Shown: positions 1-64,000 of the stretch, piece by piece | Layout of the letters: each line of letters starts with the position of its first letter | Numbering within the stretch: the first letter of the stretch is position 1 | From: Sedimentisphaerales bacterium | Lineage (GTDB): Bacteria > Planctomycetota > Phycisphaerae > Sedimentisphaerales > SM23-30 | Reading direction: 5' to 3' (one strand) | Length of the DNA stretch: 64,000 bases | Assembly (NCBI GenBank): GCA_963666285.1 | Contig: OY762711.1 | The notes under the pieces: generated by a model | Databases searched by the model: none | The model's input: only the letters and a program-made list of their open reading frames with translations | Told to the model about the DNA's origin: nothing | Position numbers and translations under genes: made by a program

Positions 1-143
1 TGGATACGGATTAAATCATCTTTGCTAAATCTTTTAAGTTCATCCTTAACAGACTTGTTATACTGGTTAACGGGTATCGGCTTGAACTCTATCTGGCCGC
101 TTTTACGCATATCTGAAGGATTAACAACTTGACACTTAGGCAT
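1..143 (-). CDS. 5' end of a probable TPP-dependent dehydrogenase E1 component (fused alpha/beta type); runs off the window
   Basis: Not in the ORF track. AGGAG RBS (151-155) then ATG at 143; open frame MPKCQVVNPSDMRKSGQIEFKPIPVNQYNKSVKDELKRFSKDDLIRI. This resembles the N-terminus (MPK...IPVNQY...DLIRI) I recall for fused E1 proteins in sugar clusters; E2 and E3 are nearby. Confidence 0.7.
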   Translation of the reverse strand, partial: MPKCQVVNPSDMRKSGQIEFKPIPVNQYNKSVKDELKRFSKDDLIRI

Positions 144-162
144 TTCTTAACTCCTATAATTA

Positions 163-1917
163 TTATTTAACAATTTTAACACCATCAGGTGCTTCAATAT
201 TAGATTTAACAGTACCATCGGGTAGTTTTTCATGACGAATTTTAATAACCCCCTGCGGTACAGGATAAGTTCCCTCAACCCATTTAAGGTCAACTAAATG
301 AGGTTCAATCTTGACTACTTTACAACCTGGTTCCAGTGGCTTTACACCAAGTACATGCTCGCTAAGCCAGGCGGTAGGACCAGAAGCCCAGCCATGACAT
401 AAGCTATGTCGAAATCCGACATAACAGTAATTACCAAAATCACCATGAATATCTTTTTTGCCTTCAGGCACTAATTCATCAATCGGAACTGCATTATCAG
501 TCCAGTCCAGGTCAAAGTCTTCCCAAAATGTTGTAGCCCCCATATCAAGCATACCACCCCAATATTGACGAATAACATCAAGGCTGCCTTGATAATCCCT
601 GGCTTTCGCTCTTGCCTGTAAAACGTAATAGCCATAAAAAGTAGACATACGTTTTGGACCATCAACAGCCATAACCTCCCGGTTCATTTTTTTGGCACCA
701 GCCAAATCAGCTAATGCCAATAATGCCGCGGCTTGCTTGCTGTCAGCAGGGTCTGGCTTGCAAGTTCGAAGCTTTCGTACAGATTTAAGACACCTGTCTC
801 TGGTATCAACCTCATTTAAAATCGAGCATAACTCTGCACCTTTTTCCAGCGTAATAATTAACAGTGCCTGCAACCCTGCATGCTTAGCCTTAGGATTTGC
901 CTGACTGGGCCAATCAAGAAACCGCATTTCAGGAAGAGTTTCCTGGCCGTCTTCAGCAACAAAACCGGATAATTGATTTAACAAACCAGTAATGTACTCT
1001 TTTTGTTTACTAAGAAAATCGATATCTCCTGTATACAGATAATAATCATGCTGTATAAGCAGCCACCACATAGAATATGAGCTTATTCCATTCATCCATC
1101 CCGGAAGCGGTGTTTCTTCACGAATAAGATCAAGACTGTCTTTAACTATATTTTGCCGGCCAAAGACACACTGAATGGTCATTGTTTCAGGATGCATATC
1201 GCCAATCCAGACAAGGCGGTCACGTTTTATGCCATCCCACAGATAATCCTGCATATTTAGGTGTACAGTATACGCTCCAACCTTCCAAATCTCATTCAAT
1301 CGTTCATCATCACACCTGAACGACCCTTTATATTCTAACGGGCGATAAATAAAGACGGCCCGTACACTTTTGAGCTCTAAGAAACCATCACCTAAATAAT
1401 CGATTCTAACAAAGCGAAAACCGGTATTTCCAATTTCAGCCGTCCCAAGCCATGGAATTATTGTTTCCTGGTCACGAACAGCGTGGTCATTGGTAGGGTT
1501 CTTGCCAACGTACAGACCATCACTCATAGCTTCACTAACCGACTCACCAAATCGCACACGAACCGAAACCGGCTTATTACTTAAACTCCCATTTCGATTG
1601 TTCCAGGCCATAATCTGAATACCGCCGTGCAACTCTTTACCAAAATCAAGAAGAATTGAACCACCTGTATGAAGTGAGCATGGATTTGAAGAGCCAAGTG
1701 TTATCTGTCCTGAACGTTTTAATAAAAGTGCTTCCGAATTATTGACTATATCTTCTCCGGAGGTCCAGACAACACGTGTTGGTACCACATATTCTCTTAC
1801 CCGCGGATCAATATCACCGCCTGCCAGACTAGGCGTAGATGCATTTATTTCGCAAAAACATCCAATTGATAATATCAGCGATAATGAAATAATAATCATG
1901 CGTTTTGTTAAATTCAT
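163..1917 (-). CDS. secreted alpha-L-rhamnosidase (GH78)
   Basis: DGIKRDRLVWIGD, GATTFWE and SLCHGWASGP motifs; signal peptide. Start placed at MNLTKR (1917), after a GGGG RBS. Confidence 0.9.
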   Translation of the reverse strand: MNLTKRMIIISLSLILSIGCFCEINASTPSLAGGDIDPRVREYVVPTRVVWTSGEDIVNNSEALLLKRSGQITLGSSNPCSLHTGGSILLDFGKELHGGIQIMAWNNRNGSLSNKPVSVRVRFGESVSEAMSDGLYVGKNPTNDHAVRDQETIIPWLGTAEIGNTGFRFVRIDYLGDGFLELKSVRAVFIYRPLEYKGSFRCDDERLNEIWKVGAYTVHLNMQDYLWDGIKRDRLVWIGDMHPETMTIQCVFGRQNIVKDSLDLIREETPLPGWMNGISSYSMWWLLIQHDYYLYTGDIDFLSKQKEYITGLLNQLSGFVAEDGQETLPEMRFLDWPSQANPKAKHAGLQALLIITLEKGAELCSILNEVDTRDRCLKSVRKLRTCKPDPADSKQAAALLALADLAGAKKMNREVMAVDGPKRMSTFYGYYVLQARAKARDYQGSLDVIRQYWGGMLDMGATTFWEDFDLDWTDNAVPIDELVPEGKKDIHGDFGNYCYVGFRHSLCHGWASGPTAWLSEHVLGVKPLEPGCKVVKIEPHLVDLKWVEGTYPVPQGVIKIRHEKLPDGTVKSNIEAPDGVKIVK

Positions 1918-1928
1918 ATAACCCCCTA

Positions 1929-2723
1929 TCATCGCTTCACTTCTGATATATTTTCTTGACCGGGATAAACCATTTTCACATTATGAGATCTAAGAAATTC
2001 TTCCCATTCCGAGTCAGGTCTTTCATTTGTTATAATTGTGGATATCTGGTGGAAATCCATGATCTTATATAAAGAAGGCTGACCGAATTTACTGCTATCA
2101 GCAAGTAAAATCAGCTCTGTAGCATTTTTGGCTGCAAAAGAATAGATATGGGCACTGTCAACATCGGATGCGGTAATACCAAAATCCATACCAAGGCCGT
2201 CAGTACCAAGGAAAGCACGATAGCCGCGAAGCTTTTCAAGAACTTCAGCGGCCATAGGGCCTACCGTATCCATTCTGTCCGGGCGATATTGACCGCCAAG
2301 CATGAGAACATTAATAGTAGGAATATTAAGTTCCTGAGCAATCCGGGCAGAGTTGATAATAATCGATAAGTTCCTTTTACTCCTAAGGTAAGGGGTCATC
2401 TGGAAACAAGTGGTACCAGAATCCAGGAATAAATGCTCGCCATCAATTATCATATCGCTGGCAAGCCTGGCGATGGCTTCTTTGGCTTCAACGTTTCTAA
2501 CCGATTTGGACATAAAGGAAAAATCGGTCTTGCGGACAACTGACGCTCCGCCGTGGGTAAGTTCAAGAAGTCCTTCGGCAGCCAAACCATGCAGATCCCT
2601 TCGAACAGTAGCTTCAGAGACGCCAAGCTGGTTGGAAAGCTGTCGTACCATTACATAACCCGCCTGGTATGCCGAAGACAGAATCTGTTCTTTTCGCTGG
2701 TTGATACCCATTTCTTTAGCCAT
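1929..2723 (-). CDS. DeoR/GlpR family transcriptional regulator
   Basis: VSEATVRRDL HTH; LDSGTT; LADSSKF. Confidence 0.95.
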   Translation of the reverse strand: MAKEMGINQRKEQILSSAYQAGYVMVRQLSNQLGVSEATVRRDLHGLAAEGLLELTHGGASVVRKTDFSFMSKSVRNVEAKEAIARLASDMIIDGEHLFLDSGTTCFQMTPYLRSKRNLSIIINSARIAQELNIPTINVLMLGGQYRPDRMDTVGPMAAEVLEKLRGYRAFLGTDGLGMDFGITASDVDSAHIYSFAAKNATELILLADSSKFGQPSLYKIMDFHQISTIITNERPDSEWEEFLRSHNVKMVYPGQENISEVKR

Positions 2724-2914
2724 TTTTCACCTGCATCTATGTCTTATAGTCTTATAAAACAACAACTTGCGTACAATACACTGAAAATAAATTCACTAGA
2801 TTTTCAATGTCGCAAACAATAAGCATTAGCCACAAACAACGTGTAACTGCTTTGTCTAATATATAAAAAACCATAATTTACCCGAAAAATCAACAAAAAA
2901 ATGAAAAAAAATGC

Positions 2915-2949
2915 TTGCTTTATGATTGTTTTTGCAAGATAATCAATCA
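2915..2949 (+). promoter_or_regulatory. sigma70-type promoter of the E2 operon overlapped by a candidate DeoR operator
   Basis: TTGCTT-N17-GATAAT (2915-2943); inverted repeat TGATTG-N15-CAATCA (2923-2949). Confidence 0.5.
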
Positions 2950-3080
2950 CTATAATAAGCGATAGTATCAAAAGGAATGTTAGACATATAATATGACACT
3001 AAGGAATAGTCAGGATACTATATTATAAATTGAAGCACTTATATCACGCTCGAATGAGCAAACTCAACTGTGAGGGTTAA

Positions 3081-5039
3081 ATGTTTTATATCACATTGCC
3101 AAAGAAGCTCCATAAAGCCAGCCAAGTTGTTATATATAAATGGCTTACAGGAGTTGGAGAGAAGATTGAAAAGGGACAAACGCTTTGCGTGGTCCATATC
3201 GGTCAGGAATTATTTGAGATCCAATCAGACATATCAGGCTGCCTTTTGAAGCAAACGGCACCGGCTGGCGGCGTTATTTCAGGTGTCGAGCCGGTTGCAG
3301 TAGTCGGAGAAAAAGGCGAAGACGTATCGATATTGGACAAAAACAGCGATATCAATACTGAAAACAAGGCTGAAAACGCAAAACAGGAAGTAATAGAGAG
3401 TAAAACAGAAACACAATCTGCCCAAGCAACCACAGCGGGAGTCGATAAAATGAGTTCAGAAAGTACAAGCTCAGCAGCGCAAGGTGAAGTTATCCCTATA
3501 CTGATGCCTCAAGCAGGTCAGAGTATGGAAGAAGGAACGATAGTAGCGTGGAAAGTAGCGGAAGGCGACCGAATAGAGGTTGGGCAGATAATCATGGAAA
3601 TCGAGACAGACAAAGCAGTTATGGAAGTAGAAGCTGCGGATGCCGGTCTAGTAGCCAAGATAATAAGCAAAGAAGGCGATATAGTCGAGGTTAAGCAGCC
3701 GGTCGCATTTCTGGCAGAAGAAGGCGTTGACCTGAGCTCTTATACAGGTGTAACAGCAACAAGCGAAGCACCAGCAACAAGCGAAGCACCAGCGGCCAGC
3801 AACGGCGCTACCGCGGCGGCGAACGAAGCCCCTGCGGCGATGCCGGAAGGAGTAACGCCGATTCTGATGCCGCAAGCGGGTCAGAGTATGGAAGAGGGAA
3901 CGATTGTAGCCTGGAAAGTAGCAGAAGGCGACCGCATAGAAGTCGGCCAGGTTATAATGGAAATCGAGACAGATAAAGCAGTTATGGAAGTAGAAGCTGT
4001 TGATGCGGGCCGGGTTGCGAAGATTGTGAGCCAGGAAGGTGATATAGTTGAGGTAAAAGAGCCGGTTGCATACCTGGCAGAAGAAGGCGTAGACGTTGAC
4101 GGCTATATCGCGGCGAGCAGCGGCGGTGCAGCAGGCGTCCAGCCGAGCAGCAGCCACCAGCAAGCGAACAAAGGAAGCGTCGCGTCGGCCAACGGCGAGC
4201 TGAAACAATCGAAATCGCCCGCGCAGCGCACTGAGACGGGTCGCGTCAAGGCCTCGCCGGCCGCGCGGAAGGCAGCTGCCGATGCAGGCATCAACCTGTC
4301 ATCGATCAGTGCCGGGTCCGGGCCGGGTGGTCGCATCCTGTCAACGGATGTAAAAAATGCCAAAATCATCCCATCTGAAGAGGTGGTCATACCACTTACC
4401 AAGATGCGTCGAGCAATTGCCAAGAACCTTCAATATTCGAAACAGACAGTACCACATTTCTATATGAAAGGTACTATTGATGCCGCTAAATTATTTGACA
4501 CTTATAAAGCGACTAAAGAAGAGTTCAAATGCTCAGTGAATGATTTTGTTACCATGGCATGTGCCAAGGCAATACGTCAGTACCCGGCATTCAGGAGTCA
4601 GTATATCGACGACCAGATAGTTGAGAAACCACTGGTGAATATCGGTATAGCGGTTGGAACTGATGACGGGCTGACCGTGCCGGTAGTATGCGATATTGAC
4701 AGGATGACACTAGAGAGATTGGCAGCCAGAACTCGTGAGGTAGTGGAATCGGCACGTAACGGCAAGATGGAAGGTGTCGGCCAGGGCATATTTACAATTA
4801 CGAACCTAGGCATGTTCGGCACAGAAGAATTTTCAGCGATAATCAATCCGCCGGAAGCCGCTATCCTGGCAGTCGGCGCGATTCGTGAAGATATAATAGT
4901 TAAAAACGGTGCGATTATGCCGACACGTGTGATGACAATGACGCTGAGCGTTGACCATAGAGTAATTGACGGCGTATTGGCGGCCCAGTTTATGAATACG
5001 CTTAAAGAGACATTAGAGAATCCAGAAAAGCTCCTATAA
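3081..5039 (+). CDS. dihydrolipoamide acyltransferase (E2) with one degenerate and two intact lipoyl domains
   Basis: two ETDKA lipoyl motifs; ASPAARK...GSGPGGRI E3-binding domain; catalytic DHRVIDG. Confidence 0.95.
   Translation: MFYITLPKKLHKASQVVIYKWLTGVGEKIEKGQTLCVVHIGQELFEIQSDISGCLLKQTAPAGGVISGVEPVAVVGEKGEDVSILDKNSDINTENKAENAKQEVIESKTETQSAQATTAGVDKMSSESTSSAAQGEVIPILMPQAGQSMEEGTIVAWKVAEGDRIEVGQIIMEIETDKAVMEVEAADAGLVAKIISKEGDIVEVKQPVAFLAEEGVDLSSYTGVTATSEAPATSEAPAASNGATAAANEAPAAMPEGVTPILMPQAGQSMEEGTIVAWKVAEGDRIEVGQVIMEIETDKAVMEVEAVDAGRVAKIVSQEGDIVEVKEPVAYLAEEGVDVDGYIAASSGGAAGVQPSSSHQQANKGSVASANGELKQSKSPAQRTETGRVKASPAARKAAADAGINLSSISAGSGPGGRILSTDVKNAKIIPSEEVVIPLTKMRRAIAKNLQYSKQTVPHFYMKGTIDAAKLFDTYKATKEEFKCSVNDFVTMACAKAIRQYPAFRSQYIDDQIVEKPLVNIGIAVGTDDGLTVPVVCDIDRMTLERLAARTREVVESARNGKMEGVGQGIFTITNLGMFGTEEFSAIINPPEAAILAVGAIREDIIVKNGAIMPTRVMTMTLSVDHRVIDGVLAAQFMNTLKETLENPEKLL
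3493..4090 (+). repeat. intragenic duplication of the lipoyl domain (about 3493-3730 and 3856-4090) with an 18-bp tandem repeat (ATSEAP x2, 3754-3793) in the linker
   Basis: near-identical PILMPQAGQSMEEGTIVAWKVAEGDRIEVGQ...ETDKAVMEVEA coding blocks. Confidence 0.9.
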
Positions 5040-5048
5040 TAGCTTTTC

Positions 5049-5112
5049 TAAAAGAGTAAATTGTAAAATAAAAAGTGTAAAGAAGGTGTCCAGCACCGTA
5101 CGGTACAGGACC
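5049..5112 (+). repeat. intergenic heptamer-array/hairpin module A, copy 1
   Basis: taaaagagtaaattgtaaaataaaaagtgtaaagaaggtgtc...gacc; matches 8121, 9878 and 17766. Confidence 0.9.
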
Positions 5113-5120
5113 TTATTTTA

Positions 5121-5238
5121 ATCGGCTGACGCCGAAATAATTTGAACCACTGATACTGAATTAACGCAGAAAAATAACATTAAAAAGAAGACCGCGTGGG
5201 TACTCCTCAGCAAAAGCTTCGGAATTTACCCACCCTAC
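5121..5238 (-). repeat. about 120-bp intergenic repeat ending in a GTAG REP-like hairpin, copy 1
   Basis: atcggctgacg(c/g)cgaaataatttgaac...ctgaattaacgcaga...gcgtgggtactcc...aatttacccaccctac; duplicated at 6721-6844. Confidence 0.9.
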
Positions 5239-5251
5239 AGATGGACTAAAA

Positions 5252-6679
5252 ATGGCAGAACATTATGATATAGCAGTACTCGGAGCGGGACCTGGCGGAT
5301 ATGTGGCAGCGTTGAAAGCAGCACAGATGGGTGCCAAGGTTGCGATAGTAGAGAAACATCATTTCGGCGGCACATGCCTGAACTACGGGTGTATCCCGTC
5401 GAAGGCTTTGCTGGCCTCTGCTGAGATGCTGTATAAGATCCATGACTGCAAATCGCTGGAGATAACAGTCGATGGTAAAGTAAGTTTCGATTGGGATAAG
5501 ATCCAGAAGCGTAAGAATAAAGTTCTGACTAAGCTTCGAGGTGGTATTAAGGGGTTGCTTACAGCTCGCAAGGTTAAGCAGTATGCCGGAAAGGCGGTAC
5601 TGGACGGTGTTGGTAAGGTAAACGTTATCGGCGAGAAAGGTACAGAATCATTTACTGCTGAAAAGATAATCCTGGCGGTAGGTTCTACCCCGGCCCGGAT
5701 ACCAGGCTGGCCGACAAAGCCTGATCTGGTATGCACTTCGGACGAAGCGCTGCACTGGAAAGAGCTGCCGAAGAAGCTGCTGATAGTAGGCGGCGGTGTA
5801 ATCGGTTGTGAGTTTGCGTGCATGATGCACGAATATGGTGTTGAGGTGACGATAGTTGAGCTGATGGATAGCCTGCTGCCAGAGATGGAAAGATCGCTGG
5901 GTGAGACACTGGGCGATGTTTTCCGGAAACGTGGGATGAAGATTTATACCGGTGTAAAGGTTGAGAGCCTGACCGAGGATAAAGGCGGGATAAAAGCCGT
6001 ATTGTCCGGTGATGAAAAACTTGAAGTTCATAAAGTACTGGTTGCTACCGGTAGAAGACCGGCGACCGGCGAGATCGGGCTGGAGACTATCGGGCTGGAG
6101 GCCGAGCGAGGTTTTATAAAAGTTAATGATAAAATGGAGACCGCGGTAAAGGGCTATTACTGTATTGGTGACGCGAACGGTCGATGCCTGCTGGCTCATG
6201 CTGCCAGTGCCCAGGGAGAGGTAGCAGTTGAAAATGCACTTGGCCATGATAAGGCACAGACCAGGCCGATACCAGGTGCGGTATATACGTTCCCTGAGAT
6301 AGCGTCGGTTGGGCTGACAACAAAACAGGCTAAAGAGCGAAATATTCCGATCGCGGTCGGCGAGTTTCCGATTGGATATCTCGGTAAGGCGATGGCGGTT
6401 GGCGAAGAGTTCGGGTTTGTCCGGGTGATCCGCAGCCTGGAAGATGATACGCTGCTGGGCGTACATATGATCGGACATAACGCAACTGAGATAATAGAGA
6501 GTGCCGCGGCGATGCTGACACTTAAGGCGAAGGCGAGCGAGTTGGGCGAGATGATATTTGCCCATCCGACAATATCGGAAGCAGTGAAGGAAGCAGCTGA
6601 AGATTCGTTTGAGAAGGCACTGCATATGCCGCCGAGGAAAATAACAACATTAGTTGCAGATTCAAATAAAGTTGGATAA
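5252..6679 (+). CDS. lpdA: dihydrolipoyl dehydrogenase (E3)
   Basis: GAGPGGY, GGTCLNYGCIPSK, HPTISE. Confidence 0.97.
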   Translation: MAEHYDIAVLGAGPGGYVAALKAAQMGAKVAIVEKHHFGGTCLNYGCIPSKALLASAEMLYKIHDCKSLEITVDGKVSFDWDKIQKRKNKVLTKLRGGIKGLLTARKVKQYAGKAVLDGVGKVNVIGEKGTESFTAEKIILAVGSTPARIPGWPTKPDLVCTSDEALHWKELPKKLLIVGGGVIGCEFACMMHEYGVEVTIVELMDSLLPEMERSLGETLGDVFRKRGMKIYTGVKVESLTEDKGGIKAVLSGDEKLEVHKVLVATGRRPATGEIGLETIGLEAERGFIKVNDKMETAVKGYYCIGDANGRCLLAHAASAQGEVAVENALGHDKAQTRPIPGAVYTFPEIASVGLTTKQAKERNIPIAVGEFPIGYLGKAMAVGEEFGFVRVIRSLEDDTLLGVHMIGHNATEIIESAAAMLTLKAKASELGEMIFAHPTISEAVKEAAEDSFEKALHMPPRKITTLVADSNKVG

Positions 6680-6681
6680 GG

Positions 6682-6713
6682 CATAAGGGAAGGATTTGCC
6701 TTACGGCAAAACT
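6682..6713 (+). repeat. intergenic module C, copy 1
   Basis: cataagggaagga followed by hairpin tttgcc-ttac-ggcaaa; similar to 11723-11753. Confidence 0.7.
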
Positions 6714-6720
6714 AATTTAT

Positions 6721-6844
6721 ATCGGCTGACGGCGAAATAATTTGAACGACAAATAAGACACTGAATTAACGCAGATAAAATAATACAAAAAAGATGACAG
6801 CGTGGGTACTCCGCAAACGAGTCTGCGAAATTTACCCACCCTAC
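6721..6844 (-). repeat. about 120-bp intergenic repeat ending in a GTAG REP-like hairpin, copy 2
   Basis: aligns with 5121-5238. Confidence 0.9.
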
Positions 6845-6860
6845 AAAAGGAAAAAGATAG

Positions 6861-8123
6861 ATGGCTGGAACTGAATCTACAAACGGATTCTTAAAGAATA
6901 TTGGGTCAACCGAAGCAATCAAGGCAGAGGCGGGAAATAGCCCGGCCCTGGCAAAGCCTATCGTATCTAACAGTCATATCCATATCCCGCCGAACTTTTC
7001 AGCGTTTGAAACAATCGGTCAGGCGGTTGAGCTGGCGGCGAATGAAGGGATCAATGTTTTGGGGACCGGTAACTATTATGACTTTTCGGTCTATAAAGGG
7101 TTTGCCGATGAATGCCTGGCGAAGAATATCTTTCCGCTGTTCAGTACTGAGATAATCGCGTTGGAGAAAGAGCTGCAGGCGGAAAATATCCGGGTGAACG
7201 ATCCGGGTAACCCTGGTAAATATTATATCTGCGGTAAGAGTATAACGAAATTTGAAGAGTTTACGCCGAGAGCGGCTGAGCTTAACAAGCGGATCCGTGA
7301 TAATGACGCCCTGCGTATGACAGAGATGGCTGCGAAGATGGCGGACTATTTTGCCGGGTTCGGGGTTGATACCAAGCTGGACGATCAGGCGGTAATAGCA
7401 CGAGTTGTGAAACGGCATAACTGCAAGCCTGAAACGGTGACCCTGCAGGAGCGGCATCTGGCACAGGCGTTTCAGGAAGTGTTCTTTGAGCTGGTCGATG
7501 CCGATAGCAGAGCAGCTAAACTGGCAGAGATATTTGGTACCGAACCTAAAGCTGACATTAATGATGCGGTTGGAATCCAGAATGAGATCCGGTCGTATCT
7601 GATGAAGGCCGGTAAGCCATGCTTCGTGGAAGAGTCGTTTGTGACACTGGCCGAAGCGCAGGAATATATCGAAGAGCTGGGCGGGATATCATGTTACCCG
7701 ACGCTGGCGGACGGGTCTAAGGTACCGTGCGAGTATGAAACGCCGGTTGAAAATCTGATCGATACACTAAAGAAGAGTAATTTCCCGATGCTGGAGTTCA
7801 TCCCGAACCGTAATACGCCGGAGGTACTGGAGCAGTATGTAACAGCGGTTCGTAATGCAGGGCTGGTAGTGATAGCCGGGACCGAACATAATACACTGGC
7901 ACTGGACCCGCTTGAACCGAAATGTGTGGGCGGAAAAGATATCCCGGCTAAGGTTCAGGAGATCTTCCATGAAGGTATCTGCGTGCTGGCGGCTCATCAG
8001 TTTTTGTGTGCGAACGGCGAAGCAGGGTTTCCGCAGAGATATAAAGACGCATCGGATAAAGAAAGCGTGATCGAAGAGTTCAGAAAGATAGGAACTGTAG
8101 TTTTGAACAGAAATAACATTTAA
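6861..8123 (+). CDS. PHP-domain (metal-dependent phosphoesterase fold) protein
   Basis: N-terminal NSHIH, STE and C-terminal GTEHN metal-ligand pattern. Confidence 0.7.
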   Translation: MAGTESTNGFLKNIGSTEAIKAEAGNSPALAKPIVSNSHIHIPPNFSAFETIGQAVELAANEGINVLGTGNYYDFSVYKGFADECLAKNIFPLFSTEIIALEKELQAENIRVNDPGNPGKYYICGKSITKFEEFTPRAAELNKRIRDNDALRMTEMAAKMADYFAGFGVDTKLDDQAVIARVVKRHNCKPETVTLQERHLAQAFQEVFFELVDADSRAAKLAEIFGTEPKADINDAVGIQNEIRSYLMKAGKPCFVEESFVTLAEAQEYIEELGGISCYPTLADGSKVPCEYETPVENLIDTLKKSNFPMLEFIPNRNTPEVLEQYVTAVRNAGLVVIAGTEHNTLALDPLEPKCVGGKDIPAKVQEIFHEGICVLAAHQFLCANGEAGFPQRYKDASDKESVIEEFRKIGTVVLNRNNI

Positions 8124-8194
8124 AAGAGTAAAGTGTAAAATAAAAAGTGTAAAGAAGGTGTCGCTAGCGCGACCTTGTTTTAAAGCTGACGCAA
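8121..8194 (+). repeat. module A, copy 2 (left flank of the four-helix-bundle gene)
   Basis: taaaagagtaaagtgtaaaataaaaagtgtaaagaaggtgtcgctagcgcgacc...gctgacgcaa then ATG. Confidence 0.9.
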
Positions 8195-8557
8195 ATGGAA
8201 AAACTATCCGACAGGACAAAAGAATTTGCAATTAGAATTATAAAATTATGCCAGGTAATAGATTCCAAACCTGGCATAGGAAAGCTGCTATGTAAACAAT
8301 TGCTTCGATCTGGTACATCAATTGGAGCAAATATTGCTGAAAGTGAAGGAGCACAAAGCGATGCTGACTATCTGACAAAATGCAGCATTGCCGTAAAAGA
8401 AGCTCGAGAGACCCAATATTGGCTTGACCTTCTAATACAGTCAGAAATAATAAATGAGAACAGACCAAAAGATATTAAACAAGAAAGCGACGAAATAGTT
8501 GCTATCTTAACTACTATTTGTAAGAAAATGAAAGATAAGCATAACGCTAAAGTGTAA
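8195..8557 (+). CDS. four-helix-bundle protein (23S rRNA IVS protein / TIGR02436 family, Avd-like fold)
   Basis: RTKEFAIRII...QLLRSGTSIGANIAE...AVKEARETQYWLDLL signature. Confidence 0.93.
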   Translation: MEKLSDRTKEFAIRIIKLCQVIDSKPGIGKLLCKQLLRSGTSIGANIAESEGAQSDADYLTKCSIAVKEARETQYWLDLLIQSEIINENRPKDIKQESDEIVAILTTICKKMKDKHNAKV

Positions 8558-8632
8558 AGAAGGTATAATGCCGCGGAGCGGCAAGTGAAGAGAAGAACTA
8601 AGAGCGAAGAGTTGCGGTGTTGCTTCGCGACC
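8549..8632 (+). repeat. right flank of the four-helix-bundle gene: 16-bp direct repeat plus module B
   Basis: aaagtgtaaagaaggt (8549-8564, identical to 8144-8159); agtgaagagaagaactaagagcgaagagttgcggtgttgcttcgcgacc matches 9821-9872. Confidence 0.88.
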
Positions 8633-8709
8633 AAATTTTATCGCTCACATGTGTTCGCGAATAAATAAGAATAAAAGATTAACGCAAAACAGGATTTGAA
8701 AGATTAAAG

Positions 8710-9795
8710 ATGGCAGATGTAACAGATAAAATAAATATAATATCGCCGATGCTAAGAGGGCTGCTGGCGAAAGATGATATACGGCCTGTGATCAGTTTTG
8801 TTGAAGCAGCTGACTGCAAATGCAGCGGAGTAAAAGTATCTATCAGCGATTACGATGAAGCTAAGGTACTGGAGGCCCTGGCCGGAGCGGTACAAGGTAA
8901 AGATGCAGAATGTGTCGAGGTTGAAGGTGTCGGCTGCTTTAATGTGAAATATCCCGAACCGGACCCTGTTAAACGGGTATGCGGCAAGGTAGCGATTGTG
9001 ACCGGTGCGGCGCAAGGGTTTGGGCTTGAGATAGCACAGGATCTGGTCGGACAGGGAGCGTATGTGGTGCTGGCGGACCTTAATATCGAAGCGGCAGAAA
9101 ACGAAGCGAAACTGCTGCAGGAAAAGTTCGGCGCTGATAATGCATATGCTATAAAGATGAATGTGACCGATCTGGTATCGATAAAGGAAGCGATATCAAC
9201 TGTCGTGAAGAGATACGGCGGGTTTGATGTGTTTGTCTCTAATGCCGGTGTGCTGAAGGCTGAAAGTGTGAAGACACAGCCGGAGAAGGATTTCGATTTT
9301 GTTACGGCGGTAAACTATAAAGGCTATTTTCTGACGACCCAGGTGGTATCGCAGATATTGAGCCGCCAGAATAAAGCTAACCGGTCGCTCTATAGCGATA
9401 TTATCCAGATAAACTCCAAGAGCGGGCTGGTCGGTTCTAACAGGAACGGAGCTTATGCCGGCGGCAAGTTCGGCGGGATCGGGTTGACCCAGTCGTTTGC
9501 GTTGGAATTGATCGATGACGGGATAAAAGTTAACTCGATCTGTCCTGGTAATTTCTTTGATGGGCCGCTCTGGTCTGAGCCTACGAACGGGCTGTTTGCC
9601 CAGTATCTGAGGACGGGTAAGGTGCCAGGTGCCAAGACAATCGAAGATGTAAAACATTTTTATGAAGAAAAGGTGCCGATGAAACGCGGGTGTACGACCG
9701 CTGATGTGATGAAGGCGGTGTATTACCTGATCGAACAGAAATATGAAACCGGGCAGGCAGTACCTGTTACCGGCGGACAAGTAATGTTAAATTAA
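8710..9795 (+). CDS. SDR oxidoreductase, sorbitol-6-phosphate 2-dehydrogenase (SrlD/SorD)-like, with about 90-aa N-terminal extension
   Basis: TGAAQGFG, NAG, IIQINSKSG...YAGGKFGGIGLTQSFALEL. Confidence 0.85.
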   Translation: MADVTDKINIISPMLRGLLAKDDIRPVISFVEAADCKCSGVKVSISDYDEAKVLEALAGAVQGKDAECVEVEGVGCFNVKYPEPDPVKRVCGKVAIVTGAAQGFGLEIAQDLVGQGAYVVLADLNIEAAENEAKLLQEKFGADNAYAIKMNVTDLVSIKEAISTVVKRYGGFDVFVSNAGVLKAESVKTQPEKDFDFVTAVNYKGYFLTTQVVSQILSRQNKANRSLYSDIIQINSKSGLVGSNRNGAYAGGKFGGIGLTQSFALELIDDGIKVNSICPGNFFDGPLWSEPTNGLFAQYLRTGKVPGAKTIEDVKHFYEEKVPMKRGCTTADVMKAVYYLIEQKYETGQAVPVTGGQVMLN

Positions 9796-9820
9796 AAAAC
9801 AACAGTTTTTTAATTTAACA

Positions 9821-9983
9821 AGTGAAGAACTAAGAGTGAAGAGTGAAGAGTTGCGGTGTCGCTGACGCGACCTTAAATAAAGTATAAAGTGTAAAATAAA
9901 AAGTGTAAAGATGGTGTTCGCTAACGCTCACAACTTAAATTTAGAGCAAACGCGACGTTATTTTTAATCGGCTAAAGCCGATA
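9821..9983 (+). repeat. composite intergenic repeat: module B, module A and a mini-hairpin
   Basis: (agtgaag)n ttgcggtgtcgctgacgcgacc; aaagtataaagtgtaaaataaaaagtgtaaagatggtgt; atcggctaaagccgat. Confidence 0.88.
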
Positions 9984-10045
9984 ATGTCGAGCTCCCGAAA
10001 ATCGGGATTACATTCGGCTCGGCGTTCCCAGGAAGGAATAGGACA

Positions 10046-11713
10046 ATGGAAAATACAATACCAGCAAACCAGCAGGCAATCCAGCTTGTAGGTGAAGATA
10101 AACTGATACATAATACCGATAAGCCGGTTGATAAGCCGGGCCCGTACCAGATACTGCTGAAAGTTGAGGCACTGGGTTTATGTTTCTCTGACCTGAAACT
10201 GCTCAAGCAGTTCAATAACCATGTGCGTAAGAGCGAGATACTGTCTGGAATTGACCCGGCAGTCTTGAAAGAACTGCCGAGCTATAAGCCGGGGACAGAG
10301 CCGGTTGTGCCGGGCCATGAGGCGTATGGTGTAATTGTCGCGGTCGGTGATAAGGTAACCCATCATAAAGCGGGTGAAAAGGTACTGGTCCAGACAGACT
10401 ATCGCTGGCTGAAGACAAAGAACTCCAACTCTGCGTTCGGGTATAATATCGAAGGCGGGCTGCAGCAGTATGTGATACTGGACGAGCGAGTGATAATTGA
10501 GCCTGACAGCGGCGAAAGTTTCCTGATACCGGTTGATAAGGATATCAGTGCAGCGTCTATCGCACTGGTGGAGCCCTGGGCGTGTGTGGAAAGCTCTTAT
10601 ATAACCGAAGAGCGTAATACATTAAAGCCGGGCGGACGGCTGCTGGTAGTGAAGGATGAGGGAAAGAGTATAAGCGGGATCGCGGCGAGCTTATCAGATA
10701 AAGGTGAGCCGGCGGAAGTTACTACATTCGGAGTTAACAGCGACCTGGCGGATATTGAAACTGACGCTAAAGAAGCGGCGAGCCTGGCTGAGCTGCCAGC
10801 TGAATATTATGACGATATTATCTATTTCGGTTCTGATAAAGCGACAATCGAGCTGCTGGATGAAAAGCTGGCGGCCCAGGGTATAATCAATATCGTACTT
10901 TGCGGTGACAAGATCGGTGAAGAAGTATCGGTTGGTGTCGGCCGCACTCATTACGGTATGACACGCTGGATCGGAACGGTCGGATGTGATGCGTGTGAAA
11001 GCTATAAGACAGTGCCGGCGATGGGCGAGATACGACCGAATGATAAGGTCCTTATTATCGGAGCTGCCGGACCGATGGGGCAGATGCATGTTATCCGGGT
11101 ATTGTCGCTGGAGACCGAGAACCTGACCGTAGTTGGAACTGACTTTGACGATGAGCGGATCGAATCGCTGGCAGCGAAAGCCGAGCCGCTGGCGAAACAG
11201 AATAATGTGAAGTTGTCGCTGGTCAATCCTAAAAACAATCCTGTGACTGACAAGTTCAGCTACTTTGCGATAATGGCACCGGTTGGACCACTGGTCGCAC
11301 AGGCGATTAAGGACAGCAGCGAAGGTGCTTTAATAAATATCTTTGCGGGTATCCCGGCGACGGTTAAGCAGGAGATAGACCTGGACCTTTATATTGCCAA
11401 TAAGTGCTTCATGTTTGGTACGAGCGGATCGCGCTTGTCTGATATGAAGATCGTACTGGAGAAAGTTTTGACCGGTAAGCTGAATACTAATTGTTCGGTG
11501 GATGCGATATCCGGTATAGCCGGTGCGATTGACGGTATCCGAGCGGTAGAAGCACGAGCGCTGGCAGGTAAGATAATCGTGTTCCCGCAGAAGCCTGATA
11601 TGCCGCTGACACCGCTGACCGAACTGGCAGAGAAGATGCCGGAAGTGGCCGCGAAGCTGGATAACGGGCTGTGGACAAAAGAAGCGGAAGAAGAGTTGCT
11701 AAAGCAGGGATAA
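10046..11713 (+). CDS. Zn-dependent MDR oxidoreductase, L-sorbose-1-phosphate reductase (SorE)-like, extended
   Basis: GLCFSD and PGHE Zn motifs, LVEPWACV, GAAGPMG, GTSGS. Confidence 0.8.
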   Translation: MENTIPANQQAIQLVGEDKLIHNTDKPVDKPGPYQILLKVEALGLCFSDLKLLKQFNNHVRKSEILSGIDPAVLKELPSYKPGTEPVVPGHEAYGVIVAVGDKVTHHKAGEKVLVQTDYRWLKTKNSNSAFGYNIEGGLQQYVILDERVIIEPDSGESFLIPVDKDISAASIALVEPWACVESSYITEERNTLKPGGRLLVVKDEGKSISGIAASLSDKGEPAEVTTFGVNSDLADIETDAKEAASLAELPAEYYDDIIYFGSDKATIELLDEKLAAQGIINIVLCGDKIGEEVSVGVGRTHYGMTRWIGTVGCDACESYKTVPAMGEIRPNDKVLIIGAAGPMGQMHVIRVLSLETENLTVVGTDFDDERIESLAAKAEPLAKQNNVKLSLVNPKNNPVTDKFSYFAIMAPVGPLVAQAIKDSSEGALINIFAGIPATVKQEIDLDLYIANKCFMFGTSGSRLSDMKIVLEKVLTGKLNTNCSVDAISGIAGAIDGIRAVEARALAGKIIVFPQKPDMPLTPLTELAEKMPEVAAKLDNGLWTKEAEEELLKQG

Positions 11714-11722
11714 GTGATATGT

Positions 11723-11753
11723 CATAAGGGAAGGAAACGCCTGCGGCGAAACT
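11723..11753 (+). repeat. intergenic module C, copy 2
   Basis: cataagggaagga followed by cgcc-tgc-ggcg hairpin and aaact. Confidence 0.7.
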
Positions 11754-11792
11754 TATAATAAAAAACAATAAGTAGGAAAACGGAAACGGATT

Positions 11793-12857
11793 ATGGAAAT
11801 ATTGCAGATAATAACCGAATTGTCGCACGAGTTTGGTACAAGTGACTATGTACGCGGCGGCGGTGGTAATACATCATGTAAGAGTACTGAAACACTGTGG
11901 GTAAAACCATCCGGTACAACGCTGGCCGGGTTGAAGCCCGAACTATTTGTTGCACTTGACCGTGAGAATCTGGGCGGGCTGTATAAGGTAGAGACACCGA
12001 CAGAGCCGGCTGAGAGAGAAGTACTGGTAAAGGATATAATGGCAAACGCGGTAATGCTGGGCAGTAAAGGTCGTGCATCGGTTGAAGCACCGCTGCATGA
12101 TTCGCTGAGTGCGACTTATGTTGTACATACGCATCCATATTTAGTTAACGGTATGACCTGCGGAAAAGAAGGTAAGGCCAAATGCAAAGAGCTGTTTCCA
12201 GATGCGCTGTGGCTGGACTATATCGACCCGGGCTATACGCTGTGTATGTTTGTTCGTGAAGAGATCAAGAAATATGCCGAGGCGAACGGCCAGGAGCCGA
12301 AGATGATCTTTTTGAAGAATCATGGCGTCTTTGTCGCCGGTGATACAGCAGATGAAGTTCGCGGAATCTATAAGACGATTATTGATACGCTAACGAATTA
12401 CTACGATGAAAAAGGGATTACAGCCGAACTGGCAGTTGAGCCGGACCCGGACGATGACGCAGTTGACCAGGTTGGGCTGAAGCTGGCAGAATGTTTGAGC
12501 GATGAGACTGTCGCAGTTGCGGCATGCGGGATGTTTGACTATCCGCAAGGACCGATTACGCCGGACCATATAGTATATGCGAAGTCTTATCCGTTTGTCG
12601 GCGAGCCGAGTGAGGAAGCGATTAATGAGTTCAAAGCCAAACATGGATACGAGCCAAAGATAGTAGTCTGCTCGGATGCCGTATTTGGTATCGGGCCGAC
12701 AGAGACCAAGGCGGCTCTGGCACTGGAGCTGGCTATTGATGGAGCAATTGTTTTGAAACTAGCGGAAGCTTTTGGCGGAATTGATCTTATGACGGACCAG
12801 GCACGTGAATTTATCGAAAACTGGGAAGTTGAATCTTACCGAAGCAAACAGATCTAA
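11793..12857 (+). CDS. class II aldolase/adducin family protein (RhaD-like N-terminal half of aldolase-SDR fusions)
   Basis: GGGGNTS, KPSG, SVEAPLH, VHTHP, LKNHG, TPDH, WEVESYR. Confidence 0.88.
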   Translation: MEILQIITELSHEFGTSDYVRGGGGNTSCKSTETLWVKPSGTTLAGLKPELFVALDRENLGGLYKVETPTEPAEREVLVKDIMANAVMLGSKGRASVEAPLHDSLSATYVVHTHPYLVNGMTCGKEGKAKCKELFPDALWLDYIDPGYTLCMFVREEIKKYAEANGQEPKMIFLKNHGVFVAGDTADEVRGIYKTIIDTLTNYYDEKGITAELAVEPDPDDDAVDQVGLKLAECLSDETVAVAACGMFDYPQGPITPDHIVYAKSYPFVGEPSEEAINEFKAKHGYEPKIVVCSDAVFGIGPTETKAALALELAIDGAIVLKLAEAFGGIDLMTDQAREFIENWEVESYRSKQI

Positions 12858-13185
12858 GTGAAAATCTTTTGGTGCCCCGATGTACATCGGGAGCTATTAA
12901 TATAGTTTGCGTAAAAGGCAATATAAATAGAAGTAAGAATAACTACTATCTATAGTAGTGCAAAACCGGGCATCAAGCCCTAATTATCAATAACAATCGA
13001 ATACGGAATTTAATTAAATCAGCAGGAGATATTGCGGTTTTTCCTGCTGCGCGTATATTTTAACACCGGTAGTGTTCATATTCGGACCACTGCTTTTTAA
13101 CCTTTACAGAGTACATATATAGAATATAATAAAACGTAAATCTATCCGAATTGTATCTTGTAATAAAAATGAAAGGGTAATTGCT

Positions 13186-14652
13186 ATGAGCGAAAAGCAT
13201 GCATATGCAGCTGTTGACCTTGGGGCTGAGAGCGGCCGCGTGGTCAAGGGCATCCTGAGTAACGGGAAACTAGAACTGGAAGAGATCAACAGGTTCAAAA
13301 ACGGACTTGTCCCTATCGATGGTCACGATCACTGGAACCTGATCAGGTTGTACGAGAATATGATCGAGGCGTTTAAGATCTGTGCCAAGAGCGACGTGCC
13401 AATCGAAAGTATTGGTGTGGATTCCTGGGGAGTGGACTTTGCCCTGATGGCTGAGGATAATGCCCTGATGGGATTGCCGGTGGCTTACCGTGACAGCCGA
13501 ACCGACGGGATGATGGAGAAGCTGTTTGAGAAGATGCCTAAGGATAAGGTTTACGAGAAGACCGGAATCCAGTTTATGAAGTTTAACTCTGTTTACCAGC
13601 TGTTTTCACTTACCCAGGCGAATAAGTCATGGATGGATAAGGTGACAGACTTTCTTATGGTGCCGGACTATTTTCATTTTCTGTTTACCGGTAAAAAGAC
13701 CAATGAATACACAAACGCATCTACCACCCAGCTGCTGAACGTTGAGACAGGTACATGGGACACAGAGCTGCTGGAGACTATTGGTATTAATCCTTCGATA
13801 TTCAAAGAGCTGATCAAGCCGGGAACAAAGATCGGACCGATCACCGAGCAACTTCAGCAGGCGACAGGACTGGGACCGGTTCCGGTGATTGCCCCTGGTA
13901 CGCATGATACTGCATCGGCAGTTGCGGCTGTACCGGCGGAAGGCGGCAAATGGGCATATATAAGCTCAGGCACCTGGTCGCTGATGGGTATTGAAGCCGA
14001 TAAGCCAAACAGCACGCAGAAAGCCTTTGGATATAACTTCACAAATGAAGGCGGCGTATTTAATACGATCAGATTTTTGAAGAATATCATGGGACTGTGG
14101 CTGGTGCAGAGATGCAGGGCTGCATTTGACAAGGAGATCGACTATGGTACACTGACACAGATGGCGGCAGATGCCCCGGCGTTTGTAAGCCTGGTGGATC
14201 CGGATTGCGATGCGTTTATGAACCCTGCATCAATGACAGATGCGATAGATGAATTCTGTAAGAAGACCGGTCAGCCGGTGCCTGCGTCGGAAGGTGCATA
14301 TGTACGCTGCTGCCTGGAGAGCCTGGCACTGCAGTATCGACTGGTACTGGATATGCTGGGTGATGTATATGAAACCGATTTCGATAAGATTAATATCGTT
14401 GGCGGCGGCACCCAGAATAAACTGCTGAACCAGTTTACTGCTGATGCATGTAACGCGGAAGTTGTGACCGGTCCGATTGAAGCTACAATAATCGGAAATG
14501 TGATCATGCAGGCTATCGGAATGGGGCATATCAAGGACCTGAGCGAAGGGCGTCAGATAATACGCAACTCGTTCGAGATGGAGACATTTAAGCCTGGTAA
14601 TGCCGCGGCATGGGACGAGCAATACGAACGGTTTAAGAAGTTGAAAAAATAG
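13186..14652 (+). CDS. rhaB: rhamnulokinase
   Basis: AVDLGAESGR, GVDSWGVD, HDTASA, YISSGTWS, FTNEGG. Confidence 0.95.
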   Translation: MSEKHAYAAVDLGAESGRVVKGILSNGKLELEEINRFKNGLVPIDGHDHWNLIRLYENMIEAFKICAKSDVPIESIGVDSWGVDFALMAEDNALMGLPVAYRDSRTDGMMEKLFEKMPKDKVYEKTGIQFMKFNSVYQLFSLTQANKSWMDKVTDFLMVPDYFHFLFTGKKTNEYTNASTTQLLNVETGTWDTELLETIGINPSIFKELIKPGTKIGPITEQLQQATGLGPVPVIAPGTHDTASAVAAVPAEGGKWAYISSGTWSLMGIEADKPNSTQKAFGYNFTNEGGVFNTIRFLKNIMGLWLVQRCRAAFDKEIDYGTLTQMAADAPAFVSLVDPDCDAFMNPASMTDAIDEFCKKTGQPVPASEGAYVRCCLESLALQYRLVLDMLGDVYETDFDKINIVGGGTQNKLLNQFTADACNAEVVTGPIEATIIGNVIMQAIGMGHIKDLSEGRQIIRNSFEMETFKPGNAAAWDEQYERFKKLKK

Positions 14653-14684
14653 TTAGCGGTTAGCAGAAAGCATAGCTGTTTATT

Positions 14685-15077
14685 ATGAATCATGTTGGAA
14701 AGAAATTATGGGTTGTGCCGGACGGATATATACCGGCATTAACTGACAACGACAAGGATAACGTTAACGGATATCTGTCACACGAATGCGCGTGCATACT
14801 GAATTGCGGGCCTGGTGATGCCGAGATAGAGCTGACAGTCTATTTTGAAGATTGTGAACCGGTTGTGATCGGCGGCATAGTAGTGCCGGCGAGGCGCAGT
14901 TCGCACCTCAGAATGGACGAGCTGGAAATCGACGGTAAAGCCGCGATACCACGAGCGAAACCCTATTCGCTGGTGGTGAAGAGCAGTACGGCGGTGGTGG
15001 TGCAGATGTCCAGATTGGATACAACACAAACAAATATGGCATTTTTATCAACAATGGCTATACCATATGACATTTAA
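14685..15077 (+). CDS. ASRT (sensory rhodopsin transducer) family protein
   Basis: GKKLWVVPDGYIP...SHECACILN...YFED...VVVQMSRLDTTQ signature. Confidence 0.85.
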   Translation: MNHVGKKLWVVPDGYIPALTDNDKDNVNGYLSHECACILNCGPGDAEIELTVYFEDCEPVVIGGIVVPARRSSHLRMDELEIDGKAAIPRAKPYSLVVKSSTAVVVQMSRLDTTQTNMAFLSTMAIPYDI

Positions 15078-15100
15078 TAAGAAATAATGGAGAATCTAGT

Positions 15101-16366
15101 ATGTCAAAGAATATTGAACAAGCTTACGAAATTGCAAAAGAAAAGTATGCAGCGATCGGAATTGATACCGAAGCGGCGATGAAGAAACTTGAGACCGTGC
15201 CAGTGTCAATTAATTGCTGGCAGGGAGACGATGTGGGCGGTTACGAACACGTGGGCGGCGCAGAGCTGACCGGCGGTATCCAGACGACCGGAAACTACCC
15301 GGGTAAGGCTCGCACAATAGATGAGCTTCGCAGCGATATCGAAAAAGCCATAAGCCTGATACCTGGCAACCATCGATTGAACCTTCATTCATGCTACCTG
15401 GATAATGGCGGCAAGTTTATCGATCGTAACGAGATGGAGCCCAGCCATTTCCAGAGCTGGATAGACTGGGGTAAGGGCAAGCTTCACGGGATGGACTTTA
15501 ACCCGACCTATTTCTCACACGATAAAGCCGGTGACGGTTTTACCTTGAGCCATCCGGACAAGGGAATCCGCGATTTCTGGATCGAGCATGGTATTGCATG
15601 CCGAAAGATCGGTGCGGAAATGGGTAAACAGTTCGGTACAACAACAGTAACAAACTACTGGATGCCGGATTCATATAAAGATACACCGGCTGACCGTGTT
15701 GCACCTCGCGAACGTATGGCCGATTCGCTGGACAAGATTTTTGTTGAAGATATCGATCCGAAGCTGCACCTGGATGCGGTTGAATCAAAACTGTTTGGTA
15801 TCGGCGGCGAAAGCTATACTGTAGGATCGCACGAATTCTTTATGGGTTATGCGGTATCACGTCAGAAGGTACTATGTCTGGACGCGGGTCACTACCATCC
15901 AACAGAAATGATCTCAGAAAAGATTTCATCTGTAATGATGTTCTGCCCGGAACTACTGCTACATGTAAGCCGTCCAGTTCGTTGGGACAGCGACCACGTA
16001 GTATGTTTCGATGACGAACTACAGCAGATTGCCAAAGAGCTGGTCCGCAGCGGCAAGCTGGAAAAGGTACATATCGGACTGGACTTCTTTGACGCCTCTA
16101 TCAACCGTGTAGCGGCATGGGTAATCGGTACCCGTAATATGGTTAAGGCAATGCTCTTTGCCATGCTGGAGCCAACCGAAACTCTGCGTAAGATTGAACT
16201 GGAAATGAACTATACCGAGCGACTGGTAATATTCGAAGAATTGAAGACAATGCCTTGGGCAGCTGTATGGGATTACTACTGCATGAAACAGGGAGCTCCT
16301 GTCGGCCTGGACTGGTTCAAGGTTGTTAAGCAGTATGAAAAAGAAGTTCTGTCCAAACGCGGCTAA
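15101..16366 (+). CDS. rhaA: L-rhamnose isomerase
   Basis: CWQGDDV, DFNPT, DAVESKLFGIG, HVSRPVRWDSDH. Confidence 0.97.
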   Translation: MSKNIEQAYEIAKEKYAAIGIDTEAAMKKLETVPVSINCWQGDDVGGYEHVGGAELTGGIQTTGNYPGKARTIDELRSDIEKAISLIPGNHRLNLHSCYLDNGGKFIDRNEMEPSHFQSWIDWGKGKLHGMDFNPTYFSHDKAGDGFTLSHPDKGIRDFWIEHGIACRKIGAEMGKQFGTTTVTNYWMPDSYKDTPADRVAPRERMADSLDKIFVEDIDPKLHLDAVESKLFGIGGESYTVGSHEFFMGYAVSRQKVLCLDAGHYHPTEMISEKISSVMMFCPELLLHVSRPVRWDSDHVVCFDDELQQIAKELVRSGKLEKVHIGLDFFDASINRVAAWVIGTRNMVKAMLFAMLEPTETLRKIELEMNYTERLVIFEELKTMPWAAVWDYYCMKQGAPVGLDWFKVVKQYEKEVLSKRG

Positions 16367-16398
16367 TTACTAGCTGATTTTTCAAAAAAGTCAATATT

Positions 16399-16437
16399 GC
16401 ACGGATGTTTGGATATCATCTGAACGTCCGTGCTTTT
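16399..16437 (+). terminator. intrinsic terminator after rhaA
   Basis: gcacggatgtttgga...tctgaacgtccgtgc then tttt. Confidence 0.7.
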
Positions 16438-16517
16438 GTCGTATCATAAGCGATGTGTCAGGGGGACTGGATCACAGCCCTGAATACGAAATTCTACTTC
16501 ACAATCAGGAGATTATT

Positions 16518-17765
16518 ATGGATCTTAACATTCTTGCAGAAGCAAATCCGACTGTAGGTATAATTATTTTTATGCTCGGCGGTCTGGCCGGAGCAGTATT
16601 TTATACTCCTCTGAAAAAGGTAAAAGACTGGGCCTGGGAAAGCTACTGGATGATCTATGCAGTGTTTGCCTTGCTAATTGTACCCATTGTGCTGGCATTT
16701 ATTGTATCGCCCAATTTCATATCAGTAATCAAAGCATCACCAAAAGAAGAAGTCATAAAATGCTTTATATGCGGAGCAGCATGGGGCATCGGCGGTCTGA
16801 CCTGGGGACTAATGATCCGCTTTCTCGGATTTGGCCTGGGCCTGGCGTTAGGTTGCGGTATCTGTTCAGCAGCAGGAACATTTCTGCCACCAATAATAAA
16901 AGGTGGAGAAGATTTGAATAAATTATTCACAACAAATGGCGGTAAAATATCAGTCTTAAGTGCGATCATATCAGTTGCCGGTATAGTATTTGTTGGCATG
17001 GCAGGTATGAGTAAAGAAAATGAACTGCCGGAAGAAGAAAAGAAAAAGGCAGTTGCAGAATTTAATTTCAAAAAAGGCATTATCGCTGTTTTATTTTCAG
17101 GCTTGATGAGTTCGGCAATGAGTATCGGCCTGCAAGGCGGACCAACAATTGAATCGTTGGCAAAGACCACTGAGCCAGTGACAAATATCGCCTGGGCCGG
17201 AATACCTGTATTAGTAGTTGTATTACTAGGCGGTTTTATTATTAATGCCGGATGGTGCCTGATATTAAATATCAAAAATAAGACAACCGGCGACTACGTA
17301 AAGAGCAGCTCACCGATTTTACCGAATCTTATTTTTGCCGCTATTGCCGGTGCTATCTGGTGTTCACAGTTTATCTGCTTTAAGACAGGTGAGCCACAGA
17401 TGGGCGATACAGCTTATATAGGCTGGGCAGTACTAATGGCAAGTTCAATTCTATTCAGCCAGGTAATAGGCATGTTCTTTGGCGAATGGAAAGGCGTAAG
17501 TAAAAAGACAATGCAGCTGCTTGTCATTGGCTTAATTCTACTAATCGTTTCAGCAGTAGTTGCCGGTTACAGCGGAAAAGTCGCAAAAGATGAAGCTGCA
17601 AAAGTTGAAAGTGCTGCTGCCGGTCAGTTAGAAAAGACAGATGAACCTGCCCCGGTTATGCCGGCGAAGAAACTCACGCCTGCGGTAAAAACAGATGAAG
17701 CTGCCGGGGCAGTAGAAGAAGCAGTTGAAAAGGTCGAAGAAGCTGCCGAGGATATGAAGCAGTAG
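16518..17765 (+). CDS. rhaT: L-rhamnose/H+ symporter with a charged C-terminal tail
   Basis: FYTPLKKVKDWAWESYW, WGIGGLTWG, GEWKG; start moved to the ATG after CAGGAG. Confidence 0.92.
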   Translation: MDLNILAEANPTVGIIIFMLGGLAGAVFYTPLKKVKDWAWESYWMIYAVFALLIVPIVLAFIVSPNFISVIKASPKEEVIKCFICGAAWGIGGLTWGLMIRFLGFGLGLALGCGICSAAGTFLPPIIKGGEDLNKLFTTNGGKISVLSAIISVAGIVFVGMAGMSKENELPEEEKKKAVAEFNFKKGIIAVLFSGLMSSAMSIGLQGGPTIESLAKTTEPVTNIAWAGIPVLVVVLLGGFIINAGWCLILNIKNKTTGDYVKSSSPILPNLIFAAIAGAIWCSQFICFKTGEPQMGDTAYIGWAVLMASSILFSQVIGMFFGEWKGVSKKTMQLLVIGLILLIVSAVVAGYSGKVAKDEAAKVESAAAGQLEKTDEPAPVMPAKKLTPAVKTDEAAGAVEEAVEKVEEAAEDMKQ

Positions 17766-17844
17766 AAGTGTAAAGTGTAAAATTAAAAGTGTAAAGAAGG
17801 TGTCGCTTGCGCGACCTGATTTTTAAGGCTAACGCAAGATGTAA
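17766..17844 (+). repeat. module A copy matching the left flank of the four-helix-bundle gene but with no gene
   Basis: aagtgtaaagtgtaaaattaaaagtgtaaagaaggtgtcgcttgcgcgacctgatttttaaggctaacgcaag-ATG-TAA. Confidence 0.9.
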
Positions 17845-17863
17845 CTTTCATTTAGTATATTAT

Positions 17864-17899
17864 GATTAGTCTCTGCGATCAGGTAGAGACTAATCTTTT
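17864..17899 (+). terminator. intrinsic terminator after rhaT
   Basis: gattagtctct...agagactaatc then tttt. Confidence 0.75.
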
Positions 17900-18051
17900 C
17901 TGTAACTGTTCACATAGCTACAGTTATAAGTAACAAGATATAAGCGTTGTTAATGAATTTATAATACTGTAATCATTAACTCTTTTCTTTATTTTCTAAT
18001 CGAATTGCGTCATTTTAATCAAAGTCGGATAATATTCAGGGTGGATATAAT

Positions 18052-19593
18052 ATGTCAGATCAGAACGAAAAAACATCACATGGAAATGAATACGAGCGAG
18101 AGCCGGTCCCGGAAAAGGCACTGTTGGGCTTTAAGAGTTTTGTTGGCATGTATGCAGGCGAGCATTGTGCCGGAACAGAGCTGATGATCGGTCCGCTGTT
18201 TGTGGCGGCGGGAGTAAGTGCGTTTGATATTGTCGCGGGACTGCTGATAGGCAACCTGCTGGCGGTACTAAGCTGGATGCTGTTTTGTGCACCAATCGCC
18301 ACCCGCACCCGGCTGACATTATACTACCAGGCAGAGAAGATCTGCGGCCGCCACCTGGTAACGATCTACAACCTGGCAAATGGTGTGATGTTTACTATAC
18401 TTGCCGGTGCGATGATCATGGTGGCAACAACAGCATTTGGCCAATGGTTTAAGCTTCCGATGCCTGGCCTGAACGATATGTACCCCAATAGTGCAGTCTG
18501 GATAATAGCGGTTTTGTTAGTTGGCTCTGTAATTTCACTGGTAGCCAGCTGCGGTTATAAGATGGTATCGAATATCGCCAATATGGCGGCCCCATGGCTG
18601 GTTTTAATGTTCATTGTGTGTGGAATAATTGCGCTGGGCGAATTTATCAAGGTATCGGGCCGTGAGGTTAATTCGGCGACCGATCTGTGGGAGCTGGCAG
18701 ATAAGGTAATCTGGCGAGGCGGAAAGCCATTTCCCGGTCAGGTTAAATTTTCTTTCTGGCATGTAATGTTCTTTGCGTGGTTCTGCAACATGGCATGGCA
18801 TATAGGTATGAGTGATTTAACGATATTTCGCTTTGCGAGGAGGTCATGGTACGGTGCCGCATCGGCGACTGGAATGTACCTGGGCCATTTCATCGCATGG
18901 CTGGCAGCCGGTATGCTGTATTCGCTGCAGATGTACAAGATCGACCTGCAGCCTGCTGAGCTTGATGCGCTGAGGGAAGCAGGAATCCTGGCAAAACTGC
19001 AAAGTCAGGAGATGATCCTGACAGCAGATACAATCCGGGAATTAATAGCAACCGGCGTATTGAAGAGCCCCCCTGCCGTATTGCCGGGCCCGATGACATA
19101 TTCAGCTGTTGGAGTAGCAGGCCTGATATGTGTAATCATGGCAAGCTGGACAACCGCGAACCCGACAATATACCGGGCCGGACTGGCATTCCAGGCAATC
19201 ATGCCAAGATTTTCACGATTTAAGGTCACCTTTGTAATAGGTCTGATAGCAACACTGACAGGTATGTTTCCGGCAGTTGCGATGCAGCTGCTCGACTTTG
19301 TCGCATTATGGGGATTGATCTTAATGCCTATGGGAGCGATAATCTTTGTAGATTTCTGGCTGTTCAAAAAGCTGGGACTTAAGAGTAACTATGCCGAGCT
19401 GAGTAAGAAACATTTCAACATAGCGGCCGGACTGGCATGGCTAATATCGGTATCAATCTGTTTCTGGCTGGCCTATACCGGCAAAGTACAGATATATTTC
19501 GTTTCGCTGCCCGGCTGGTTCTTAACAACCATACTATACATATCGATAAGCATGTTCTACCAGAAAAGGAAACTCGAAAATGAAAACAATTAG
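18052..19593 (+). CDS. NCS1 / purine-cytosine permease-like transporter
   Basis: about 12 TM segments; EYEREPVP, GEHCAGTE, WTTANPTIYRAGLA. Confidence 0.75.
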   Translation: MSDQNEKTSHGNEYEREPVPEKALLGFKSFVGMYAGEHCAGTELMIGPLFVAAGVSAFDIVAGLLIGNLLAVLSWMLFCAPIATRTRLTLYYQAEKICGRHLVTIYNLANGVMFTILAGAMIMVATTAFGQWFKLPMPGLNDMYPNSAVWIIAVLLVGSVISLVASCGYKMVSNIANMAAPWLVLMFIVCGIIALGEFIKVSGREVNSATDLWELADKVIWRGGKPFPGQVKFSFWHVMFFAWFCNMAWHIGMSDLTIFRFARRSWYGAASATGMYLGHFIAWLAAGMLYSLQMYKIDLQPAELDALREAGILAKLQSQEMILTADTIRELIATGVLKSPPAVLPGPMTYSAVGVAGLICVIMASWTTANPTIYRAGLAFQAIMPRFSRFKVTFVIGLIATLTGMFPAVAMQLLDFVALWGLILMPMGAIIFVDFWLFKKLGLKSNYAELSKKHFNIAAGLAWLISVSICFWLAYTGKVQIYFVSLPGWFLTTILYISISMFYQKRKLENENN

Positions 19594-19771
19594 TCTAATA
19601 GCAACAATCATCGGCTATAGCTCTCTCGCGGGATTGACACTTTCGTCTTTGCTATTTCTGTCAGGCAGGTTAGAGCTGGATCAGACCAAGCAGCACATAC
19701 TAATAGCTACTTTCGTATGGTTTATAACTGCGGGGTTCAATATGTACCAGTCCGCGAAACGCGACAAATGA
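19580..19771 (+). CDS. small 2-TM membrane protein coupled to the permease
   Basis: overlaps the permease stop; two hydrophobic helices. Confidence 0.65.
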   Translation: MKTISLIATIIGYSSLAGLTLSSLLFLSGRLELDQTKQHILIATFVWFITAGFNMYQSAKRDK

Positions 19772-20476
19772 AGAGCCCCGAAAACTAAAATACTGTCAAA
19801 AGAAAAATGCAAACATAGGGATATTAAGCCGCATTTAAGGTACAGACATATACCAGTAATATGCGTAGTGAACAAACAACTGCACAGGCCAGTATAGAGA
19901 TACAGGTCAAAGCAAGTTGTTAGTAGTAGTTTTCACCTTGAAAACTAGTGCCAATGGCACGAATTTAACCTGTTATGCAGGCGACAATTGTTTCATCAAG
20001 GTGTTTTCCGCTTGCTAGTGCAGTTTCTCAAACCATATAAAGCGGAAATTCAATTCTTGGCTGGCGTACAAACACGTGATAGCTTGTGAGGATAATTAAC
20101 TCTTTCCATGCTATCATTTATTGGCAGGAATAGCGAAGAAAAAAAGGAAAAAGAAGACTCCCAGCCATGAGACCTCATAACTATCTTCCTTTCCTTTATT
20201 TTGATGTCAAACAAGAGCGATTCACTTTTCCTGTCTCCTCACATATAAATACGCAAAAGTTTTTTTATATTGGAAAAAAAATTATAATTTTTTGATATTA
20301 TTTGATATTATTTATGCTCATGAATGAAATTCTGCAACCATAACGAACCAATCAAATATCTCACAGTTTTGCAGACAAATTCGTTAGTTATTATTTTTCA
20401 ATAAGTTACGAGATAGATTTATATAAGCAGCTGGCAATATACAGGTTAAACTGCGACCAACCAAGAGAAGAATTAA

Positions 20477-21223
20477 GTGCCTGACAAAAAGCGAAAAAAG
20501 AAGAAGATACTTAATACAACCCGCTGGTCCCTGATCTCTATGATGAACAAGCTGGATTCGAGTGAATCTCGACAACTAAGAGAAGAATTATTCAGAGATT
20601 ACTGGCGTCCAATCCATATTTTTTTTAAAAATAAAGGGCTGGATAGCGATACAGCCCAGGACATGACACAGGATTTTTTCTATAAATCCATAATTGACAA
20701 CGACTTATTCGGAAAAGCCAGTAAGGATAAAGGCAAATTTCGTTCTTTGCTAGTCCGTGCATTAAATAATTTTTATGTAAGCCAGAAGCGTTACAACAGC
20801 TCAACACTCAGAAAACCAGAAAATATCATCTTTAATAGTTCAAATCTGGACAAAGTGGAAGCAAAAGACAACGAAAAAGATGTCAAGCACTTTAACCATG
20901 CCTGGATCCAAACAATCCTGGAAAATGTATCTGAAAGGTTAAAAAAACATTATTTAAATTCAGGTAAAGGATATTGCTGGGAAGCTTTTAACCTAAGAGT
21001 AGTCGAACCTATTATAAGTCAAAAAGAAGCACCTGGCATATGTGAAATATGCCAAAAAATCGGTATTTCAGATGAAAATAAAGTTTCAAATTATATTTAC
21101 CAAGTGAAACAAAAATATCAAAAAGAATTAAGAAATCATATAAGAGAATACGTAAATACCGAAAAAGAAGTAAGTGAAGAGTTAACAGATTTTTCAATTT
21201 TTCTTCAGAACTTAACTAACTGA
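20477..21223 (+). CDS. ECF-type sigma-70 factor (planctomycete kinase-associated type)
   Basis: TTRWSLI...YWRPI...AQDMTQDFF...KGKFRSLL motifs; next to a kinase gene. Confidence 0.8.
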   Translation: MPDKKRKKKKILNTTRWSLISMMNKLDSSESRQLREELFRDYWRPIHIFFKNKGLDSDTAQDMTQDFFYKSIIDNDLFGKASKDKGKFRSLLVRALNNFYVSQKRYNSSTLRKPENIIFNSSNLDKVEAKDNEKDVKHFNHAWIQTILENVSERLKKHYLNSGKGYCWEAFNLRVVEPIISQKEAPGICEICQKIGISDENKVSNYIYQVKQKYQKELRNHIREYVNTEKEVSEELTDFSIFLQNLTN

Positions 21224-21499
21224 CTGCCAGTCATATATTTTTATTACTATCATTATCGGTTATGGTTGCCGGGTATTTATTGCTATTGAATAAAATAGAA
21301 AGTTAAAATTTCTTATCGAACTCATAGGGGGTTTGCCTGATATGATTTTTTATTAATACCAGGTTCCATCATTTAAACTATTTTTTATTGCAGAGGTAAA
21401 AAATAGATAGTTGCAATTAGTATTATATTTGGCTATTATTGATATATATTGAGCTGGTCAATATGGTTCTTTTTCAAAAAACACAACTATAGTCTGTAT

Positions 21500-23224
21500 A
21501 TGGGAACAGAAGAGCATAAACAATTAAAAGCTAAACAGCTGCTTGAACTGTTAAATATCGGAGCGGAGCAAGTAGAATCTTTTAACGATCCTCTAAAAGA
21601 GATATTACCAAGTATCAGGGATTATGAGATCGTAGAAAAACTGGGTGAAGCCGGTCAGGGTCAGGTCTGGCGAGCGATACACTTGAGCACCCGTCGAGAG
21701 GTCGCATTAAAGATTCCCAAGTTCCACGGTTTCAGTCCGCGTCAGGCATTGCAGCGTTTTGAGCGTGAGGTAAAAGTAATATCCCGGCTTGACCATCCTA
21801 ACATAGTGAAGATATATGACAGCGGCATCCATAAGGGTGTATATTTCTACACAATGGATTTCATTAGCGGCAAGCACCTGGATGAATATTGCAGTGAGAG
21901 CCAGCTTGATCGAAAAGAAATAATCAAGCTAATGATAAAAGTGTGTGATGTTGTTGAGTTTGCCCATAAAAACGAAGTCATTCACCGAGATCTCAAGCCG
22001 TCAAATATTCTGATAACAGAAGACGGTGAGCCACATATTCTAGATTTTGGCCTAGCGAAACTGACAACAGGAAATGAATATGATCTGACAATCACACTTG
22101 ATAATGCTTCCATGGGCACCCCGGCATATATGTCACCAGAACAGGCCCGAGGCAATTTTGACCAGGTAAATTTACATAGTGACATTTACAGCTTAGGCAT
22201 TATCCTGTTCAACCTGATAACTGGTGAACTGCCATTTGAAGTTTCCGGTACAAAAGAAGACCTAATCAAACGAGTATCGGAAAATAGAATAAAGCCTATC
22301 AGGAAATTCAGCCAGATAGATTCCGAACTGGAGAAAATCTTTTCACATATATTCCAACTTACGCCAGAAGAGCGGTACAAAAATGCCGGTGAACTTAAAA
22401 CCGACCTGGAAAATTATCTATCAAACAAACCATTGATAGCCGGCTCAGCTACCCAATGGTATAAACTCTGCAAATATCTAACTAAACATAAAAAAGCCTC
22501 GATTATCACCATAGTACCAACGTTGCTAATTTGCGTATATATCTGCCTGTCAATATACACTGACAAATACAGTCTATCCGAGAGCTTTAGTTATAAGCAA
22601 GGTACAACGCTGGCAAATATTGCAGGCTGGGAAATGCTGCGATCAACAAACCCGCCATTGGACAATACAGTCATCAATAACCGGTTAAAGGAAAACAGCT
22701 ATACAGGCCGCAAAATAATAATACCTGAGATTATCCTGCACACGAATAACAAATTAGAATTTCAGCCAGACAAAGATTTTTCAGCAAAAATAGACTTTGC
22801 TTTTGACGGCAACTGGGATGAGATAATAGGAATAGTATTCAGCTGCACAGATAAAAACAACTTTTTCTCTTTCGAAGTAGAATCAAATAAAATGACACCG
22901 GACAGACTACTGCTGGTGCAGGTAAAAAATGATTTGGATGGTGAACTTGGCTACACAGAAATAGAACTGGACAAGAACAACGACTTCCAGTTACAAGTAA
23001 AATACAACAGTAAAGAATCTACTGTTTCTGCTGCGATCTTCGATTATACAGAGAATAATATTGCAGCAGAACTTAATGACCTAAAAGTGGAACTGTCGGC
23101 AGGCAAATTTGGGATAATGACCCTTGATGCCAACCACACCTTCCTGGATAATCTGAAACTCAATATCTATCCTGACCCGGTAAATCTTCATAAATTTCTG
23201 TCCGGTTTAACTTTGAAAAACTAA
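21500..23224 (+). CDS. Hanks-type Ser/Thr kinase with a TM segment and a beta-rich C-terminal domain
   Basis: VALK, HRDLKPSN, DFG, GTPAYMSPEQ; start moved to ATG 21500. Confidence 0.93.
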   Translation: MGTEEHKQLKAKQLLELLNIGAEQVESFNDPLKEILPSIRDYEIVEKLGEAGQGQVWRAIHLSTRREVALKIPKFHGFSPRQALQRFEREVKVISRLDHPNIVKIYDSGIHKGVYFYTMDFISGKHLDEYCSESQLDRKEIIKLMIKVCDVVEFAHKNEVIHRDLKPSNILITEDGEPHILDFGLAKLTTGNEYDLTITLDNASMGTPAYMSPEQARGNFDQVNLHSDIYSLGIILFNLITGELPFEVSGTKEDLIKRVSENRIKPIRKFSQIDSELEKIFSHIFQLTPEERYKNAGELKTDLENYLSNKPLIAGSATQWYKLCKYLTKHKKASIITIVPTLLICVYICLSIYTDKYSLSESFSYKQGTTLANIAGWEMLRSTNPPLDNTVINNRLKENSYTGRKIIIPEIILHTNNKLEFQPDKDFSAKIDFAFDGNWDEIIGIVFSCTDKNNFFSFEVESNKMTPDRLLLVQVKNDLDGELGYTEIELDKNNDFQLQVKYNSKESTVSAAIFDYTENNIAAELNDLKVELSAGKFGIMTLDANHTFLDNLKLNIYPDPVNLHKFLSGLTLKN

Positions 23225-23302
23225 TTTACTAAAGGTCAAATTTCAAGGTATCAGTTTTCAGGTATTGGGTAAGGTCAACCAGGTTGATTTTGCAATAAGA
23301 CA

Positions 23303-23917
23303 CTATTTGCCTAAAGTCATCATCTTCTGCTTTTCCCAGCTTTTGCCGGATAGTAATTCAGTAAATCTGCATTTGACAGTTAGATTATTCTTTGCCGGTC
23401 GATACTGGTCAACCGGTAGAGTAAATCTATACTCGGAAGCCAAAATGCCATCCCAGTTTTCCTCGAATTCATCCGTAGAAAAAGACCAGCTTTTGACAAG
23501 GTTTTTATCTTCCGGTGCGTCTAAATCCCAAAGTTCAATTTCACAGGAGCCGGCAATTTTTACTTTATCACCACTCTTGTCCATAATATGTAAATACAGT
23601 ACCAGAGAATCTACCTTCAGATCATTATCAGCATCCTCTACCCTGGTGTACCTCCCCAGGTTAATTTTGCAGGCCCTGGTAACATATTCGATATAATCAT
23701 CTGGCAGTTTCTGTAAATTAGCAATCTGCTGATCTTTCTGCTTCAAAAGCAGCTGTGCCTGCTGAAGCTCATTATTAAGCTGTTCGATTTGCCGCTCACT
23801 GTCAGATAAAGATGTATCTGCCGGCTCATTGCACCCGATAAAAGTCAGACTAATACTACAAATGAATATATAGAGTATTAGATTCAAGTTCGTATTTTTT
23901 TTTGTTAATTGCCACAT
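23303..23917 (-). CDS. hypothetical lipoprotein with a coiled coil
   Basis: hydrophobic signal and FIGC lipobox. Confidence 0.7.
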   Translation of the reverse strand: MWQLTKKNTNLNLILYIFICSISLTFIGCNEPADTSLSDSERQIEQLNNELQQAQLLLKQKDQQIANLQKLPDDYIEYVTRACKINLGRYTRVEDADNDLKVDSLVLYLHIMDKSGDKVKIAGSCEIELWDLDAPEDKNLVKSWSFSTDEFEENWDGILASEYRFTLPVDQYRPAKNNLTVKCRFTELLSGKSWEKQKMMTLGK

Positions 23918-23996
23918 AATATACCTGCCTATACAAAATCATATAATGCAATCCAGTTATATTTCCAATATAACAAAGATATAACCGCTTTGCATT

Positions 23997-24029
23997 AAAA
24001 AAACCGCCCTGAAATATTCAACGCGGTTT
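23997..24029 (-). terminator. terminator after clpP
   Basis: aaaccgc...gcggttt with an A-tract on the + strand. Confidence 0.65.
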
Positions 24030-24058
24030 AATTTTGTTTATTAGAAGTAAACTGACAT

Positions 24059-24667
24059 TTACTCATCCTGCGATTCAGGCATCTTTTCAAGAACTTTGTC
24101 CGCACAACCGTATTCAACAGCTTCAGCGGCATTAAGCCATTTGTTTCTATCACAGTCTTTCAAGACCTGTTCACGATTTTTACCGGTATGGTCAGAAATA
24201 ATATCATATAGCCTGTCACGAACTCTAAGCATTTCTTCAGCTTCGATCTTCAGATCAGTGGCAGGACCAGTAATCTGACCTCGGACTAATGGCTGATGCA
24301 GCATAACAGTAGAGTTTGGCAAGGCAAAACGCTTCCCTTTACTTCCGCTGAGGAATAACACCGCCCCCATACTGGCAGCCATGCCAATACAGTAAGTTGC
24401 AACATTGCAGCGAAGAAAACGCATAGTATCATAAATTGCAAGCCCGGCAGAGACAGAGCCGCCTGGTGAGTTAATATAAAAATGAATATCAGCTTTTGAG
24501 TCTTCATTACTAAGGAAAAGCAGCTGGGCAATAATCAGGTTTGCACTATCGTCGGTAACCGGTCCGCCAAGAAAAATTACCCTGTCCTTAAGCAGACGAG
24601 AATAAATATCGTACGCTCTTTCGCCACGCCCGGTTGTTTCTACTACCATTGGAATTAAATTAGACAT
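24059..24667 (-). CDS. clpP: ATP-dependent Clp protease proteolytic subunit (Asn at the triad Asp position)
   Basis: [28 protein letters not shown]. Confidence 0.96.
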
Positions 24668-24729
24668 TTTTGTCTCCTGGATATCATATAACAGTACCTA
24701 GTTTGTAACTGTATGTTGTTTACTTACTA

Positions 24730-25386
24730 CTATTTCTTCTTATCATTTTCCTGCGGTTCTTCAGTGAGTACCTCATCGACAACACCATATGCCTTTGCTT
24801 CTTCAGCACTCATATAATGATCACGTTCGATTTCCTCTTCGATTTTTTCCGCAGTCTGTCCAGTATGTTTGACCAGGACATCGTTCAGCATTTGCTTGGT
24901 TTTGATGATTTCCTGAGCCTGAATTTCCATATCACTGGCCTGTCCGCCGATGCCGCCCCATGGCTGATGAAGCATAATCTTTGAATGAGGCAGAGCAAAA
25001 CGCTTACCCGGCGTGCCGGCGGCGAGAATGATAGCACCACCGCTGGCAGCATGGCCAATACAATAAGTGCAAACGTCAGATTTAATAAACTGCATTGTAT
25101 CATAAATACCCATAGTATCATCAACACTACCGCCGGGACAGTTGATATATAGATGGATATCACTGCCGCGTTTGAGATTGTCAAGATAAAGCAGAGATTT
25201 TATGATCGCAGTTGCAACAGTACCAAGACTGGTAACATACGAAGGGTCCAGCGGCAGATCGAGGAAAATACAACGATTTTCCAGCAGCATTTCATTAAGC
25301 CCCATCTCCCGGGTTCGCTGGTACTGCATCCCGGCTTGAGGTCTGATAATATCACGATATGAATTATGTGGTTTAATAATGTCCAT
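24730..25386 (-). CDS. clpP: ATP-dependent Clp protease proteolytic subunit, second paralogue
   Basis: INCPGG, AASGG, HQPWGG, ERD. Confidence 0.95.
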   Translation of the reverse strand: MDIIKPHNSYRDIIRPQAGMQYQRTREMGLNEMLLENRCIFLDLPLDPSYVTSLGTVATAIIKSLLYLDNLKRGSDIHLYINCPGGSVDDTMGIYDTMQFIKSDVCTYCIGHAASGGAIILAAGTPGKRFALPHSKIMLHQPWGGIGGQASDMEIQAQEIIKTKQMLNDVLVKHTGQTAEKIEEEIERDHYMSAEEAKAYGVVDEVLTEEPQENDKKK

Positions 25387-25430
25387 TATCCGGCCTTTAC
25401 AAAAGGTATTTCAAAAAAATCAATAATAAT

Positions 25431-25466
25431 AAAAAATGGTATCACCAGTCAGGCCGGCGATACCAT
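25431..25466 (-). terminator. terminator-like hairpin after tig
   Basis: atggtatc...gataccat with an A-tract on the + strand. Confidence 0.6.
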
Positions 25467-25547
25467 ATTACATTCATTAACAGCAAGGCTAGCCCGCTGG
25501 TTACTTATCGGCTAAATCTGCTATGATTATTACCTTAAATTGTCATA

Positions 25548-26942
25548 TTACTCAGCAGATTCAGGTTTTTTTCTGGTAGTTTTCTTTTTAGTCTTTTTAG
25601 GAGCTTTTTCTTTCTTTGCAGGCTCTTTATCTACGACTTCAGCCATTTCCAGTACCTTAGCAATAGCCTTATCTTCAGCAATTGCATCACGGATACCTTC
25701 CAGACGGCCCTGAGAAGCCAATTCTTCCTTCATCTTTTCCGGACGACGACCATAGCGATATGCCATATTGGCAATAAACGAATTAACTTCAGCCGAAGAA
25801 GCTTCCACTTTTAGCTCATCACAGATTTTTTCCAGAATAAATGACATTTTCATCTGTTTCTGAGCCTGCTCGGATGATGTCGCCCTGATTTCTTCGATAG
25901 TTTTTTCTATTTCAGCGTATGGTACACCCTGTTGAAGCATTTCCTGAATGCGACGAGATACCAACCTGTCAGCATACTTAGCAGCAGCATTTTCCGGTAC
26001 TTCCATTTCAATGTTAGTATCGAGATAATCATAGATCTGCTGAGACATCAATTGACGAGAGTCCTGATCAGCCCTGGCTTCCAATTCTTCTTCGATCTGG
26101 CGGCGAAGCTCATTTTCGTCAGCACATCCGATACTTTTCAGGAATTCTTCAGTCAATTCCGCAGGTTTCAGACGTTTGACATACTGAACAGTAATTTCCA
26201 TATCAACTTTTTTATTCTGCCAGTCAGCTTCCTTATGATCCTCAGAGATAGTCATAGAGTGCTTTTTGACATCGCCCTTCTTGACACCCTTGATAACATC
26301 AGCCATGTTCTCAACGCGAATACCTTTAACCGTACACGGGCTGACCCAGAGAGGCCATTCGGTAAGCTCTACAGGGTTTTCGATGCCTTCGATATTCAGG
26401 ACAATATCACTCATTACATGATCATCTTCCTGAGCCTCGTCAACTTCCTGCATTGAACCGGCACGCTTGCAAAGCATTTCAACAGCTTCGTTGATCTTAT
26501 CTTCAGTAATTTCAACAGCTTCCTTTTCAACCTTGATACCTTCAAGCTTCGGCAGTTCGAATTCAGGCTTTACTTCAACTTCATAAACAAAAGTAAAGTC
26601 GCCTTCTTCCGGCATAACAATATCATCCGGATTAAGATCAGGTTCGCCAAGGATTTCGAAATCTTCGTCCTCTTCTACCTGCTGGAAAGCCTGGGCCAGA
26701 AGTCTGAACTTAGCCTGATCCTTGATATCTCCACCAAAACGTTTTTCTATGAGGCGTTTAGGCGCTCTGCCTTTACGGAAACCAGGCAGCTGGGCACTGG
26801 TACGCAGGTCGCTATATTGAGATTCAAGTTCTTCTTCAATCTGCTCGCGAGGAATGACAACAGTGATCTTTTTCTTCCAAACACCGGTATCTTCTATTTT
26901 GACATCAGATTTGAACTCAGGTTTTTTGTTTTCTTCAGACAT
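25548..26942 (-). CDS. tig: trigger factor
   Basis: LPGFRKGRAP ribosome-binding motif; upstream of clpP. Confidence 0.95.
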   Translation of the reverse strand: MSEENKKPEFKSDVKIEDTGVWKKKITVVIPREQIEEELESQYSDLRTSAQLPGFRKGRAPKRLIEKRFGGDIKDQAKFRLLAQAFQQVEEDEDFEILGEPDLNPDDIVMPEEGDFTFVYEVEVKPEFELPKLEGIKVEKEAVEITEDKINEAVEMLCKRAGSMQEVDEAQEDDHVMSDIVLNIEGIENPVELTEWPLWVSPCTVKGIRVENMADVIKGVKKGDVKKHSMTISEDHKEADWQNKKVDMEITVQYVKRLKPAELTEEFLKSIGCADENELRRQIEEELEARADQDSRQLMSQQIYDYLDTNIEMEVPENAAAKYADRLVSRRIQEMLQQGVPYAEIEKTIEEIRATSSEQAQKQMKMSFILEKICDELKVEASSAEVNSFIANMAYRYGRRPEKMKEELASQGRLEGIRDAIAEDKAIAKVLEMAEVVDKEPAKKEKAPKKTKKKTTRKKPESAE

Positions 26943-27180
26943 TTAATTGACTCCTGCAAAAAATGAGTTAATTGTTGACAACAGGCAAGAATGAATCTAA
27001 CGAGCAAAAAAAAGCCGCTCATATGAACTCTCTACCCGCGACGGCTTCAGGGGCGGAGAAGGTCATATAAACGGCCTTCAATCGCGACGTCGACCAGCGC
27101 CAGATATATCAACAGGATATACCCGATTTCTCGTTGTCGCATACTATATGCATCCGGCTTAGTAAAAAGCCATAAAAAAA

Positions 27181-27252
27181 AGCGGGTGATGAGATTCGAA
27201 CCCACGACATTCACGTTGGCAACGTGACGCTCTACCACTGAGCTACACCCGC
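27181..27252 (-). tRNA. tRNA-Gly(GCC), CCA not encoded
   Basis: GCGGGTGTAGCTCAGTGGTAGAGCGTCACGTTGCCAACGTGAATGTCGTGGGTTCGAATCTCATCACCCGCT folds into a cloverleaf. Confidence 0.97.
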
Positions 27253-27448
27253 ATATAGTATCAATTTCTTTTTGACAAAGAAATTGTTCTCGTATTAACT
27301 TTTGAGACGCAAAATATAACAAATATCCGTAAGGTATGCAAACCCTAATTTGCAAAAATGCAAAAAAATAAGGAAAGAAGAGAAAATAATTGGTGTTAAG
27401 TATTGGAAAAGAAAGACTTACGCTCTGACAAGTAAGGTAAATAAATTC

Positions 27449-28948
27449 TTAACGAGAACCTTTCATTAAAGCCGTAATTGTACGAAGCATAATCTGAATA
27501 TCCATCATGATAGACCAGTTTTTGATGTAATAAAGATCGTATCTGAGCTTTTCCCTGGCATCACATACGCTTGAACAATAGCGGTATCTGATTTGTGCCA
27601 TGCCTGTTATGCCTGGACGAGACCAGCATCTAAAAGAAAAGTACGGTACGTCTTTTTCTATCATTTCGACCAGCTCTGGAATTTCCGGCCTTGGGCCTAC
27701 CACAGACATATCGCCTTTGAGAACGTTCCAGAATTGAGGAAGCTCATCAAGCCTGGTTTTACGCAGGAAATGCCCTACCCGGGTAATTCGGATATCGCTT
27801 TTTTGTGTCCAGCCTTTTTTATTTTCCGTGCCAACTGTCATAGTTCGGAATTTATACATCTTAAAGGGCTTACCAAACTGACCCATTCGTTCCTGGGTAA
27901 ATATGACTGACTTCGTGCCAGACAGTTTAATCGCAGCCCATATAAGAACAAAAACCGAAAACCCTAAAGTCAAAACCAGAGTTGATACAATGATATCAAC
28001 CACTCGTTTAGAAAACGCCTGAAAATGCCCGTTGACTGTAATCCTGGACTGGAAAAACCAATCTTCTTTGATATGTTCAACCGGTACCTGCTCAAAAGCC
28101 TCTTCCATAAAGGTACATTCATCAAGCACCGTACATCCCGCCTGGGCCGCTTTGTAGCAGTATTCCAGCATTTTTTTAGACTTTGAAGCTTCTTTCGAAA
28201 GAATGATCTGATCAACCTCCATTGAACGACATAAGCTCCATAAACCTTCACTTTTATTAGTTAACCGGCCATGCGCAATACCATTCCAGCACCCGACTAA
28301 ATCATAATGATTACTATGCGATTTCAATTGCTGATTGAAGTCAGAAACTCCATTACTATTTCCGACCCAAAGCAGCCTGACACTGCTATTAGTTACAGCG
28401 TAATATATAAACAACTTAGGAATATAACTTAACATTCCATATGTACAGGCAAATGCCAATAACATTCGCCTACCAAGCTGGCTGTACAAAACTACATTGG
28501 AAAATAAAGTCAGCCCTAACACAGTAATAACAATACAAACTATCTGAGTAAAAAGAAGCTTGATAAAATTCTGATAATTTTTACGTTCATTTACACCAAC
28601 AATTACAGCGGCAAGCAAAGCACTAACAGCTGCAGCATAAAAGAAAACCGGACCCATTTGAGCGTGAAGCTTAAGTGTATTTACATATACCAGCGAGCTA
28701 AATGCTAAAATAGCTTCAAAAATCCCCCACTTAACACTTGAAACCTCAAGGGAATGCCTGGCAATACTTTTTAGAATAGATTGCCCTTTTTGCTTCCAGT
28801 TAAGCGTTGACGTCCGATATGGGAATTCCAGATTAGCAGAAAAATCTTTAGCCGTCCAAGCTCCATGAGGTTCAGGAATGGTTAATTCCGGAATATAACC
28901 CTCGAAAACATTTCCCGCCACGGCATTATCTGTTACTAAATTAGACAT
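27449..28948 (-). CDS. priming polyprenyl-phosphate glycosylphosphotransferase (WcaJ/WbaP type)
   Basis: KFRTM, RLDELPQFWNVLKGDMSVVGPRPE, RPGITG. Confidence 0.95.
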   Translation of the reverse strand: MSNLVTDNAVAGNVFEGYIPELTIPEPHGAWTAKDFSANLEFPYRTSTLNWKQKGQSILKSIARHSLEVSSVKWGIFEAILAFSSLVYVNTLKLHAQMGPVFFYAAAVSALLAAVIVGVNERKNYQNFIKLLFTQIVCIVITVLGLTLFSNVVLYSQLGRRMLLAFACTYGMLSYIPKLFIYYAVTNSSVRLLWVGNSNGVSDFNQQLKSHSNHYDLVGCWNGIAHGRLTNKSEGLWSLCRSMEVDQIILSKEASKSKKMLEYCYKAAQAGCTVLDECTFMEEAFEQVPVEHIKEDWFFQSRITVNGHFQAFSKRVVDIIVSTLVLTLGFSVFVLIWAAIKLSGTKSVIFTQERMGQFGKPFKMYKFRTMTVGTENKKGWTQKSDIRITRVGHFLRKTRLDELPQFWNVLKGDMSVVGPRPEIPELVEMIEKDVPYFSFRCWSRPGITGMAQIRYRYCSSVCDAREKLRYDLYYIKNWSIMMDIQIMLRTITALMKGSR

Positions 28949-29086
28949 AAATAAAACTCTAACAACAACTTACGATAGCATCCTATCATAACAATAAGAA
29001 ATATCTTTTATCGCATCCTTTTAAAAAAAGAAACCAGCTGCCCTGCTAAATAATTAACAAAAAGTCAGCCTAGTTAACTGTGTAAG

Positions 29087-29114
29087 TTATCGGCCTGATT
29101 TGACTTACCCTTCA
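29087..29114 (-). promoter_or_regulatory. candidate sigma28 (FliA/SigD) promoter
   Basis: TGAA-N16-GCCGATAA on the minus strand, about 140 bp upstream of the priming transferase. Confidence 0.45.
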
Positions 29115-29286
29115 ATAAAATCAGATATAATTTTGAATTAATATGAAGATATGAAATTTATATACATATAATTTTATAATAACTGAGATCTTAAGTCTGT
29201 ATAACTATTATTAATCATTAAAACAGATAAAGAGAAACTCATAAAATCCCAATAGAATAACATTAACGATGGCAAACCTATTATGA

Positions 29287-30174
29287 TTAATCATGAGACT
29301 TTAAGGAGTCAAAATAATTAACACATTGTTTAAGAGACATAAAACAATATTTTTTATCTTTCAACATCTTTATTAGTTTTGTAATTCTCCAGGCAGCCTT
29401 TTGCTCTCCTAAACGATATTTCACCCTGGTTGACAATTTTATTCCCGAATGCAGATCAGGTAATGGTCTGGAAGTCATTTCATAAGGGTGAATATAGAAT
29501 AAATAAAAGTTATGACCTTTGAGATATATTTTTATCAGACGTGACATTAACATCCATGGAAAAACTCTGATATATCCGCCGCCGGCAACCGGAATTGACA
29601 TGCCTGCAATAGAAACGGTCCCAACACCAAATTCATAGAAATTATCTTTTCGCCATATATTATCGGACAATAGCTGAAATCCAGACATATCAATCTGCCC
29701 ATATAATTTATGAGCTGAAAAATTGATTTTGCTGGCATCATATCTAAAGCCAAGATCTACTAATATGTCAATTTTTTCACGATCAATCCCGTAACTTGGG
29801 GCACGATAACCAATAACCTCGTCACCAATAATATCTTCGATTGAATTACGAACATTTATGGTATGCTCTCTAAAGACTTCAGCTGATTTTTCAACCGGTC
29901 GAATATGGTCCCAATCGTGACAAGCTATTTCAAATCCGGCCGAATGTAATCGCTGCAAATTATCCTTAAGCTGGCCAGCAATATCTCCAACAACTGAAAA
30001 TGTTGCATTGCCTACTCCATTATTAATTAATAGATCAGCATAATTATCTACTCCATCAAGAACGGAAAGACTACAATCAACCTTATTACGATTGACATAA
30101 TCAAGGTGATACCAATCTTCTACATCCATAACGAATGCAGCTATTTTACGTTTATCTGTTTCCACCAAATTCAA
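29287..30174 (-). CDS. polysaccharide deacetylase (CE4, DUF3473 type)
   Basis: DVEDWYH, EIACHDWDH, GYRAPS, GGGY, YIHPYE. Confidence 0.9.
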   Translation of the reverse strand: MNLVETDKRKIAAFVMDVEDWYHLDYVNRNKVDCSLSVLDGVDNYADLLINNGVGNATFSVVGDIAGQLKDNLQRLHSAGFEIACHDWDHIRPVEKSAEVFREHTINVRNSIEDIIGDEVIGYRAPSYGIDREKIDILVDLGFRYDASKINFSAHKLYGQIDMSGFQLLSDNIWRKDNFYEFGVGTVSIAGMSIPVAGGGYIRVFPWMLMSRLIKIYLKGHNFYLFYIHPYEMTSRPLPDLHSGIKLSTRVKYRLGEQKAAWRITKLIKMLKDKKYCFMSLKQCVNYFDSLKSHD

Positions 30175-31126
30175 ATTCCACAGTTCGTTTAAAAGCTTCC
30201 TCTAGACTATAAGGCGGTTTAAACCCAGTAGCCATCGCCCTGCCATTGTCGAAGCAGAGAGAAACTCTAAACTTTTTTATTCTTATAGAACTAACAGGAT
30301 AGGTTTTTCCAGTTATTCTGCTCAGTAAGTCAAAACAATATCCACCGCATAAACCAATCCAATACGGACACCTAAAACCAACACTAGCACTTCGCCCCAT
30401 AGCTTTTTTGGCAATGGATATCATCTGACCGGTTGACAGATCTGGTTTATCAACATAATTAAATAAGTAATTACCACGGTCAAGATTTTCGATAACATAT
30501 TGCATAAAACAGACTATATTACCCACATAATTTACTGATTTAAGATTTTTCCCATCACCAACAACAATAAAACGTTTTTGATATATCTGTTGCAGCATAA
30601 GATAAATATTGCCGCGATTGTGTTCACCAAAGACAACACACGGTCTTATAATAATCAACTGTTTACCATCGCCATTCTTATACCAATCCCGTAAAACCTG
30701 TTCTGCGTTAAATTTGCTCTCACCGTATGGATTAAATGGAGCAGGCGGCGTATCCTCACTGGGATCACCTTCTACAAACAAAGGGTAAACTGCCGAACTG
30801 CTTGTAAAAATTATATTTTTAACACCATGACAATCCATGGCCTTCACTAAATTGGTCGTACCGGTAACATTCACCTGATAATACAAATCCAAAGGTTTAA
30901 CATTGTCTGTATGCTCAGCTGCAAGATGTATAACATAATCACATCCGGCTACAGCGTCAGCGATTTCATCATAATTTCGCACATCACCTATTATCACATC
31001 ATCCGTTAAATTGCGATCTGAATGTTTAAGATCGAATACCCGTACTTCATAGCCCTCACCAACTAATAACTTCTGAAGATTAGTTCCTATAAATCCGCTA
31101 CCGCCTGTAATTAATATTTTCATCAT
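30152..31126 (-). CDS. NAD-dependent epimerase (UDP-GlcNAc 4-epimerase-like)
   Basis: GGSGFIG, HLAAEH, YGESK; start moved to MMKILIT. Confidence 0.9.
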   Translation of the reverse strand: MMKILITGGSGFIGTNLQKLLVGEGYEVRVFDLKHSDRNLTDDVIIGDVRNYDEIADAVAGCDYVIHLAAEHTDNVKPLDLYYQVNVTGTTNLVKAMDCHGVKNIIFTSSSAVYPLFVEGDPSEDTPPAPFNPYGESKFNAEQVLRDWYKNGDGKQLIIIRPCVVFGEHNRGNIYLMLQQIYQKRFIVVGDGKNLKSVNYVGNIVCFMQYVIENLDRGNYLFNYVDKPDLSTGQMISIAKKAMGRSASVGFRCPYWIGLCGGYCFDLLSRITGKTYPVSSIRIKKFRVSLCFDNGRAMATGFKPPYSLEEAFKRTVEFEFGGNR

Positions 31127-31133
31127 TGAATAA

Positions 31134-31916
31134 TTAAAAAAACCTTCCACCCGAAATAATAAATTCTTTTCTATCCTTTTTAGTTGGAAATGAATAATAA
31201 GTAGATTCACTTTCCAAATTAGGCTTGCGTTCAACCAATCCAACATTGATCTTTTCAACAGCCTCAACTAATGCCTTAGCCCCAAGAGCCTTTGTTTTAA
31301 TCAGTAAATCATGCCAACTGTCCTCCGGCAATATCTCAACCGTTTTCTGGACCAGGATATCACCATCGTCAATCCTGGCCTCCAGGTCATGAACAGTTGA
31401 AGCGGCAAATTTTTCCTTATTTTTCAACATCCAAAAAGAAGGCATTACGCCTCTATACCTTGGCAACGGAGCACCGTGAACGTTTATACAGCCGGCCGAA
31501 AACCTATCCCTTATTTTCTTTCCGATTATCTGCGGACAGCTAAGAGAAACCAGCAGTTCTGGTTCTGTTTGATCCAGCAGCACAGTAAACTCATCACACT
31601 TGATATCTTCGAAATAATAATATGGTATACCATAAGTCTTTGCTACCTGAGAAATTGAATAAAAAGGTCCGCTTTCGGCAGGATTTGTCAATTTAGCTTT
31701 AATTTTAGCAGACATTGATAAGCACCCGACTCGTAAAAAAGTAAGCGGGCCAAGAAAATCCACATATTTCTTTACCCCTGTCATAAAACCGGAATTGGTT
31801 CCCATAGTTGGTAAAGCTACAACCGCCACAATGCTGTCTTTTAATTCACGACAAACAATTGATAAAGCCAGCGGCTGGTATAGATTATCATATTGTGTAA
31901 GAAGAATAATTTTCAT
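31134..31916 (-). CDS. formyltransferase
   Basis: INVHGAPLPRYRG, VH...IDDGDIL. Confidence 0.88.
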   Translation of the reverse strand: MKIILLTQYDNLYQPLALSIVCRELKDSIVAVVALPTMGTNSGFMTGVKKYVDFLGPLTFLRVGCLSMSAKIKAKLTNPAESGPFYSISQVAKTYGIPYYYFEDIKCDEFTVLLDQTEPELLVSLSCPQIIGKKIRDRFSAGCINVHGAPLPRYRGVMPSFWMLKNKEKFAASTVHDLEARIDDGDILVQKTVEILPEDSWHDLLIKTKALGAKALVEAVEKINVGLVERKPNLESESTYYSFPTKKDRKEFIISGGRFF

Positions 31917-32012
31917 TTGATTTAAAATACGCTATATGCCTGTCATATTATACAAGAGTCACTTTTGACTGTTCAGCATAAAAATTCTGTAAAGTGCTTC
32001 ATAATACAAAAG

Positions 32013-33110
32013 TTAAATTTTCAACACCTTTTCATAATACTTCTCAAATTGATCTGCTATTAAATCCCATGAGAAATTATTTCTGACTCTATCGATAGCT
32101 TTGCCTGCCATATTATCTTCATTATTTTTATGTTCTAACATTGCTGTAAGTTGTTCTGCCAGACTTTTGACATTGCTGCTTTTAAAAGACCACCCGGAAT
32201 CACCAATCGCTTCGAGATTTTCGGGTATGTCACTTACCAGGCAACGACACCCATAGCTCATTGCCTCAAGCAATGCAATAGAAAGCCCTTCAATATCAGA
32301 CGGCTGGACATACAGGGAGCAATAACTAAACAATTCATCCAAAAGCCTACCCTCAACAAATCCTGGGAAAATCACCCTTTCGTCTCCACCGGCTAAATCA
32401 ATTAATTCCTGCTTATATTCATCCTCATTCGGCACATCACCTGCAATAACAAGTTTATAATCAGTATTTAATGACTTAAATGCCGGTATCAGGTAATGTG
32501 CTCCTTTCTCCCTGACAAGCCTGGAAGCAAATAAAACATATTTTTGAGGTATCAAACCCAAAGAAAAAATTTCCAGAGCTTCCGGTTTAATTTTAATGTC
32601 AGCACCAGTCGGAATATATTCAACATCAATGCCATATGTTTCGTTAAAATATTTGCACTGTGTCAGGGAGACAGCAGTAAATGGAATTTTGTGTTTAATA
32701 ACTTTTTTTTCAAGAAAAAGTGCTATTTTTGCGCTTAATGAATTAAACCTGCTGCGTTTCCACTCCAAGCCATGCCACTGCAATATGCATTTCTGCTTTA
32801 ACAAACGAGCCAGCCCAACCCAGGTACCGGCCGGAATTGTGTGAAAGTGGCAAATGTCGTGTTTTTGCCTGCAAGCCTTTAATACCGCAAAGAACGCTGC
32901 TGTACCCTTTTCTAATACCCTGCCTTTTAGCGAAGGAACATACCTAATTGTCATACCCTCATATTCAGAAACATTTTCACCATAATGTCTCATTGAATAA
33001 ACAGTAACATTATGTCCCCGCTTAACCAGACGCGAGCCAAGTTCAAGCGTATATTTTTCAATGCCTCCGCCTCGGCTAATATTTTTTACAACAATAAAAG
33101 CAATATCCAT
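32013..33110 (-). CDS. glycosyltransferase GT4
   Basis: GGIE; EGLSIALLEAMSYG; start moved to MDIAFI. Confidence 0.92.
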   Translation of the reverse strand: MDIAFIVVKNISRGGGIEKYTLELGSRLVKRGHNVTVYSMRHYGENVSEYEGMTIRYVPSLKGRVLEKGTAAFFAVLKACRQKHDICHFHTIPAGTWVGLARLLKQKCILQWHGLEWKRSRFNSLSAKIALFLEKKVIKHKIPFTAVSLTQCKYFNETYGIDVEYIPTGADIKIKPEALEIFSLGLIPQKYVLFASRLVREKGAHYLIPAFKSLNTDYKLVIAGDVPNEDEYKQELIDLAGGDERVIFPGFVEGRLLDELFSYCSLYVQPSDIEGLSIALLEAMSYGCRCLVSDIPENLEAIGDSGWSFKSSNVKSLAEQLTAMLEHKNNEDNMAGKAIDRVRNNFSWDLIADQFEKYYEKVLKI

Positions 33111-33111
33111 C

Positions 33112-34173
33112 TTACAAAGAACTCTGCGATTTCGGCCCTGTTTTTTCACAATCACAACGATATCGACCAACATTATAAAGCGGGCAGCATTTGGTATCCA
33201 CAGGCTTCCCCAGCATTGCCCGGATCTTATTTTTTATCACCCAGGGCAACGTCTTTCTAATATATTTCTTCATGACAGGTGAAGCTGAGCCAATCATCCA
33301 GCAGTTTTTCGGGCAGTTCGCTACCTTTTGCCTGACTTTTTCGGCATTAGGACTGTTCCATATATCCATAAAATTTTCAACTTTATTCAGGTTGCCCATA
33401 CTTTCAAGCCAGTATTTTTCTTCCATGCCATTACAGGGCAGAACTTCGCCATAAGGGTCAATAAAGAAATTCTCAGTGCCAGCCTCACATGGCAGCATTC
33501 TTCTACCGCCTTTTATATAGTTTATCAGGCCGAGGTTGAACAATGCCCTAAACCAGTTTTTTGGATGTTTTTCTTTTAATAAGCGATTGATCAATTCATC
33601 AAAATGGCCGCAAACCTCATCTATATTAGTTATTTCATTATCATGCTTATGGAAATAAAATGAGTTATGAAACGCAGCGGTTGCAAACTGCATATTAAGA
33701 TTTTTTGCCAATTCATAAAGAGCCAGTAAATCCTTGGAATTATTATTGGAAACTGTAATACCAAAACCAATATCCTTGACACCAAGCCTTCTCAGCTCCA
33801 GCAAAGTTCGCAGTCCCTTGTCAAATCCGCCGGACCTGCCGCGCAGCTCATCATTTTTTTGCGACAGACCTTCAATACTAACCCGAAAGCCAAGTTTGGG
33901 ATATTTTCTTGCTGTCTCCAGAAGCTCCTTATCCATCCACCCACTTGTCGAAATAACAATCCGATCTGTTCTGGTAAATAATATCTCTATTATCTCATCG
34001 AGATCTTTGCGGACAAACGGCTCTCCGCCGGTTACATTTACCAGCTCGAGCCGAGGCAGTTTTTTGAGCAATTCCGGCTTAAACTCATCTTCTATTTTTG
34101 ATGGATTATTCCATATATCACACATCCTGCATCGCATCGGACAGCGATATGTGGTTATTATTGATGCTTCCAT
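33112..34173 (-). CDS. radical SAM / SPASM-twitch protein
   Basis: CPMRCRMC, TGGEP, CEAG...PC...CPKNC. Confidence 0.93.
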   Translation of the reverse strand: MEASIITTYRCPMRCRMCDIWNNPSKIEDEFKPELLKKLPRLELVNVTGGEPFVRKDLDEIIEILFTRTDRIVISTSGWMDKELLETARKYPKLGFRVSIEGLSQKNDELRGRSGGFDKGLRTLLELRRLGVKDIGFGITVSNNNSKDLLALYELAKNLNMQFATAAFHNSFYFHKHDNEITNIDEVCGHFDELINRLLKEKHPKNWFRALFNLGLINYIKGGRRMLPCEAGTENFFIDPYGEVLPCNGMEEKYWLESMGNLNKVENFMDIWNSPNAEKVRQKVANCPKNCWMIGSASPVMKKYIRKTLPWVIKNKIRAMLGKPVDTKCCPLYNVGRYRCDCEKTGPKSQSSL

Positions 34174-34184
34174 TTATTCTCTTT

Positions 34185-35396
34185 TCATTTCATTGCACGT
34201 CTATATACATCTATCAATTTCTCATAATGAGTATCCGAAGAATAATGTTTTTCCAGTTTACATCTAGCTGCTTTGCCCATTTTTGTAAGCACCTGGCTAA
34301 TAGACCACATATTCAGAATTTTATCCTTTAGATCTACAGCATCACCAGACTTAAACAGTATTCCTGTACTTCCATCATCGATCATCTCGGGTATCCCGCC
34401 AATATCAGCTCCTAAAACCGGCTTGCCATAGGCATAAGCTTCCAGAATTGACATCGGAGCATTTTCACACCATTCAGAAGGTACAACAGCAAAAGCTGCT
34501 CCCTGATAAAGGCTAGAGAGTTCATTCCCTGTTTTGTATCCCAACAACTCGACACTGCTAATATTATTATCAACAATGAAACTCTGTACCTGTTCTCTCA
34601 GAGGGCCATCACCAACTATCTTTAACGGAATATCCAGCCCGGCCATTGCTTTCAAAAGAGTCAAAACACCCTTCTCATGTGACAATCTCCCGGCATATAA
34701 TATATATTCACTATCCTCATAATTTACCAGATACTGGTCGGGATCTACAAAATTTGGGAGATAAACCAGTTTTTCTTCTGAAAAGCCACTTTCCAGCATT
34801 TTCCCCTGTATAAATTTGCTCGGACAGATATAATATCTGACTTTTTCCCATTTTTTGAACCATTTGTTATAGTATGATTCCATGGTATATACAGCAGATG
34901 CCAGAGTACTATTCTTATGGCATCTATTCTTTACACAATGCCAGTAATTTCTACCTTTACAATCCTCACATACCTGCCCTTTATTGAGCATTAGATATGA
35001 TGAGCAAATCAGTTTATAATCATGCAAAGTCAACACAGAAGGCATGTCCAGTTTATTAACTGCGTCCAAAACCGAAGTCGTCAGACCACCATAAATATTG
35101 TGAGCATGAACAACATCAGGGTTAAACTCTTTTAATACTATTTTTAGATTATCTGCAGCTTTTTTATTCCTTATAACATCAATAGCTCCTCTTACCTTAC
35201 CCAAACCTCTTAAGGCTTCAAAGTCAGCCTTTTCGGGAAAATATTTTTCATACTTACAAGTCTGGTTTTCTGGACATAGTTGCGAAAACCCGTTAACTTG
35301 ATGTCTATTTTCAAGCAGAAGTTCCTGCTCCTGAAACATTACCTTTTCAGAGCCGCCACGCAAATAATAATAATTGTTTAAAAAGAGGATATTCAA
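34185..35396 (-). CDS. glycosyltransferase GT4
   Basis: GGSE, TLHDYKLIC, ENAPMSILEA. Confidence 0.93.
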   Translation of the reverse strand: MNILFLNNYYYLRGGSEKVMFQEQELLLENRHQVNGFSQLCPENQTCKYEKYFPEKADFEALRGLGKVRGAIDVIRNKKAADNLKIVLKEFNPDVVHAHNIYGGLTTSVLDAVNKLDMPSVLTLHDYKLICSSYLMLNKGQVCEDCKGRNYWHCVKNRCHKNSTLASAVYTMESYYNKWFKKWEKVRYYICPSKFIQGKMLESGFSEEKLVYLPNFVDPDQYLVNYEDSEYILYAGRLSHEKGVLTLLKAMAGLDIPLKIVGDGPLREQVQSFIVDNNISSVELLGYKTGNELSSLYQGAAFAVVPSEWCENAPMSILEAYAYGKPVLGADIGGIPEMIDDGSTGILFKSGDAVDLKDKILNMWSISQVLTKMGKAARCKLEKHYSSDTHYEKLIDVYRRAMK

Positions 35397-36556
35397 GAAC
35401 CACCATTTAGCACTTGCATATACACTTCATAAAACCTGTCAACTGCTTTTGACCAGGTATAATTATTTTTGATATTGGATTCTGCCTTTACTGAAATATC
35501 TTCTAGGTATTCAGGATTATCTATCAGCTCCAAGAGTTTAGCTTTCCAATTGTCAAGATCATTTGGTGGAAGAATAAAACCTGTCTTTCCATCAATAACT
35601 AACTGGTCAGAACCAGCCGTAAGTGTTGTCAAAATGGGCAGACCAAAAAACATAGCCTCCAAAATAACCATTCCGTATATCTCATAATCACTATGCAGTA
35701 AAAACAAATCTGCAATTTCATATATACTTGATATTTCATCTTGCGGGATACCAGGAATGTATCTGACTCTATTTAGGTCGGATTTAGCTCTTAAGTTATT
35801 TTCAAATCGTTCCTGATATTTTGAATTTCTTGAACTGCCGACTATCAGAAAATATACATCGGTCCTATCATCACAAATATTCTCAAAAAGTTCCAAAAGA
35901 AAGTATATTCCCCTACGCTCCTCAAGTATACCTACATATAACAATAGGGTAGCATTTTCTGGTATATTTAAACTTTTACGACTATACTTTTTTGATTTAT
36001 TGATAAAAATACTATCATCCAGTCCAATCGGAGCAACATGGATATTATTAAAATTCAAACCCTTCATATAACCCGCAGCATAATTTGTTTTTGCGATAAC
36101 TGCATGAGTGCTTTTTCTAATACGGTTCAAAAAACAGGAATTGTAACATTTTTGCATCATACTTGGGAAAAAACCATCATAAGGCTTATACATTCCCTGG
36201 CATAAAACAAGCGGAATCCAGCTTTTTATTGCACATCGACCTGACAAATAAGACATTAAAAAATGGTATTCATGTACCTGAATAAGATCATATTCACCAT
36301 TCGATAAATAATTCAGAAGTTTTGGAATATAACATTGGTATCCTAACAAAGAAATATAAGGCATACAAATCAGCTTAACAGCATTACTACCATCATATTC
36401 TATTTCAAAGGTCTCAGGCTTTACATTGTTTCCAACAACATAAACATCAGAACTTATGTTTTTTTTTAATAAAGCTTTAGCCAGACCTAATTCCTGGCAA
36501 TTATACTCATTTATATCAAGAACATGCCCTATTGTACGAATAATTGCCAACTTCAT
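35393..36556 (-). CDS. glycosyltransferase GT4
   Basis: EIYGMVILEAM. Confidence 0.9.
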   Translation of the reverse strand: MKLAIIRTIGHVLDINEYNCQELGLAKALLKKNISSDVYVVGNNVKPETFEIEYDGSNAVKLICMPYISLLGYQCYIPKLLNYLSNGEYDLIQVHEYHFLMSYLSGRCAIKSWIPLVLCQGMYKPYDGFFPSMMQKCYNSCFLNRIRKSTHAVIAKTNYAAGYMKGLNFNNIHVAPIGLDDSIFINKSKKYSRKSLNIPENATLLLYVGILEERRGIYFLLELFENICDDRTDVYFLIVGSSRNSKYQERFENNLRAKSDLNRVRYIPGIPQDEISSIYEIADLFLLHSDYEIYGMVILEAMFFGLPILTTLTAGSDQLVIDGKTGFILPPNDLDNWKAKLLELIDNPEYLEDISVKAESNIKNNYTWSKAVDRFYEVYMQVLNGGS

Positions 36557-36668
36557 TTTATATCCATAATAAAATATTTACTCTTCAGAAATAATTCAAT
36601 ATAATGGCCCGTTATGATAGATACTTGACTTTAACAGCATCAACTCCAACAAAGTATGAGATTTTTGT

Positions 36669-37607
36669 ATGAATTGGAAAATAAAAGCTTACGCACAAAA
36701 AATGATCGCTATATTCCCAGAAAAGTTTTCTTATAAAGCGTATTTACATCTTCAACATAATTACGGTGCAATTAGAATGGCTGCAAACCCTATGGGCGGA
36801 CTGAGCGCTGGGATAGACATTTACAATCATATTAAATGTAACAACATCAATCCTCTTGATAAAATATTTTTTGAAGTTGGAACCGGAACAGTACCACTTG
36901 TACCACTATCTTTATTTTTATTGGGTTGCAAAAAAACCATCTCGGTAGATTTAAACCCATACATAAATGATCTAATGTTCAAACAATGCCTTAGATATAT
37001 GATAAATAATGAAAAACATATCCGCAATCTCTTTGGTGAAAAAGTTGTCAATGAAAGATTAAAAACATTAATTGAACATTTAATATCCAATGAATATTCT
37101 AGAAAAAACATATTAGAGCTATGCAATATTGAATATCAATCTCCAATGGATGCCAGAAAAACTAAATTGAATGATTCTTCTATCGATTTTTTTATTTCGA
37201 AAAATGTCTTCGAACATATTCCGAAATCAGAGCTCCAGGATATCATTATTGAAGCAAACCGAATAGTAAAGCCAAATGGACTATTCATCAATCACATTGA
37301 CTATATTGACCATTACTCATATTCAGATAAGAGTATCAACAAAATAAATTTCCTCAAATATTCCGACAAACAATGGAATTTTTACGCAGGCAATAAATAC
37401 GCATATACCAACAGAATGCGTCATAGTGATTTCATTGACTTATTCAAAATTCTAAATCATCAAATAATTGAAGAACAGCCGGAAACAAATAATGATATTT
37501 TAGAAAAGCTAAATAGCAATTTAATATATCTGGATAAAAAGTTTAAAGATAAATCTTGCCAAGACCTTTCAATAATGTCTGCATGGATAATATCTAGACA
37601 CCATTAA
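36669..37607 (+). CDS. class I SAM-dependent methyltransferase, antisense to the EPS operon
   Basis: FEVGTG, DFFISKNVFEHI, VKPNG. Confidence 0.85.
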   Translation: MNWKIKAYAQKMIAIFPEKFSYKAYLHLQHNYGAIRMAANPMGGLSAGIDIYNHIKCNNINPLDKIFFEVGTGTVPLVPLSLFLLGCKKTISVDLNPYINDLMFKQCLRYMINNEKHIRNLFGEKVVNERLKTLIEHLISNEYSRKNILELCNIEYQSPMDARKTKLNDSSIDFFISKNVFEHIPKSELQDIIIEANRIVKPNGLFINHIDYIDHYSYSDKSINKINFLKYSDKQWNFYAGNKYAYTNRMRHSDFIDLFKILNHQIIEEQPETNNDILEKLNSNLIYLDKKFKDKSCQDLSIMSAWIISRHH

Positions 37608-38829
37608 GCAAACTGTTATATATTTTATCCAAAACTTCAATTTTATTTCCATACACACTTTTCTTGGCCTGTAGAATTGCATTTCTTGCCAGACTTTGTC
37701 TTTTTTCCTCATTTTCGTACATATCTACTACTGCATCCGAAAATTGACGACATACAACCTCCACTGATACTGGTGACACTCTGATACCAGTTTTTTCGTT
37801 AACAACATCCGTAAAACCAGAATAATCAGGGCAAATCACCGGCAAACCACACCCATACGCCTCATAAACAACTCCAGGTGATGAGTCATAAGAACTTAAC
37901 AAAACAAAAAGGTGACAATTTTTCATTACCTCAAACACTTTTTCTCTTGGTAATTTTCCATAAAAAATTACTTTTTTATTAAGCCCTAAATCTTTACACA
38001 TCTTTTTACTTTTATCTAGCATCTCACCATCACCAACAACATGTAAACGCCACCTTATCTTATCAGATAAAAATGTAAGCCCTTCAAGAACTAGATATAG
38101 ATTTTTCCTTGGCAGCATATTACTAACCCATATTATCTCTAAAGGCTCATTGAATTTCCTCTCTAACGGATTATCTACACAAACGAAATCATCACCTAAC
38201 CCAGATTGAATAATTATCGGGCATTCTCCTATGTCATATTTTCTCAATTTATCACTAAGGAAAGATGAGCCAGGAATCACACTCGAATAATTCTTTATAG
38301 CTTTCCGTACACTTCGCTTATATCTAAGGTCAAATGAAGCGGTACACTTTTTAATATATAAAAGCATTTTCTGAGAAAAAGAAGCATCACTATTTATCAA
38401 TGCCAATGGTATCTCAGATATTCCAGTTACAGGGCCCCAAACAGATGGAACCCCTAAATCCCAATATCTTCCCGGGTTTCGAAAACCACATGGAGTTAAT
38501 TTATGCACGATATCAATCTTTTCATTATTTATTATTTCTAGAGATACTCTAAATGCCATTTTATGCCAACGATTTAAGATTGCATTAAATTGAATTTGTC
38601 GAAAAAATAGAATATCACTTCTATTATCATTCCAACCGGCAGAAATATATCTGAAGATTATCTTATTATTAAAAATATGTTTTCTATTTTCGACAAATTC
38701 TCTATCTTCCTCTGCTACAATCACGTATAAATTATGTCTTTTTGCTAACTCACAAATAAAATCCCAGCCTACAGCCCATTCTGACCCCCGTGAGCCATTA
38801 CAACACATACATATCAATAGTAAATTCAA
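37594..38829 (-). CDS. glycosyltransferase GT4
   Basis: GSEWAVGW, VWGPV, DSSPGVVYEA. Confidence 0.9.
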   Translation of the reverse strand: MNLLLICMCCNGSRGSEWAVGWDFICELAKRHNLYVIVAEEDREFVENRKHIFNNKIIFRYISAGWNDNRSDILFFRQIQFNAILNRWHKMAFRVSLEIINNEKIDIVHKLTPCGFRNPGRYWDLGVPSVWGPVTGISEIPLALINSDASFSQKMLLYIKKCTASFDLRYKRSVRKAIKNYSSVIPGSSFLSDKLRKYDIGECPIIIQSGLGDDFVCVDNPLERKFNEPLEIIWVSNMLPRKNLYLVLEGLTFLSDKIRWRLHVVGDGEMLDKSKKMCKDLGLNKKVIFYGKLPREKVFEVMKNCHLFVLLSSYDSSPGVVYEAYGCGLPVICPDYSGFTDVVNEKTGIRVSPVSVEVVCRQFSDAVVDMYENEEKRQSLARNAILQAKKSVYGNKIEVLDKIYNSLLNGV

Positions 38830-40148
38830 AATTTCACTCGATCTCTTCGCAATAACCTATTATTTCTACAGTAGTTAACTGCAGTGATTTTATTTTCTAC
38901 CACTGAAGCATAGGCAATAAACAATGCAAACCAAAGCATCTCTGGCCTAGTCATACAACCACTAAAAAATGATCTAACTATAAAAATCATTAATACCATC
39001 ACTAATTGCGGTACCAGAGAACTATTTTTTCTATATAAACGATAAACCAACATACAACATTGATATATAATATTAATATATAACAGCAACCCCAAAATAC
39101 CAAGATCAAATATCACTTGAAGAAAATCATTATGTGCATGAGATCTGATAAAGACATTATTAAGAAAGTCATTTGTTGACTGAAAACCATTTCCAAAAGC
39201 AAGAGAAAATATATCTGATTCCTTTAAGCCTTCAAAAACTTCAGACCACATCAACATTCTACTTGAACCAGCACTATCATCTCCACTAAAAGCTTCTTTC
39301 CAACGCCCAACAAAATTCTCTTCATTAGAACTTATAACCAAACCACAAATTAATACACAGGTTATAATAATAATTGCAACGCGAACAATCTTTACACGGC
39401 TCTCAAATACATTTCTATTTTGTTTCAAATATACAACAAAATAACCTATTAACGCAAAAACCAGTGCAAGCTGAGCACCTCTTTTCATGGAATAAACTAC
39501 TCCGGAAACAATAATAAATATACAAAAAAGCCTTCTTTTATTCATACCACAAGTGTGCGATAAAAATAATGGTAATAACCACACTAATTCATAGCCTAAC
39601 CCAAGACCAACAGTATCTGAATCATACACTATCCCTCCAGGCGTAACTCTTGTTGCCCCCAAACGAATACTATAAAGTTCTGCCAATACAAAACGCAAGA
39701 TAACAAATACAAAACATATCCATACCAAAATAAATACCTTTTTTTCACTAAAAGGAGAAATATCATTTGTTAAACTTGCAGAATAAAAAGCATAATAGAT
39801 AAAAATCCAATAAAGACACTTTGAAAACCCCAAGATTCTATATAAATCTATTGGACTATGTACTAAAATAAGTACTAAATATATTCCCCAAACAAATATA
39901 GAATTTGCGACCTTATTTGACCTTATATCTCTTAACCTCAAACAAGATAAAAACACCCCTCCTACAACCATTATAATTAGAAATCCTCGAATATAATGCC
40001 AATGGTTTACAGATGGCCCCTCAGTTGCATCATATCCAGACAATTGCCAAATTACTAAATCAAAAAACATAACAAACAAACCAAGGTTTGTAAGCATCTT
40101 ACCTGGTTCTAAATGAAAAACTGGCTTTCTGTATAATTGAGAATCCAT
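38826..40148 (-). CDS. Wzy polymerase / O-antigen ligase family protein
   Basis: multi-TM; SMKRGA, GSSR...W, HAHNDFLQ. Confidence 0.8.
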   Translation of the reverse strand: MDSQLYRKPVFHLEPGKMLTNLGLFVMFFDLVIWQLSGYDATEGPSVNHWHYIRGFLIIMVVGGVFLSCLRLRDIRSNKVANSIFVWGIYLVLILVHSPIDLYRILGFSKCLYWIFIYYAFYSASLTNDISPFSEKKVFILVWICFVFVILRFVLAELYSIRLGATRVTPGGIVYDSDTVGLGLGYELVWLLPLFLSHTCGMNKRRLFCIFIIVSGVVYSMKRGAQLALVFALIGYFVVYLKQNRNVFESRVKIVRVAIIIITCVLICGLVISSNEENFVGRWKEAFSGDDSAGSSRMLMWSEVFEGLKESDIFSLAFGNGFQSTNDFLNNVFIRSHAHNDFLQVIFDLGILGLLLYINIIYQCCMLVYRLYRKNSSLVPQLVMVLMIFIVRSFFSGCMTRPEMLWFALFIAYASVVENKITAVNYCRNNRLLRRDRVKF

Positions 40149-40245
40149 AAAACGAAATTTAATACTCGTTATATTATAATTATTTTTCTATTAATAGAAT
40201 CAAAACATAAGCTATCATTTTAAAATTCAATAACTTATTATTAAT

Positions 40246-41019
40246 TTATAATGGTTTTACAATCTTTGATATCATTTTACTATATCTCCATATATCATTA
40301 AGTTTGGAGACATTTAGCGTTTCAATATTAAGAAAACTATTACTTCCGATCCAGCACCCACCATCACCTATTCTAAAATCCGTAAATAATACCTGATATT
40401 TATATATGTCAAATACTGAATGATATATTAATCTATTTGCATCATGAAGAATCACTATACCACTTGGGCTTAATAACGATTTCGCCTTGATTAAGCATTC
40501 CTTCCTGGCACGACCATCAATAAAAATGTAGTCAAATTTAACATTAAGTGTTTCAGGATATTCAATGTAATCTTTATAGTCATCATAACATTCAGTATCA
40601 GGTTCGACATTATTATTTGGTGCAATGCATACTATTGAAACCCCATCTTCATTTATCTTATTTTTTATATTCTCAGACCAAACTTGATCATGTTCGATTG
40701 AAATCCATTTTTTCTCTCCCACTATTAACTTAGGAAAACACAAGGTACTGTACCCTGCTCCCCATTCCAAGCATTGCCTGGGTTGATTTTTTCTAAGTAT
40801 TTCTTCTATTATTAGAAGTTCTCTTCTTCTCATCCAAGGTCTCTTACTCGATATATTGAAGAATTTCCTGAATAAACGCACAGAAACTTCATTTATATGA
40901 ATCCAAATAACATAAAAAATTATAGTAACTTGCATCACAATTTTTTTTAACACTAGAAATATAAAAGCCATGAATCGCATATTTATTGCCCCAGTTTCAA
41001 TTTCACGTAACATATCCAA
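40246..41019 (-). CDS. SAM-dependent methyltransferase-like protein (start uncertain)
   Basis: LEWGAGYST, SIEHD, IFIDGRAR, LHD. Confidence 0.8.
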   Translation of the reverse strand: MDMLREIETGAINMRFMAFIFLVLKKIVMQVTIIFYVIWIHINEVSVRLFRKFFNISSKRPWMRRRELLIIEEILRKNQPRQCLEWGAGYSTLCFPKLIVGEKKWISIEHDQVWSENIKNKINEDGVSIVCIAPNNNVEPDTECYDDYKDYIEYPETLNVKFDYIFIDGRARKECLIKAKSLLSPSGIVILHDANRLIYHSVFDIYKYQVLFTDFRIGDGGCWIGSNSFLNIETLNVSKLNDIWRYSKMISKIVKPL

Positions 41020-41858
41020 GTATAGTATACGGCTTCATTAAAATATATTTTATGAAACTCTTTTACCGGCTTATTCAATAAAGGAGCAGGTGTTGGATAC
41101 ACATTCTCATCCCATATGTCACCCCACCGTGTTACTTGAGGCTTAAATACTGGAGGAAATTCATAATATATCTCAATATGCTTTTGCAGCATTTTACTAT
41201 CTGCTTCATTAGGCAATACTCTTACAGCATTGTATTGAGGCAAACATGATATCTCATTCACACCAAGTATATTTGCAATTTTTCTACGAACTCGCGGTAA
41301 AACAGAATTAGAATTTTCTGATATTACGCCTCTGCGTACCGGATCAAAACCGACATTTGAAAATGCTTTTTTCAAACTATAACAATCACCTGTAGGAACT
41401 GGATAATTATCCTCAAAGACAACATGCTTAAACCCAAACCACTTACACTGCATAAGTCTTTTATACGCATTCTGATGATCATCAAACATTACTAGCGAAT
41501 TATCTGGAATTTCTGACCAATCATGCTCAGAGAAATCTCTATCCGAATACTCAACTTTATCAGATATATACTGCCTATTACTGAGGTCCAAATCAATAGA
41601 TACAATCCTAGCCTCAGGACAAGCTTTCTCTAACAGCCAGGTGCTCTGCCCTTTCCAAACACCACTTTCAACTATTAATTCAGGTGATATTGTTTTCACA
41701 ATAAACCAAACTGCAAACAAATGTGGTGCTCGCATTCCCGATGTATTTTCTTTTATTGGACGATCCTTACAAAGAATAGAAAATTCTTCTAGTCCATCTA
41801 ATATCTCTTCTCGGGACCAAGGTGAATTACCTATTTCCATTACTTTATGCATATTCAA
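40983..41858 (-). CDS. methyltransferase-fold hypothetical protein
   Basis: IVESGVWKGQSTW, FDDH, FEDNY. Confidence 0.6.
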   Translation of the reverse strand: MNMHKVMEIGNSPWSREEILDGLEEFSILCKDRPIKENTSGMRAPHLFAVWFIVKTISPELIVESGVWKGQSTWLLEKACPEARIVSIDLDLSNRQYISDKVEYSDRDFSEHDWSEIPDNSLVMFDDHQNAYKRLMQCKWFGFKHVVFEDNYPVPTGDCYSLKKAFSNVGFDPVRRGVISENSNSVLPRVRRKIANILGVNEISCLPQYNAVRVLPNEADSKMLQKHIEIYYEFPPVFKPQVTRWGDIWDENVYPTPAPLLNKPVKEFHKIYFNEAVYYTWICYVKLKLGQ

Positions 41859-41874
41859 TCCTCATAAATACCAT

Positions 41875-43107
41875 TTACCGATTTAACTTACATCCATCCA
41901 TATAATATTTCAAAACTAATACAGCCATACCACTTTGTATAAATTTTGTAACGCATAATGATAGAGCAATCCCGACAAGCTGTAATTTGATTATCATTGG
42001 TATACCAAAAATAATAAATATAGAAAAACACACCAACGATTGTACAAATATTACCTTTGTACGTTCAAACACCACTACTCCAGCATTAAATAGAGATGCC
42101 AAAACTTCAAAAAATCGCGACATGCTCCAGAATAATATTACGATAAATGGCACACTATAAACATCTCCATAAAGTTTTTCAATCAAATCATTACCAATTA
42201 ACAAAATACATATAAATAATGGTAGAAATATAGCTAGTATTAACATAAAATATTTACGCAATGACTCTCTAAATTTTCCGACACTTTCATTAAAGCTTTT
42301 CACTAATCTAGGTGCAAATATATTTTGCAAAAGTATTGCTACAGGATTTAATAAACCAAACAACCCAACACAAACACCTATTAGCGGTATAACTGAATCC
42401 TGACCAAGTATTTTCAAAATAAATGGAAATGACGAATTGGTTATTAGATTTAATATGCACGTTAAAAAAATCCACTTACCAAATTTGAAATGCTCTTTAA
42501 ATGTTCGAATAAAATATGATAATTCATTTGGTGGCTTTTTACGATTCAAATAATAGTACCATATCAGAAGAGATGGAATTAGGTAAGCTATTACTATCGC
42601 TAGTAATACTGTTTCAATTTCAATAAAATTATTAAAATATAATATTCCAAACATAGCGAAAAATATCAAAAAACTTAAAATACTATTTGCAGCCGAGTAA
42701 AAATATTCTATTTTAGCTACAAATATCATACGAATAAAGTTACTTATAACATCGCTCAGTATCACCATTAATGATAATACAAAAAATATCACATTGAAAT
42801 ATTTACCTTCAAAAAATATACCATAAACACCTGTAAATATTATGATAACCAAAACCAACATTGACAACATAATAAAACTAACCATCCTATTATATTCTTC
42901 AGAGTTTATTTCATCTTTATGCACAAAAACCATATATGGCGAAATCACAATACTAGTAGTTAGAAAAAGAGCATAGATATAGAATGTTTGCAAAATAACA
43001 TAATAGCTATAATCGTTAGAGCATTGCCTTGCTATTATTATTCCAACTAAAAATCGTAATAAAGTTCTAAAAAATTGATCTATTATAAGAATACTAACTT
43101 GAAACAA
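41875..43107 (-). CDS. Wzx-like flippase
   Basis: about 12 TM segments; position in the cluster. Confidence 0.75.
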   Translation of the reverse strand: MFQVSILIIDQFFRTLLRFLVGIIIARQCSNDYSYYVILQTFYIYALFLTTSIVISPYMVFVHKDEINSEEYNRMVSFIMLSMLVLVIIIFTGVYGIFFEGKYFNVIFFVLSLMVILSDVISNFIRMIFVAKIEYFYSAANSILSFLIFFAMFGILYFNNFIEIETVLLAIVIAYLIPSLLIWYYYLNRKKPPNELSYFIRTFKEHFKFGKWIFLTCILNLITNSSFPFILKILGQDSVIPLIGVCVGLFGLLNPVAILLQNIFAPRLVKSFNESVGKFRESLRKYFMLILAIFLPLFICILLIGNDLIEKLYGDVYSVPFIVILFWSMSRFFEVLASLFNAGVVVFERTKVIFVQSLVCFSIFIIFGIPMIIKLQLVGIALSLCVTKFIQSGMAVLVLKYYMDGCKLNR

Positions 43108-43229
43108 ATAATAATACCTTAAACATCAATTACACATTCCGCGCACACTCCGTGCCGGTCGGTTGCAATGAATAATTTCATTCCAACAGATAATAAAAAA
43201 AAGGGAATTTATCGACCTGAAAATACAGG

Positions 43230-45389
43230 TCAGTGAATTCTCTCGCCTTCGCTTTGCATTCTATTGTTTACAGCCTCTATAACATTACTGCGGCCGTATC
43301 TTTTGGCAGCATAGCCGTATCGCTTTTTGCCAGAAGTTATATCATTCAGTACCACACCTGAAATATCAGCTCCCACCGAACGCATTGTATCAGCAGCCAT
43401 AGCACACTGATCTCTGCCGCTCTGGTCGGCCCGAACTACCATTACCGTAGTATCACAGAAACCTGCAATTATACGGGCATCGGCAACTGATAAAACTGGC
43501 GGAGTGTCAATAACTATTTTATCGTAACTTCGTTTTAACACATCCAGGATCTCAGGAAATACCCTTCCGGCCAGCAGGTCAGAATGGAAACTGCCGCCCG
43601 GCCCGCTGCTCAGCAGGTCAAGCCCAGAAATAGAAGTTGTTTCTATACATTCCGGTAAAACATCAATGCCTCTCTCCAGAGCTTTGGCCAGCCCGGTGCG
43701 TCTGCAAAGCTTACTATCGTGTATCTTTTGCTGTGCCGGGCTGCGAAAATCAGCGTCTACCAGCAGAACTTTTATGCCTGAATGTGCCATAGTTATGGCA
43801 ATATTACTGGCAACTACTGATTTACCCTCGCCCGGTGCCGGGGATGTAACCAAAACAATAGACTTGCCATGCCGAACTCCCTGGTAATAGAGGTGAGACC
43901 ATATCTCGCGAAATGCCTCTGCCGCTTCAGAAGCACCATCGACCTGCGATTTCATCCCTAATCGCCTGATACCTTCTCTGACCGGCATATTTGGCACGGT
44001 CCCCAGAATTTGAAGCCTGGTAGCAAGATTCACATCATGAACCGAGCTTACACTATTATCCTTTAACTCCAGTACCAGGCCGGCAAACATACCGGCCCAT
44101 AAGCCGATAACAAGTCCCACTGCAAGAATTTTTGCATAGCTCCTTTCAACGACACTACTTTGAATGTCAGCCCTTTCCATTATTGTAATATTCATTGAAT
44201 TGGAATTAACTGACAGACTCTCTTCTTTTATCCTGCGGTCAAGCGTATCATTAATATCATCTAAACGGGAAATCTCTTTTTTGAGAAATTCATATTCTGC
44301 GGCTTCTGAATTGGTATTCCAGGCAATATCTTTCTGCTCATCCAGTTTCTTACGCTGCTGCTGAACCTTTTTGGAACACGCTATCCATCGCTGAATAATA
44401 TTCTCGCGATATTCCCTGGCAATTCTAGCGGTATTTTCCTGGAGTTGACGATTGATAAGAGCTTTCTTCTCTAAAATAGAATAAACTGCCGGATGCTGAC
44501 CGGTAGCTTTTTGCTGTATATCTGAAAGCTGTTTTTCCAGGGTTTGAAGCTCTTCGCGAAGCCTTCGATCCTCCGAATCAGAAAAAGTTGAATCTGACAG
44601 GGCTAACGATTTGATTTGCTCAGGCTTATCTACCAGGGCATTTACCGTATCATAAAGAGTTTGAATTTCTGTCAGTTCCAACTCAGCTACTGTTAAGGCT
44701 TCCGATATTTTTGCCAGACGAGCCAGTTCAATATTATCACCCTCTTCAAGTGTAATAGCTCCATTTGACCGTGCAAGCTCAAAGAGCTTCTCTCGTTTTG
44801 TCTTGAGTTCAATTTCATTTGTCTGCTTTTCTTTTTGCATAACAGATATTACTTCTGAAGAAGTACTGCTGCTTTGCATATTATTGTGCAGGATATAAGC
44901 ATCGACCATGGAATTTATCACATTTGACAGCCAAAGAGGTTCGCTAGAATAACCGGAAATTGTGATTATATCGTCTGATTTACCCACAGAAACATCTATT
45001 TTATTTCTTAAATATTTTAATGGATCACTAATTCCGGCCTGCTTCATACTGCTTACCAGTTCGGTATCGGACAGAATATCTGTAATAATCGGCATTGACT
45101 GAATAACTTCGGCCTGGGCATTAAGGAAATTCCTGGAGTCAGCCATCTTTTCCTTTTTAGCGTCAATCAATCTTGGAGATGTCTTTTCAACAAATAATCT
45201 GCTGTATACATTATATTTAGCTGGTGCCACTAAAGCATAAACAGATGCAGCCAGCAAACCTACGACCCCACATAAAATAATAAGCTTATACCGCCGAGAT
45301 AGCAGTCTGTCTAATAGACCTTCTCTGCTGTTATTGACATCATCAATAATATCAAGTTGTGCTTCCAGATTGTTTTTGTTTTCAGACAA
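43230..45389 (-). CDS. Wzc-type polysaccharide copolymerase / tyrosine autokinase
   Basis: two TMs flanking a coiled coil; APGEGKS, VDAD, IDTPP, C-terminal YGY. Confidence 0.92.
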   Translation of the reverse strand: MSENKNNLEAQLDIIDDVNNSREGLLDRLLSRRYKLIILCGVVGLLAASVYALVAPAKYNVYSRLFVEKTSPRLIDAKKEKMADSRNFLNAQAEVIQSMPIITDILSDTELVSSMKQAGISDPLKYLRNKIDVSVGKSDDIITISGYSSEPLWLSNVINSMVDAYILHNNMQSSSTSSEVISVMQKEKQTNEIELKTKREKLFELARSNGAITLEEGDNIELARLAKISEALTVAELELTEIQTLYDTVNALVDKPEQIKSLALSDSTFSDSEDRRLREELQTLEKQLSDIQQKATGQHPAVYSILEKKALINRQLQENTARIAREYRENIIQRWIACSKKVQQQRKKLDEQKDIAWNTNSEAAEYEFLKKEISRLDDINDTLDRRIKEESLSVNSNSMNITIMERADIQSSVVERSYAKILAVGLVIGLWAGMFAGLVLELKDNSVSSVHDVNLATRLQILGTVPNMPVREGIRRLGMKSQVDGASEAAEAFREIWSHLYYQGVRHGKSIVLVTSPAPGEGKSVVASNIAITMAHSGIKVLLVDADFRSPAQQKIHDSKLCRRTGLAKALERGIDVLPECIETTSISGLDLLSSGPGGSFHSDLLAGRVFPEILDVLKRSYDKIVIDTPPVLSVADARIIAGFCDTTVMVVRADQSGRDQCAMAADTMRSVGADISGVVLNDITSGKKRYGYAAKRYGRSNVIEAVNNRMQSEGERIH

Positions 45390-45409
45390 AATATATTTTC
45401 CCGGATTTC

Positions 45410-46555
45410 CTAGTCTATTCTATATAATGTTTGTGCTCCAAATTGCAATTCTAATATCTGACTCATCATTACCCTGAAATTAGTTCTGTCAGTATGACTT
45501 ACGTGAACAACGTCACCCGGCTTGAGTTTAACAACCATTGATTGCGGTGCTTTGTCTCCGGTAATCGGTAATATAACTGAAACTATCTCGCCAGATGAAT
45601 CCTGGCGGTAAATACTTAAATAGCGAGGGTCGGCAACCTCATTCACGCCCCCGGCATACGCAAGTGCGTTCATGACGTTATAATCTACGCCAGGCACAAA
45701 TTCAAAAGCACCTGGCTTTTTAACCAGTCCGACAACGGTAAACATCTGAGGTGCAAGAGCCTGCACAACTACAACATCTCCATTATGCAGCTGTACATCT
45801 TCAAATGGAACATTTAATCCTTCAACCGGCAACACCAGCGGCTTACTGAAATTTCTTTCACCTGAACGCTTTATTCGTATCGCCGAAGCACCATCATCAA
45901 CAATCCCGCCTGCTTTCATTAATAAGTTAACCATCGACATTTCATCGACACGTAACTCGTAAATTCCACTGTTTTCGACCGCACCTACTACTGATACTTT
46001 CTGGGTATAATAATCTGAAACAGTCGCGACAATTGATGGGTAAGTAACTACATAACGAGGATAATATGCTTTAGCAACTGCCGTCTCCAGCTCAGCAAGG
46101 GTCAACCCTTCGGCTTTAATGGCACCTACTACCGGCAATACCACATTTCCAGAAAAACCTACCCGACACCTATACGGCTCTTCCTGACCAGTCCAGTCAG
46201 GCAGCTCTGCCGAAGACGCCTTTAAAATTGCAGGCATCTCAAAAGCGACAACATCCCCTTTGACCAGCCGATATTGCCCCTCTGTCCAACATGCCGCTGC
46301 GATTAGATCCTTATCTACTCTCGGGCTTATCGGACCGGCCTGGTTAAAACGCTCCAGCTCCTGATAACTGCTTGGCAACGGTGATTTGCATCCGCTTCCA
46401 ATAAACAGGATCAGTATAATTGCTACTGCATACCCTACATTTTTAAAAATGAAGAATACTGGTTTACTTAAACAGGTATCCATACCTAAAGAAAACCGCA
46501 GCAATAAATCCTTTTTTTGCTTGATCTTCAACTCTGTTTTACTCCCTAAATCCAT
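45410..46555 (-). CDS. Wza-type polysaccharide export lipoprotein
   Basis: GSGC lipobox; poly_export LPVVG...GLT; SLBB repeats. Confidence 0.88.
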   Translation of the reverse strand: MDLGSKTELKIKQKKDLLLRFSLGMDTCLSKPVFFIFKNVGYAVAIILILFIGSGCKSPLPSSYQELERFNQAGPISPRVDKDLIAAACWTEGQYRLVKGDVVAFEMPAILKASSAELPDWTGQEEPYRCRVGFSGNVVLPVVGAIKAEGLTLAELETAVAKAYYPRYVVTYPSIVATVSDYYTQKVSVVGAVENSGIYELRVDEMSMVNLLMKAGGIVDDGASAIRIKRSGERNFSKPLVLPVEGLNVPFEDVQLHNGDVVVVQALAPQMFTVVGLVKKPGAFEFVPGVDYNVMNALAYAGGVNEVADPRYLSIYRQDSSGEIVSVILPITGDKAPQSMVVKLKPGDVVHVSHTDRTNFRVMMSQILELQFGAQTLYRID

Positions 46556-46606
46556 CCGTGGATTTATGAGTGTCCATATTATTTAGATGTACTCCCCGTA
46601 CTTAGG

Positions 46607-46623
46607 TGCAAATCTCATGCCAA
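46607..46623 (-). promoter_or_regulatory. sigma54 (RpoN) promoter of the EPS operon
   Basis: TTGGCATGAGATTTGCA is an exact GG-N10-GC, about 50 bp upstream of the wza-like ORF. Confidence 0.75.
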
Positions 46624-46814
46624 TTACACCATCTCAGGAATTAATTAACCTTACCTCTGTGTTTTCGTGTAATCTTTATGGCAAATGCCATTAAAACTCC
46701 ATCATTTAACATCTTTTCTCGATTTTTTAGCAATTATTTCTAAAATAATAATACTTACATTTAAAGCGCAATTATTGCGCGTCCATGCCTGATGCCTGCG
46801 CAAAATGCAGACAT

Positions 46815-46849
46815 AAAAAAAACCCGGCAGATATTTCTACCGGGCTTTT
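46815..46849 (-). terminator. terminator after flagellin
   Basis: cccggcaga/tctaccggg stem with an A8 tract. Confidence 0.75.
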
Positions 46850-46875
46850 CAGTTTTACTTCTTTTATTAAATATC

Positions 46876-48345
46876 TTACAGAAGTGACAATACACTCTGA
46901 GGAGCTGTGTTCGCCTGAGCCAATACACTGGTAGCAGACTGAACCAGGATCTGAGACCTTGTCATTGCTGATGTCTCAGATGCGAAATCTGTATCACGGA
47001 TAGCAGATTCAGCTGACATCAAATTTTCAGTAGTAACAGTCAACGAATTGATTGTCTTTTCGAGGGTATTTTTCTGGAATGATCCCAGACGACCGCGAAG
47101 CTTTGACACATCCTTAATAGACTGGTCAAGAATTCTCTGTGCTGTATAAAGATTATCAGAACTCAAACTATTAGCTCCACCAGTTTTGAGCGTATTTAAC
47201 TTACCATCGTCTGCATTACCCAGACTTGTTGTGTCAACACTCACAATACCAACTGCTTCCAGGCCGATTGCATCAACCTTGGAACCAATGGCAAAGTCAG
47301 CACCACCACCAGTCACACTAAATGTGTACGCACTTGTCGATTGAGCCACCTTATCGGTCAACGTCAGTTCAGCATCAAGCATAGCTGTCTTGATAGATAG
47401 CTTTTTACCTGAGGCAACAGCCTGGGTTCCATTGATAGTTGCAACCGCATCAACACCATAATCCTTTGTTTCAGCTATAGCAGTACCTGTTACATATGTG
47501 CCATCAGCCGCATCCGCAAGTATCTTCAATTCGCTTGCTGTATTACTCAACTGCTCAACGCTTACATATGCATCAGTACCAAAATCAACAGAATTCAAAC
47601 TTATAACATTGGAACTTACTCCAGCTGATACACCTGTTATTTCTTTTACCGCATTGATACTATAACTAATAGCTGAAGTTTTTGTACCACTGGCAAAAGT
47701 CAACTCTGTACTTCCACGATTTGAACCTATTTTGATACTAATAGTACCAGAAATACCTGTTGATGCTCCAGACATATATGCCTTACCAGTCTGAGCTGAT
47801 GCTGTTATATCAACTGCTACGGTCATTGCAGCACCATCGATAAGTTTTGCACCATTAATCTTTGTATCTGAGATAGCACTTGTAAATGTATTAGTTGTTG
47901 CTCCACTTACAGTGTAATCGAAGTTACCGTTAAGAAGCTTGATACCTTCAAATTCAGCTGAATTAGATATACGGTCGATTGTATTTAGAATTGAGTCAGC
48001 CTGCAGCTGGTTAGCTTCAATTTCTTCAGTACTCATACCGCCCTTATTAGCTACTTCACCAAGCAGTCCCTGAAGTTCGGTCAGCATGTCACTGATTTCA
48101 CCTAGTGATCCTTCAGCAGTACCTACAATATTAACTGCACGTTCTGCATTCTTGACACCGGTTTCTGTTCCCTTGATCTGTTTACGCAAATTTTCAGATG
48201 CGATCAAACCAGCCGGGTCATCTGAACCACGGTTGATTTTCAGACCAGTACTTAATCTTTCCAATGACACATTCAGGTCTGTTGTATTGTCATTCAAGAT
48301 TCTTGTGCTTGTTAAAGCCGTTACGTTTGTGTTAATTCTGCTCAT
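46876..48345 (-). CDS. fliC: flagellin
   Basis: RINTN...LERLSTGLKIN...DDPAGL; AESAIRDTDFA...AQAN; AGGAGG RBS. Confidence 0.97.
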   Translation of the reverse strand: MSRINTNVTALTSTRILNDNTTDLNVSLERLSTGLKINRGSDDPAGLIASENLRKQIKGTETGVKNAERAVNIVGTAEGSLGEISDMLTELQGLLGEVANKGGMSTEEIEANQLQADSILNTIDRISNSAEFEGIKLLNGNFDYTVSGATTNTFTSAISDTKINGAKLIDGAAMTVAVDITASAQTGKAYMSGASTGISGTISIKIGSNRGSTELTFASGTKTSAISYSINAVKEITGVSAGVSSNVISLNSVDFGTDAYVSVEQLSNTASELKILADAADGTYVTGTAIAETKDYGVDAVATINGTQAVASGKKLSIKTAMLDAELTLTDKVAQSTSAYTFSVTGGGADFAIGSKVDAIGLEAVGIVSVDTTSLGNADDGKLNTLKTGGANSLSSDNLYTAQRILDQSIKDVSKLRGRLGSFQKNTLEKTINSLTVTTENLMSAESAIRDTDFASETSAMTRSQILVQSATSVLAQANTAPQSVLSLL

Positions 48346-48910
48346 AATTTTACCTCCTGGGGTCTTATGACGACCGCAACCTTATTTACCGGGTATCGAT
48401 TTTTTCAAAAACCGTAATACTTTTTATTCCCCCCGGAGAACACATACACAACTAAAGGTTACAGTCCAGGTTCTATATTTTTCTAAATTAGTTACTTTTA
48501 TGTATTAAATGAATATTTATCTTAATCGCTTGCCAACGGGATATTGGCATCGGTTTTTCAGATCATAGGCCCTTCCCTCCCTGACTCATCTGGGTTGCTG
48601 ACTTGTATCTTCTAAATACCATAATCTTCAATTCCTATTTTTAGCGTCTTAAATATCAAAATATAATTATGGCCACAGAAAAGCTTTTGAGCTTCTCTTG
48701 TGACATGCACCACATCGTCGAGGGCATAGCGCGACTTTAGAAACCTGATTTGGGATTTAATGTTTTTAGGGATAAAAGAGTTTTTTTTTCTTTTCGGAGG
48801 TGACCAGATCAAAGAATACCAGCTTCAGGTCCGGTAATATCATACATACTGGAACTACAGAAAGGTTCGAATAGAGAAAGGTTCGACATATACTAAATGT
48901 AGGAGTTATA

Positions 48911-48949
48911 TAAAAAAAAATGAGAAAACAGATTTTGTTTTCTCATTTT
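48911..48949 (-). terminator. terminator after mutS
   Basis: aaaatgagaaaaca/tgttttctcatttt with an A-tract. Confidence 0.7.
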
Positions 48950-48991
48950 AAAATGAATGCAAATTATAGGACCAAAATATTCGTTACAGTA

Positions 48992-51640
48992 CTACCTGCT
49001 CTCCAACTCTATCTTGATTTCATTTATCAGATTGATAGCCTGCAGGGGTGTTAAATTGTTAACATCTACATCCTTAAGTTTAAGTAAAAGCGGGTCGGGC
49101 GGCTGGTTATTAAACAGCATCATCTGACCGCTATCCTCAATTTTACCGGCTTTTTTTGCCAATTCCGGGCCATGCGCTTCTTTCACAAACGTACTCTGAA
49201 TTTCCAGCAGAATCTCGTTACTTCTGTCAATGATACCTTTTGGCATCCCTGCAAGCCTTGCAACATGAATACCGTAGCTTTTATCAGTCCTTCCTTTGAT
49301 TATCTTATGAAGAAAGACCACATCCTCTTTCCATTCCCTCACTGCCACATTATAATTCTTGACATTATCATATAAATCGCTCAGCTCTGTTATCTCATGG
49401 TAATGGGTGGCAAAAAGGGTACGGCACTTAATCCTCATCGCTATATACTCTGTAATCGCCCACGCCAGGCTCAATCCATCATATGTGCTTGTGCCGCGAC
49501 CAACTTCATCAAGAATAACTATGGATCTTTCCGTAGCATTATTAATAATATTGGCCGTCTCTACCATTTCTACCATAAAGGTGGATTGCCCGCGGGTAAG
49601 TTCATCACTTGCACCTACCCTGGTAAATATACGGTCGGTCAAACCTATCTGGGCAGTCCGGGCCGGTATAAAGCTGCCGGTATGTGCCAGCAGAACCAGC
49701 AAAGCAGTCTGTCGAATATAAGTACTTTTACCAGCCATATTGGGTCCGGTAATAATACCAACATCACCAAAGCGACCGCCTAACGCCACATTATTAGGCA
49801 CAAACTTACCGCCCAGCTGGACATCAAGAACCGGATGACGACCATCCTTAATCTCCATATCAAGGTCTTCATGAACTTCCGGCCTGCAATAGTTACGACT
49901 GCGAGCTATATAAGCAAAAGCAGTAAGCACGTCTATTTCTGCCACGGTATCTGCTACCTGCTGCAGCCGAAGCGTATGACTGGCAACCTCTCTGCGAAGA
50001 TCATTAAACAGCCTCTCTTCAAGATCCTTGCTTCTCTGCTCTGCTGTCAATGCTTCAGTCTCATACTGCTTGAGCTCATCGGTAATATATCGTTCGGCAT
50101 TTTTCAATGTCTGTTTACGCACGAAATACGCTGGGGCCTGCTCGGCAAGATGCCTGGACAACTCAACATAATAGCCAAATACCTTATTATAGCCCACTTT
50201 CAAATTCTGCAGGCCGGTCTCCTCCATCAGTTTCTTTTGATAATTCGCCAGCCAGGTCTTGCCATCCTTGCAGATACTTCGCAAATGATCGACCTGCTCG
50301 TCATAACCGCTGCGTATTATATTGCCTTCTCGTATGGCTATCCCGGCATCAGGATTGATAGCAGATTCGATCAGATCTGCCAGTTTGTCAAAACTGTCAC
50401 ACTGGTTATTCAGCTCTACCAAAAGCTCACAACAGCAATCCTTCAGCTGTTCACGAATAGAGGGCAGCTGTCGAAGAGCCTGTGCCAGCCCCAGTAAATC
50501 TCTCGGTACAGCCCTGCCGGTACTGATACGCGTACTAATACGCTCAATATCTGTTACATTTTTGAGGATAACCCTTAGCTTATCACGAATATGATCAAAA
50601 TTCACCAGCTCGGTAACTGCCGCCTGACGTCTGTGAATCTCGCCCAGGTTATTCAGCGGATAGCATACCCAGTGCCGCAGTTTTCGGCTGCCCATCGCGG
50701 TTAGCGCCTCATTAATACACCCCAGCAACGAACCGGAAGTACTGTTATCCCTGATTGTTCGTTCTATCTCAAGCGACCGGAGAGTTGTCTGGTCAAGCTG
50801 AAGAAAATTCTCACGCACAACCTTTCTCAACGAACTTAAATGATCCAACGCAATCTTTTGGGTTTCGCCCAGGTAATCAATAATTACTCCTGATGCCGCT
50901 ATCGAACAATCAGGTTCGTCAAAGCCAAAACCTTCTAACGAACCAGACTGAAATATTTCTGTCAGCGATTCATATCCCTGCCGACTGTCAAACGACCACC
51001 CGGGACGCTTTGTCACTACCGTTCCGATAATATCACGCAACTGGTTCCCAAAGTTTTCCGGCAGATCCTCTGATTCGTCAGTAATCAAACACTCAGATGG
51101 ATTAATACGTACCAGTTCATCAACCAGGTAACGCACATCCATCTTCTGGGCAAAAAATTGACCTGTCGAAAGATCTACCCAGGCAAGACCAACTTTTTCG
51201 CTCGACTTTTTTCCTTTACCTTGCTGCTCAAAGCATATCGCCGCCAGGTAATTCTCCTTTGCACCACCCAGCAGATTGTCCTCTGTCAGCGTTCCCGGCG
51301 TTATCAGCCTGACAACATCACGTTTTACCACACCTTTGGCCAGTGCCGGATCTTCTACCTGCTCGCATACCGCAACCTTATGGCCGGCCTTAATCAATCT
51401 GGGCAGATAGCTGTCTATCGCATGGTATGGCAGCCCCGCCAATGGAACTGGATTATCGCTGTTTTTATTTCGGCTGGTTAGAGTGATTCCCAAAACCTGG
51501 GCACAAATCCTGGCATCCTCATAGAAAGTCTCATAGAAATCACCCATACGAAACAGTAATATCGCTTCAGGATACTGCTCCTTGAAGTCAACATACTGCT
51601 TCATTGCCGGAGTTAATTTTGATTTATCTATATTTTCCAT
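48992..51640 (-). CDS. mutS: DNA mismatch repair protein MutS
   Basis: FRMGDFYE, GPNMAGKS, DEVGRGTS, ATHYHE. Confidence 0.98.
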   Translation of the reverse strand: MENIDKSKLTPAMKQYVDFKEQYPEAILLFRMGDFYETFYEDARICAQVLGITLTSRNKNSDNPVPLAGLPYHAIDSYLPRLIKAGHKVAVCEQVEDPALAKGVVKRDVVRLITPGTLTEDNLLGGAKENYLAAICFEQQGKGKKSSEKVGLAWVDLSTGQFFAQKMDVRYLVDELVRINPSECLITDESEDLPENFGNQLRDIIGTVVTKRPGWSFDSRQGYESLTEIFQSGSLEGFGFDEPDCSIAASGVIIDYLGETQKIALDHLSSLRKVVRENFLQLDQTTLRSLEIERTIRDNSTSGSLLGCINEALTAMGSRKLRHWVCYPLNNLGEIHRRQAAVTELVNFDHIRDKLRVILKNVTDIERISTRISTGRAVPRDLLGLAQALRQLPSIREQLKDCCCELLVELNNQCDSFDKLADLIESAINPDAGIAIREGNIIRSGYDEQVDHLRSICKDGKTWLANYQKKLMEETGLQNLKVGYNKVFGYYVELSRHLAEQAPAYFVRKQTLKNAERYITDELKQYETEALTAEQRSKDLEERLFNDLRREVASHTLRLQQVADTVAEIDVLTAFAYIARSRNYCRPEVHEDLDMEIKDGRHPVLDVQLGGKFVPNNVALGGRFGDVGIITGPNMAGKSTYIRQTALLVLLAHTGSFIPARTAQIGLTDRIFTRVGASDELTRGQSTFMVEMVETANIINNATERSIVILDEVGRGTSTYDGLSLAWAITEYIAMRIKCRTLFATHYHEITELSDLYDNVKNYNVAVREWKEDVVFLHKIIKGRTDKSYGIHVARLAGMPKGIIDRSNEILLEIQSTFVKEAHGPELAKKAGKIEDSGQMMLFNNQPPDPLLLKLKDVDVNNLTPLQAINLINEIKIELESR

Positions 51641-51863
51641 ACTTATTAATATAGTCTACTAAATTGCACTTATCATGTAATATGCATTAAATTGTTTTCT
51701 CATAAGGAATTACATAGCATATTAGATTTTCTGCCAAAAATCAACTTCCATTTAGCCAAACGTCCAATAATTAATATCTTAATTTCTCAAAAAATATTTC
51801 ATTCATAAGTTCAATCGAAATAAATATTTAAATATTAATACAAAAACTTTCTCTACAAAATAC

Positions 51864-51892
51864 TTGCAAGCTCTACAACTGTAGAGTATGTT
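51864..51892 (+). promoter_or_regulatory. promoter with a BlaI/CopY-type operator in its spacer
   Basis: TTGCAA-N17-TATGTT; palindrome CTCTACAACTGTAGAG (TACAnnTGTA) at 51871-51886; extra half-site at 51851. Confidence 0.8.
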
Positions 51893-51931
51893 AAATATAG
51901 AAATGATAAACATCCTGAAAGGAATCTTTCA

Positions 51932-52315
51932 ATGAAAAATAAAAAACACGAATTGAGCGATAATGAATGGGCGATCTTAAAGGCCGTCTGGAAATCCGAG
52001 CCATGCACCGCACCTTGCATACAGGAGGCACTTGAGCCGGATAAGGGATGGGCTTACACAACCGTCAAAACAATGATGGATCGAATGGTCAAAAAAGATC
52101 TTCTTTTCGTTGAAAAAATTCGTAATCTGCACCTGTATAAATCCGCTATCACACCGGAGCAGGCTCAAAAGAAAGAAATTCTCCGCACACTCAAAAGAGC
52201 TTTTAACGGAGCTGTCACACCAATGATGCAGTTTCTTATCGAGCATGAAGAAATATCAGAAGAAGAATATCAGCATCTTGGCGAACTGCTTAAACAAAGA
52301 AAATTACAGAAGTAA
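51932..52315 (+). CDS. BlaI/MecI/CopY family repressor
   Basis: LSDNEWAILKAVW...WAYTTVKTMMDRMVKK. Confidence 0.95.
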   Translation: MKNKKHELSDNEWAILKAVWKSEPCTAPCIQEALEPDKGWAYTTVKTMMDRMVKKDLLFVEKIRNLHLYKSAITPEQAQKKEILRTLKRAFNGAVTPMMQFLIEHEEISEEEYQHLGELLKQRKLQK

Positions 52316-52553
52316 AACATACCCCAAAAAATATTGCCGTTTGACCTGGAGCAAAAAACTAAGTTTTCGTACTTTGCTGAATATCAACCGGAATATTTAT
52401 GCAAGTATATTAATGCTGGCTTTCGAAGTTTTAAAATTGCAATAAATGTGTGCCTTTTGATGAATCACCTAAAAGGGCCTTTGCGTATAACGGTGAACAG
52501 CCAAAATGCAATACCGCACATAATCAGACTAGTTTTGATAAGGAGTTTATGTT

Positions 52554-54965
52554 ATGGAAACGGTTATCATAAGCTTAAACGAAATAAGTGACAAACTATT
52601 ATCGTTTATGGGATCTATGCTTCTGCAAAGCAGTATTATAATAATAGTAATAGCTGCCATTGACCTCATACTGAAATCAAAGGTAAAAGCAGTAATTCGC
52701 TATGGCCTTTGGATGCTGATTCTGCTAAAACTGGTTATCCCCCCTGACTTCGCTCTTCCAACCGGTATTGGCTATTGGATGCCGAAAGAAACTCAAAATA
52801 CTGAAACTGCCTCAACTATACAGCAGCCTCTTATGCCTGACCTGGAAAAATTCAAACCTGATACTGAACAGCCGGCATACAATAACCACGAAATTGAATT
52901 TCAACTATTAGCTGAAACTGAAAATATTGCACCGGCCACTGATAATTCACCATCAATTACCCTTAAAAGTGTTATTATTCTTTCCTGGTCATTATTGTTT
53001 ATACTTGGAACTATATTCACATTTAAACGATATAGATACGTCAAAAATATTATAGCTGATTCCCACCCCGCCAAGCCGAAACTTATCAACCTCATGAGAC
53101 AATATAAAAACGAACTAAATATCAATAGAAATATTGATATCAGGATCACTAAAGAATCTCAAAGCCCTTCGGTATGTGGAATTATAAAACCGGTTATACT
53201 GTTTCCTCTTAACCTGTCTGACAAACTTAGCACTATACAGCTTAAAGCTGTTCTTATGCATGAGCTGACACATGTCAAAAGATATGACCTGCTGATAAAT
53301 ACCATACAGGCTATTCTGCAGCTTATATATTTCTTCCATCCGTTACTGTGGTTTGCCAACTCAAGAATTCGCAAGATACGCGAGCAGGTGGTCGATGAAT
53401 CTGTTATGCTCGCTATGGGCCATGAAGCCGAATATTATCCTACAACCCTTCTGGAAATATCAAGGAGTATTATTATGAAACCCGCATTACGTCTGAATAT
53501 GATAGAAGTCGTAGAATCAAAATCATCTTTAATACAAAGAATTAAACGGATTGCTTCCATGCCGCTGCCCAAGAATGCAAGGCTTGGAACGGCCGGACTA
53601 ACCTGTATAATAATAGCCGCAGCTATTCTGCTGCCTATGGCCGGTAACAGCGAAATCGTTAATGCAAAAGATATTGAAACTATTCCGGAATCAGCTGAAA
53701 AATCTGAAGAACAAGCTCAGCACCCTGAAGTCACCTCGACTGAACTTGCTAAGCCTGAAGTAAAAATAACAATAGATGAAAAAACTGAAGTTGAAAATAA
53801 TCTGCAATTGGCTGATGAAACCAGTCCGGCAACACTGACAACAAAACCTGAAACTTCAAGTACAGGACATGCCATGGGCGGCGGTATGATAATGGGCGGA
53901 GCTATGCCGGGCAGTGGTATGGGCGGTGGTATGATGATGGGCGGAGCTATGCCGGGCGGTGGTATGGGCGGTGGTCTGATGATGGGCGGAGCTATGCCGG
54001 GCGGTGGTATGGGCGGTGGTCTGATGGGAGCAGCCCAAACTAATTTTCGGTCAGAAGCTGCAAATTCAAGCGCAACGGCTGATGTCGCTGAGATAATGCC
54101 GATGACCGAACTGCTTGTCCCTCGCCTGCTTGATACCAGGGACCTTATCGAAACTATTCAGCATAATAAACAACAGGAACAATACGACCCAATCATAGTG
54201 GAAATTGACAAAAAAATTCTCGAAAATGAACTGAACCTGCGGGAAGCAACAATAATGAATGACAATATAGCCATCTCTATCGCAAAAGAGAAACTGCAAT
54301 TTCTTAATGAGCAAAAAGAAATAAGGGAAATTAAACAACAACAGCTGCAACAGGAACAGGCTGCTGAATTGGAAAAGCAATATCGTAAAATGACAGAAGC
54401 GGCAAAAGTCAGCCAGGAAAGCCAGAATAAACTGAGAGATATGATGGTTAACAGTCAGAAACGAAAAGTACCGCCAACTCTGACAAGTGACAGTTATATT
54501 ATTACCTGTAGAATCCTGAACGAAACAAAGCTGCAATTAGAATTTGAAGATGTTTCTCTTGAAGAAGCTATAAATCAGATTAGTGATAAGGTTAATGTAA
54601 ATATCCTGGTCTTCTGGAACGAACTCGACTTGACCGGCGTTACCAGGGACGACCTGGTAAGTCTTAAATTTTCTAAAGAAGTATCCGCCGGCAAAGCACT
54701 TGAGCTGGCATTGAAATATGTCACAATCGACCCTTCACGACCTATTGGCTACGACGTGGATGAGGAGGGAAATGTTTTTGTTAAAGAAGTTGGGAAAGAT
54801 CATGATTATGAGTTTCGTACTTATTATATAGGTGATCTTGTCAGGCCAATATATACTCCGAATTATGGCCAGAACCAGGGCAGCAATAACAATAACAATA
54901 ACCGTAACAACACCGGAAACCAAAACAATAGATCCAGGTCATCCGGCGGCATGCGAAGCAGGTAA
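52554..54965 (+). CDS. BlaR1-like M56 peptidase with a non-beta-lactam C-terminal region
   Basis: RYGLW, HELTHVKRYD, FFHPLLW, REQVVD. Confidence 0.9.
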   Translation: METVIISLNEISDKLLSFMGSMLLQSSIIIIVIAAIDLILKSKVKAVIRYGLWMLILLKLVIPPDFALPTGIGYWMPKETQNTETASTIQQPLMPDLEKFKPDTEQPAYNNHEIEFQLLAETENIAPATDNSPSITLKSVIILSWSLLFILGTIFTFKRYRYVKNIIADSHPAKPKLINLMRQYKNELNINRNIDIRITKESQSPSVCGIIKPVILFPLNLSDKLSTIQLKAVLMHELTHVKRYDLLINTIQAILQLIYFFHPLLWFANSRIRKIREQVVDESVMLAMGHEAEYYPTTLLEISRSIIMKPALRLNMIEVVESKSSLIQRIKRIASMPLPKNARLGTAGLTCIIIAAAILLPMAGNSEIVNAKDIETIPESAEKSEEQAQHPEVTSTELAKPEVKITIDEKTEVENNLQLADETSPATLTTKPETSSTGHAMGGGMIMGGAMPGSGMGGGMMMGGAMPGGGMGGGLMMGGAMPGGGMGGGLMGAAQTNFRSEAANSSATADVAEIMPMTELLVPRLLDTRDLIETIQHNKQQEQYDPIIVEIDKKILENELNLREATIMNDNIAISIAKEKLQFLNEQKEIREIKQQQLQQEQAAELEKQYRKMTEAAKVSQESQNKLRDMMVNSQKRKVPPTLTSDSYIITCRILNETKLQLEFEDVSLEEAINQISDKVNVNILVFWNELDLTGVTRDDLVSLKFSKEVSAGKALELALKYVTIDPSRPIGYDVDEEGNVFVKEVGKDHDYEFRTYYIGDLVRPIYTPNYGQNQGSNNNNNNRNNTGNQNNRSRSSGGMRSR
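53874..54029 (+). repeat. 45-bp coding tandem repeat, about 3.5 copies (MGGGMMMGGAMPGGG)
   Basis: units start at 53874, 53919, 53964 and 54009. Confidence 0.95.
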
Positions 54966-55012
54966 TCCGGCTGATTAGTTAACCTCCACTTTTCAAGTGT
55001 TCACCTTTTTTC

Positions 55013-55043
55013 TAAGAGTTCTCTTCGAGAACTCTTATTTTTT
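55013..55043 (+). terminator. intrinsic terminator 1
   Basis: taagagttctc-ttc-gagaactctta then T-tract. Confidence 0.85.
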
Positions 55044-55090
55044 GCCAACAGCATTAGTCTAATAACCTCCACTGCTAAGTGGAATTATGC

Positions 55091-55123
55091 AAGAGCTCTC
55101 TTTAATGGGAGCTCTTCTTTTTT
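55091..55123 (+). terminator. intrinsic terminator 2 (paralogue of terminator 1)
   Basis: aagagctctc...gggagctctt then T-tract. Confidence 0.75.
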
Positions 55124-55223
55124 ACAGCTCCATATTAAACTCAGACTTGAGTTTATCTTCCAAACATTCTATAATAACTGGTTGTAACCTGCCACACAAA
55201 CACACCACACAACTATAACACTA

Positions 55224-56429
55224 ATGAAAAACAACAAATTATATATACTTTTTCTTGGACTTATCGGAGCTATCCCACCACTTGCAACTGACATGTATCT
55301 TGCGTCTATACCTAAAATTGCATCTCAATGGCAAGTTGATGAATCGCTGATTAATCTATCCCTGGTTCTCTGGTTCGCTTCATACAGCATTGCATTGTTA
55401 ATCTGGGGAAGCTTATCCGATCGTTACGGCAGACGCCCCATTCTTATCTACGGTCTCATTGGTTTTATTATTTCATCTGTTATTTGTGCGATTTCCCAGG
55501 GACCGTACCAGCTTATTGGCGCCCGTGTCCTGCAAGGCACTTTTGCCGCTGGAGCTTCATCAATGGTAATGGCAATTGCACGCGATAAGTACCACGGTAA
55601 AGAACGCCAAAGAATACTTGCATGGATCGGTATCATACTTGGTATAACACCCATGGTCGCACCATCAATCGGCGCGACTATCCTTAAATATGCCAGCTGG
55701 AGATTTATCTTTGCCGCCCAGGGCGGCTTGTCTGTCCTGTCCTTCATACTCACACTTGGCATTTATTCTGAAACGGCCACTACCCTGGAAAAGGGAGGAA
55801 TACCCCAGGCATTCAAGCGATATATAAGATTAGCTAAGAATAAAAACTATATGCTTACCAACGGAACAACAGGGCTAATGTCAGCTGCTTTTCTTGGATT
55901 TATTGGATTTTCTCCCTCAGCCTACATAATCCACTTCGGAATGTCAGAACAAAGATTCGGGTTACTTTTCGGTGCTAACGCTCTCTGTTCGATTGCAGGA
56001 GCTGCGGCATGTGTCAGGCTGATAAAAAACTACAGCGAACATAAGTTAATCTGGCTTACCTTTATCGGGTCACTTATTGGCGGTACTGTTATCCTTTTGG
56101 CCGGCAGCACGTTCTGGCTCATATTCACCTTAGGCATGGGGCTGATTTCCTTTTCTTTCGGAATCAGCAGACCGCTTGTCAATCATCTCATCCTCGAACA
56201 GGTCAACCAGGATATTGGAGCCGCTTCATCAGGCATTATCTGCTATCAGTTTATTGCCGGGGCTATCGGTATCGCAATATCAACTCACCAATGGCAAAAA
56301 CCATTTCTTGCCTACGGAATACTTGCTGTTTCCTGCCAGCTTATTATAATAGTAATTTGGCCTTACCTGCTTAAACGCATTAAGCATACAGAAAGCAGCC
56401 CACAATTGGATAACTCTTGCAATGAATGA
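55224..56429 (+). CDS. Bcr/CflA family MFS efflux transporter
   Basis: PLATDMYL, GSLSDRYGRRP. Confidence 0.92.
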   Translation: MKNNKLYILFLGLIGAIPPLATDMYLASIPKIASQWQVDESLINLSLVLWFASYSIALLIWGSLSDRYGRRPILIYGLIGFIISSVICAISQGPYQLIGARVLQGTFAAGASSMVMAIARDKYHGKERQRILAWIGIILGITPMVAPSIGATILKYASWRFIFAAQGGLSVLSFILTLGIYSETATTLEKGGIPQAFKRYIRLAKNKNYMLTNGTTGLMSAAFLGFIGFSPSAYIIHFGMSEQRFGLLFGANALCSIAGAAACVRLIKNYSEHKLIWLTFIGSLIGGTVILLAGSTFWLIFTLGMGLISFSFGISRPLVNHLILEQVNQDIGAASSGIICYQFIAGAIGIAISTHQWQKPFLAYGILAVSCQLIIIVIWPYLLKRIKHTESSPQLDNSCNE

Positions 56430-57432
56430 GACAAATAATAATAAACTCATTACTAAGATCAGGATTCTCTTGCCTGGCATTATTTTATGCTCAATACTGG
56501 CAATTATTGCTTCCTTCATGGGAAAGTACGCTTTCGGGCTCGGGTCAACAACAGTTGCTCTTCTGCTCGGCATTATAGCGGGCAATACGATCAAATACAC
56601 ACCATTACTGCCCGGCATAGAATCGGTTGAAAAGAAACTGCTGCCGTTTGCTATCGCCGTGCTGGGCGTTCAGCTTAACCTGCTGGACCTCCAGGCACTA
56701 GGCAGCAAAGCTATCTTACTCATATTAACCATCGTGCCATTCACAATTATTCTTTCGCTCGCTCTCGGTAAATTTTTCGGCCTTACCAAAAGCCAGTCTA
56801 TTTTACTAGGCAGCGGAAACGCTATCTGCGGTTCCAGTGCAATTGCAGGAGTCAACAAGGTTATAAAAGCGAATCAGGAAGAGGTCGGACTCAGCATTGC
56901 AGCTGTAAACCTGATGGGTACTATTGGCTTATTTACTTTTCCGGTTATTCTTAAATTGATGGATTTCTCCCAGGAACAATCCGGTTTTTCGCTGGGAGGG
57001 AGCCTGCAGGCTGTCGGCCATGCCGTTGCCGCCGGGTTCGGCATGTCAGACGACATAGGTAAAACCGCTATCATTATTAAAATGGGACGCGTGCTTATGC
57101 TTGGCCCGGTTGTCATTATCCTGGGGATAATAAACAGTAAAAATAAAATTCAGAAAGATGATAATATTAAAGTTGCATTACCTGTTCCACTTTTCATAAT
57201 TGGCTTTTTTGCTATGTCACTGCTCTCGACCTTTGTCCTGACCAATGAAAATACGATTTCATCTATTCAGCATATTGGAAAAACTTTGCTGAATATCGCA
57301 ATGGCAGGTATTGGTATGAGGATCGTATTTTCTGCCTTGATAAAACAGGGACCGAAAATTTTATGCGTCGAAATAATTATTGGTGCTATTATGTTTGGCG
57401 CCACTATAGCTTTATCTTCTATTTTATTATAA
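56422..57432 (+). CDS. YeiH/UPF0324 (putative sulfate exporter) membrane protein
   Basis: GNAICGSSAI, KMGRVLML. Confidence 0.88.
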   Translation: MNETNNNKLITKIRILLPGIILCSILAIIASFMGKYAFGLGSTTVALLLGIIAGNTIKYTPLLPGIESVEKKLLPFAIAVLGVQLNLLDLQALGSKAILLILTIVPFTIILSLALGKFFGLTKSQSILLGSGNAICGSSAIAGVNKVIKANQEEVGLSIAAVNLMGTIGLFTFPVILKLMDFSQEQSGFSLGGSLQAVGHAVAAGFGMSDDIGKTAIIIKMGRVLMLGPVVIILGIINSKNKIQKDDNIKVALPVPLFIIGFFAMSLLSTFVLTNENTISSIQHIGKTLLNIAMAGIGMRIVFSALIKQGPKILCVEIIIGAIMFGATIALSSILL

Positions 57433-57442
57433 CTTAACCTGC

Positions 57443-58207
57443 ATGGAACTATCCTGGGAAATATACCTGTTACTTTGGGCTGCCGGACTACTCGGCGGGT
57501 TTGTTGACTCTATCGCCGGCGGCGGAGGGATTATTACCGTTCCGGTACTGCTGGCTGTCGGCATACCGCCGCATGTTGTTCTTGGCACCAACAAGCTGCA
57601 GGCTTCTTTTGGTTCGGTAACCGCTTCCACTCATTATGCTCGCAGCGAACTTGTTGACATACGCAAGACCGTACCAGGTATCGCATTTACCGCTCTTGGC
57701 GCTCTCATTGGCACCTTCACAATCCAGCAAATCGAACCGGAATTTCTCAAACTAATACTGCCGATTCTGCTGGCAGCTATTTTTATCTATGTGCTGCTGT
57801 CACCCCAACAAGGCAAACACGACACCAACCCCATTGCTCATCCGCTGCTGTTCTACCTGGCTGCCGGACTCGGTATTGGTTTTTACGATGGTTTTTTCGG
57901 ACCAGGAACCGGAAATTTCTGGACAATCGCTTTCATTACCCTGCTCGGTTATAATATTAAAAAAGCTACCGCCCACACCAAGATCATGAACGCCGCCAGC
58001 AATCTGGTATCTCTAGCTGCATTCGCATTTAGCGGCTATATAATGATAATACCGGGTATAGTCATGGGCAGCGGCCAGCTGATCGGCTCTTCCATCGGTG
58101 CTCATATGGTGTTAAAAAAAGGAACCGGATTTGTCCGCATATTCTTCCTCTTTGTCGTCGCCGTAACCATCGGCAGACTGATCTATAAAAATTATTTCCC
58201 TGACTAG
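57443..58207 (+). CDS. TSUP/TauE family transporter (YfcA-like)
   Basis: GFVDSIAGGGG, LGTNK, GFYDGFFGPGTG. Confidence 0.92.
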   Translation: MELSWEIYLLLWAAGLLGGFVDSIAGGGGIITVPVLLAVGIPPHVVLGTNKLQASFGSVTASTHYARSELVDIRKTVPGIAFTALGALIGTFTIQQIEPEFLKLILPILLAAIFIYVLLSPQQGKHDTNPIAHPLLFYLAAGLGIGFYDGFFGPGTGNFWTIAFITLLGYNIKKATAHTKIMNAASNLVSLAAFAFSGYIMIIPGIVMGSGQLIGSSIGAHMVLKKGTGFVRIFFLFVVAVTIGRLIYKNYFPD

Positions 58208-58211
58208 ACAT

Positions 58212-58264
58212 AAAAAAAACACCTTGAACAATGATAATGCTATCATCAGAAATCAAGGTGTTTT
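58212..58264. terminator. bidirectional terminator
   Basis: aaaacaccttga...tcaaggtgtttt between convergent genes. Confidence 0.7.
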
Positions 58265-58280
58265 ATGATAATTTGTAATA

Positions 58281-59162
58281 TTAAAACTCAACAACTGACC
58301 ATATCGCGTTATGGTCAGACAAAAACTGATCACCAACCCTGGCCGGGCCTACCTCGCCTGTCTTAACCTCAACATCTTCCGTACAGAAAATAAAATCTAT
58401 CCGATCGGTTAATTTATCACTGTCATAGCAGTTAAATGTTCCTCGCAAACTCTCTTTGGTACCGACTTTCGCCAGAGTATCAACCATACATATATCAGGC
58501 TTTTCTTCGCTCTTGCCGCATATATACTTGATTGGTCCGCTTTCCGGATAACTGTTAAAGTCACCTGTCAAAAATACCGGTTCACCTTTACTGATCTCAG
58601 CTATTTTAGCTGTTATAAGTTTTGCACTTTCATCTTTTGCCTGCTGTGACCGATGGTCAAAGTGAGTATTAAAAAAATAAAACGGCTTAGAACTGGCAAT
58701 ATCAATCAACTTAACCCAGCTGCATATCCGGTTACAGGACGAGTTCCAGCTCCTGCTTCCAGCAACTTCAGGGGTTTTCGACAGCCAGAACGTGCCGCAA
58801 CTGTCCAGGACATATTTCGTTTTGTTATAAAATACCGGGCTGAACTCACCGCGGCATTTACCATCGTCTCTGCCAACACCTGCCATCGAATAGTCGTCCA
58901 GGTTTTGCTGCAGATACTTAACCTGCACCAACTCAGCTTCCTGCATGCCAATCACATCCGGCTTCAGCTCATTCACATATTTCGCCAGGGCCGACTTTCG
59001 ATTATCCCATGAGTTCGCCCCCCTATCCCCACCGGCATAACGAAGATTATAACTGGCCAACTTCAGCTCTGTTTTACTATAATCTTTACCTGTCCCAACT
59101 CCATAACAAACGCCAAATACCAGGAACATAAATACCACAAAAACCATTCTTCGAATGTTCAT
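58281..59162 (-). CDS. secreted endonuclease/exonuclease/phosphatase family protein
   Basis: SYNLR, GMQE, NTHFDH, GDFN, SDH. Confidence 0.92.
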   Translation of the reverse strand: MNIRRMVFVVFMFLVFGVCYGVGTGKDYSKTELKLASYNLRYAGGDRGANSWDNRKSALAKYVNELKPDVIGMQEAELVQVKYLQQNLDDYSMAGVGRDDGKCRGEFSPVFYNKTKYVLDSCGTFWLSKTPEVAGSRSWNSSCNRICSWVKLIDIASSKPFYFFNTHFDHRSQQAKDESAKLITAKIAEISKGEPVFLTGDFNSYPESGPIKYICGKSEEKPDICMVDTLAKVGTKESLRGTFNCYDSDKLTDRIDFIFCTEDVEVKTGEVGPARVGDQFLSDHNAIWSVVEF

Positions 59163-59193
59163 TGCCTAAACCTCTTTTTTTATTAAATATGTT

Positions 59194-59220
59194 AAAAAAA
59201 GGCGGCCATACAACCGCCTT
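59194..59220 (-). terminator. terminator after phosphomannomutase
   Basis: aaggcgg...ccgcctt with an A-tract. Confidence 0.65.
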
Positions 59221-59306
59221 GAAAATTTAAAACTTTCGCAAAGATTTAAATAAACTTCGCATCAACACCAGAATTTATCACTTAATTTAAATGCCTTGCG
59301 GCTATA

Positions 59307-60677
59307 TCAGTGGTCAACCGGCTCGCCCAACATCTCTTTGATCTCGCCGAATTTCTCAGCCAGCCTCTCGGCACTCTTGGCTTCTACATTTAACCTTAAA
59401 AGCGGTTCGGTATTGCTCGGACGGCAGTTAAACCACCAGTCATCACATTCAATTGTTACACCATCCAGCCAGTCGCCCTTGCCGTATTTTTCTTCCAGCT
59501 TCTTCATGGTGCCTTCTTTATCTTCAACTTCAAAGTTAACTTCGCCGCTGCTGTGATAAACAAGATACGGAGCAAACAACTCACTCACCGGCTTGTCATT
59601 TTCTGACAAAATATTCAGCAGGTGCACCAGCGTAATCATACCACTATCGGCAAAGAAATTGTCACGATAGTAAAAGTGGCCGCTCAGCTCACCGCCAAAT
59701 ACAGCCTTAGTATCCTTCAAGGTCTTCTTCATAAACGAATGACCGACACGCTCTCTGCGAGGTACACCGCCGCAACGCTCGATAGTCTCTTTCAACGCCC
59801 AGCTGCTGCGAAGGTCGTATACTATCGCAGAGCCCGGATTATCCTTCAGGAAATATTCAGCCAGCAGAGCCGTAAAGATATCACAGCTTACCGGGGTACC
59901 ATTTTCATCTACGACCACCAGTCTGTCTGCGTCGCCGTCAAAACAAACACCAACGTCAGCTTTATGTTCGGCTATCGCGGCCTTCAGCTCCGACAGGTTA
60001 CTCTCTACCAGCGGGTTAGGATCATGATTAAATGTCCCGTTTGTCTCCTGGTTCAACAGGATCATTTCAATATCAAGATCGCCAAAAATCTTTGGCACAC
60101 TCTTACCGGCCATACCGTTCGAACAGTCAACAACCATCTTTACCTTCTTAAGGTTACTGGTCAAAAACTGGAGTACATGCGCCTTGTACGGCTCGTACAG
60201 ATCCATCTCGGTAACTTTGCCCTTACCGGCTGCTGCAGTATGCTTCAAAGAAGATGCGATGTGCTGAATCTCTTTCAGACCGGTATCAGAACCGATTGGA
60301 CGAGCCTTGAGACCGCTTATCTTAAAACCGTTATAAGGGGCTGAATTATGGCTCGCTGTGGTCTGCACCCCGCCGCAGGTTCCAAGGTGATTAATCGCAA
60401 AGTAAATCTGAGGGGTATCGATCATACCTATATTGATTACATTCGCTCCCGAACCGGTCATGCCGTCAATCAACGACTTCACCAGTGACGGGCTGTGTGT
60501 ACGCATATCATAACCTACAACTATAGACTGGGCATTTTCCTGACCACGCTCAAAACCCTCCAGCAGACTGCGGAGAAACTGGGCACTTGCATGACCGATC
60601 TTCCATGCTGCTTCTTCTGTTACCTGCTCGCCATATAAGCCTCTGATATCGTAAGCCTTAAAGATTTTTTGATCCAT
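59307..60677 (-). CDS. phosphomannomutase/phosphoglucomutase
   Basis: FKAYDIRG, TASHN, FDGDADR, GELSGH, RPSNTEP. Confidence 0.95.
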   Translation of the reverse strand: MDQKIFKAYDIRGLYGEQVTEEAAWKIGHASAQFLRSLLEGFERGQENAQSIVVGYDMRTHSPSLVKSLIDGMTGSGANVINIGMIDTPQIYFAINHLGTCGGVQTTASHNSAPYNGFKISGLKARPIGSDTGLKEIQHIASSLKHTAAAGKGKVTEMDLYEPYKAHVLQFLTSNLKKVKMVVDCSNGMAGKSVPKIFGDLDIEMILLNQETNGTFNHDPNPLVESNLSELKAAIAEHKADVGVCFDGDADRLVVVDENGTPVSCDIFTALLAEYFLKDNPGSAIVYDLRSSWALKETIERCGGVPRRERVGHSFMKKTLKDTKAVFGGELSGHFYYRDNFFADSGMITLVHLLNILSENDKPVSELFAPYLVYHSSGEVNFEVEDKEGTMKKLEEKYGKGDWLDGVTIECDDWWFNCRPSNTEPLLRLNVEAKSAERLAEKFGEIKEMLGEPVDH

Positions 60678-60920
60678 TTGTCAAATTCCTTATGTACTCT
60701 CTTTGTTGTTTATTCTCCGGCACAACTGCCGATTTATTCGCTAAATTTAGTTAATTATAAGATATCCCGCTCCATAGTCAACGATTATACGAACATCAAC
60801 ACTAAAAACACTCACAACACACTGACACAAAAGACTTTAAGACAAAAACGGCCAATACTATTTCCTGCATGATTGCAAAATAACTTGCATTTTAATGCAA
60901 ATTACCCGGCAAAATATTTT

Positions 60921-62264
60921 TCACCGCCTGCTACCTCCCCCCCTCAAACTCTCAACCCATTCCTTGAATTCTTTTTCTTCTTTTTCGTCAAGTTCTTTTA
61001 TTTCAGCCTCTCTTGTTTTTTTCCTCTCTTCAATTTGATCGTAAACATTTACCCAAGGCGTTTCTTTTATTGTCTGCTTACGAAATTCCTCATCTTCTTC
61101 ATAACCTTTTCTACGACACATGATCGCTCTGTCATTTTTCCTTCTTTCTAATTTCACTCTCGCTTTCATAGCATCAATTCTTAATTGTCTTTCTTTATTA
61201 ATATAATCACTATCATATTCAAAATATCTCCTTCCGTAAGGATTTGTAAATGCTGCGCCATTTATCCTGAGATATGGATTATTTCCAGAAGTTGAAGCAA
61301 CTACTTTAAATTCAATAATTGAGTAATATTTTCCCATTGAATCTTTTATATATAGATAAAATGGCTGAGCAAAGAAATCGGCATTAGGATTATCAGGTTC
61401 GGCTAAAAAGTTTTCGTATGTGCATTCAGATATATAACCTTCTGCTGGAGCTTCATATAGTTTTTTGTCTGTCAAAAAGAAAAGTGCTTCATTTGATTCA
61501 GATCTGAAAGTTAATTCAAACCTGGAACAATCTGCATTGAAATCGCATGTAATAACAAGATCATTATTACTATTTAACTCTTCTGTCCTATCGCTATTAT
61601 TATAATTTCCATAAATATCAATCCATTGTGGAAAATATATTGGTTTATAAGGAGTATTATTATTTTTATCAAACTTGCCAATAAAACCTCCTGTCACTAG
61701 ATAGTCAAGAACACCTTGTTTACGGAGGAAATATCTGACAGGACTATTCGGGCCAGTAACAACTTCAGTTTTTTTCAAATCCCTGGCAATTACTCCTCCC
61801 TCATAACTCAAAGATATATAATCCTTATTTTTTGAAAAAATAAATTCATATCCTTTTTTTTCAATATTCTTTACAAATAGCAAGTGGCCTTTTTTATTAT
61901 CAATTGAGAATATCCCTTTTTCGTCCGTAGCCAGATTATAAGTTTGATCCATTCCACCTGCATTCAATTTAGTATAGTCTCTAATAGAATATGTGACAAT
62001 AGCATTTCCAACCGGATTACCATCCAAATCTACTACCTTTCCCCAGAAATTAATATCGCTGCGAATTTTTAATTCACTTTCCTTTTCTTTTTCCTTAAAA
62101 TTTTGTATCCATTTTTCCCTGTGTTCTCTATCGGCTTTATCAGCTTGACCTAAGCTAATACTACCAACATCATTTCTTCCGACCTCACATGAAATCAAAC
62201 ACACAGCTAAACAAATAAGCAGCAGGATATGCAAAATAGATTTCATAAATATACCCTTCATCAA
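60921..62264 (-). CDS. lipoprotein with a carboxypeptidase-regulatory-like beta domain, paralogue 1
   Basis: LISC lipobox; FWGKVVDLDGNPV; likely start at MKSIL. Confidence 0.75.
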   Translation of the reverse strand: MMKGIFMKSILHILLLICLAVCLISCEVGRNDVGSISLGQADKADREHREKWIQNFKEKEKESELKIRSDINFWGKVVDLDGNPVGNAIVTYSIRDYTKLNAGGMDQTYNLATDEKGIFSIDNKKGHLLFVKNIEKKGYEFIFSKNKDYISLSYEGGVIARDLKKTEVVTGPNSPVRYFLRKQGVLDYLVTGGFIGKFDKNNNTPYKPIYFPQWIDIYGNYNNSDRTEELNSNNDLVITCDFNADCSRFELTFRSESNEALFFLTDKKLYEAPAEGYISECTYENFLAEPDNPNADFFAQPFYLYIKDSMGKYYSIIEFKVVASTSGNNPYLRINGAAFTNPYGRRYFEYDSDYINKERQLRIDAMKARVKLERRKNDRAIMCRRKGYEEDEEFRKQTIKETPWVNVYDQIEERKKTREAEIKELDEKEEKEFKEWVESLRGGGSRR

Positions 62265-62446
62265 ACATTGACCTATATTATTTCATCTGATAATTTTTTT
62301 GCACCAAATATTGTGGCATGAAAACTCAAGGCGACCGCTGAAATTGCTTTTGATGCGATAGTTTAAGATTTTGATTGCCGCCAGGCAAAAGAAAAACTAG
62401 TCGTTCAAAATGAATTTTCAGAGGGTGTCTCAAATATTCACTTGAT

Positions 62447-63730
62447 TTATTTTCTTAATTTATCAACCCATTCCTTAAATTCTTTTTCTTCTTTCTCGTC
62501 AAGTTCTTTTATTTCAGCCTCTCTTGCTTTTTTCCTCTCCGCGACAATTTTATCTGCATCAATCCATGGGGTATCCCACTTTGCCTTTTTTCGGTATTCC
62601 TCATCTTCACGTTCTTTTTTTCTATTCTCAAACATCCTGTCATTTTTCCTTCTTTCTAATTTCACTCTGCACTGCTGAGCATCCTGTCGATACTTTCTTT
62701 CCATATCATTATAGCTCTTGAAATAAAGCAAATTCCTTTTTCCATAAGGATTAGTATATGAAGAATAATTAAGATCAACAAATAACTCACCAAGCACTCT
62801 CGTACCAACTTCAAAATCGATACGTGAATAGTATTTACCCTCTTGTCCCTTTATATACAAATAAAACAACTGTGATGGCAAACCGGCTTTATCATTAACT
62901 TTTTTAGGGTTGGTCATCGAATTCTCATATAAACATTTGGCTTCATAGCCTTCCTCCGGAGCTTCATCCAACTTTTTGTCCGATAAAAAACAACCAGAAT
63001 TCCCACTCTTCGACTCAAAAACAAGACTGAATTTTGAGTTATCTTCTGAAATCGTACAAGTTATTAATAGATCATTATTAGAACCCAATTCTTTCTTATC
63101 TAAGTTCCTGTATTCACCATAAATACTAATCCATTTCGGAAAATATACCGGTTCAAACGTAGATACACTCTTGTCAAAACGGAATGTTCTACACTGATTA
63201 GTTACAAGATAGGTTGCTTCGCTGACATTTTTAAGATAATAAAGCACAGGAGCATCTGAATTATTATTGATTGTAGAATGTAGTTTGTAATTAAAACCTC
63301 TATTCTCGACATTCTCTGCTACTATATACTCATAACCTTCTTTTTCTATATTATCAATAAACAGCCAGTGCCCTTTTTTGCCTTTGAGCGAAAAAACACC
63401 GTCGCTGTTTGTGGTTGACTTATATGCAGTATCAGTTTCTCCGCCGGTAAAGCTTTTCTGAAAATCTCTTACTTTTAACGTAACTGTTGCACCCTCAACC
63501 GGGTTATTCTCATGATCTACTACCTTTCCCCAGAAATTAATCTTTGTGCGGCTGCTGCTTACCTTTTCTTTTTGTTTTTGAATAAGCTGTCCCCTGCGGT
63601 CAGCTTCAAGATCACCGGGCTTTTTTTCAACCTCTGTACAAGACACCAACAATACAGATAGCCCGCCTAAAAGCATAACACTTAAAATGTTTTTCATGAC
63701 CAATCCCTTCAAAATTGTATTCACACTCAA
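62447..63730 (-). CDS. lipoprotein with a carboxypeptidase-regulatory-like beta domain, paralogue 2
   Basis: LVSC lipobox; FWGKVVDHENNPV; likely start at MKNIL. Confidence 0.75.
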   Translation of the reverse strand: MSVNTILKGLVMKNILSVMLLGGLSVLLVSCTEVEKKPGDLEADRRGQLIQKQKEKVSSSRTKINFWGKVVDHENNPVEGATVTLKVRDFQKSFTGGETDTAYKSTTNSDGVFSLKGKKGHWLFIDNIEKEGYEYIVAENVENRGFNYKLHSTINNNSDAPVLYYLKNVSEATYLVTNQCRTFRFDKSVSTFEPVYFPKWISIYGEYRNLDKKELGSNNDLLITCTISEDNSKFSLVFESKSGNSGCFLSDKKLDEAPEEGYEAKCLYENSMTNPKKVNDKAGLPSQLFYLYIKGQEGKYYSRIDFEVGTRVLGELFVDLNYSSYTNPYGKRNLLYFKSYNDMERKYRQDAQQCRVKLERRKNDRMFENRKKEREDEEYRKKAKWDTPWIDADKIVAERKKAREAEIKELDEKEEKEFKEWVDKLRK

Positions 63731-63756
63731 TCTTTATCACACAATATATTTAGACA

Positions 63757-64000
63757 TCATAAACTATAACTGCCGTTAATACCCAGTATAACAACCTCAC
63801 ACCCGGCCTTCTCGGAAAAATGCTCGGCATCAGATTTATTACCCACAATATCTCCCCAATGATACGGTATTGCCGCTGTCGGTTTGATTATCCCAACAGC
63901 CTTGGCTGCTTCTACTCCATCCATCGTATAAGTTCCGCCCACCGGCAGCAGCGCTGCATCAATCTCACCCAGCTCACCCATCTCATCTATTACATCAGTA
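63757..64000 (-). CDS. 3' part of an MBL-fold metallo-hydrolase (UPF0173-like)
   Basis: DAALLPVGGTYTM...AIPYHWG; frame runs off the window end. Confidence 0.8.
   Translation of the reverse strand, partial: TDVIDEMGELGEIDAALLPVGGTYTMDGVEAAKAVGIIKPTAAIPYHWGDIVGNKSDAEHFSEKAGCEVVILGINGSYSL

Follow-up and report, generated by a model that had tools for sequence, protein, structure and literature searches.

A Gene Cluster for the Probable Conversion of Rhamnose and Fucose, Without Release of Lactaldehyde, into Acetyl-CoA and a Four-Carbon Sugar Phosphate

A gene cluster in the genome of a Sedimentisphaerales bacterium (assembly GCA_963666285.1, here called G000) probably degrades L-rhamnose and L-fucose with no release of lactaldehyde, yielding acetyl-CoA together with a four-carbon sugar phosphate, by a route that appears to be undescribed. 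The cluster was identified in a 64,000-nucleotide stretch of contig OY762711.1, which we refer to as the window. The original prediction was that a ketose phosphate is flipped by SorE- and SrlD-type enzymes and then cleaved by a TPP- and lipoate-dependent complex, and the genomic data support this sequence of events for predicted substrates. We consider the general design, a flip followed by E1 cleavage to acetyl-CoA and a tetrose-4-phosphate, to be reasonably likely.

Gene Content of the Cluster

All genes that had been predicted in the window were confirmed at their places. The minus strand contained the 5' end of the gene for a TPP-dependent E1 protein (1..143) and the genes for a GH78-type alpha-L-rhamnosidase with a signal peptide-like N-terminus (163..1932; PF17389, PF17390) and a DeoR-family regulator (1929..2723), which was divergent from the E2 gene. 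The E1 assignment, previously called probable, was borne out by a leftward extension: the first 143 bases are located inside the window and the remainder to the left, and the intact gene encodes a fused alpha-beta protein of 825 amino acids (G000:C1:5085666-5088143). The DeoR gene adjoined the E1 and E2 genes in 29 of 30 neighbourhoods in the class, and the GH78 gene, here inserted between the DeoR and E1 genes, was not detected in the other 30 E1 neighbourhoods there.

The plus strand contained the genes for the E2 dihydrolipoamide acyltransferase (3081..5039), which has an E3-binding domain, a catalytic domain and three lipoyl-like domains, two of them with the lipoyl-lysine motif, and for the E3 dihydrolipoyl dehydrogenase (5252..6679; TIGR01350, 515.7 bits, cut-off 408.8). 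These were followed by the genes for a PHP-fold protein (6861..8123), a SrlD-like SDR (8710..9795), a SorE-like zinc MDR (10046..11713) and a RhaE-like class II aldolase, here called ALD (11793..12857; PF00596). The proteins for rhamnose entry all scored above their curated cut-offs, namely rhamnulokinase RhaB (13186..14652; TIGR02627, 574 versus 528 bits), L-rhamnose isomerase RhaA (15101..16366; TIGR01748, 679 versus 585) and the L-rhamnose/proton symporter RhaT (16455..17765; PF06379, 174 versus 27). RhaB was the sole RhaB/FucK-like kinase detected in G000.

Three further plus-strand genes were missing from the original list. A four-helix-bundle protein (8195..8557; TIGR02436) is a sporadic passenger; 3 of the 30 neighbourhoods in the class contain it, and its position there differs. 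An NCS1-like permease (18052..19593) matched TIGR02358 weakly, and its homologs (53% to 65% identity) travel with rhaA and rhaT in the rha loci of relatives. The third encodes an ASRT-domain protein (14685..15077; PF07100), a candidate stand-in for the rhamnose mutarotase; RhaM (PF05336) was not found in any of the 5 genomes searched, including G000, and the ASRT-domain gene adjoins rhaA in loci L147 and L148.

The genes from E2 onwards share the plus strand, as predicted, but may not form the single operon that was suggested: the gaps are 24 to 329 nucleotides long, and pattern matches indicated a strong promoter-like site upstream of rhaB (13103-13130) and a long hairpin followed by a T-run downstream of rhaA (16399-16433).

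Distribution and Operon Structure

We surveyed 151 class-level genomes and identified E1 orthologs of 68% to 100% identity in 31 of them, with a clean gap to the next matches at 39% or less. E1 tracked with the PHP gene (29 of the 31 E1-positive genomes, against 3 of the 120 others) and with a rhamnose or fucose-type isomerase (31 of 31, against 81 of 120), although the genomes are related and the counts overstate their independence. Neither PHP nor the SDR is strictly universal: G046 and G109 gave no PHP match and have the SDR gene directly behind the E3 gene, and the G060 and G038 loci gave no SDR match.

A bacterial microcompartment (BMC) for fucose and rhamnose is known in planctomycetes and verrucomicrobia, and it has its sugars and phylum in common with the module described here. 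The absence of BMC shell genes noted for the window extended to the whole of G000 (97% complete), with no matches. The suggestion that the pathway replaces the microcompartment was supported, as a BMC was present in 1 of the 31 E1-positive genomes compared to 47 of the 120 others, and within 4 of the 5 families that hold both systems there was no overlap. Module and BMC are nearly mutually exclusive in this sense; G166, G167 and G170 carry a BMC locus and several aldolases.

The module is not confined to rhamnose, the sugar named in the original prediction. The rha operon in G170 has the order rhaA-ALD-kinase-SDR-PHP-SorE, whereas its fuc operon reads fucI-fucU-kinase-SDR-PHP-SorE, with the same trio of genes and no aldolase, and these patterns recur in L218, L222 and L221. 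In L220 and L221, the first gene of the fuc operon encodes a true FucI (57% to 60% identity). In G059 (99% complete), the order is fucI-like-kinase-MDR-SDR-PHP-E1, and AraD is its only class II aldolase; in G028, which is without the module, a RhaD-type aldolase adjoins the fucI-like and kinase genes instead. Among the E1-positive genomes, ALD, free or fused, was present in all 26 that have a rhamnose isomerase and in none of the 5 that lack one. It would therefore act before the steps that are shared by the two sugars, and not on the tetrose common to both, as had been proposed.

It is quite improbable that the trio and E1 serve another sugar, such as L-galactose or D-arabinose via FucI and a kinase, or an imported 1-deoxy-ketose, and that the rhamnose link is partly coincidental. 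Consistent with such a role, the planctomycete FucI-like protein is only 22% to 25% identical to E. coli FucI, some loci contain MtlD-like, PfkB and inositol-phosphate synthase genes, G165 has neither a RhaA nor a FucI match although E1 and SorE-like genes are present, and the rhizobial E1 loci are without rha or fuc genes. Exceptions also weigh against the rhamnose and fucose route itself: among 28 non-planctomycete genomes with E1, 4 showed no RhaA and no FucI, and a SorE-like gene was not found in 5. However, a rhamnose isomerase without any FucI match occurs in 10 of the 31 E1-positive genomes, and in several of them the module is located inside the rha cluster; the true FucI of the fuc operons in L220 and L221 also argues against it.

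The Aldolase, the Dehydrogenase and the Reductase

Alignment against E. coli FucA and RhaD identified the three Zn histidines, the catalytic Glu and the phosphate-loop Asn of class II aldolases (FucA/RhaD/RhaE fold) in ALD. AraD-type 4-epimerases carry Asp where the aldolases have Glu; Glu was found in all 8 module ALD sequences aligned, whereas AraD of G000 has Asp. Judged from these residues, ALD is less probably an AraD, which would leave a net C4 inversion unaffected. The closest characterized relative, RhaE, is a true aldolase (PMC3870299), which, like the Glu, weighs against an epimerase role of ALD.

The SDR and MDR resemble the L-sorbose module of the enterobacterial sor and srl systems, in which the MDR SorE is a ketose-1-phosphate reductase and the SDR SorD or SrlD a hexitol-6-phosphate dehydrogenase; SorE reduces L-sorbose-1-phosphate to D-sorbitol-6-phosphate (PMC12817954). 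The window SDR had its best match to PRK12384 (SrlD) with 236 bits, below the cut-off of 307, and the SDRs of the Bacillota clusters exceeded it in 4 of 4 tested cases (340 to 384 bits). It was 36.5% identical to E. coli SrlD versus 29% to RhaW, retained the SrlD-type catalytic-loop motifs, and neither tree placed it in the RhaW clade; the first tree grouped it with SrlD (97/94), and the second left the SrlD grouping unresolved. The MDR contained the Zn ligand motifs and an insert of about 130 amino acids, was about 24% identical to SorE and had no curated SorE model match, whereas the 420-amino acid copies in Bacillota and Bacteroidota clusters were 50% to 51% identical to SorE. Unlike in the sorbose module, no sorbose PTS was present in the loci read: SorM, SrlA, SrlE and CmtA queries had no match in 34 loci, and no PTS gene was found in the window region. 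Entry is instead by a rhamnose or fucose isomerase and a kinase, and E1 cleavage would be required for the predicted product, a 1-deoxy ketose. We propose that the SDR is a candidate 1-deoxy-D-glucitol-6-phosphate 2-dehydrogenase and the MDR a candidate 6-deoxy-L-sorbose-1-phosphate reductase.

The isomerase and kinase are also shared with the RhaA/RhaI-RhaB-RhaEW pathway (Rodionova et al. 2013, PMC3870299), as is the RhaE-like character of ALD, which frequently forms a fusion with an SDR; the MDR, PHP and E1/E2/E3 are additional here. An unlikely alternative is a RhaEW-like route in pieces, in which ALD, with PHP as a novel fuculose-1-phosphate aldolase, yields DHAP and L-lactaldehyde, the SDR oxidizes and the MDR reduces the lactaldehyde, while E1/E2/E3 acts as a dehydrogenase of pyruvate (or hydroxyacetone). 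The complete aldolase site in ALD, the RhaEW-like layout of the ALD-SDR fusions and the sister position to RhaW of the SDRs from a second module (second tree) fit this alternative, and the N-terminal extension of about 90 amino acids in the window SDR is probably a relic of such a fusion. However, the window SDR grouped with SrlD in the first tree, and the separate window genes scored 76 and 164 bits, and a fused homolog 264, against the TIGR02632 (RhaEW) cut-off of 568. Furthermore, a class II aldolase is missing from the fucose operons, the rhamnose operons retain PHP although they already have ALD, and the lactate oxidation genes of a real rhaEW locus are absent beside the module. The original prediction noted no lactaldehyde reductase or aldehyde dehydrogenase in the window. 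Outside it, a FucO-like iron alcohol dehydrogenase (35% identity to E. coli FucO, below the TIGR02638 cut-off) is encoded about 12 kb leftwards of the E1 gene, and G000 has AdhE and another class II aldolase at other places; these genes weigh against the preferred route.

The E1/E2/E3 Complex and Its Separate E1 Clade

The role of E1/E2/E3 as a pyruvate dehydrogenase, which the RhaEW-like route requires, is consistent with its being the only PDH-like complex, with the sole E1, detected in G000. It has the general features of 2-oxoacid and acyloin dehydrogenase complexes: a TPP motif, catalytic His and Glu residues, lipoyl lysine, an E3, and lipoylation genes in the genome (a LipA homolog with 51% identity and two PF03099 matches). 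However, E1 scored only 109 to 224 bits against pyruvate dehydrogenase E1 cut-offs of 321 to 449 (TIGR03181/03182, PRK09212) and formed a long-branch clade of its own (100/100), apart from the PdhB sequences and the two AcoB sequences, selected by gene context. G000 also has a pyruvate:ferredoxin oxidoreductase homolog, and in R. leguminosarum 3841 the E1 gene is plasmid-borne alongside a chromosomal PDH.

Acetoin dehydrogenase AcoABCL cleaves methyl acyloins to acetyl-CoA and an aldehyde in a TPP- and lipoate-dependent reaction. The chemistry proposed here is alike, and the rhizobial E1 copies have an alpha/beta-hydrolase-type partner, as in some AcoC. In contrast to AcoABCL, E1 is fused and does not show the AcoA-type motif that follows the catalytic His, no butanediol or acetoin reductase genes lie nearby, and the proposed substrate is a sugar phosphate. 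E1 orthologs in Rhizobium pRL8 and Pleomorphomonas (53% identity) adjoin sugar kinases and an epimerase, and a second E1 clade, 29% identical, accompanies the same kinase-PHP-MDR-SDR set in L167 and L165. In loci of the G170 type, E2-E3-E1 is located away from the sugar operons and adjoins lipoate ligase and transketolase (22 loci).

The PHP-Fold Protein

The PHP protein had no Pfam match, and its (beta/alpha)7 barrel was recognized by structure comparison. It resembles the RNase AM/Cv1693-type PHP phosphoesterases in fold and helical insert (Z 23.4, rmsd 3.2 over 276 residues, Foldseek E 4e-11, 14% identity) and differs in metal ligands. A motif alignment, based on sequence rather than coordinates, indicated that five of the eight named metal ligands of RNase AM and Arg201 are replaced (D20, H45, H83, H198, H257 and R201 by A48, Y72, Y122, Y279, N344 and L282). 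The beta and gamma metal ligands are lost, and one site is left (H39, H41, E97, E342). Each sugar operon has its own copy of PHP along with SorE/SrlD, and PHP does not stay with E1, which places it upstream of the cleavage and argues against the proposed tetrose epimerase or isomerase. We propose PHP as a candidate L-fuculose-1-phosphate 3-epimerase or, alternatively, a sugar-phosphate phosphatase.

The position of PHP also bears on the scheme of the original prediction, in which the MDR acts on rhamnulose-1-phosphate, 1-deoxy-D-sorbose-6-phosphate is cleaved to acetyl-CoA and D-threose-4-phosphate, and ALD or PHP isomerizes the tetrose. Its chemistry is coherent and the window links all of its genes, but the tetrose from fucose would be identical, and ALD is nevertheless missing from fucose-only loci and genomes, and direct reduction would require specificity changes at two stereocentres in the SorE and SrlD homologs; we consider it very unlikely.

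In a different order of steps, ALD would form fuculose-1-phosphate, the MDR L-fucitol-1-phosphate (1-deoxy-D-galactitol-6-phosphate) and the SDR 1-deoxy-D-tagatose-6-phosphate, followed by a C4 inversion by PHP or by E1 cleavage to D-threose-4-phosphate, with PHP perhaps an accessory phosphatase. This order requires a specificity change at a single centre, accounts for the two genomes without PHP, and fits the DUF89 damage-control phosphatase or HAD genes that adjoin other E1 loci and the divergence of the planctomycete MDR and SDR from SorE and SrlD. We nevertheless regard it as improbable: PHP lacks two of the three phosphoesterase metal sites, and transketolase, the neighbour of E1 in the 22 loci, prefers the erythrose over the threose configuration. 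Moreover, the similarity to SorE and SrlD of the Bacillota copies, from the same kind of operon, points to native stereochemistry, so that D-erythrose-4-phosphate is expected as product and not the D-threose-4-phosphate predicted originally.

Proposed Route

In the preferred order, RhaA and RhaB form L-rhamnulose-1-phosphate, as established for both families. ALD would invert C4 by a retro-aldol/aldol reaction to L-fuculose-1-phosphate, the entry point of fucose, and PHP would invert C3, alpha to the ketone, to 6-deoxy-L-sorbose-1-phosphate, which is the weakest step. By homology, the SorE-like MDR would reduce this compound to 1-deoxy-D-glucitol-6-phosphate and the SrlD-like SDR oxidize it to 1-deoxy-D-fructose-6-phosphate, both with the stereochemistry native to their families. 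This methyl acyloin would be barred from glycolysis, and the dedicated E1/E2/E3 complex would cleave it between C2 and C3 to acetyl-CoA, NADH and D-erythrose-4-phosphate, a predicted substrate for transketolase. All six carbons would be kept, with zero net lactaldehyde. We offer this exact order tentatively, at somewhat less than even odds.

Implications

Pectin, algal polysaccharides and mucin contain rhamnose and fucose as major components that are degraded slowly. To our knowledge, the known phosphorylated routes all release lactaldehyde, and half of the carbon is usually excreted as 1,2-propanediol, propionate or lactate. The full reading, which is plausible but short of probable, is that many polysaccharide-degrading anaerobes in at least four phyla share an undescribed route that brings all six carbons into central metabolism. 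A class II aldolase would serve as ketose-1-phosphate 4-epimerase and, together with a sugar-phosphate epimerase that would be the first with a PHP fold, bring both sugars into the L-sorbose configuration. SorE/SrlD would then flip the carbonyl adjoining the methyl group, and a TPP/lipoate complex of a new class would split 1-deoxy-D-fructose-6-phosphate oxidatively into acetyl-CoA and erythrose-4-phosphate. The E1 clade would represent a general sugar-phosphate-cleaving complex recruited at least twice.

If so, the split to lactaldehyde would be avoided, and by our own count substrate-level ATP per sugar may increase to about 3.7, compared with about 2, provided that electrons exit as H2 or to an acceptor. 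The fermentation products predicted for sediment, digester and gut anaerobes would change, sugar phosphates would be added to the substrates of 2-oxoacid-dehydrogenase-type complexes, and a PHP family of over 2,400 homologs without a Pfam model would gain a function. The labels "pyruvate dehydrogenase", "sorbose reductase" and "RhaEW" on such genes would then need correction.

Gene Content of the Cluster and of the Source Genome

All of the genes listed in the original prediction were present in the window, and RhaA, RhaB, and E3 passed their curated cut-offs in profile searches. The proposed extension to the left recovered an intact, fused alpha-beta TPP enzyme of 825 amino acids (E1), with a start at window position 143, and its TPP-binding and catalytic motifs were identified in a sequence alignment. 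A single E1 and a single E2 were found in the source genome (G000), together with one lipoyl synthase homolog and 2 matches to the lipoate/biotin ligase family. A terminator scan gave a result near chance (23 vs. 18.2 ± 4.6), and a single transcript for the plus-strand genes is a candidate reading.

The absence of microcompartment (BMC) shell genes, noted previously for the window, applied to the whole source genome, which is 97% complete. A gene for a FucO-like dehydrogenase is located outside the window, 12 kb to the left of E1. Together with AdhE and a second, duplicated class II aldolase encoded in other parts of the genome, this enzyme could allow a conventional side route. The FucO-like protein is an iron alcohol dehydrogenase (35% to FucO), and its gene is followed by one for a PAS histidine kinase (G000:C1:5072680-5076451; L001 4680-8451), which we take to be more likely an alcohol-sensing pair. 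A separate cluster of fucI-like, fucP, and fucU genes (G000:C1:4617732-4621623; L125) contains neither a kinase nor an aldolase gene, and fuculose use therefore probably depends on RhaB and the E1-containing module in the window.

A gene for an ASRT-domain protein (14685-15077) is located between rhaB and rhaA. A search of 5 related genomes detected RhaM in none of them, and the rha operons of Bacillota contain RhaM but no ASRT gene; the ASRT protein may be a non-orthologous substitute for rhamnose mutarotase, or else bind sugar. An intergenic repeat of about 65 nucleotides with a short terminal hairpin occurs at 5049-5113, 8121-8185, 9877-9941, and 17763-17827, with 72 BLAST matches across the genome, and 2 further short repeats were noted (5112/6712 and 5171/6777). 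The ECF-like sigma factor gene next to a Ser/Thr kinase gene at 20477-23224 represents an ordinary planctomycete pair that is unrelated to the module.

E1 and Its Relatives

We searched a class sample of 151 genomes, including the source genome, each at least 80% complete, and used the same sample throughout. E1 orthologs were identified in 31 of these with 68% to 100% sequence identity, the next matches being at most 39% identical. Of the 30 other neighborhoods, which spanned up to 20 kb each and several of which were ended by contig ends, 29 contained DeoR and E2 next to E1, and 19 contained all 3 genes for the PHP-fold protein (PHP; 6861..8123), the SrlD-like dehydrogenase (SDR; 8710..9795), and the SorE-like zinc reductase (MDR; 10046..11713).

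In the phylogeny, E1 formed a long-branch clade of its own, apart from 2 AcoB sequences and 1 PdhB sequence, and it scored below every PDH cut-off; a phosphate-binding signature could not be pinned down from its sequence. An ortholog with 53% identity was observed in Rhizobium pRL8 (L116 12830-19649) and in L120 and L138. In the rhizobial loci, a standard E2 is replaced by a free lipoyl domain plus an alpha/beta hydrolase, next to a sugar epimerase and a PfkB kinase, a xylulokinase, or a mannitol dehydrogenase and lipA, and the rhizobial enzymes seem, as judged from these neighbors, to cleave other ketose phosphates.

A second clade of fused E1 proteins, 29% identical to the first, was associated with homologs of the kinase, PHP, MDR, and SDR in G108 and G150, and the 3 genomes that encode a free RhaE-like class II aldolase-fold protein (ALD; 11793..12857 in the window) without an E1 ortholog all carry a second-clade E1. 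In this second module (L167, L165/L176, and L164 with L173), the PHP proteins were about 24% identical and the SDRs were sisters to RhaW, which may have evolved from this family. Further fused E1 paralogs (34% to 39%) in L033, L034, and L180 are accompanied by genes for an LsrF-like thiolase, RPE, class II aldolases, and PfkB kinases, a candidate for a related yet different sugar pathway.

The module would resemble a sor-type carbonyl flip joined to acetoin-dehydrogenase chemistry. When tested for membership, it fell outside RhaEW, AcoAB, PDH, the sor operon, the trinuclear PHP phosphoesterases, and the microcompartment pathway. No published account of such a pathway was found among the papers listed in searches of a literature that includes few subscription journals, and a Phycisphaerae genomics paper (PMC11266412) contained no passage on it.

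The SorE-Like and SrlD-Like Dehydrogenases

The 420-amino acid MDR proteins in the clusters of Bacillota and Bacteroidota were 50% to 51% identical along their length to an annotated SorE, which reduces L-sorbose-1-P to D-sorbitol-6-P (PMC12817954). The MDR in the window is a diverged form that carries an insert. All 4 SDRs from the Bacillota clusters passed the SrlD cut-off, whereas the SDR in the window fell below it; it retained SrlD-type motifs and clustered with SrlD, apart from RhaW, in one tree (support 97/94); a second tree did not resolve the grouping with SrlD.

A gene for an MtlD-like mannitol-1-P dehydrogenase adjoins the module in L015, L025, L039, L043, L066, L067, L099, L152, and L161, and this enzyme would take the other C5 epimer (the D-fructose-1-P or 6-deoxy-D-fructose-1-P series). 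A Deinococcus plasmid (L117 11129-15883) encodes a long, insert-bearing MDR with an SDR, an FGGY kinase, and a mannose-6-P isomerase, but no E1. In 2 spirochaete-titled genomes (L229 and L230), the query used did not detect a SorE-like gene, and rhaA, a fused ALD-SDR gene, and PHP adjoin another, split E1 alpha/beta and E2.

Rhamnose and Fucose Operons

Among the E1-positive genomes, ALD was present in all 26 that encode a rhamnose isomerase (free in 15 and fused to the SDR in 11, one of which was ended by a contig end) and in none of the other 5. G053 contained just a 25% to 31% identical ALD paralog in another cluster. The aldolases in the 5 genomes were AraD and/or an unlinked aldolase-family protein shared with the source genome; G059 (99% complete) had AraD alone, despite its clustered genes for a fucI-like isomerase, kinase, MDR, SDR, PHP, and E1.

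The gene order in G136 was fucU-fucP-fucI-like-kinase-MDR-SDR-PHP-E3-E2-DeoR-E1, whereas G028, from the same genus, lacked the module and contained a RhaD-type aldolase gene next to the fucI-like and kinase genes. In G115, rhaA was paired with a RhaD-type gene. Two parallel operons were present in G170, rhaA-ALD-kinase-SDR-PHP-SorE and fucI-fucU-kinase-SDR-PHP-SorE, the latter with a FucI 57% identical to that of E. coli; the first type recurred in L218 and L222 and the second in L221. In these genomes, E2-E3-E1 are located at a separate place, followed by transketolase and lipoate ligase genes.

These contrasts suggest that SDR, PHP, and SorE are common to both sugars and act upstream of E1, that ALD is a rhamnose adaptor, and that the module occupies the place of the aldolase. 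The contrasts should not be over-read, since a BMC locus, together with several additional aldolases, is also present in G166, G167, and G170. FucO was non-discriminating: none of the 151 class genomes exceeded the TIGR02638 cut-off, and matches at 1e-60 occurred in 11 of the 31 E1-positive genomes and not in the aldolase-route control, G028. A shuttle with cleavage by one aldolase and re-condensation by another was also considered, and was dropped because the fucose loci lack an aldolase and the duplicated aldolase of the source genome was detected in no more than 2 of the 31 E1-positive genomes and in 7 of the whole sample of 151.

The Aldolase-Fold and PHP Proteins

The alignment indicated that ALD has a full aldolase site, including the Glu. 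In RhaEW, a lactaldehyde-removing domain is required for aldolase turnover (PMC3870299). Lacking a lactaldehyde sink, a stereo-relaxed aldolase would just equilibrate the C4 epimers. Among solved structures, ALD had just a weak, uncharacterized match, and none was found for the fused E1 clade.

The predicted structure of PHP (pLDDT 92) has a fold that resembles RNase AM. When mapped by sequence, the RNase AM ligands H13, E72, and D255 (named in PMC9410882) correspond to H39, E97, and E342 in PHP, in which H41 is also invariant, while D20 is replaced by A, each of H45, H83, and H198 by Y, H257 by N, and R201 by L. Residues E197, R198, H199, D284, and R317 were invariant in all 42 aligned sequences. 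One metal with spare acids would fit enediolate chemistry better than phosphoester hydrolysis. A structure search for an isomerase relative gave only PHP and amidohydrolase folds among the matches listed, which is neutral, neither for nor against epimerase activity.

Genome-wide, PHP was found in 29 of the 31 E1-positive and 3 of the 120 other class genomes. It was not found in G046 and G109, where E3 abuts SDR, and the PHP step would therefore be the weakest link of the route proposed below. The E1 loci of G060 and G038 contained no SDR.

A Proposed Route for Rhamnose and Fucose

The configurations are 3R,4S in rhamnulose-1-P, 3R,4R in fuculose-1-P, and 3S,4R in 6-deoxy-L-sorbose-1-P. Two inversions from rhamnose and one from fucose would thus be needed to reach the SorE configuration. 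In the cluster, a single enzyme specific to rhamnose could break C3-C4 (ALD), and a single enzyme common to both sugars is left with no assigned role (PHP). The step order is proposed because the inversion count matches this division. From the observed gene content, families, folds, and co-occurrence, we infer every substrate as follows. Rhamnulose-1-P would be converted to fuculose-1-P, and this to 6-deoxy-L-sorbose-1-P, which would yield 1-deoxy-D-glucitol-6-P and then 1-deoxy-D-fructose-6-P, the last being cleaved to acetyl-CoA, NADH, and D-erythrose-4-P. We consider the general design, a carbonyl flip followed by E1 cleavage to acetyl-CoA and a tetrose-4-P, to be fairly probable, while the exact order via fuculose-1-P and 6-deoxy-L-sorbose-1-P to D-erythrose-4-P is put forward tentatively, with some doubt.

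Distribution and Relation to Microcompartments

A scan of species genomes identified at least 533 E1 relatives, and the 80 listed include records with titles naming Phycisphaerae, Bacillota, Bacteroidota, and Spirochaetota, with 58% to 84% identity. Among 28 genomes of other phyla, chosen from the longer loci of the relatives listed, RhaA was found in 19 and FucI in 21, whereas 4 had neither isomerase; a SorE-like gene was found in 23.

The co-occurrence of the module with rhamnose genes, suggested as a check in the original prediction, was borne out in the class sample: a rhamnose or FucI-like isomerase was found in all 31 E1-positive genomes and in 81 of the 120 others, class counts being inflated by genome relatedness. 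The isomerase was RhaA in 18 genomes, a RhaI-like protein scoring under its curated cut-off in 8 more, and FucI-like in the last 5. BMC shell genes showed the opposite pattern (1 of 31 E1-positive vs. 47 of 120 E1-negative genomes). Within f4, f7, f9, and f10, families that contain both kinds of genomes, no genome carried both E1 and BMC genes, and the single overlap was in f12. On the basis of these isomerase and shell gene distributions, we conclude that the module is part of methylpentose breakdown and stands in for the microcompartment.

Follow-up and report, generated by a model that had tools for sequence, protein, structure and literature searches.

Oriented heptamer-hairpin repeats accompany polar domains of G gain on a Sedimentisphaerales chromosome

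The window analysed here, a stretch of 64,000 nucleotides from a Sedimentisphaerales bacterium, raises the question of why the spacers around a rhamnose operon should carry short heptamer arrays and miniature hairpins that all point the same way, and whether such elements would act as DNA or as RNA. The original prediction described three modules, and their positions hold in the sequence (A at 5049, 8121, 8549, 9877 and 17763-66; B at 8584 and 9821; C at 6682 and 11723), as do the GTTAGC pair at 14652 and all seven of the loop readings claimed for the bottom strand. Overlooked on first reading were a TIGR02436 gene, two GTAG-type REP-like hairpins, the module at 12856-12891, a palindrome at 9986-10031 and an enclosing skew domain. 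The features are as follows.

1-27556, plus strand: polar G-gain domain enclosing every module of the window; segmentation places its start about 1.6 kb before the window
5049-5134, plus strand: module A, consisting of an AAAGTGT-type array, GGTGT, a long hairpin variant (5085-5112), a T/A tract and a second hairpin (5123-5134)
5194-5238, minus strand: GTAG-tagged REP-like hairpin whose GTAG end and the G..A loops share a strand
6675-6734, plus strand: module C, consisting of an ATAAGG(C/G) array, GAAGGA, a hairpin (6695-6710) and a second hairpin (6723-6734)
6800-6844, minus strand: second GTAG-tagged REP-like hairpin
8121-8192, plus strand: module A, immediately 5' of the four-helix-bundle gene, with a hairpin at 8157-8173
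8195-8557, plus strand: four-helix-bundle gene (TIGR02436, PF05635), above both cut-offs and absent, as searched, from the orthologous operon in the relatives G001 and G003
8549-8631, plus strand: short direct A arm with a hairpin (8569-8583), then module B with an AGTGAAG array and a hairpin (8616-8631)
9821-9931, plus strand: tandem of module B (hairpin 9855-9871) and, 3' of it, module A (hairpin variant 9913-9931)
9986-10031, plus strand: nested palindrome ending in GGCGTTCCCAG, from another polarised repeat family
11710-11748, plus strand: module C, with a hairpin at 11738-11748
12856-12891, plus strand: degenerate further module carrying the CCCGATGTACATCGGG hairpin
14652-14664, plus strand: GTTAGC array of two units overlapping the rhaB stop, one of six such pairs in the genome
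17763-17835, plus strand: module A 3' of rhaT, with a hairpin at 17799-17815

Several elements of the first description need narrowing. The hairpin said to be common to A and B is exact at 8157, 9855 and 17799 only, occurs as variants at 5085, 8616 and 9913, and is missing at 8549. Modules were thought to begin at stop codons, which is true of most copies in the window, but over the whole genome the upstream stop on the same strand is within 70 nt of just 36 of 147 junctions (median, 271 nt). No module lies beyond 18 kb inside the window, yet a genome-wide motif search finds 222 intergenic copies, and the signal is not a feature of the rhamnose operon alone. Contigs from two runs of one sample, possibly the very sample from which the assembly was made, show no differences from the stretches that they cover and break at repeats only; the modules are therefore no assembly artefact. 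An Rfam search of positions 1-25000 returned no match at E ≤ 1. Folded as DNA, eight stretches of the window gave z-scores of -1.5 to -3.2, with an energy set that may not model sheared G-A loops.

Across the genome the modules share one layout: a purine-rich 7-mer array leads through GGTGT into a small hairpin, which a T/A tract and often a second hairpin follow. At least six interchangeable 7-mer words have this junction and hairpin in common. Intergenic period-7 arrays number 281, as against 18-19 in three resamples, and the most enriched classes of spacer hairpin are those with GNA/TNC loops (174 versus 17) and GNNA/TNNC loops (116 versus 12). A loop-agnostic search for GGTGTYGC-N3/4-GCRAC recovered 63 intergenic copies, with stems of 4-6 bp; read on the opposite strand, the loop is G..A in 53 and its final base is A in 61 (GAA 11, GTA 10, GCA 10, GTAA 7, GTTA 5, plus others). 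The predicted strand-specific hairpin with a conserved frame and a variable loop centre is thus borne out by these copies and by the enriched loop classes. Among the hairpins listed for G001, a congener, the 3' A of the loop is kept in 28/28 and the G in 15/28, and the invariant is therefore N..A, with G preferred.

Constant orientation was a further part of the claim. It is true inside the window, and genome-wide adjacent modules that share a spacer agree in 37/37 pairs, as do close array pairs in 108/108; relative to genes it fails, since in co-directional spacers 112 modules are sense and 39 antisense. That majority of 112/151 in gene sense would be expected if the hairpins worked in RNA, as terminators, as processing or stability signals or as starts of long transcripts, with any strand skew arising from transcription or from selection on RNA composition. 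Four hairpins of the window are indeed weak terminator-like sites by score, and the available sections of the report on TAACTGA heptamers propose translational regulation (PMC4679880). We nevertheless consider a role in RNA improbable: terminator-like sites occur near chance frequency (14 versus 11.1 ± 3.2), genes outside the domains described below have no G-rich sense strand, and antisense modules follow the regional skew, not their genes (35/39). Because module orientation follows regional strand polarity rather than transcription, the proposed "ssDNA/RNA signal" is better read as one acting in DNA. Replichore does not set the orientation either, about 127 of the 222 modules lying on the leading strand (from a 100-kb table).

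Module orientation equals the sign of the 4-fold G-C skew of flanking genes in 203 of 222 cases, and the agreement extends to antisense (35/39), convergent (33/35), divergent (35/36) and lagging-strand (85/95) copies. Once gene strand and replichore are corrected for, 146 of 166 anchors agree, compared with 83 ± 7.6 (maximum, 101) in 200 circular shifts. The skew is one-sided: for modules first in a run it is about zero at 5-20 kb upstream, +0.16 to +0.19 over the 20 kb downstream and +0.08 at 30-40 kb, with an identical profile for leading- and lagging-strand modules. Segmentation resolves about 102 polar domains (median, 25.5 kb) that start near modules, fade over 30-40 kb and make up 46% of the chromosome; the small contigs C2-C4, of 35-38 genes each, have none. 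Roughly 50 larger islands are built of modules, and downstream skew is positive at 48 of 50. In the 81 domains of at least 12 kb, an island lies within 5 kb of the start in 30 and of the end in 1, and no module of opposite orientation occurs inside. Purine-skewed 7-mer arrays of all kinds run along domain polarity in 139 cases and against it in 2, with 64 outside domains, and skew grows with the net count of upstream modules (Spearman 0.55; the genes are not independent of one another). Of 26 facing module pairs none lies within 12 kb, as against 7 of 25 back-to-back pairs. Seven divergent island pairs are 4-9 kb apart, but they enclose unrelated genes, and we rejected the idea that such pairs are two ends of one mobile element. 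That module copies share the direction of a G-gaining stretch of about 25 kb, whatever the direction of gene or fork, suggests a repeat-linked, one-directional DNA process.

The base changes give this process a signature. Relative to neutral genes, the array strand has more G (+0.10) and less T (-0.09) at 4-fold sites and more G (+0.10) at 2-fold A/G sites, with 2-fold C/T sites unchanged; the opposite strand mirrors the pattern. In the five operon genes of the window, 4-fold G is 0.41 and C 0.15, as against 0.24/0.21 and 0.25/0.29 in the G001/G003 orthologues. Private substitutions among island copies, counted on the first of six overlapping references, include 50 X>G and 28 X>C (4.9 versus 2.1 per kb), and base composition and substitutions together indicate that G is gained from T, A and C. 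Copies of IS elements and introns, with 105 changes only and partly module-like repeats, weakly point the same way (25 versus 12). The run contigs supplied no within-strain variants fit for analysis, and where the low-depth run differed, the direction of change could not be assigned. Replication-associated skew does not explain the pattern, since the sign of the domain skew does not follow the replichore and T falls in the domains rather than rises. A recent inversion or import of segments that still carry an old replication skew, their repeats oriented by the former fork, would account for segment-like domains and for an array strand that is G-rich as the leading strand is. This account is largely refuted, and we find it barely credible: the leading strand is rich in G + T whereas domains gain G and lose T, the skew decays with distance, leading-strand genes form 61% of both anti-replichore (446/730) and pro-replichore (1011/1666) domains, and operon gene order is kept in G001 and G003.

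A more serious question is which came first. Some other oriented signal or process might expose one strand for about 25 kb, with the arms, hairpins, REP-like elements and IS elements as passengers that insert or survive in one direction and accumulate where exposure peaks. Near-identical modules, probably young, already stand in full skew (0.24, n = 12, versus 0.19-0.27 in diverged ones; Spearman -0.04), and new copies therefore seem to inherit polarity, not build it. The ramp of skew begins 2.5-5 kb upstream of islands, and the domain of the window some 6.7 kb ahead of its first module; 33 of the 81 large domains start more than 5 kb from any module, or 29 if a wider repeat set is used. Several unrelated repeat families share the polarity. 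IS200/IS605 elements act on one strand and favour the lagging-strand template, as the available text of PMC3333891 describes. Finally, G001 carries the same modules with no matching skew at the 22 loci examined, and the module alone is therefore not sufficient. Against these points, when intergenic 9-mers are ranked de novo by how sharp an oriented step they mark, island words lead both rankings, and 25 of 32 islands lie in the first fifth of their domain. We regard polarity without initiation by the repeats as possible, though on balance unlikely. A regional, strand-specific process exists whichever way cause runs, and we could match it to none that has been described.

The gene at 8195-8557 lies in a module-bearing spacer, and the suggested link between modules and four-helix-bundle genes is supported. 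Its product scores 97.6 bits against a cut-off of 24 (TIGR02436) and 78.4 against 33.8 (PF05635), has 2rld as its closest solved structure (E = 2.4e-25) and presumably adopts an Avd-like fold; no GxxExxY gene in this genome exceeds the cut-off. The four-helix-bundle cassettes that form intervening sequences (IVS) in 23S rRNA have the same protein family, the same type of arm upstream of the gene and sporadic insertion in common with our operon, but here the arms are direct or solo, without a long enclosing hairpin, and lie outside rRNA. Inverted arms flank 0 of the 10 such genes in this genome (at each, the best inverted match covers 11-13 of 18 nt), as against 64 of 80 loci elsewhere, and an IVS-like cassette closed into one long hairpin is thereby rejected. 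Absence of facing module pairs means that there is no terminal-inverted-repeat layout of the MITE kind; orthologous spacers are too diverged to show target-site duplications.

Other repeats invite comparison. REP/BIME elements with their RAYT, as the available parts of PMC3333891 and PMC1525189 describe them, resemble these in being dispersed intergenic mosaics of strand-specific hairpins that serve as IS targets, and a few GTAG hairpins occur here too; unlike them, our main hairpin lacks the 5' GTAG tag and the units never alternate in orientation. Among the IS elements here, one has 11 of 13 left ends directly after an array, and all nine copies of a second sit after one 10-mer repeat word. 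The GTAG-tagged hairpins are a separate small family of four full copies, the tag being absent from modules A-C. Five matches to Y1 transposase occur in the genome; none of the three whose flanks were read has modules there, the other two equal one of these in score and length, and the match with the longest frame (255 codons) shows none of these repeats over 500-600 nt to either side. Cyanobacterial STRR and SDR elements are intergenic heptamer-type repeats, SDR being small hairpins inside arrays. The TAACTGA heptamers of Beggiatoaceae (PMC4679880) and the GGGNATC heptamers of Xanthomonas and Nostoc (PMC4692102) likewise form short intergenic arrays of lineage-specific words, many near gene ends, but the available parts of these papers do not describe an orientation that follows regional strand skew.

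The hairpins also resemble in geometry the targets of diversity-generating retroelements (DGRs). According to PMC3240598, a phage target requires a GC-rich hairpin, its loop reading 5'-GRNA, placed downstream of the variable region, and is active whichever way replication runs; our hairpins share the GC-rich stem, the G..A loop, the indifference to replication direction and the position of altered DNA 5' on the loop strand. As islands hold two full group II-type reverse transcriptase genes, one could imagine a four-helix-bundle protein and a reverse transcriptase targeting the hairpins and rewriting the adjoining DNA. We think this very improbable. The stem of 7-10 bp with a 4-nt GRNA loop is replaced here by stems of 4-6 bp with 3- or 4-nt loops, there are hundreds of copies and tracts of about 25 kb, and DGR errors fall at template adenines only, as far as the available text of PMC12875486 goes, whereas G here replaces T, A and C. 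No reverse transcriptase was found in G001 or in G006, the latter 83% complete.

G006, a relative of another genus, shows the skew in extreme form: 4-fold G reaches 0.72, versus 0.37 in neutral genes, amino acids shift as well, and the base most often lost is C, not T. Orientation agrees with skew in 86 of 90 pairings of a module with a downstream gene, and 63 of the 90 involve antisense genes, a further point against an RNA-level origin; 69 of 87 upstream pairings agree too. Its single four-helix-bundle gene has direct or solo arms, not inverted ones, and no polar domains occur in the sampled parts of two congeners with facing arms. Among candidate enzymes (Y-family polymerase, RNase H, Y1 transposase, reverse transcriptase, MutY and MutS), none tracks the effect. 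The polymerase is present in G000, G001, G003 and G015 and was not found in G006, while RNase H, Y1 transposase and MutS were found in all five; MutY exceeded the cut-off in none of the five, and the idea of fixation by MutY was therefore dropped.

We suspect that the hairpin modules load a one-way, strand-specific re-synthesis of DNA, a reading that we believe about as readily as we doubt it. The modules would be solo, polarised forms of the 7-mer arm and hairpin that bracket four-helix-bundle genes in many bacteria, and they, above all the approximately 50 islands, may serve as loading sites. The transaction would begin within a few kilobases of the hairpins and extend some 25 kb, 5' to 3' on the purine-rich strand; its likeliest form is repeated nick- or primer-initiated re-synthesis of that strand on the N..A-loop strand as template, with a bias toward insertion of G. 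Later arrivals, whether further copies of the repeats, REP-like hairpins or IS elements that target the repeats, could then take on the polarity of the tract. What we observe is the repeats and their polarity, the domains with their asymmetry, and the gain of G; initiation by the repeats, the identity of the newly made strand and any role of the four-helix-bundle protein are what we infer. Local mutation footprints offer partial parallels: in the available sections of these reports, break-repair hotspots extend about 60 kb (PMC3607216) and a Pol I footprint lies behind the ColE1 origin (PMC3167613). These and replication GC skew share decay from a fixed site and strand asymmetry with our domains, but they are experimental, about 1 kb long or replichore-wide, whereas here about 100 natural, one-sided G-gain domains cover 46% of a chromosome.

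Replication and transcription are the usual explanations for strand skew in bacteria. The 7-mer arrays, the hairpins and the protein are variants of known things; the polar domains are the new part, and a literature search covering papers outside subscription found no published report of them. They amount to a third type of skew, local and one-sided, on nearly half a chromosome, with a direction that can be read from small repeats. More broadly, and with somewhat more doubt than conviction, we propose that in some planctomycete lineages hairpin-heptamer repeats may be the oriented starts from which one strand is rewritten, processively and with biased errors, for tens of kilobases; this would make polar mutational domains independent of replication and transcription, orient later repeat and IS insertions and shift the amino acids of G006, with heptamer arrays as cis sites and four-helix-bundle proteins as a candidate factor. 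The finding bears on origin prediction, on analyses of codon usage and selection, and on genomes with irregular GC skew. Two old puzzles, the intergenic heptamer arrays and the four-helix-bundle family, become testable together: direct arms should go with domains and facing arms with none.

The modules that fill the spacers of the rhamnose operon, each found at the position assigned to it by the original prediction and with the bottom-strand loop sequence read there, are not limited to the operon: a motif rule recovers 222 intergenic units across the 6.35-Mb assembly, in which the window occupies C1:5088001-5152000 of the main chromosome contig. Period-7 arrays number 281 in the spacers against 18-19 in resamples. 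A unit combines a purine-rich array with GGTGT, a variable hairpin and a T/A tract, to which a second hairpin is often added; at least six array words are interchangeable among units, and approximately 50 islands, up to a few kilobases long, each chain many of them. A start at or just after a stop codon does not characterize the family, only 36 of 147 junctions genome-wide having an upstream stop no more than 70 nt away. The G..A loop bias persists genome-wide: among 63 simple hairpins retrieved without regard to loop sequence, the opposite strand gives G..A in 53 and a final A in 61. GNA and GNNA loops are enriched approximately tenfold, above every other loop class. The repeat family is real, a polarised version of a widespread kind, with arrays presumably comparable to cyanobacterial SDR/STRR elements.

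Genes were called with a custom ORF caller (4212 genes, 83% coding) that reproduces the window genes, and contigs from two runs of one sample show no differences where they cover the operon region, which contains:

Window 3081-17765: rhamnose operon (pyruvate dehydrogenase E2, lipoamide dehydrogenase, three sugar enzymes, rhaB, rhaA, rhaT)
Window 14685-15077: PF07100 (sensory rhodopsin transducer family) gene, between rhaB and rhaA

At the operon head (window 3081-6679), the E2-like gene carries an internal 244-nt duplication and is accompanied by the lipoamide dehydrogenase gene, an order identical in the congeners G001 and G003.

The constant orientation proposed for the modules does not hold relative to genes (112 sense, 39 antisense), and replichore hardly determines it; the orientation bias itself stands, and it follows local skew. 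Orientation matches the G-over-C skew at fourfold-degenerate sites for 203 of 222 modules, including those in antisense (35/39), convergent (33/35) and divergent (35/36) spacers, and correcting for the strand of the genes and for replichore leaves 146 of 166 anchors in agreement, where circular shifts give 83 ± 7.6. On the array strand, which carries the purine-rich repeats, skew is close to zero at distances of 5-20 kb upstream of modules that are first in a run, climbs over the last 5 kb, remains between +0.16 and +0.19 over the 20 kb downstream and is halved by 30-40 kb, a profile alike on leading and lagging strands. Segmentation performed without any repeat information yields 102 domains of one-signed skew (median, 25.5 kb) covering 46% of C1; 166 modules fall in a domain of the same sign, 56 in none and 0 in one of opposite sign, and bare arrays behave similarly (139 with, 2 against, 64 outside), as do further repeat families in their polarity. 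The domains have an abrupt start and a long tail. Their first fifth contains 82 of the 166 in-domain modules and 25 of 32 islands, and among the 81 large domains a module lies close to the start in 48 and close to the end in 12. Facing pairs are avoided within 12 kb (0/26; back-to-back, 7/25). The window's own domain spans about −1.6 kb to 27.6 kb, and five operon genes have fourfold G and C of 0.41 and 0.15, versus 0.24/0.25 and 0.21/0.29 in orthologues.

Relative to genes far from modules, fourfold sites on the array strand gain G (+0.10) and lose T (−0.09); twofold sites gain G where they are A/G and are unchanged where they are C/T, and opposite-strand genes mirror this signature. Since replication enriches the leading strand of this genome in both G and T, the domains record a process other than replication. 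Inverted segments were considered as their origin and are ruled out, because gene direction does not differ between pro- and anti-replichore domains. Among island copies, private changes favor X>G over X>C approximately 2.4-fold, in five of six overlapping references with the smallest disagreeing, and composition by itself does not distinguish which strand is miscopied.

Relatives share this picture unevenly. The exact module A word is characteristic of this genome (68 copies versus 0-6 in 40 relatives), and the junction hairpin occurs 65 times here, 49 in G006 (another genus), 30 in G015, 28 in G001, 18 in G016 and 0-7 in the remaining 36; G001 loops keep the terminal A in 28/28 and G in 15/28. 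Gene-to-gene autocorrelation of skew, taken at lag 5, ranges over 0.35-0.56 among 13 blocks of this chromosome, compared with 0.03 in G003 (400 kb), 0.07 in G001 (320 kb) and 0.29 in G015 (five contigs). Uncorrected for replichore, matching skew is absent around 22 G001 loci and moderate at G015 loci. In G006 (45 of ~420 contigs, 25 picked for modules and 20 without that criterion), skew reaches 0.9 and changes sign within contigs, agreeing with modules in 86 of 90 pairings downstream and in 69 of 87 upstream; fourfold G and C are 0.72 and 0.09 versus 0.37 and 0.36, Glu, Gly, His, Pro and Gln frequencies are shifted (one 43%-GC contig excluded), and the base lost most is C, unlike in this genome. 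At G006 loci L173-L217, fourfold G-C is up to 0.9-1.0, with amino-acid usage altered by strand. One-sided G-gain domains are well supported in this genome and G006 and more weakly in G015, the five genomes compared belonging to one family and not being independent tests.

The hairpin strand could serve as a template, with reading proceeding outward from islands, a proposal that we hold to be about as likely as not. Single-strand priming signals have this geometry; DGR target hairpins share it (PMC3240598). Against it, young module copies already sit in full skew, the ramp starts before the repeats, many domain starts have no module, and in G001 modules occur without skew; because of these observations the repeats may instead, though we think it rather unlikely, be passengers of a polarity set first by another process. 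The small operon modules are probably followers under either reading. None of six enzyme families (Y-family polymerase, RNase H, Y1 transposase, reverse transcriptase, MutY, MutS) tracks the effect; for MutY, G000 (this genome), G001, G003 and G015 have no match above the family cut-off and weak partial matches only.

The predicted association with four-helix-bundle genes was borne out by eye: arrays adjoin 8 of the 10 in the genome, which include the ORF at 8195-8557 (TIGR02436/PF05635) and belong to what we take to be an Avd-like fold. A search of the corresponding operon in G001 and G003 did not find the 8195-8557 gene, and the spacers there carry other arrays. Among 80 loci of the protein's relatives, arms are inverted at 64, direct at 3, both at 1 and neither at 10, and 2 loci were too short; here none of 10 is inverted, and the single G006 gene has direct arms. 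Array pairs less than 700 nt apart are co-oriented in 108/108 cases here and 5/5 in G006 (669 kb), and facing in 15/18 in G001 (820 kb), 2/3 in G003 (420 kb) and 1 of 1 in G015 (625 kb), with some overlap in the G001 and G015 samples. Two tandem four-helix-bundle genes and the start of a third, with direct 14-mer arrays between, lie at C1 45310-46100, and a degenerate run of TCTTATA located upstream of deoR (window ~2735-2755) may be what is left of an arm that had the opposite orientation.

Mobile elements also adjoin the arrays. An element that we take to be IS3-like has 13 sites (among them C1 422898, 781473 and 3047324), 11 of them with the left end immediately after a 7-mer array and several of these ends within the GGTGT junction; all nine in-domain copies share the domain direction, none pointing against it. 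A second, presumably IS110-like, has nine sites (909037 and 4653017 among them), all behind the same word of a 10-mer repeat family. Two group II-type introns with RT, nearly identical to each other (910.7-912.7 kb and 5395.3-5397.3 kb), directly follow AATTAAG/AATTATG arrays, and ~28 kb of phage-like genes (967-997 kb) is present in two copies in C1 at 88-94% identity.

The arrays are similar to intergenic heptamers already described (PMC4679880, PMC4692102), and the mosaics resemble REP/BIME in serving as IS targets (PMC1525189). In physical terms, the closest parallels are break-repair hotspots that extend up to 60 kb (PMC3607216) and the ColE1 Pol I footprint (PMC3167613). The modules lack defining features of REP/BIME, MITEs, IVS-like cassettes and DGR targets. 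Our literature search, with subscription papers outside its coverage, found no description of such one-sided domains. The extreme local skew of G006 merits separate study; the surprising result is that chromosome-wide, one-sided domains of G gain are aligned with a repeat family.
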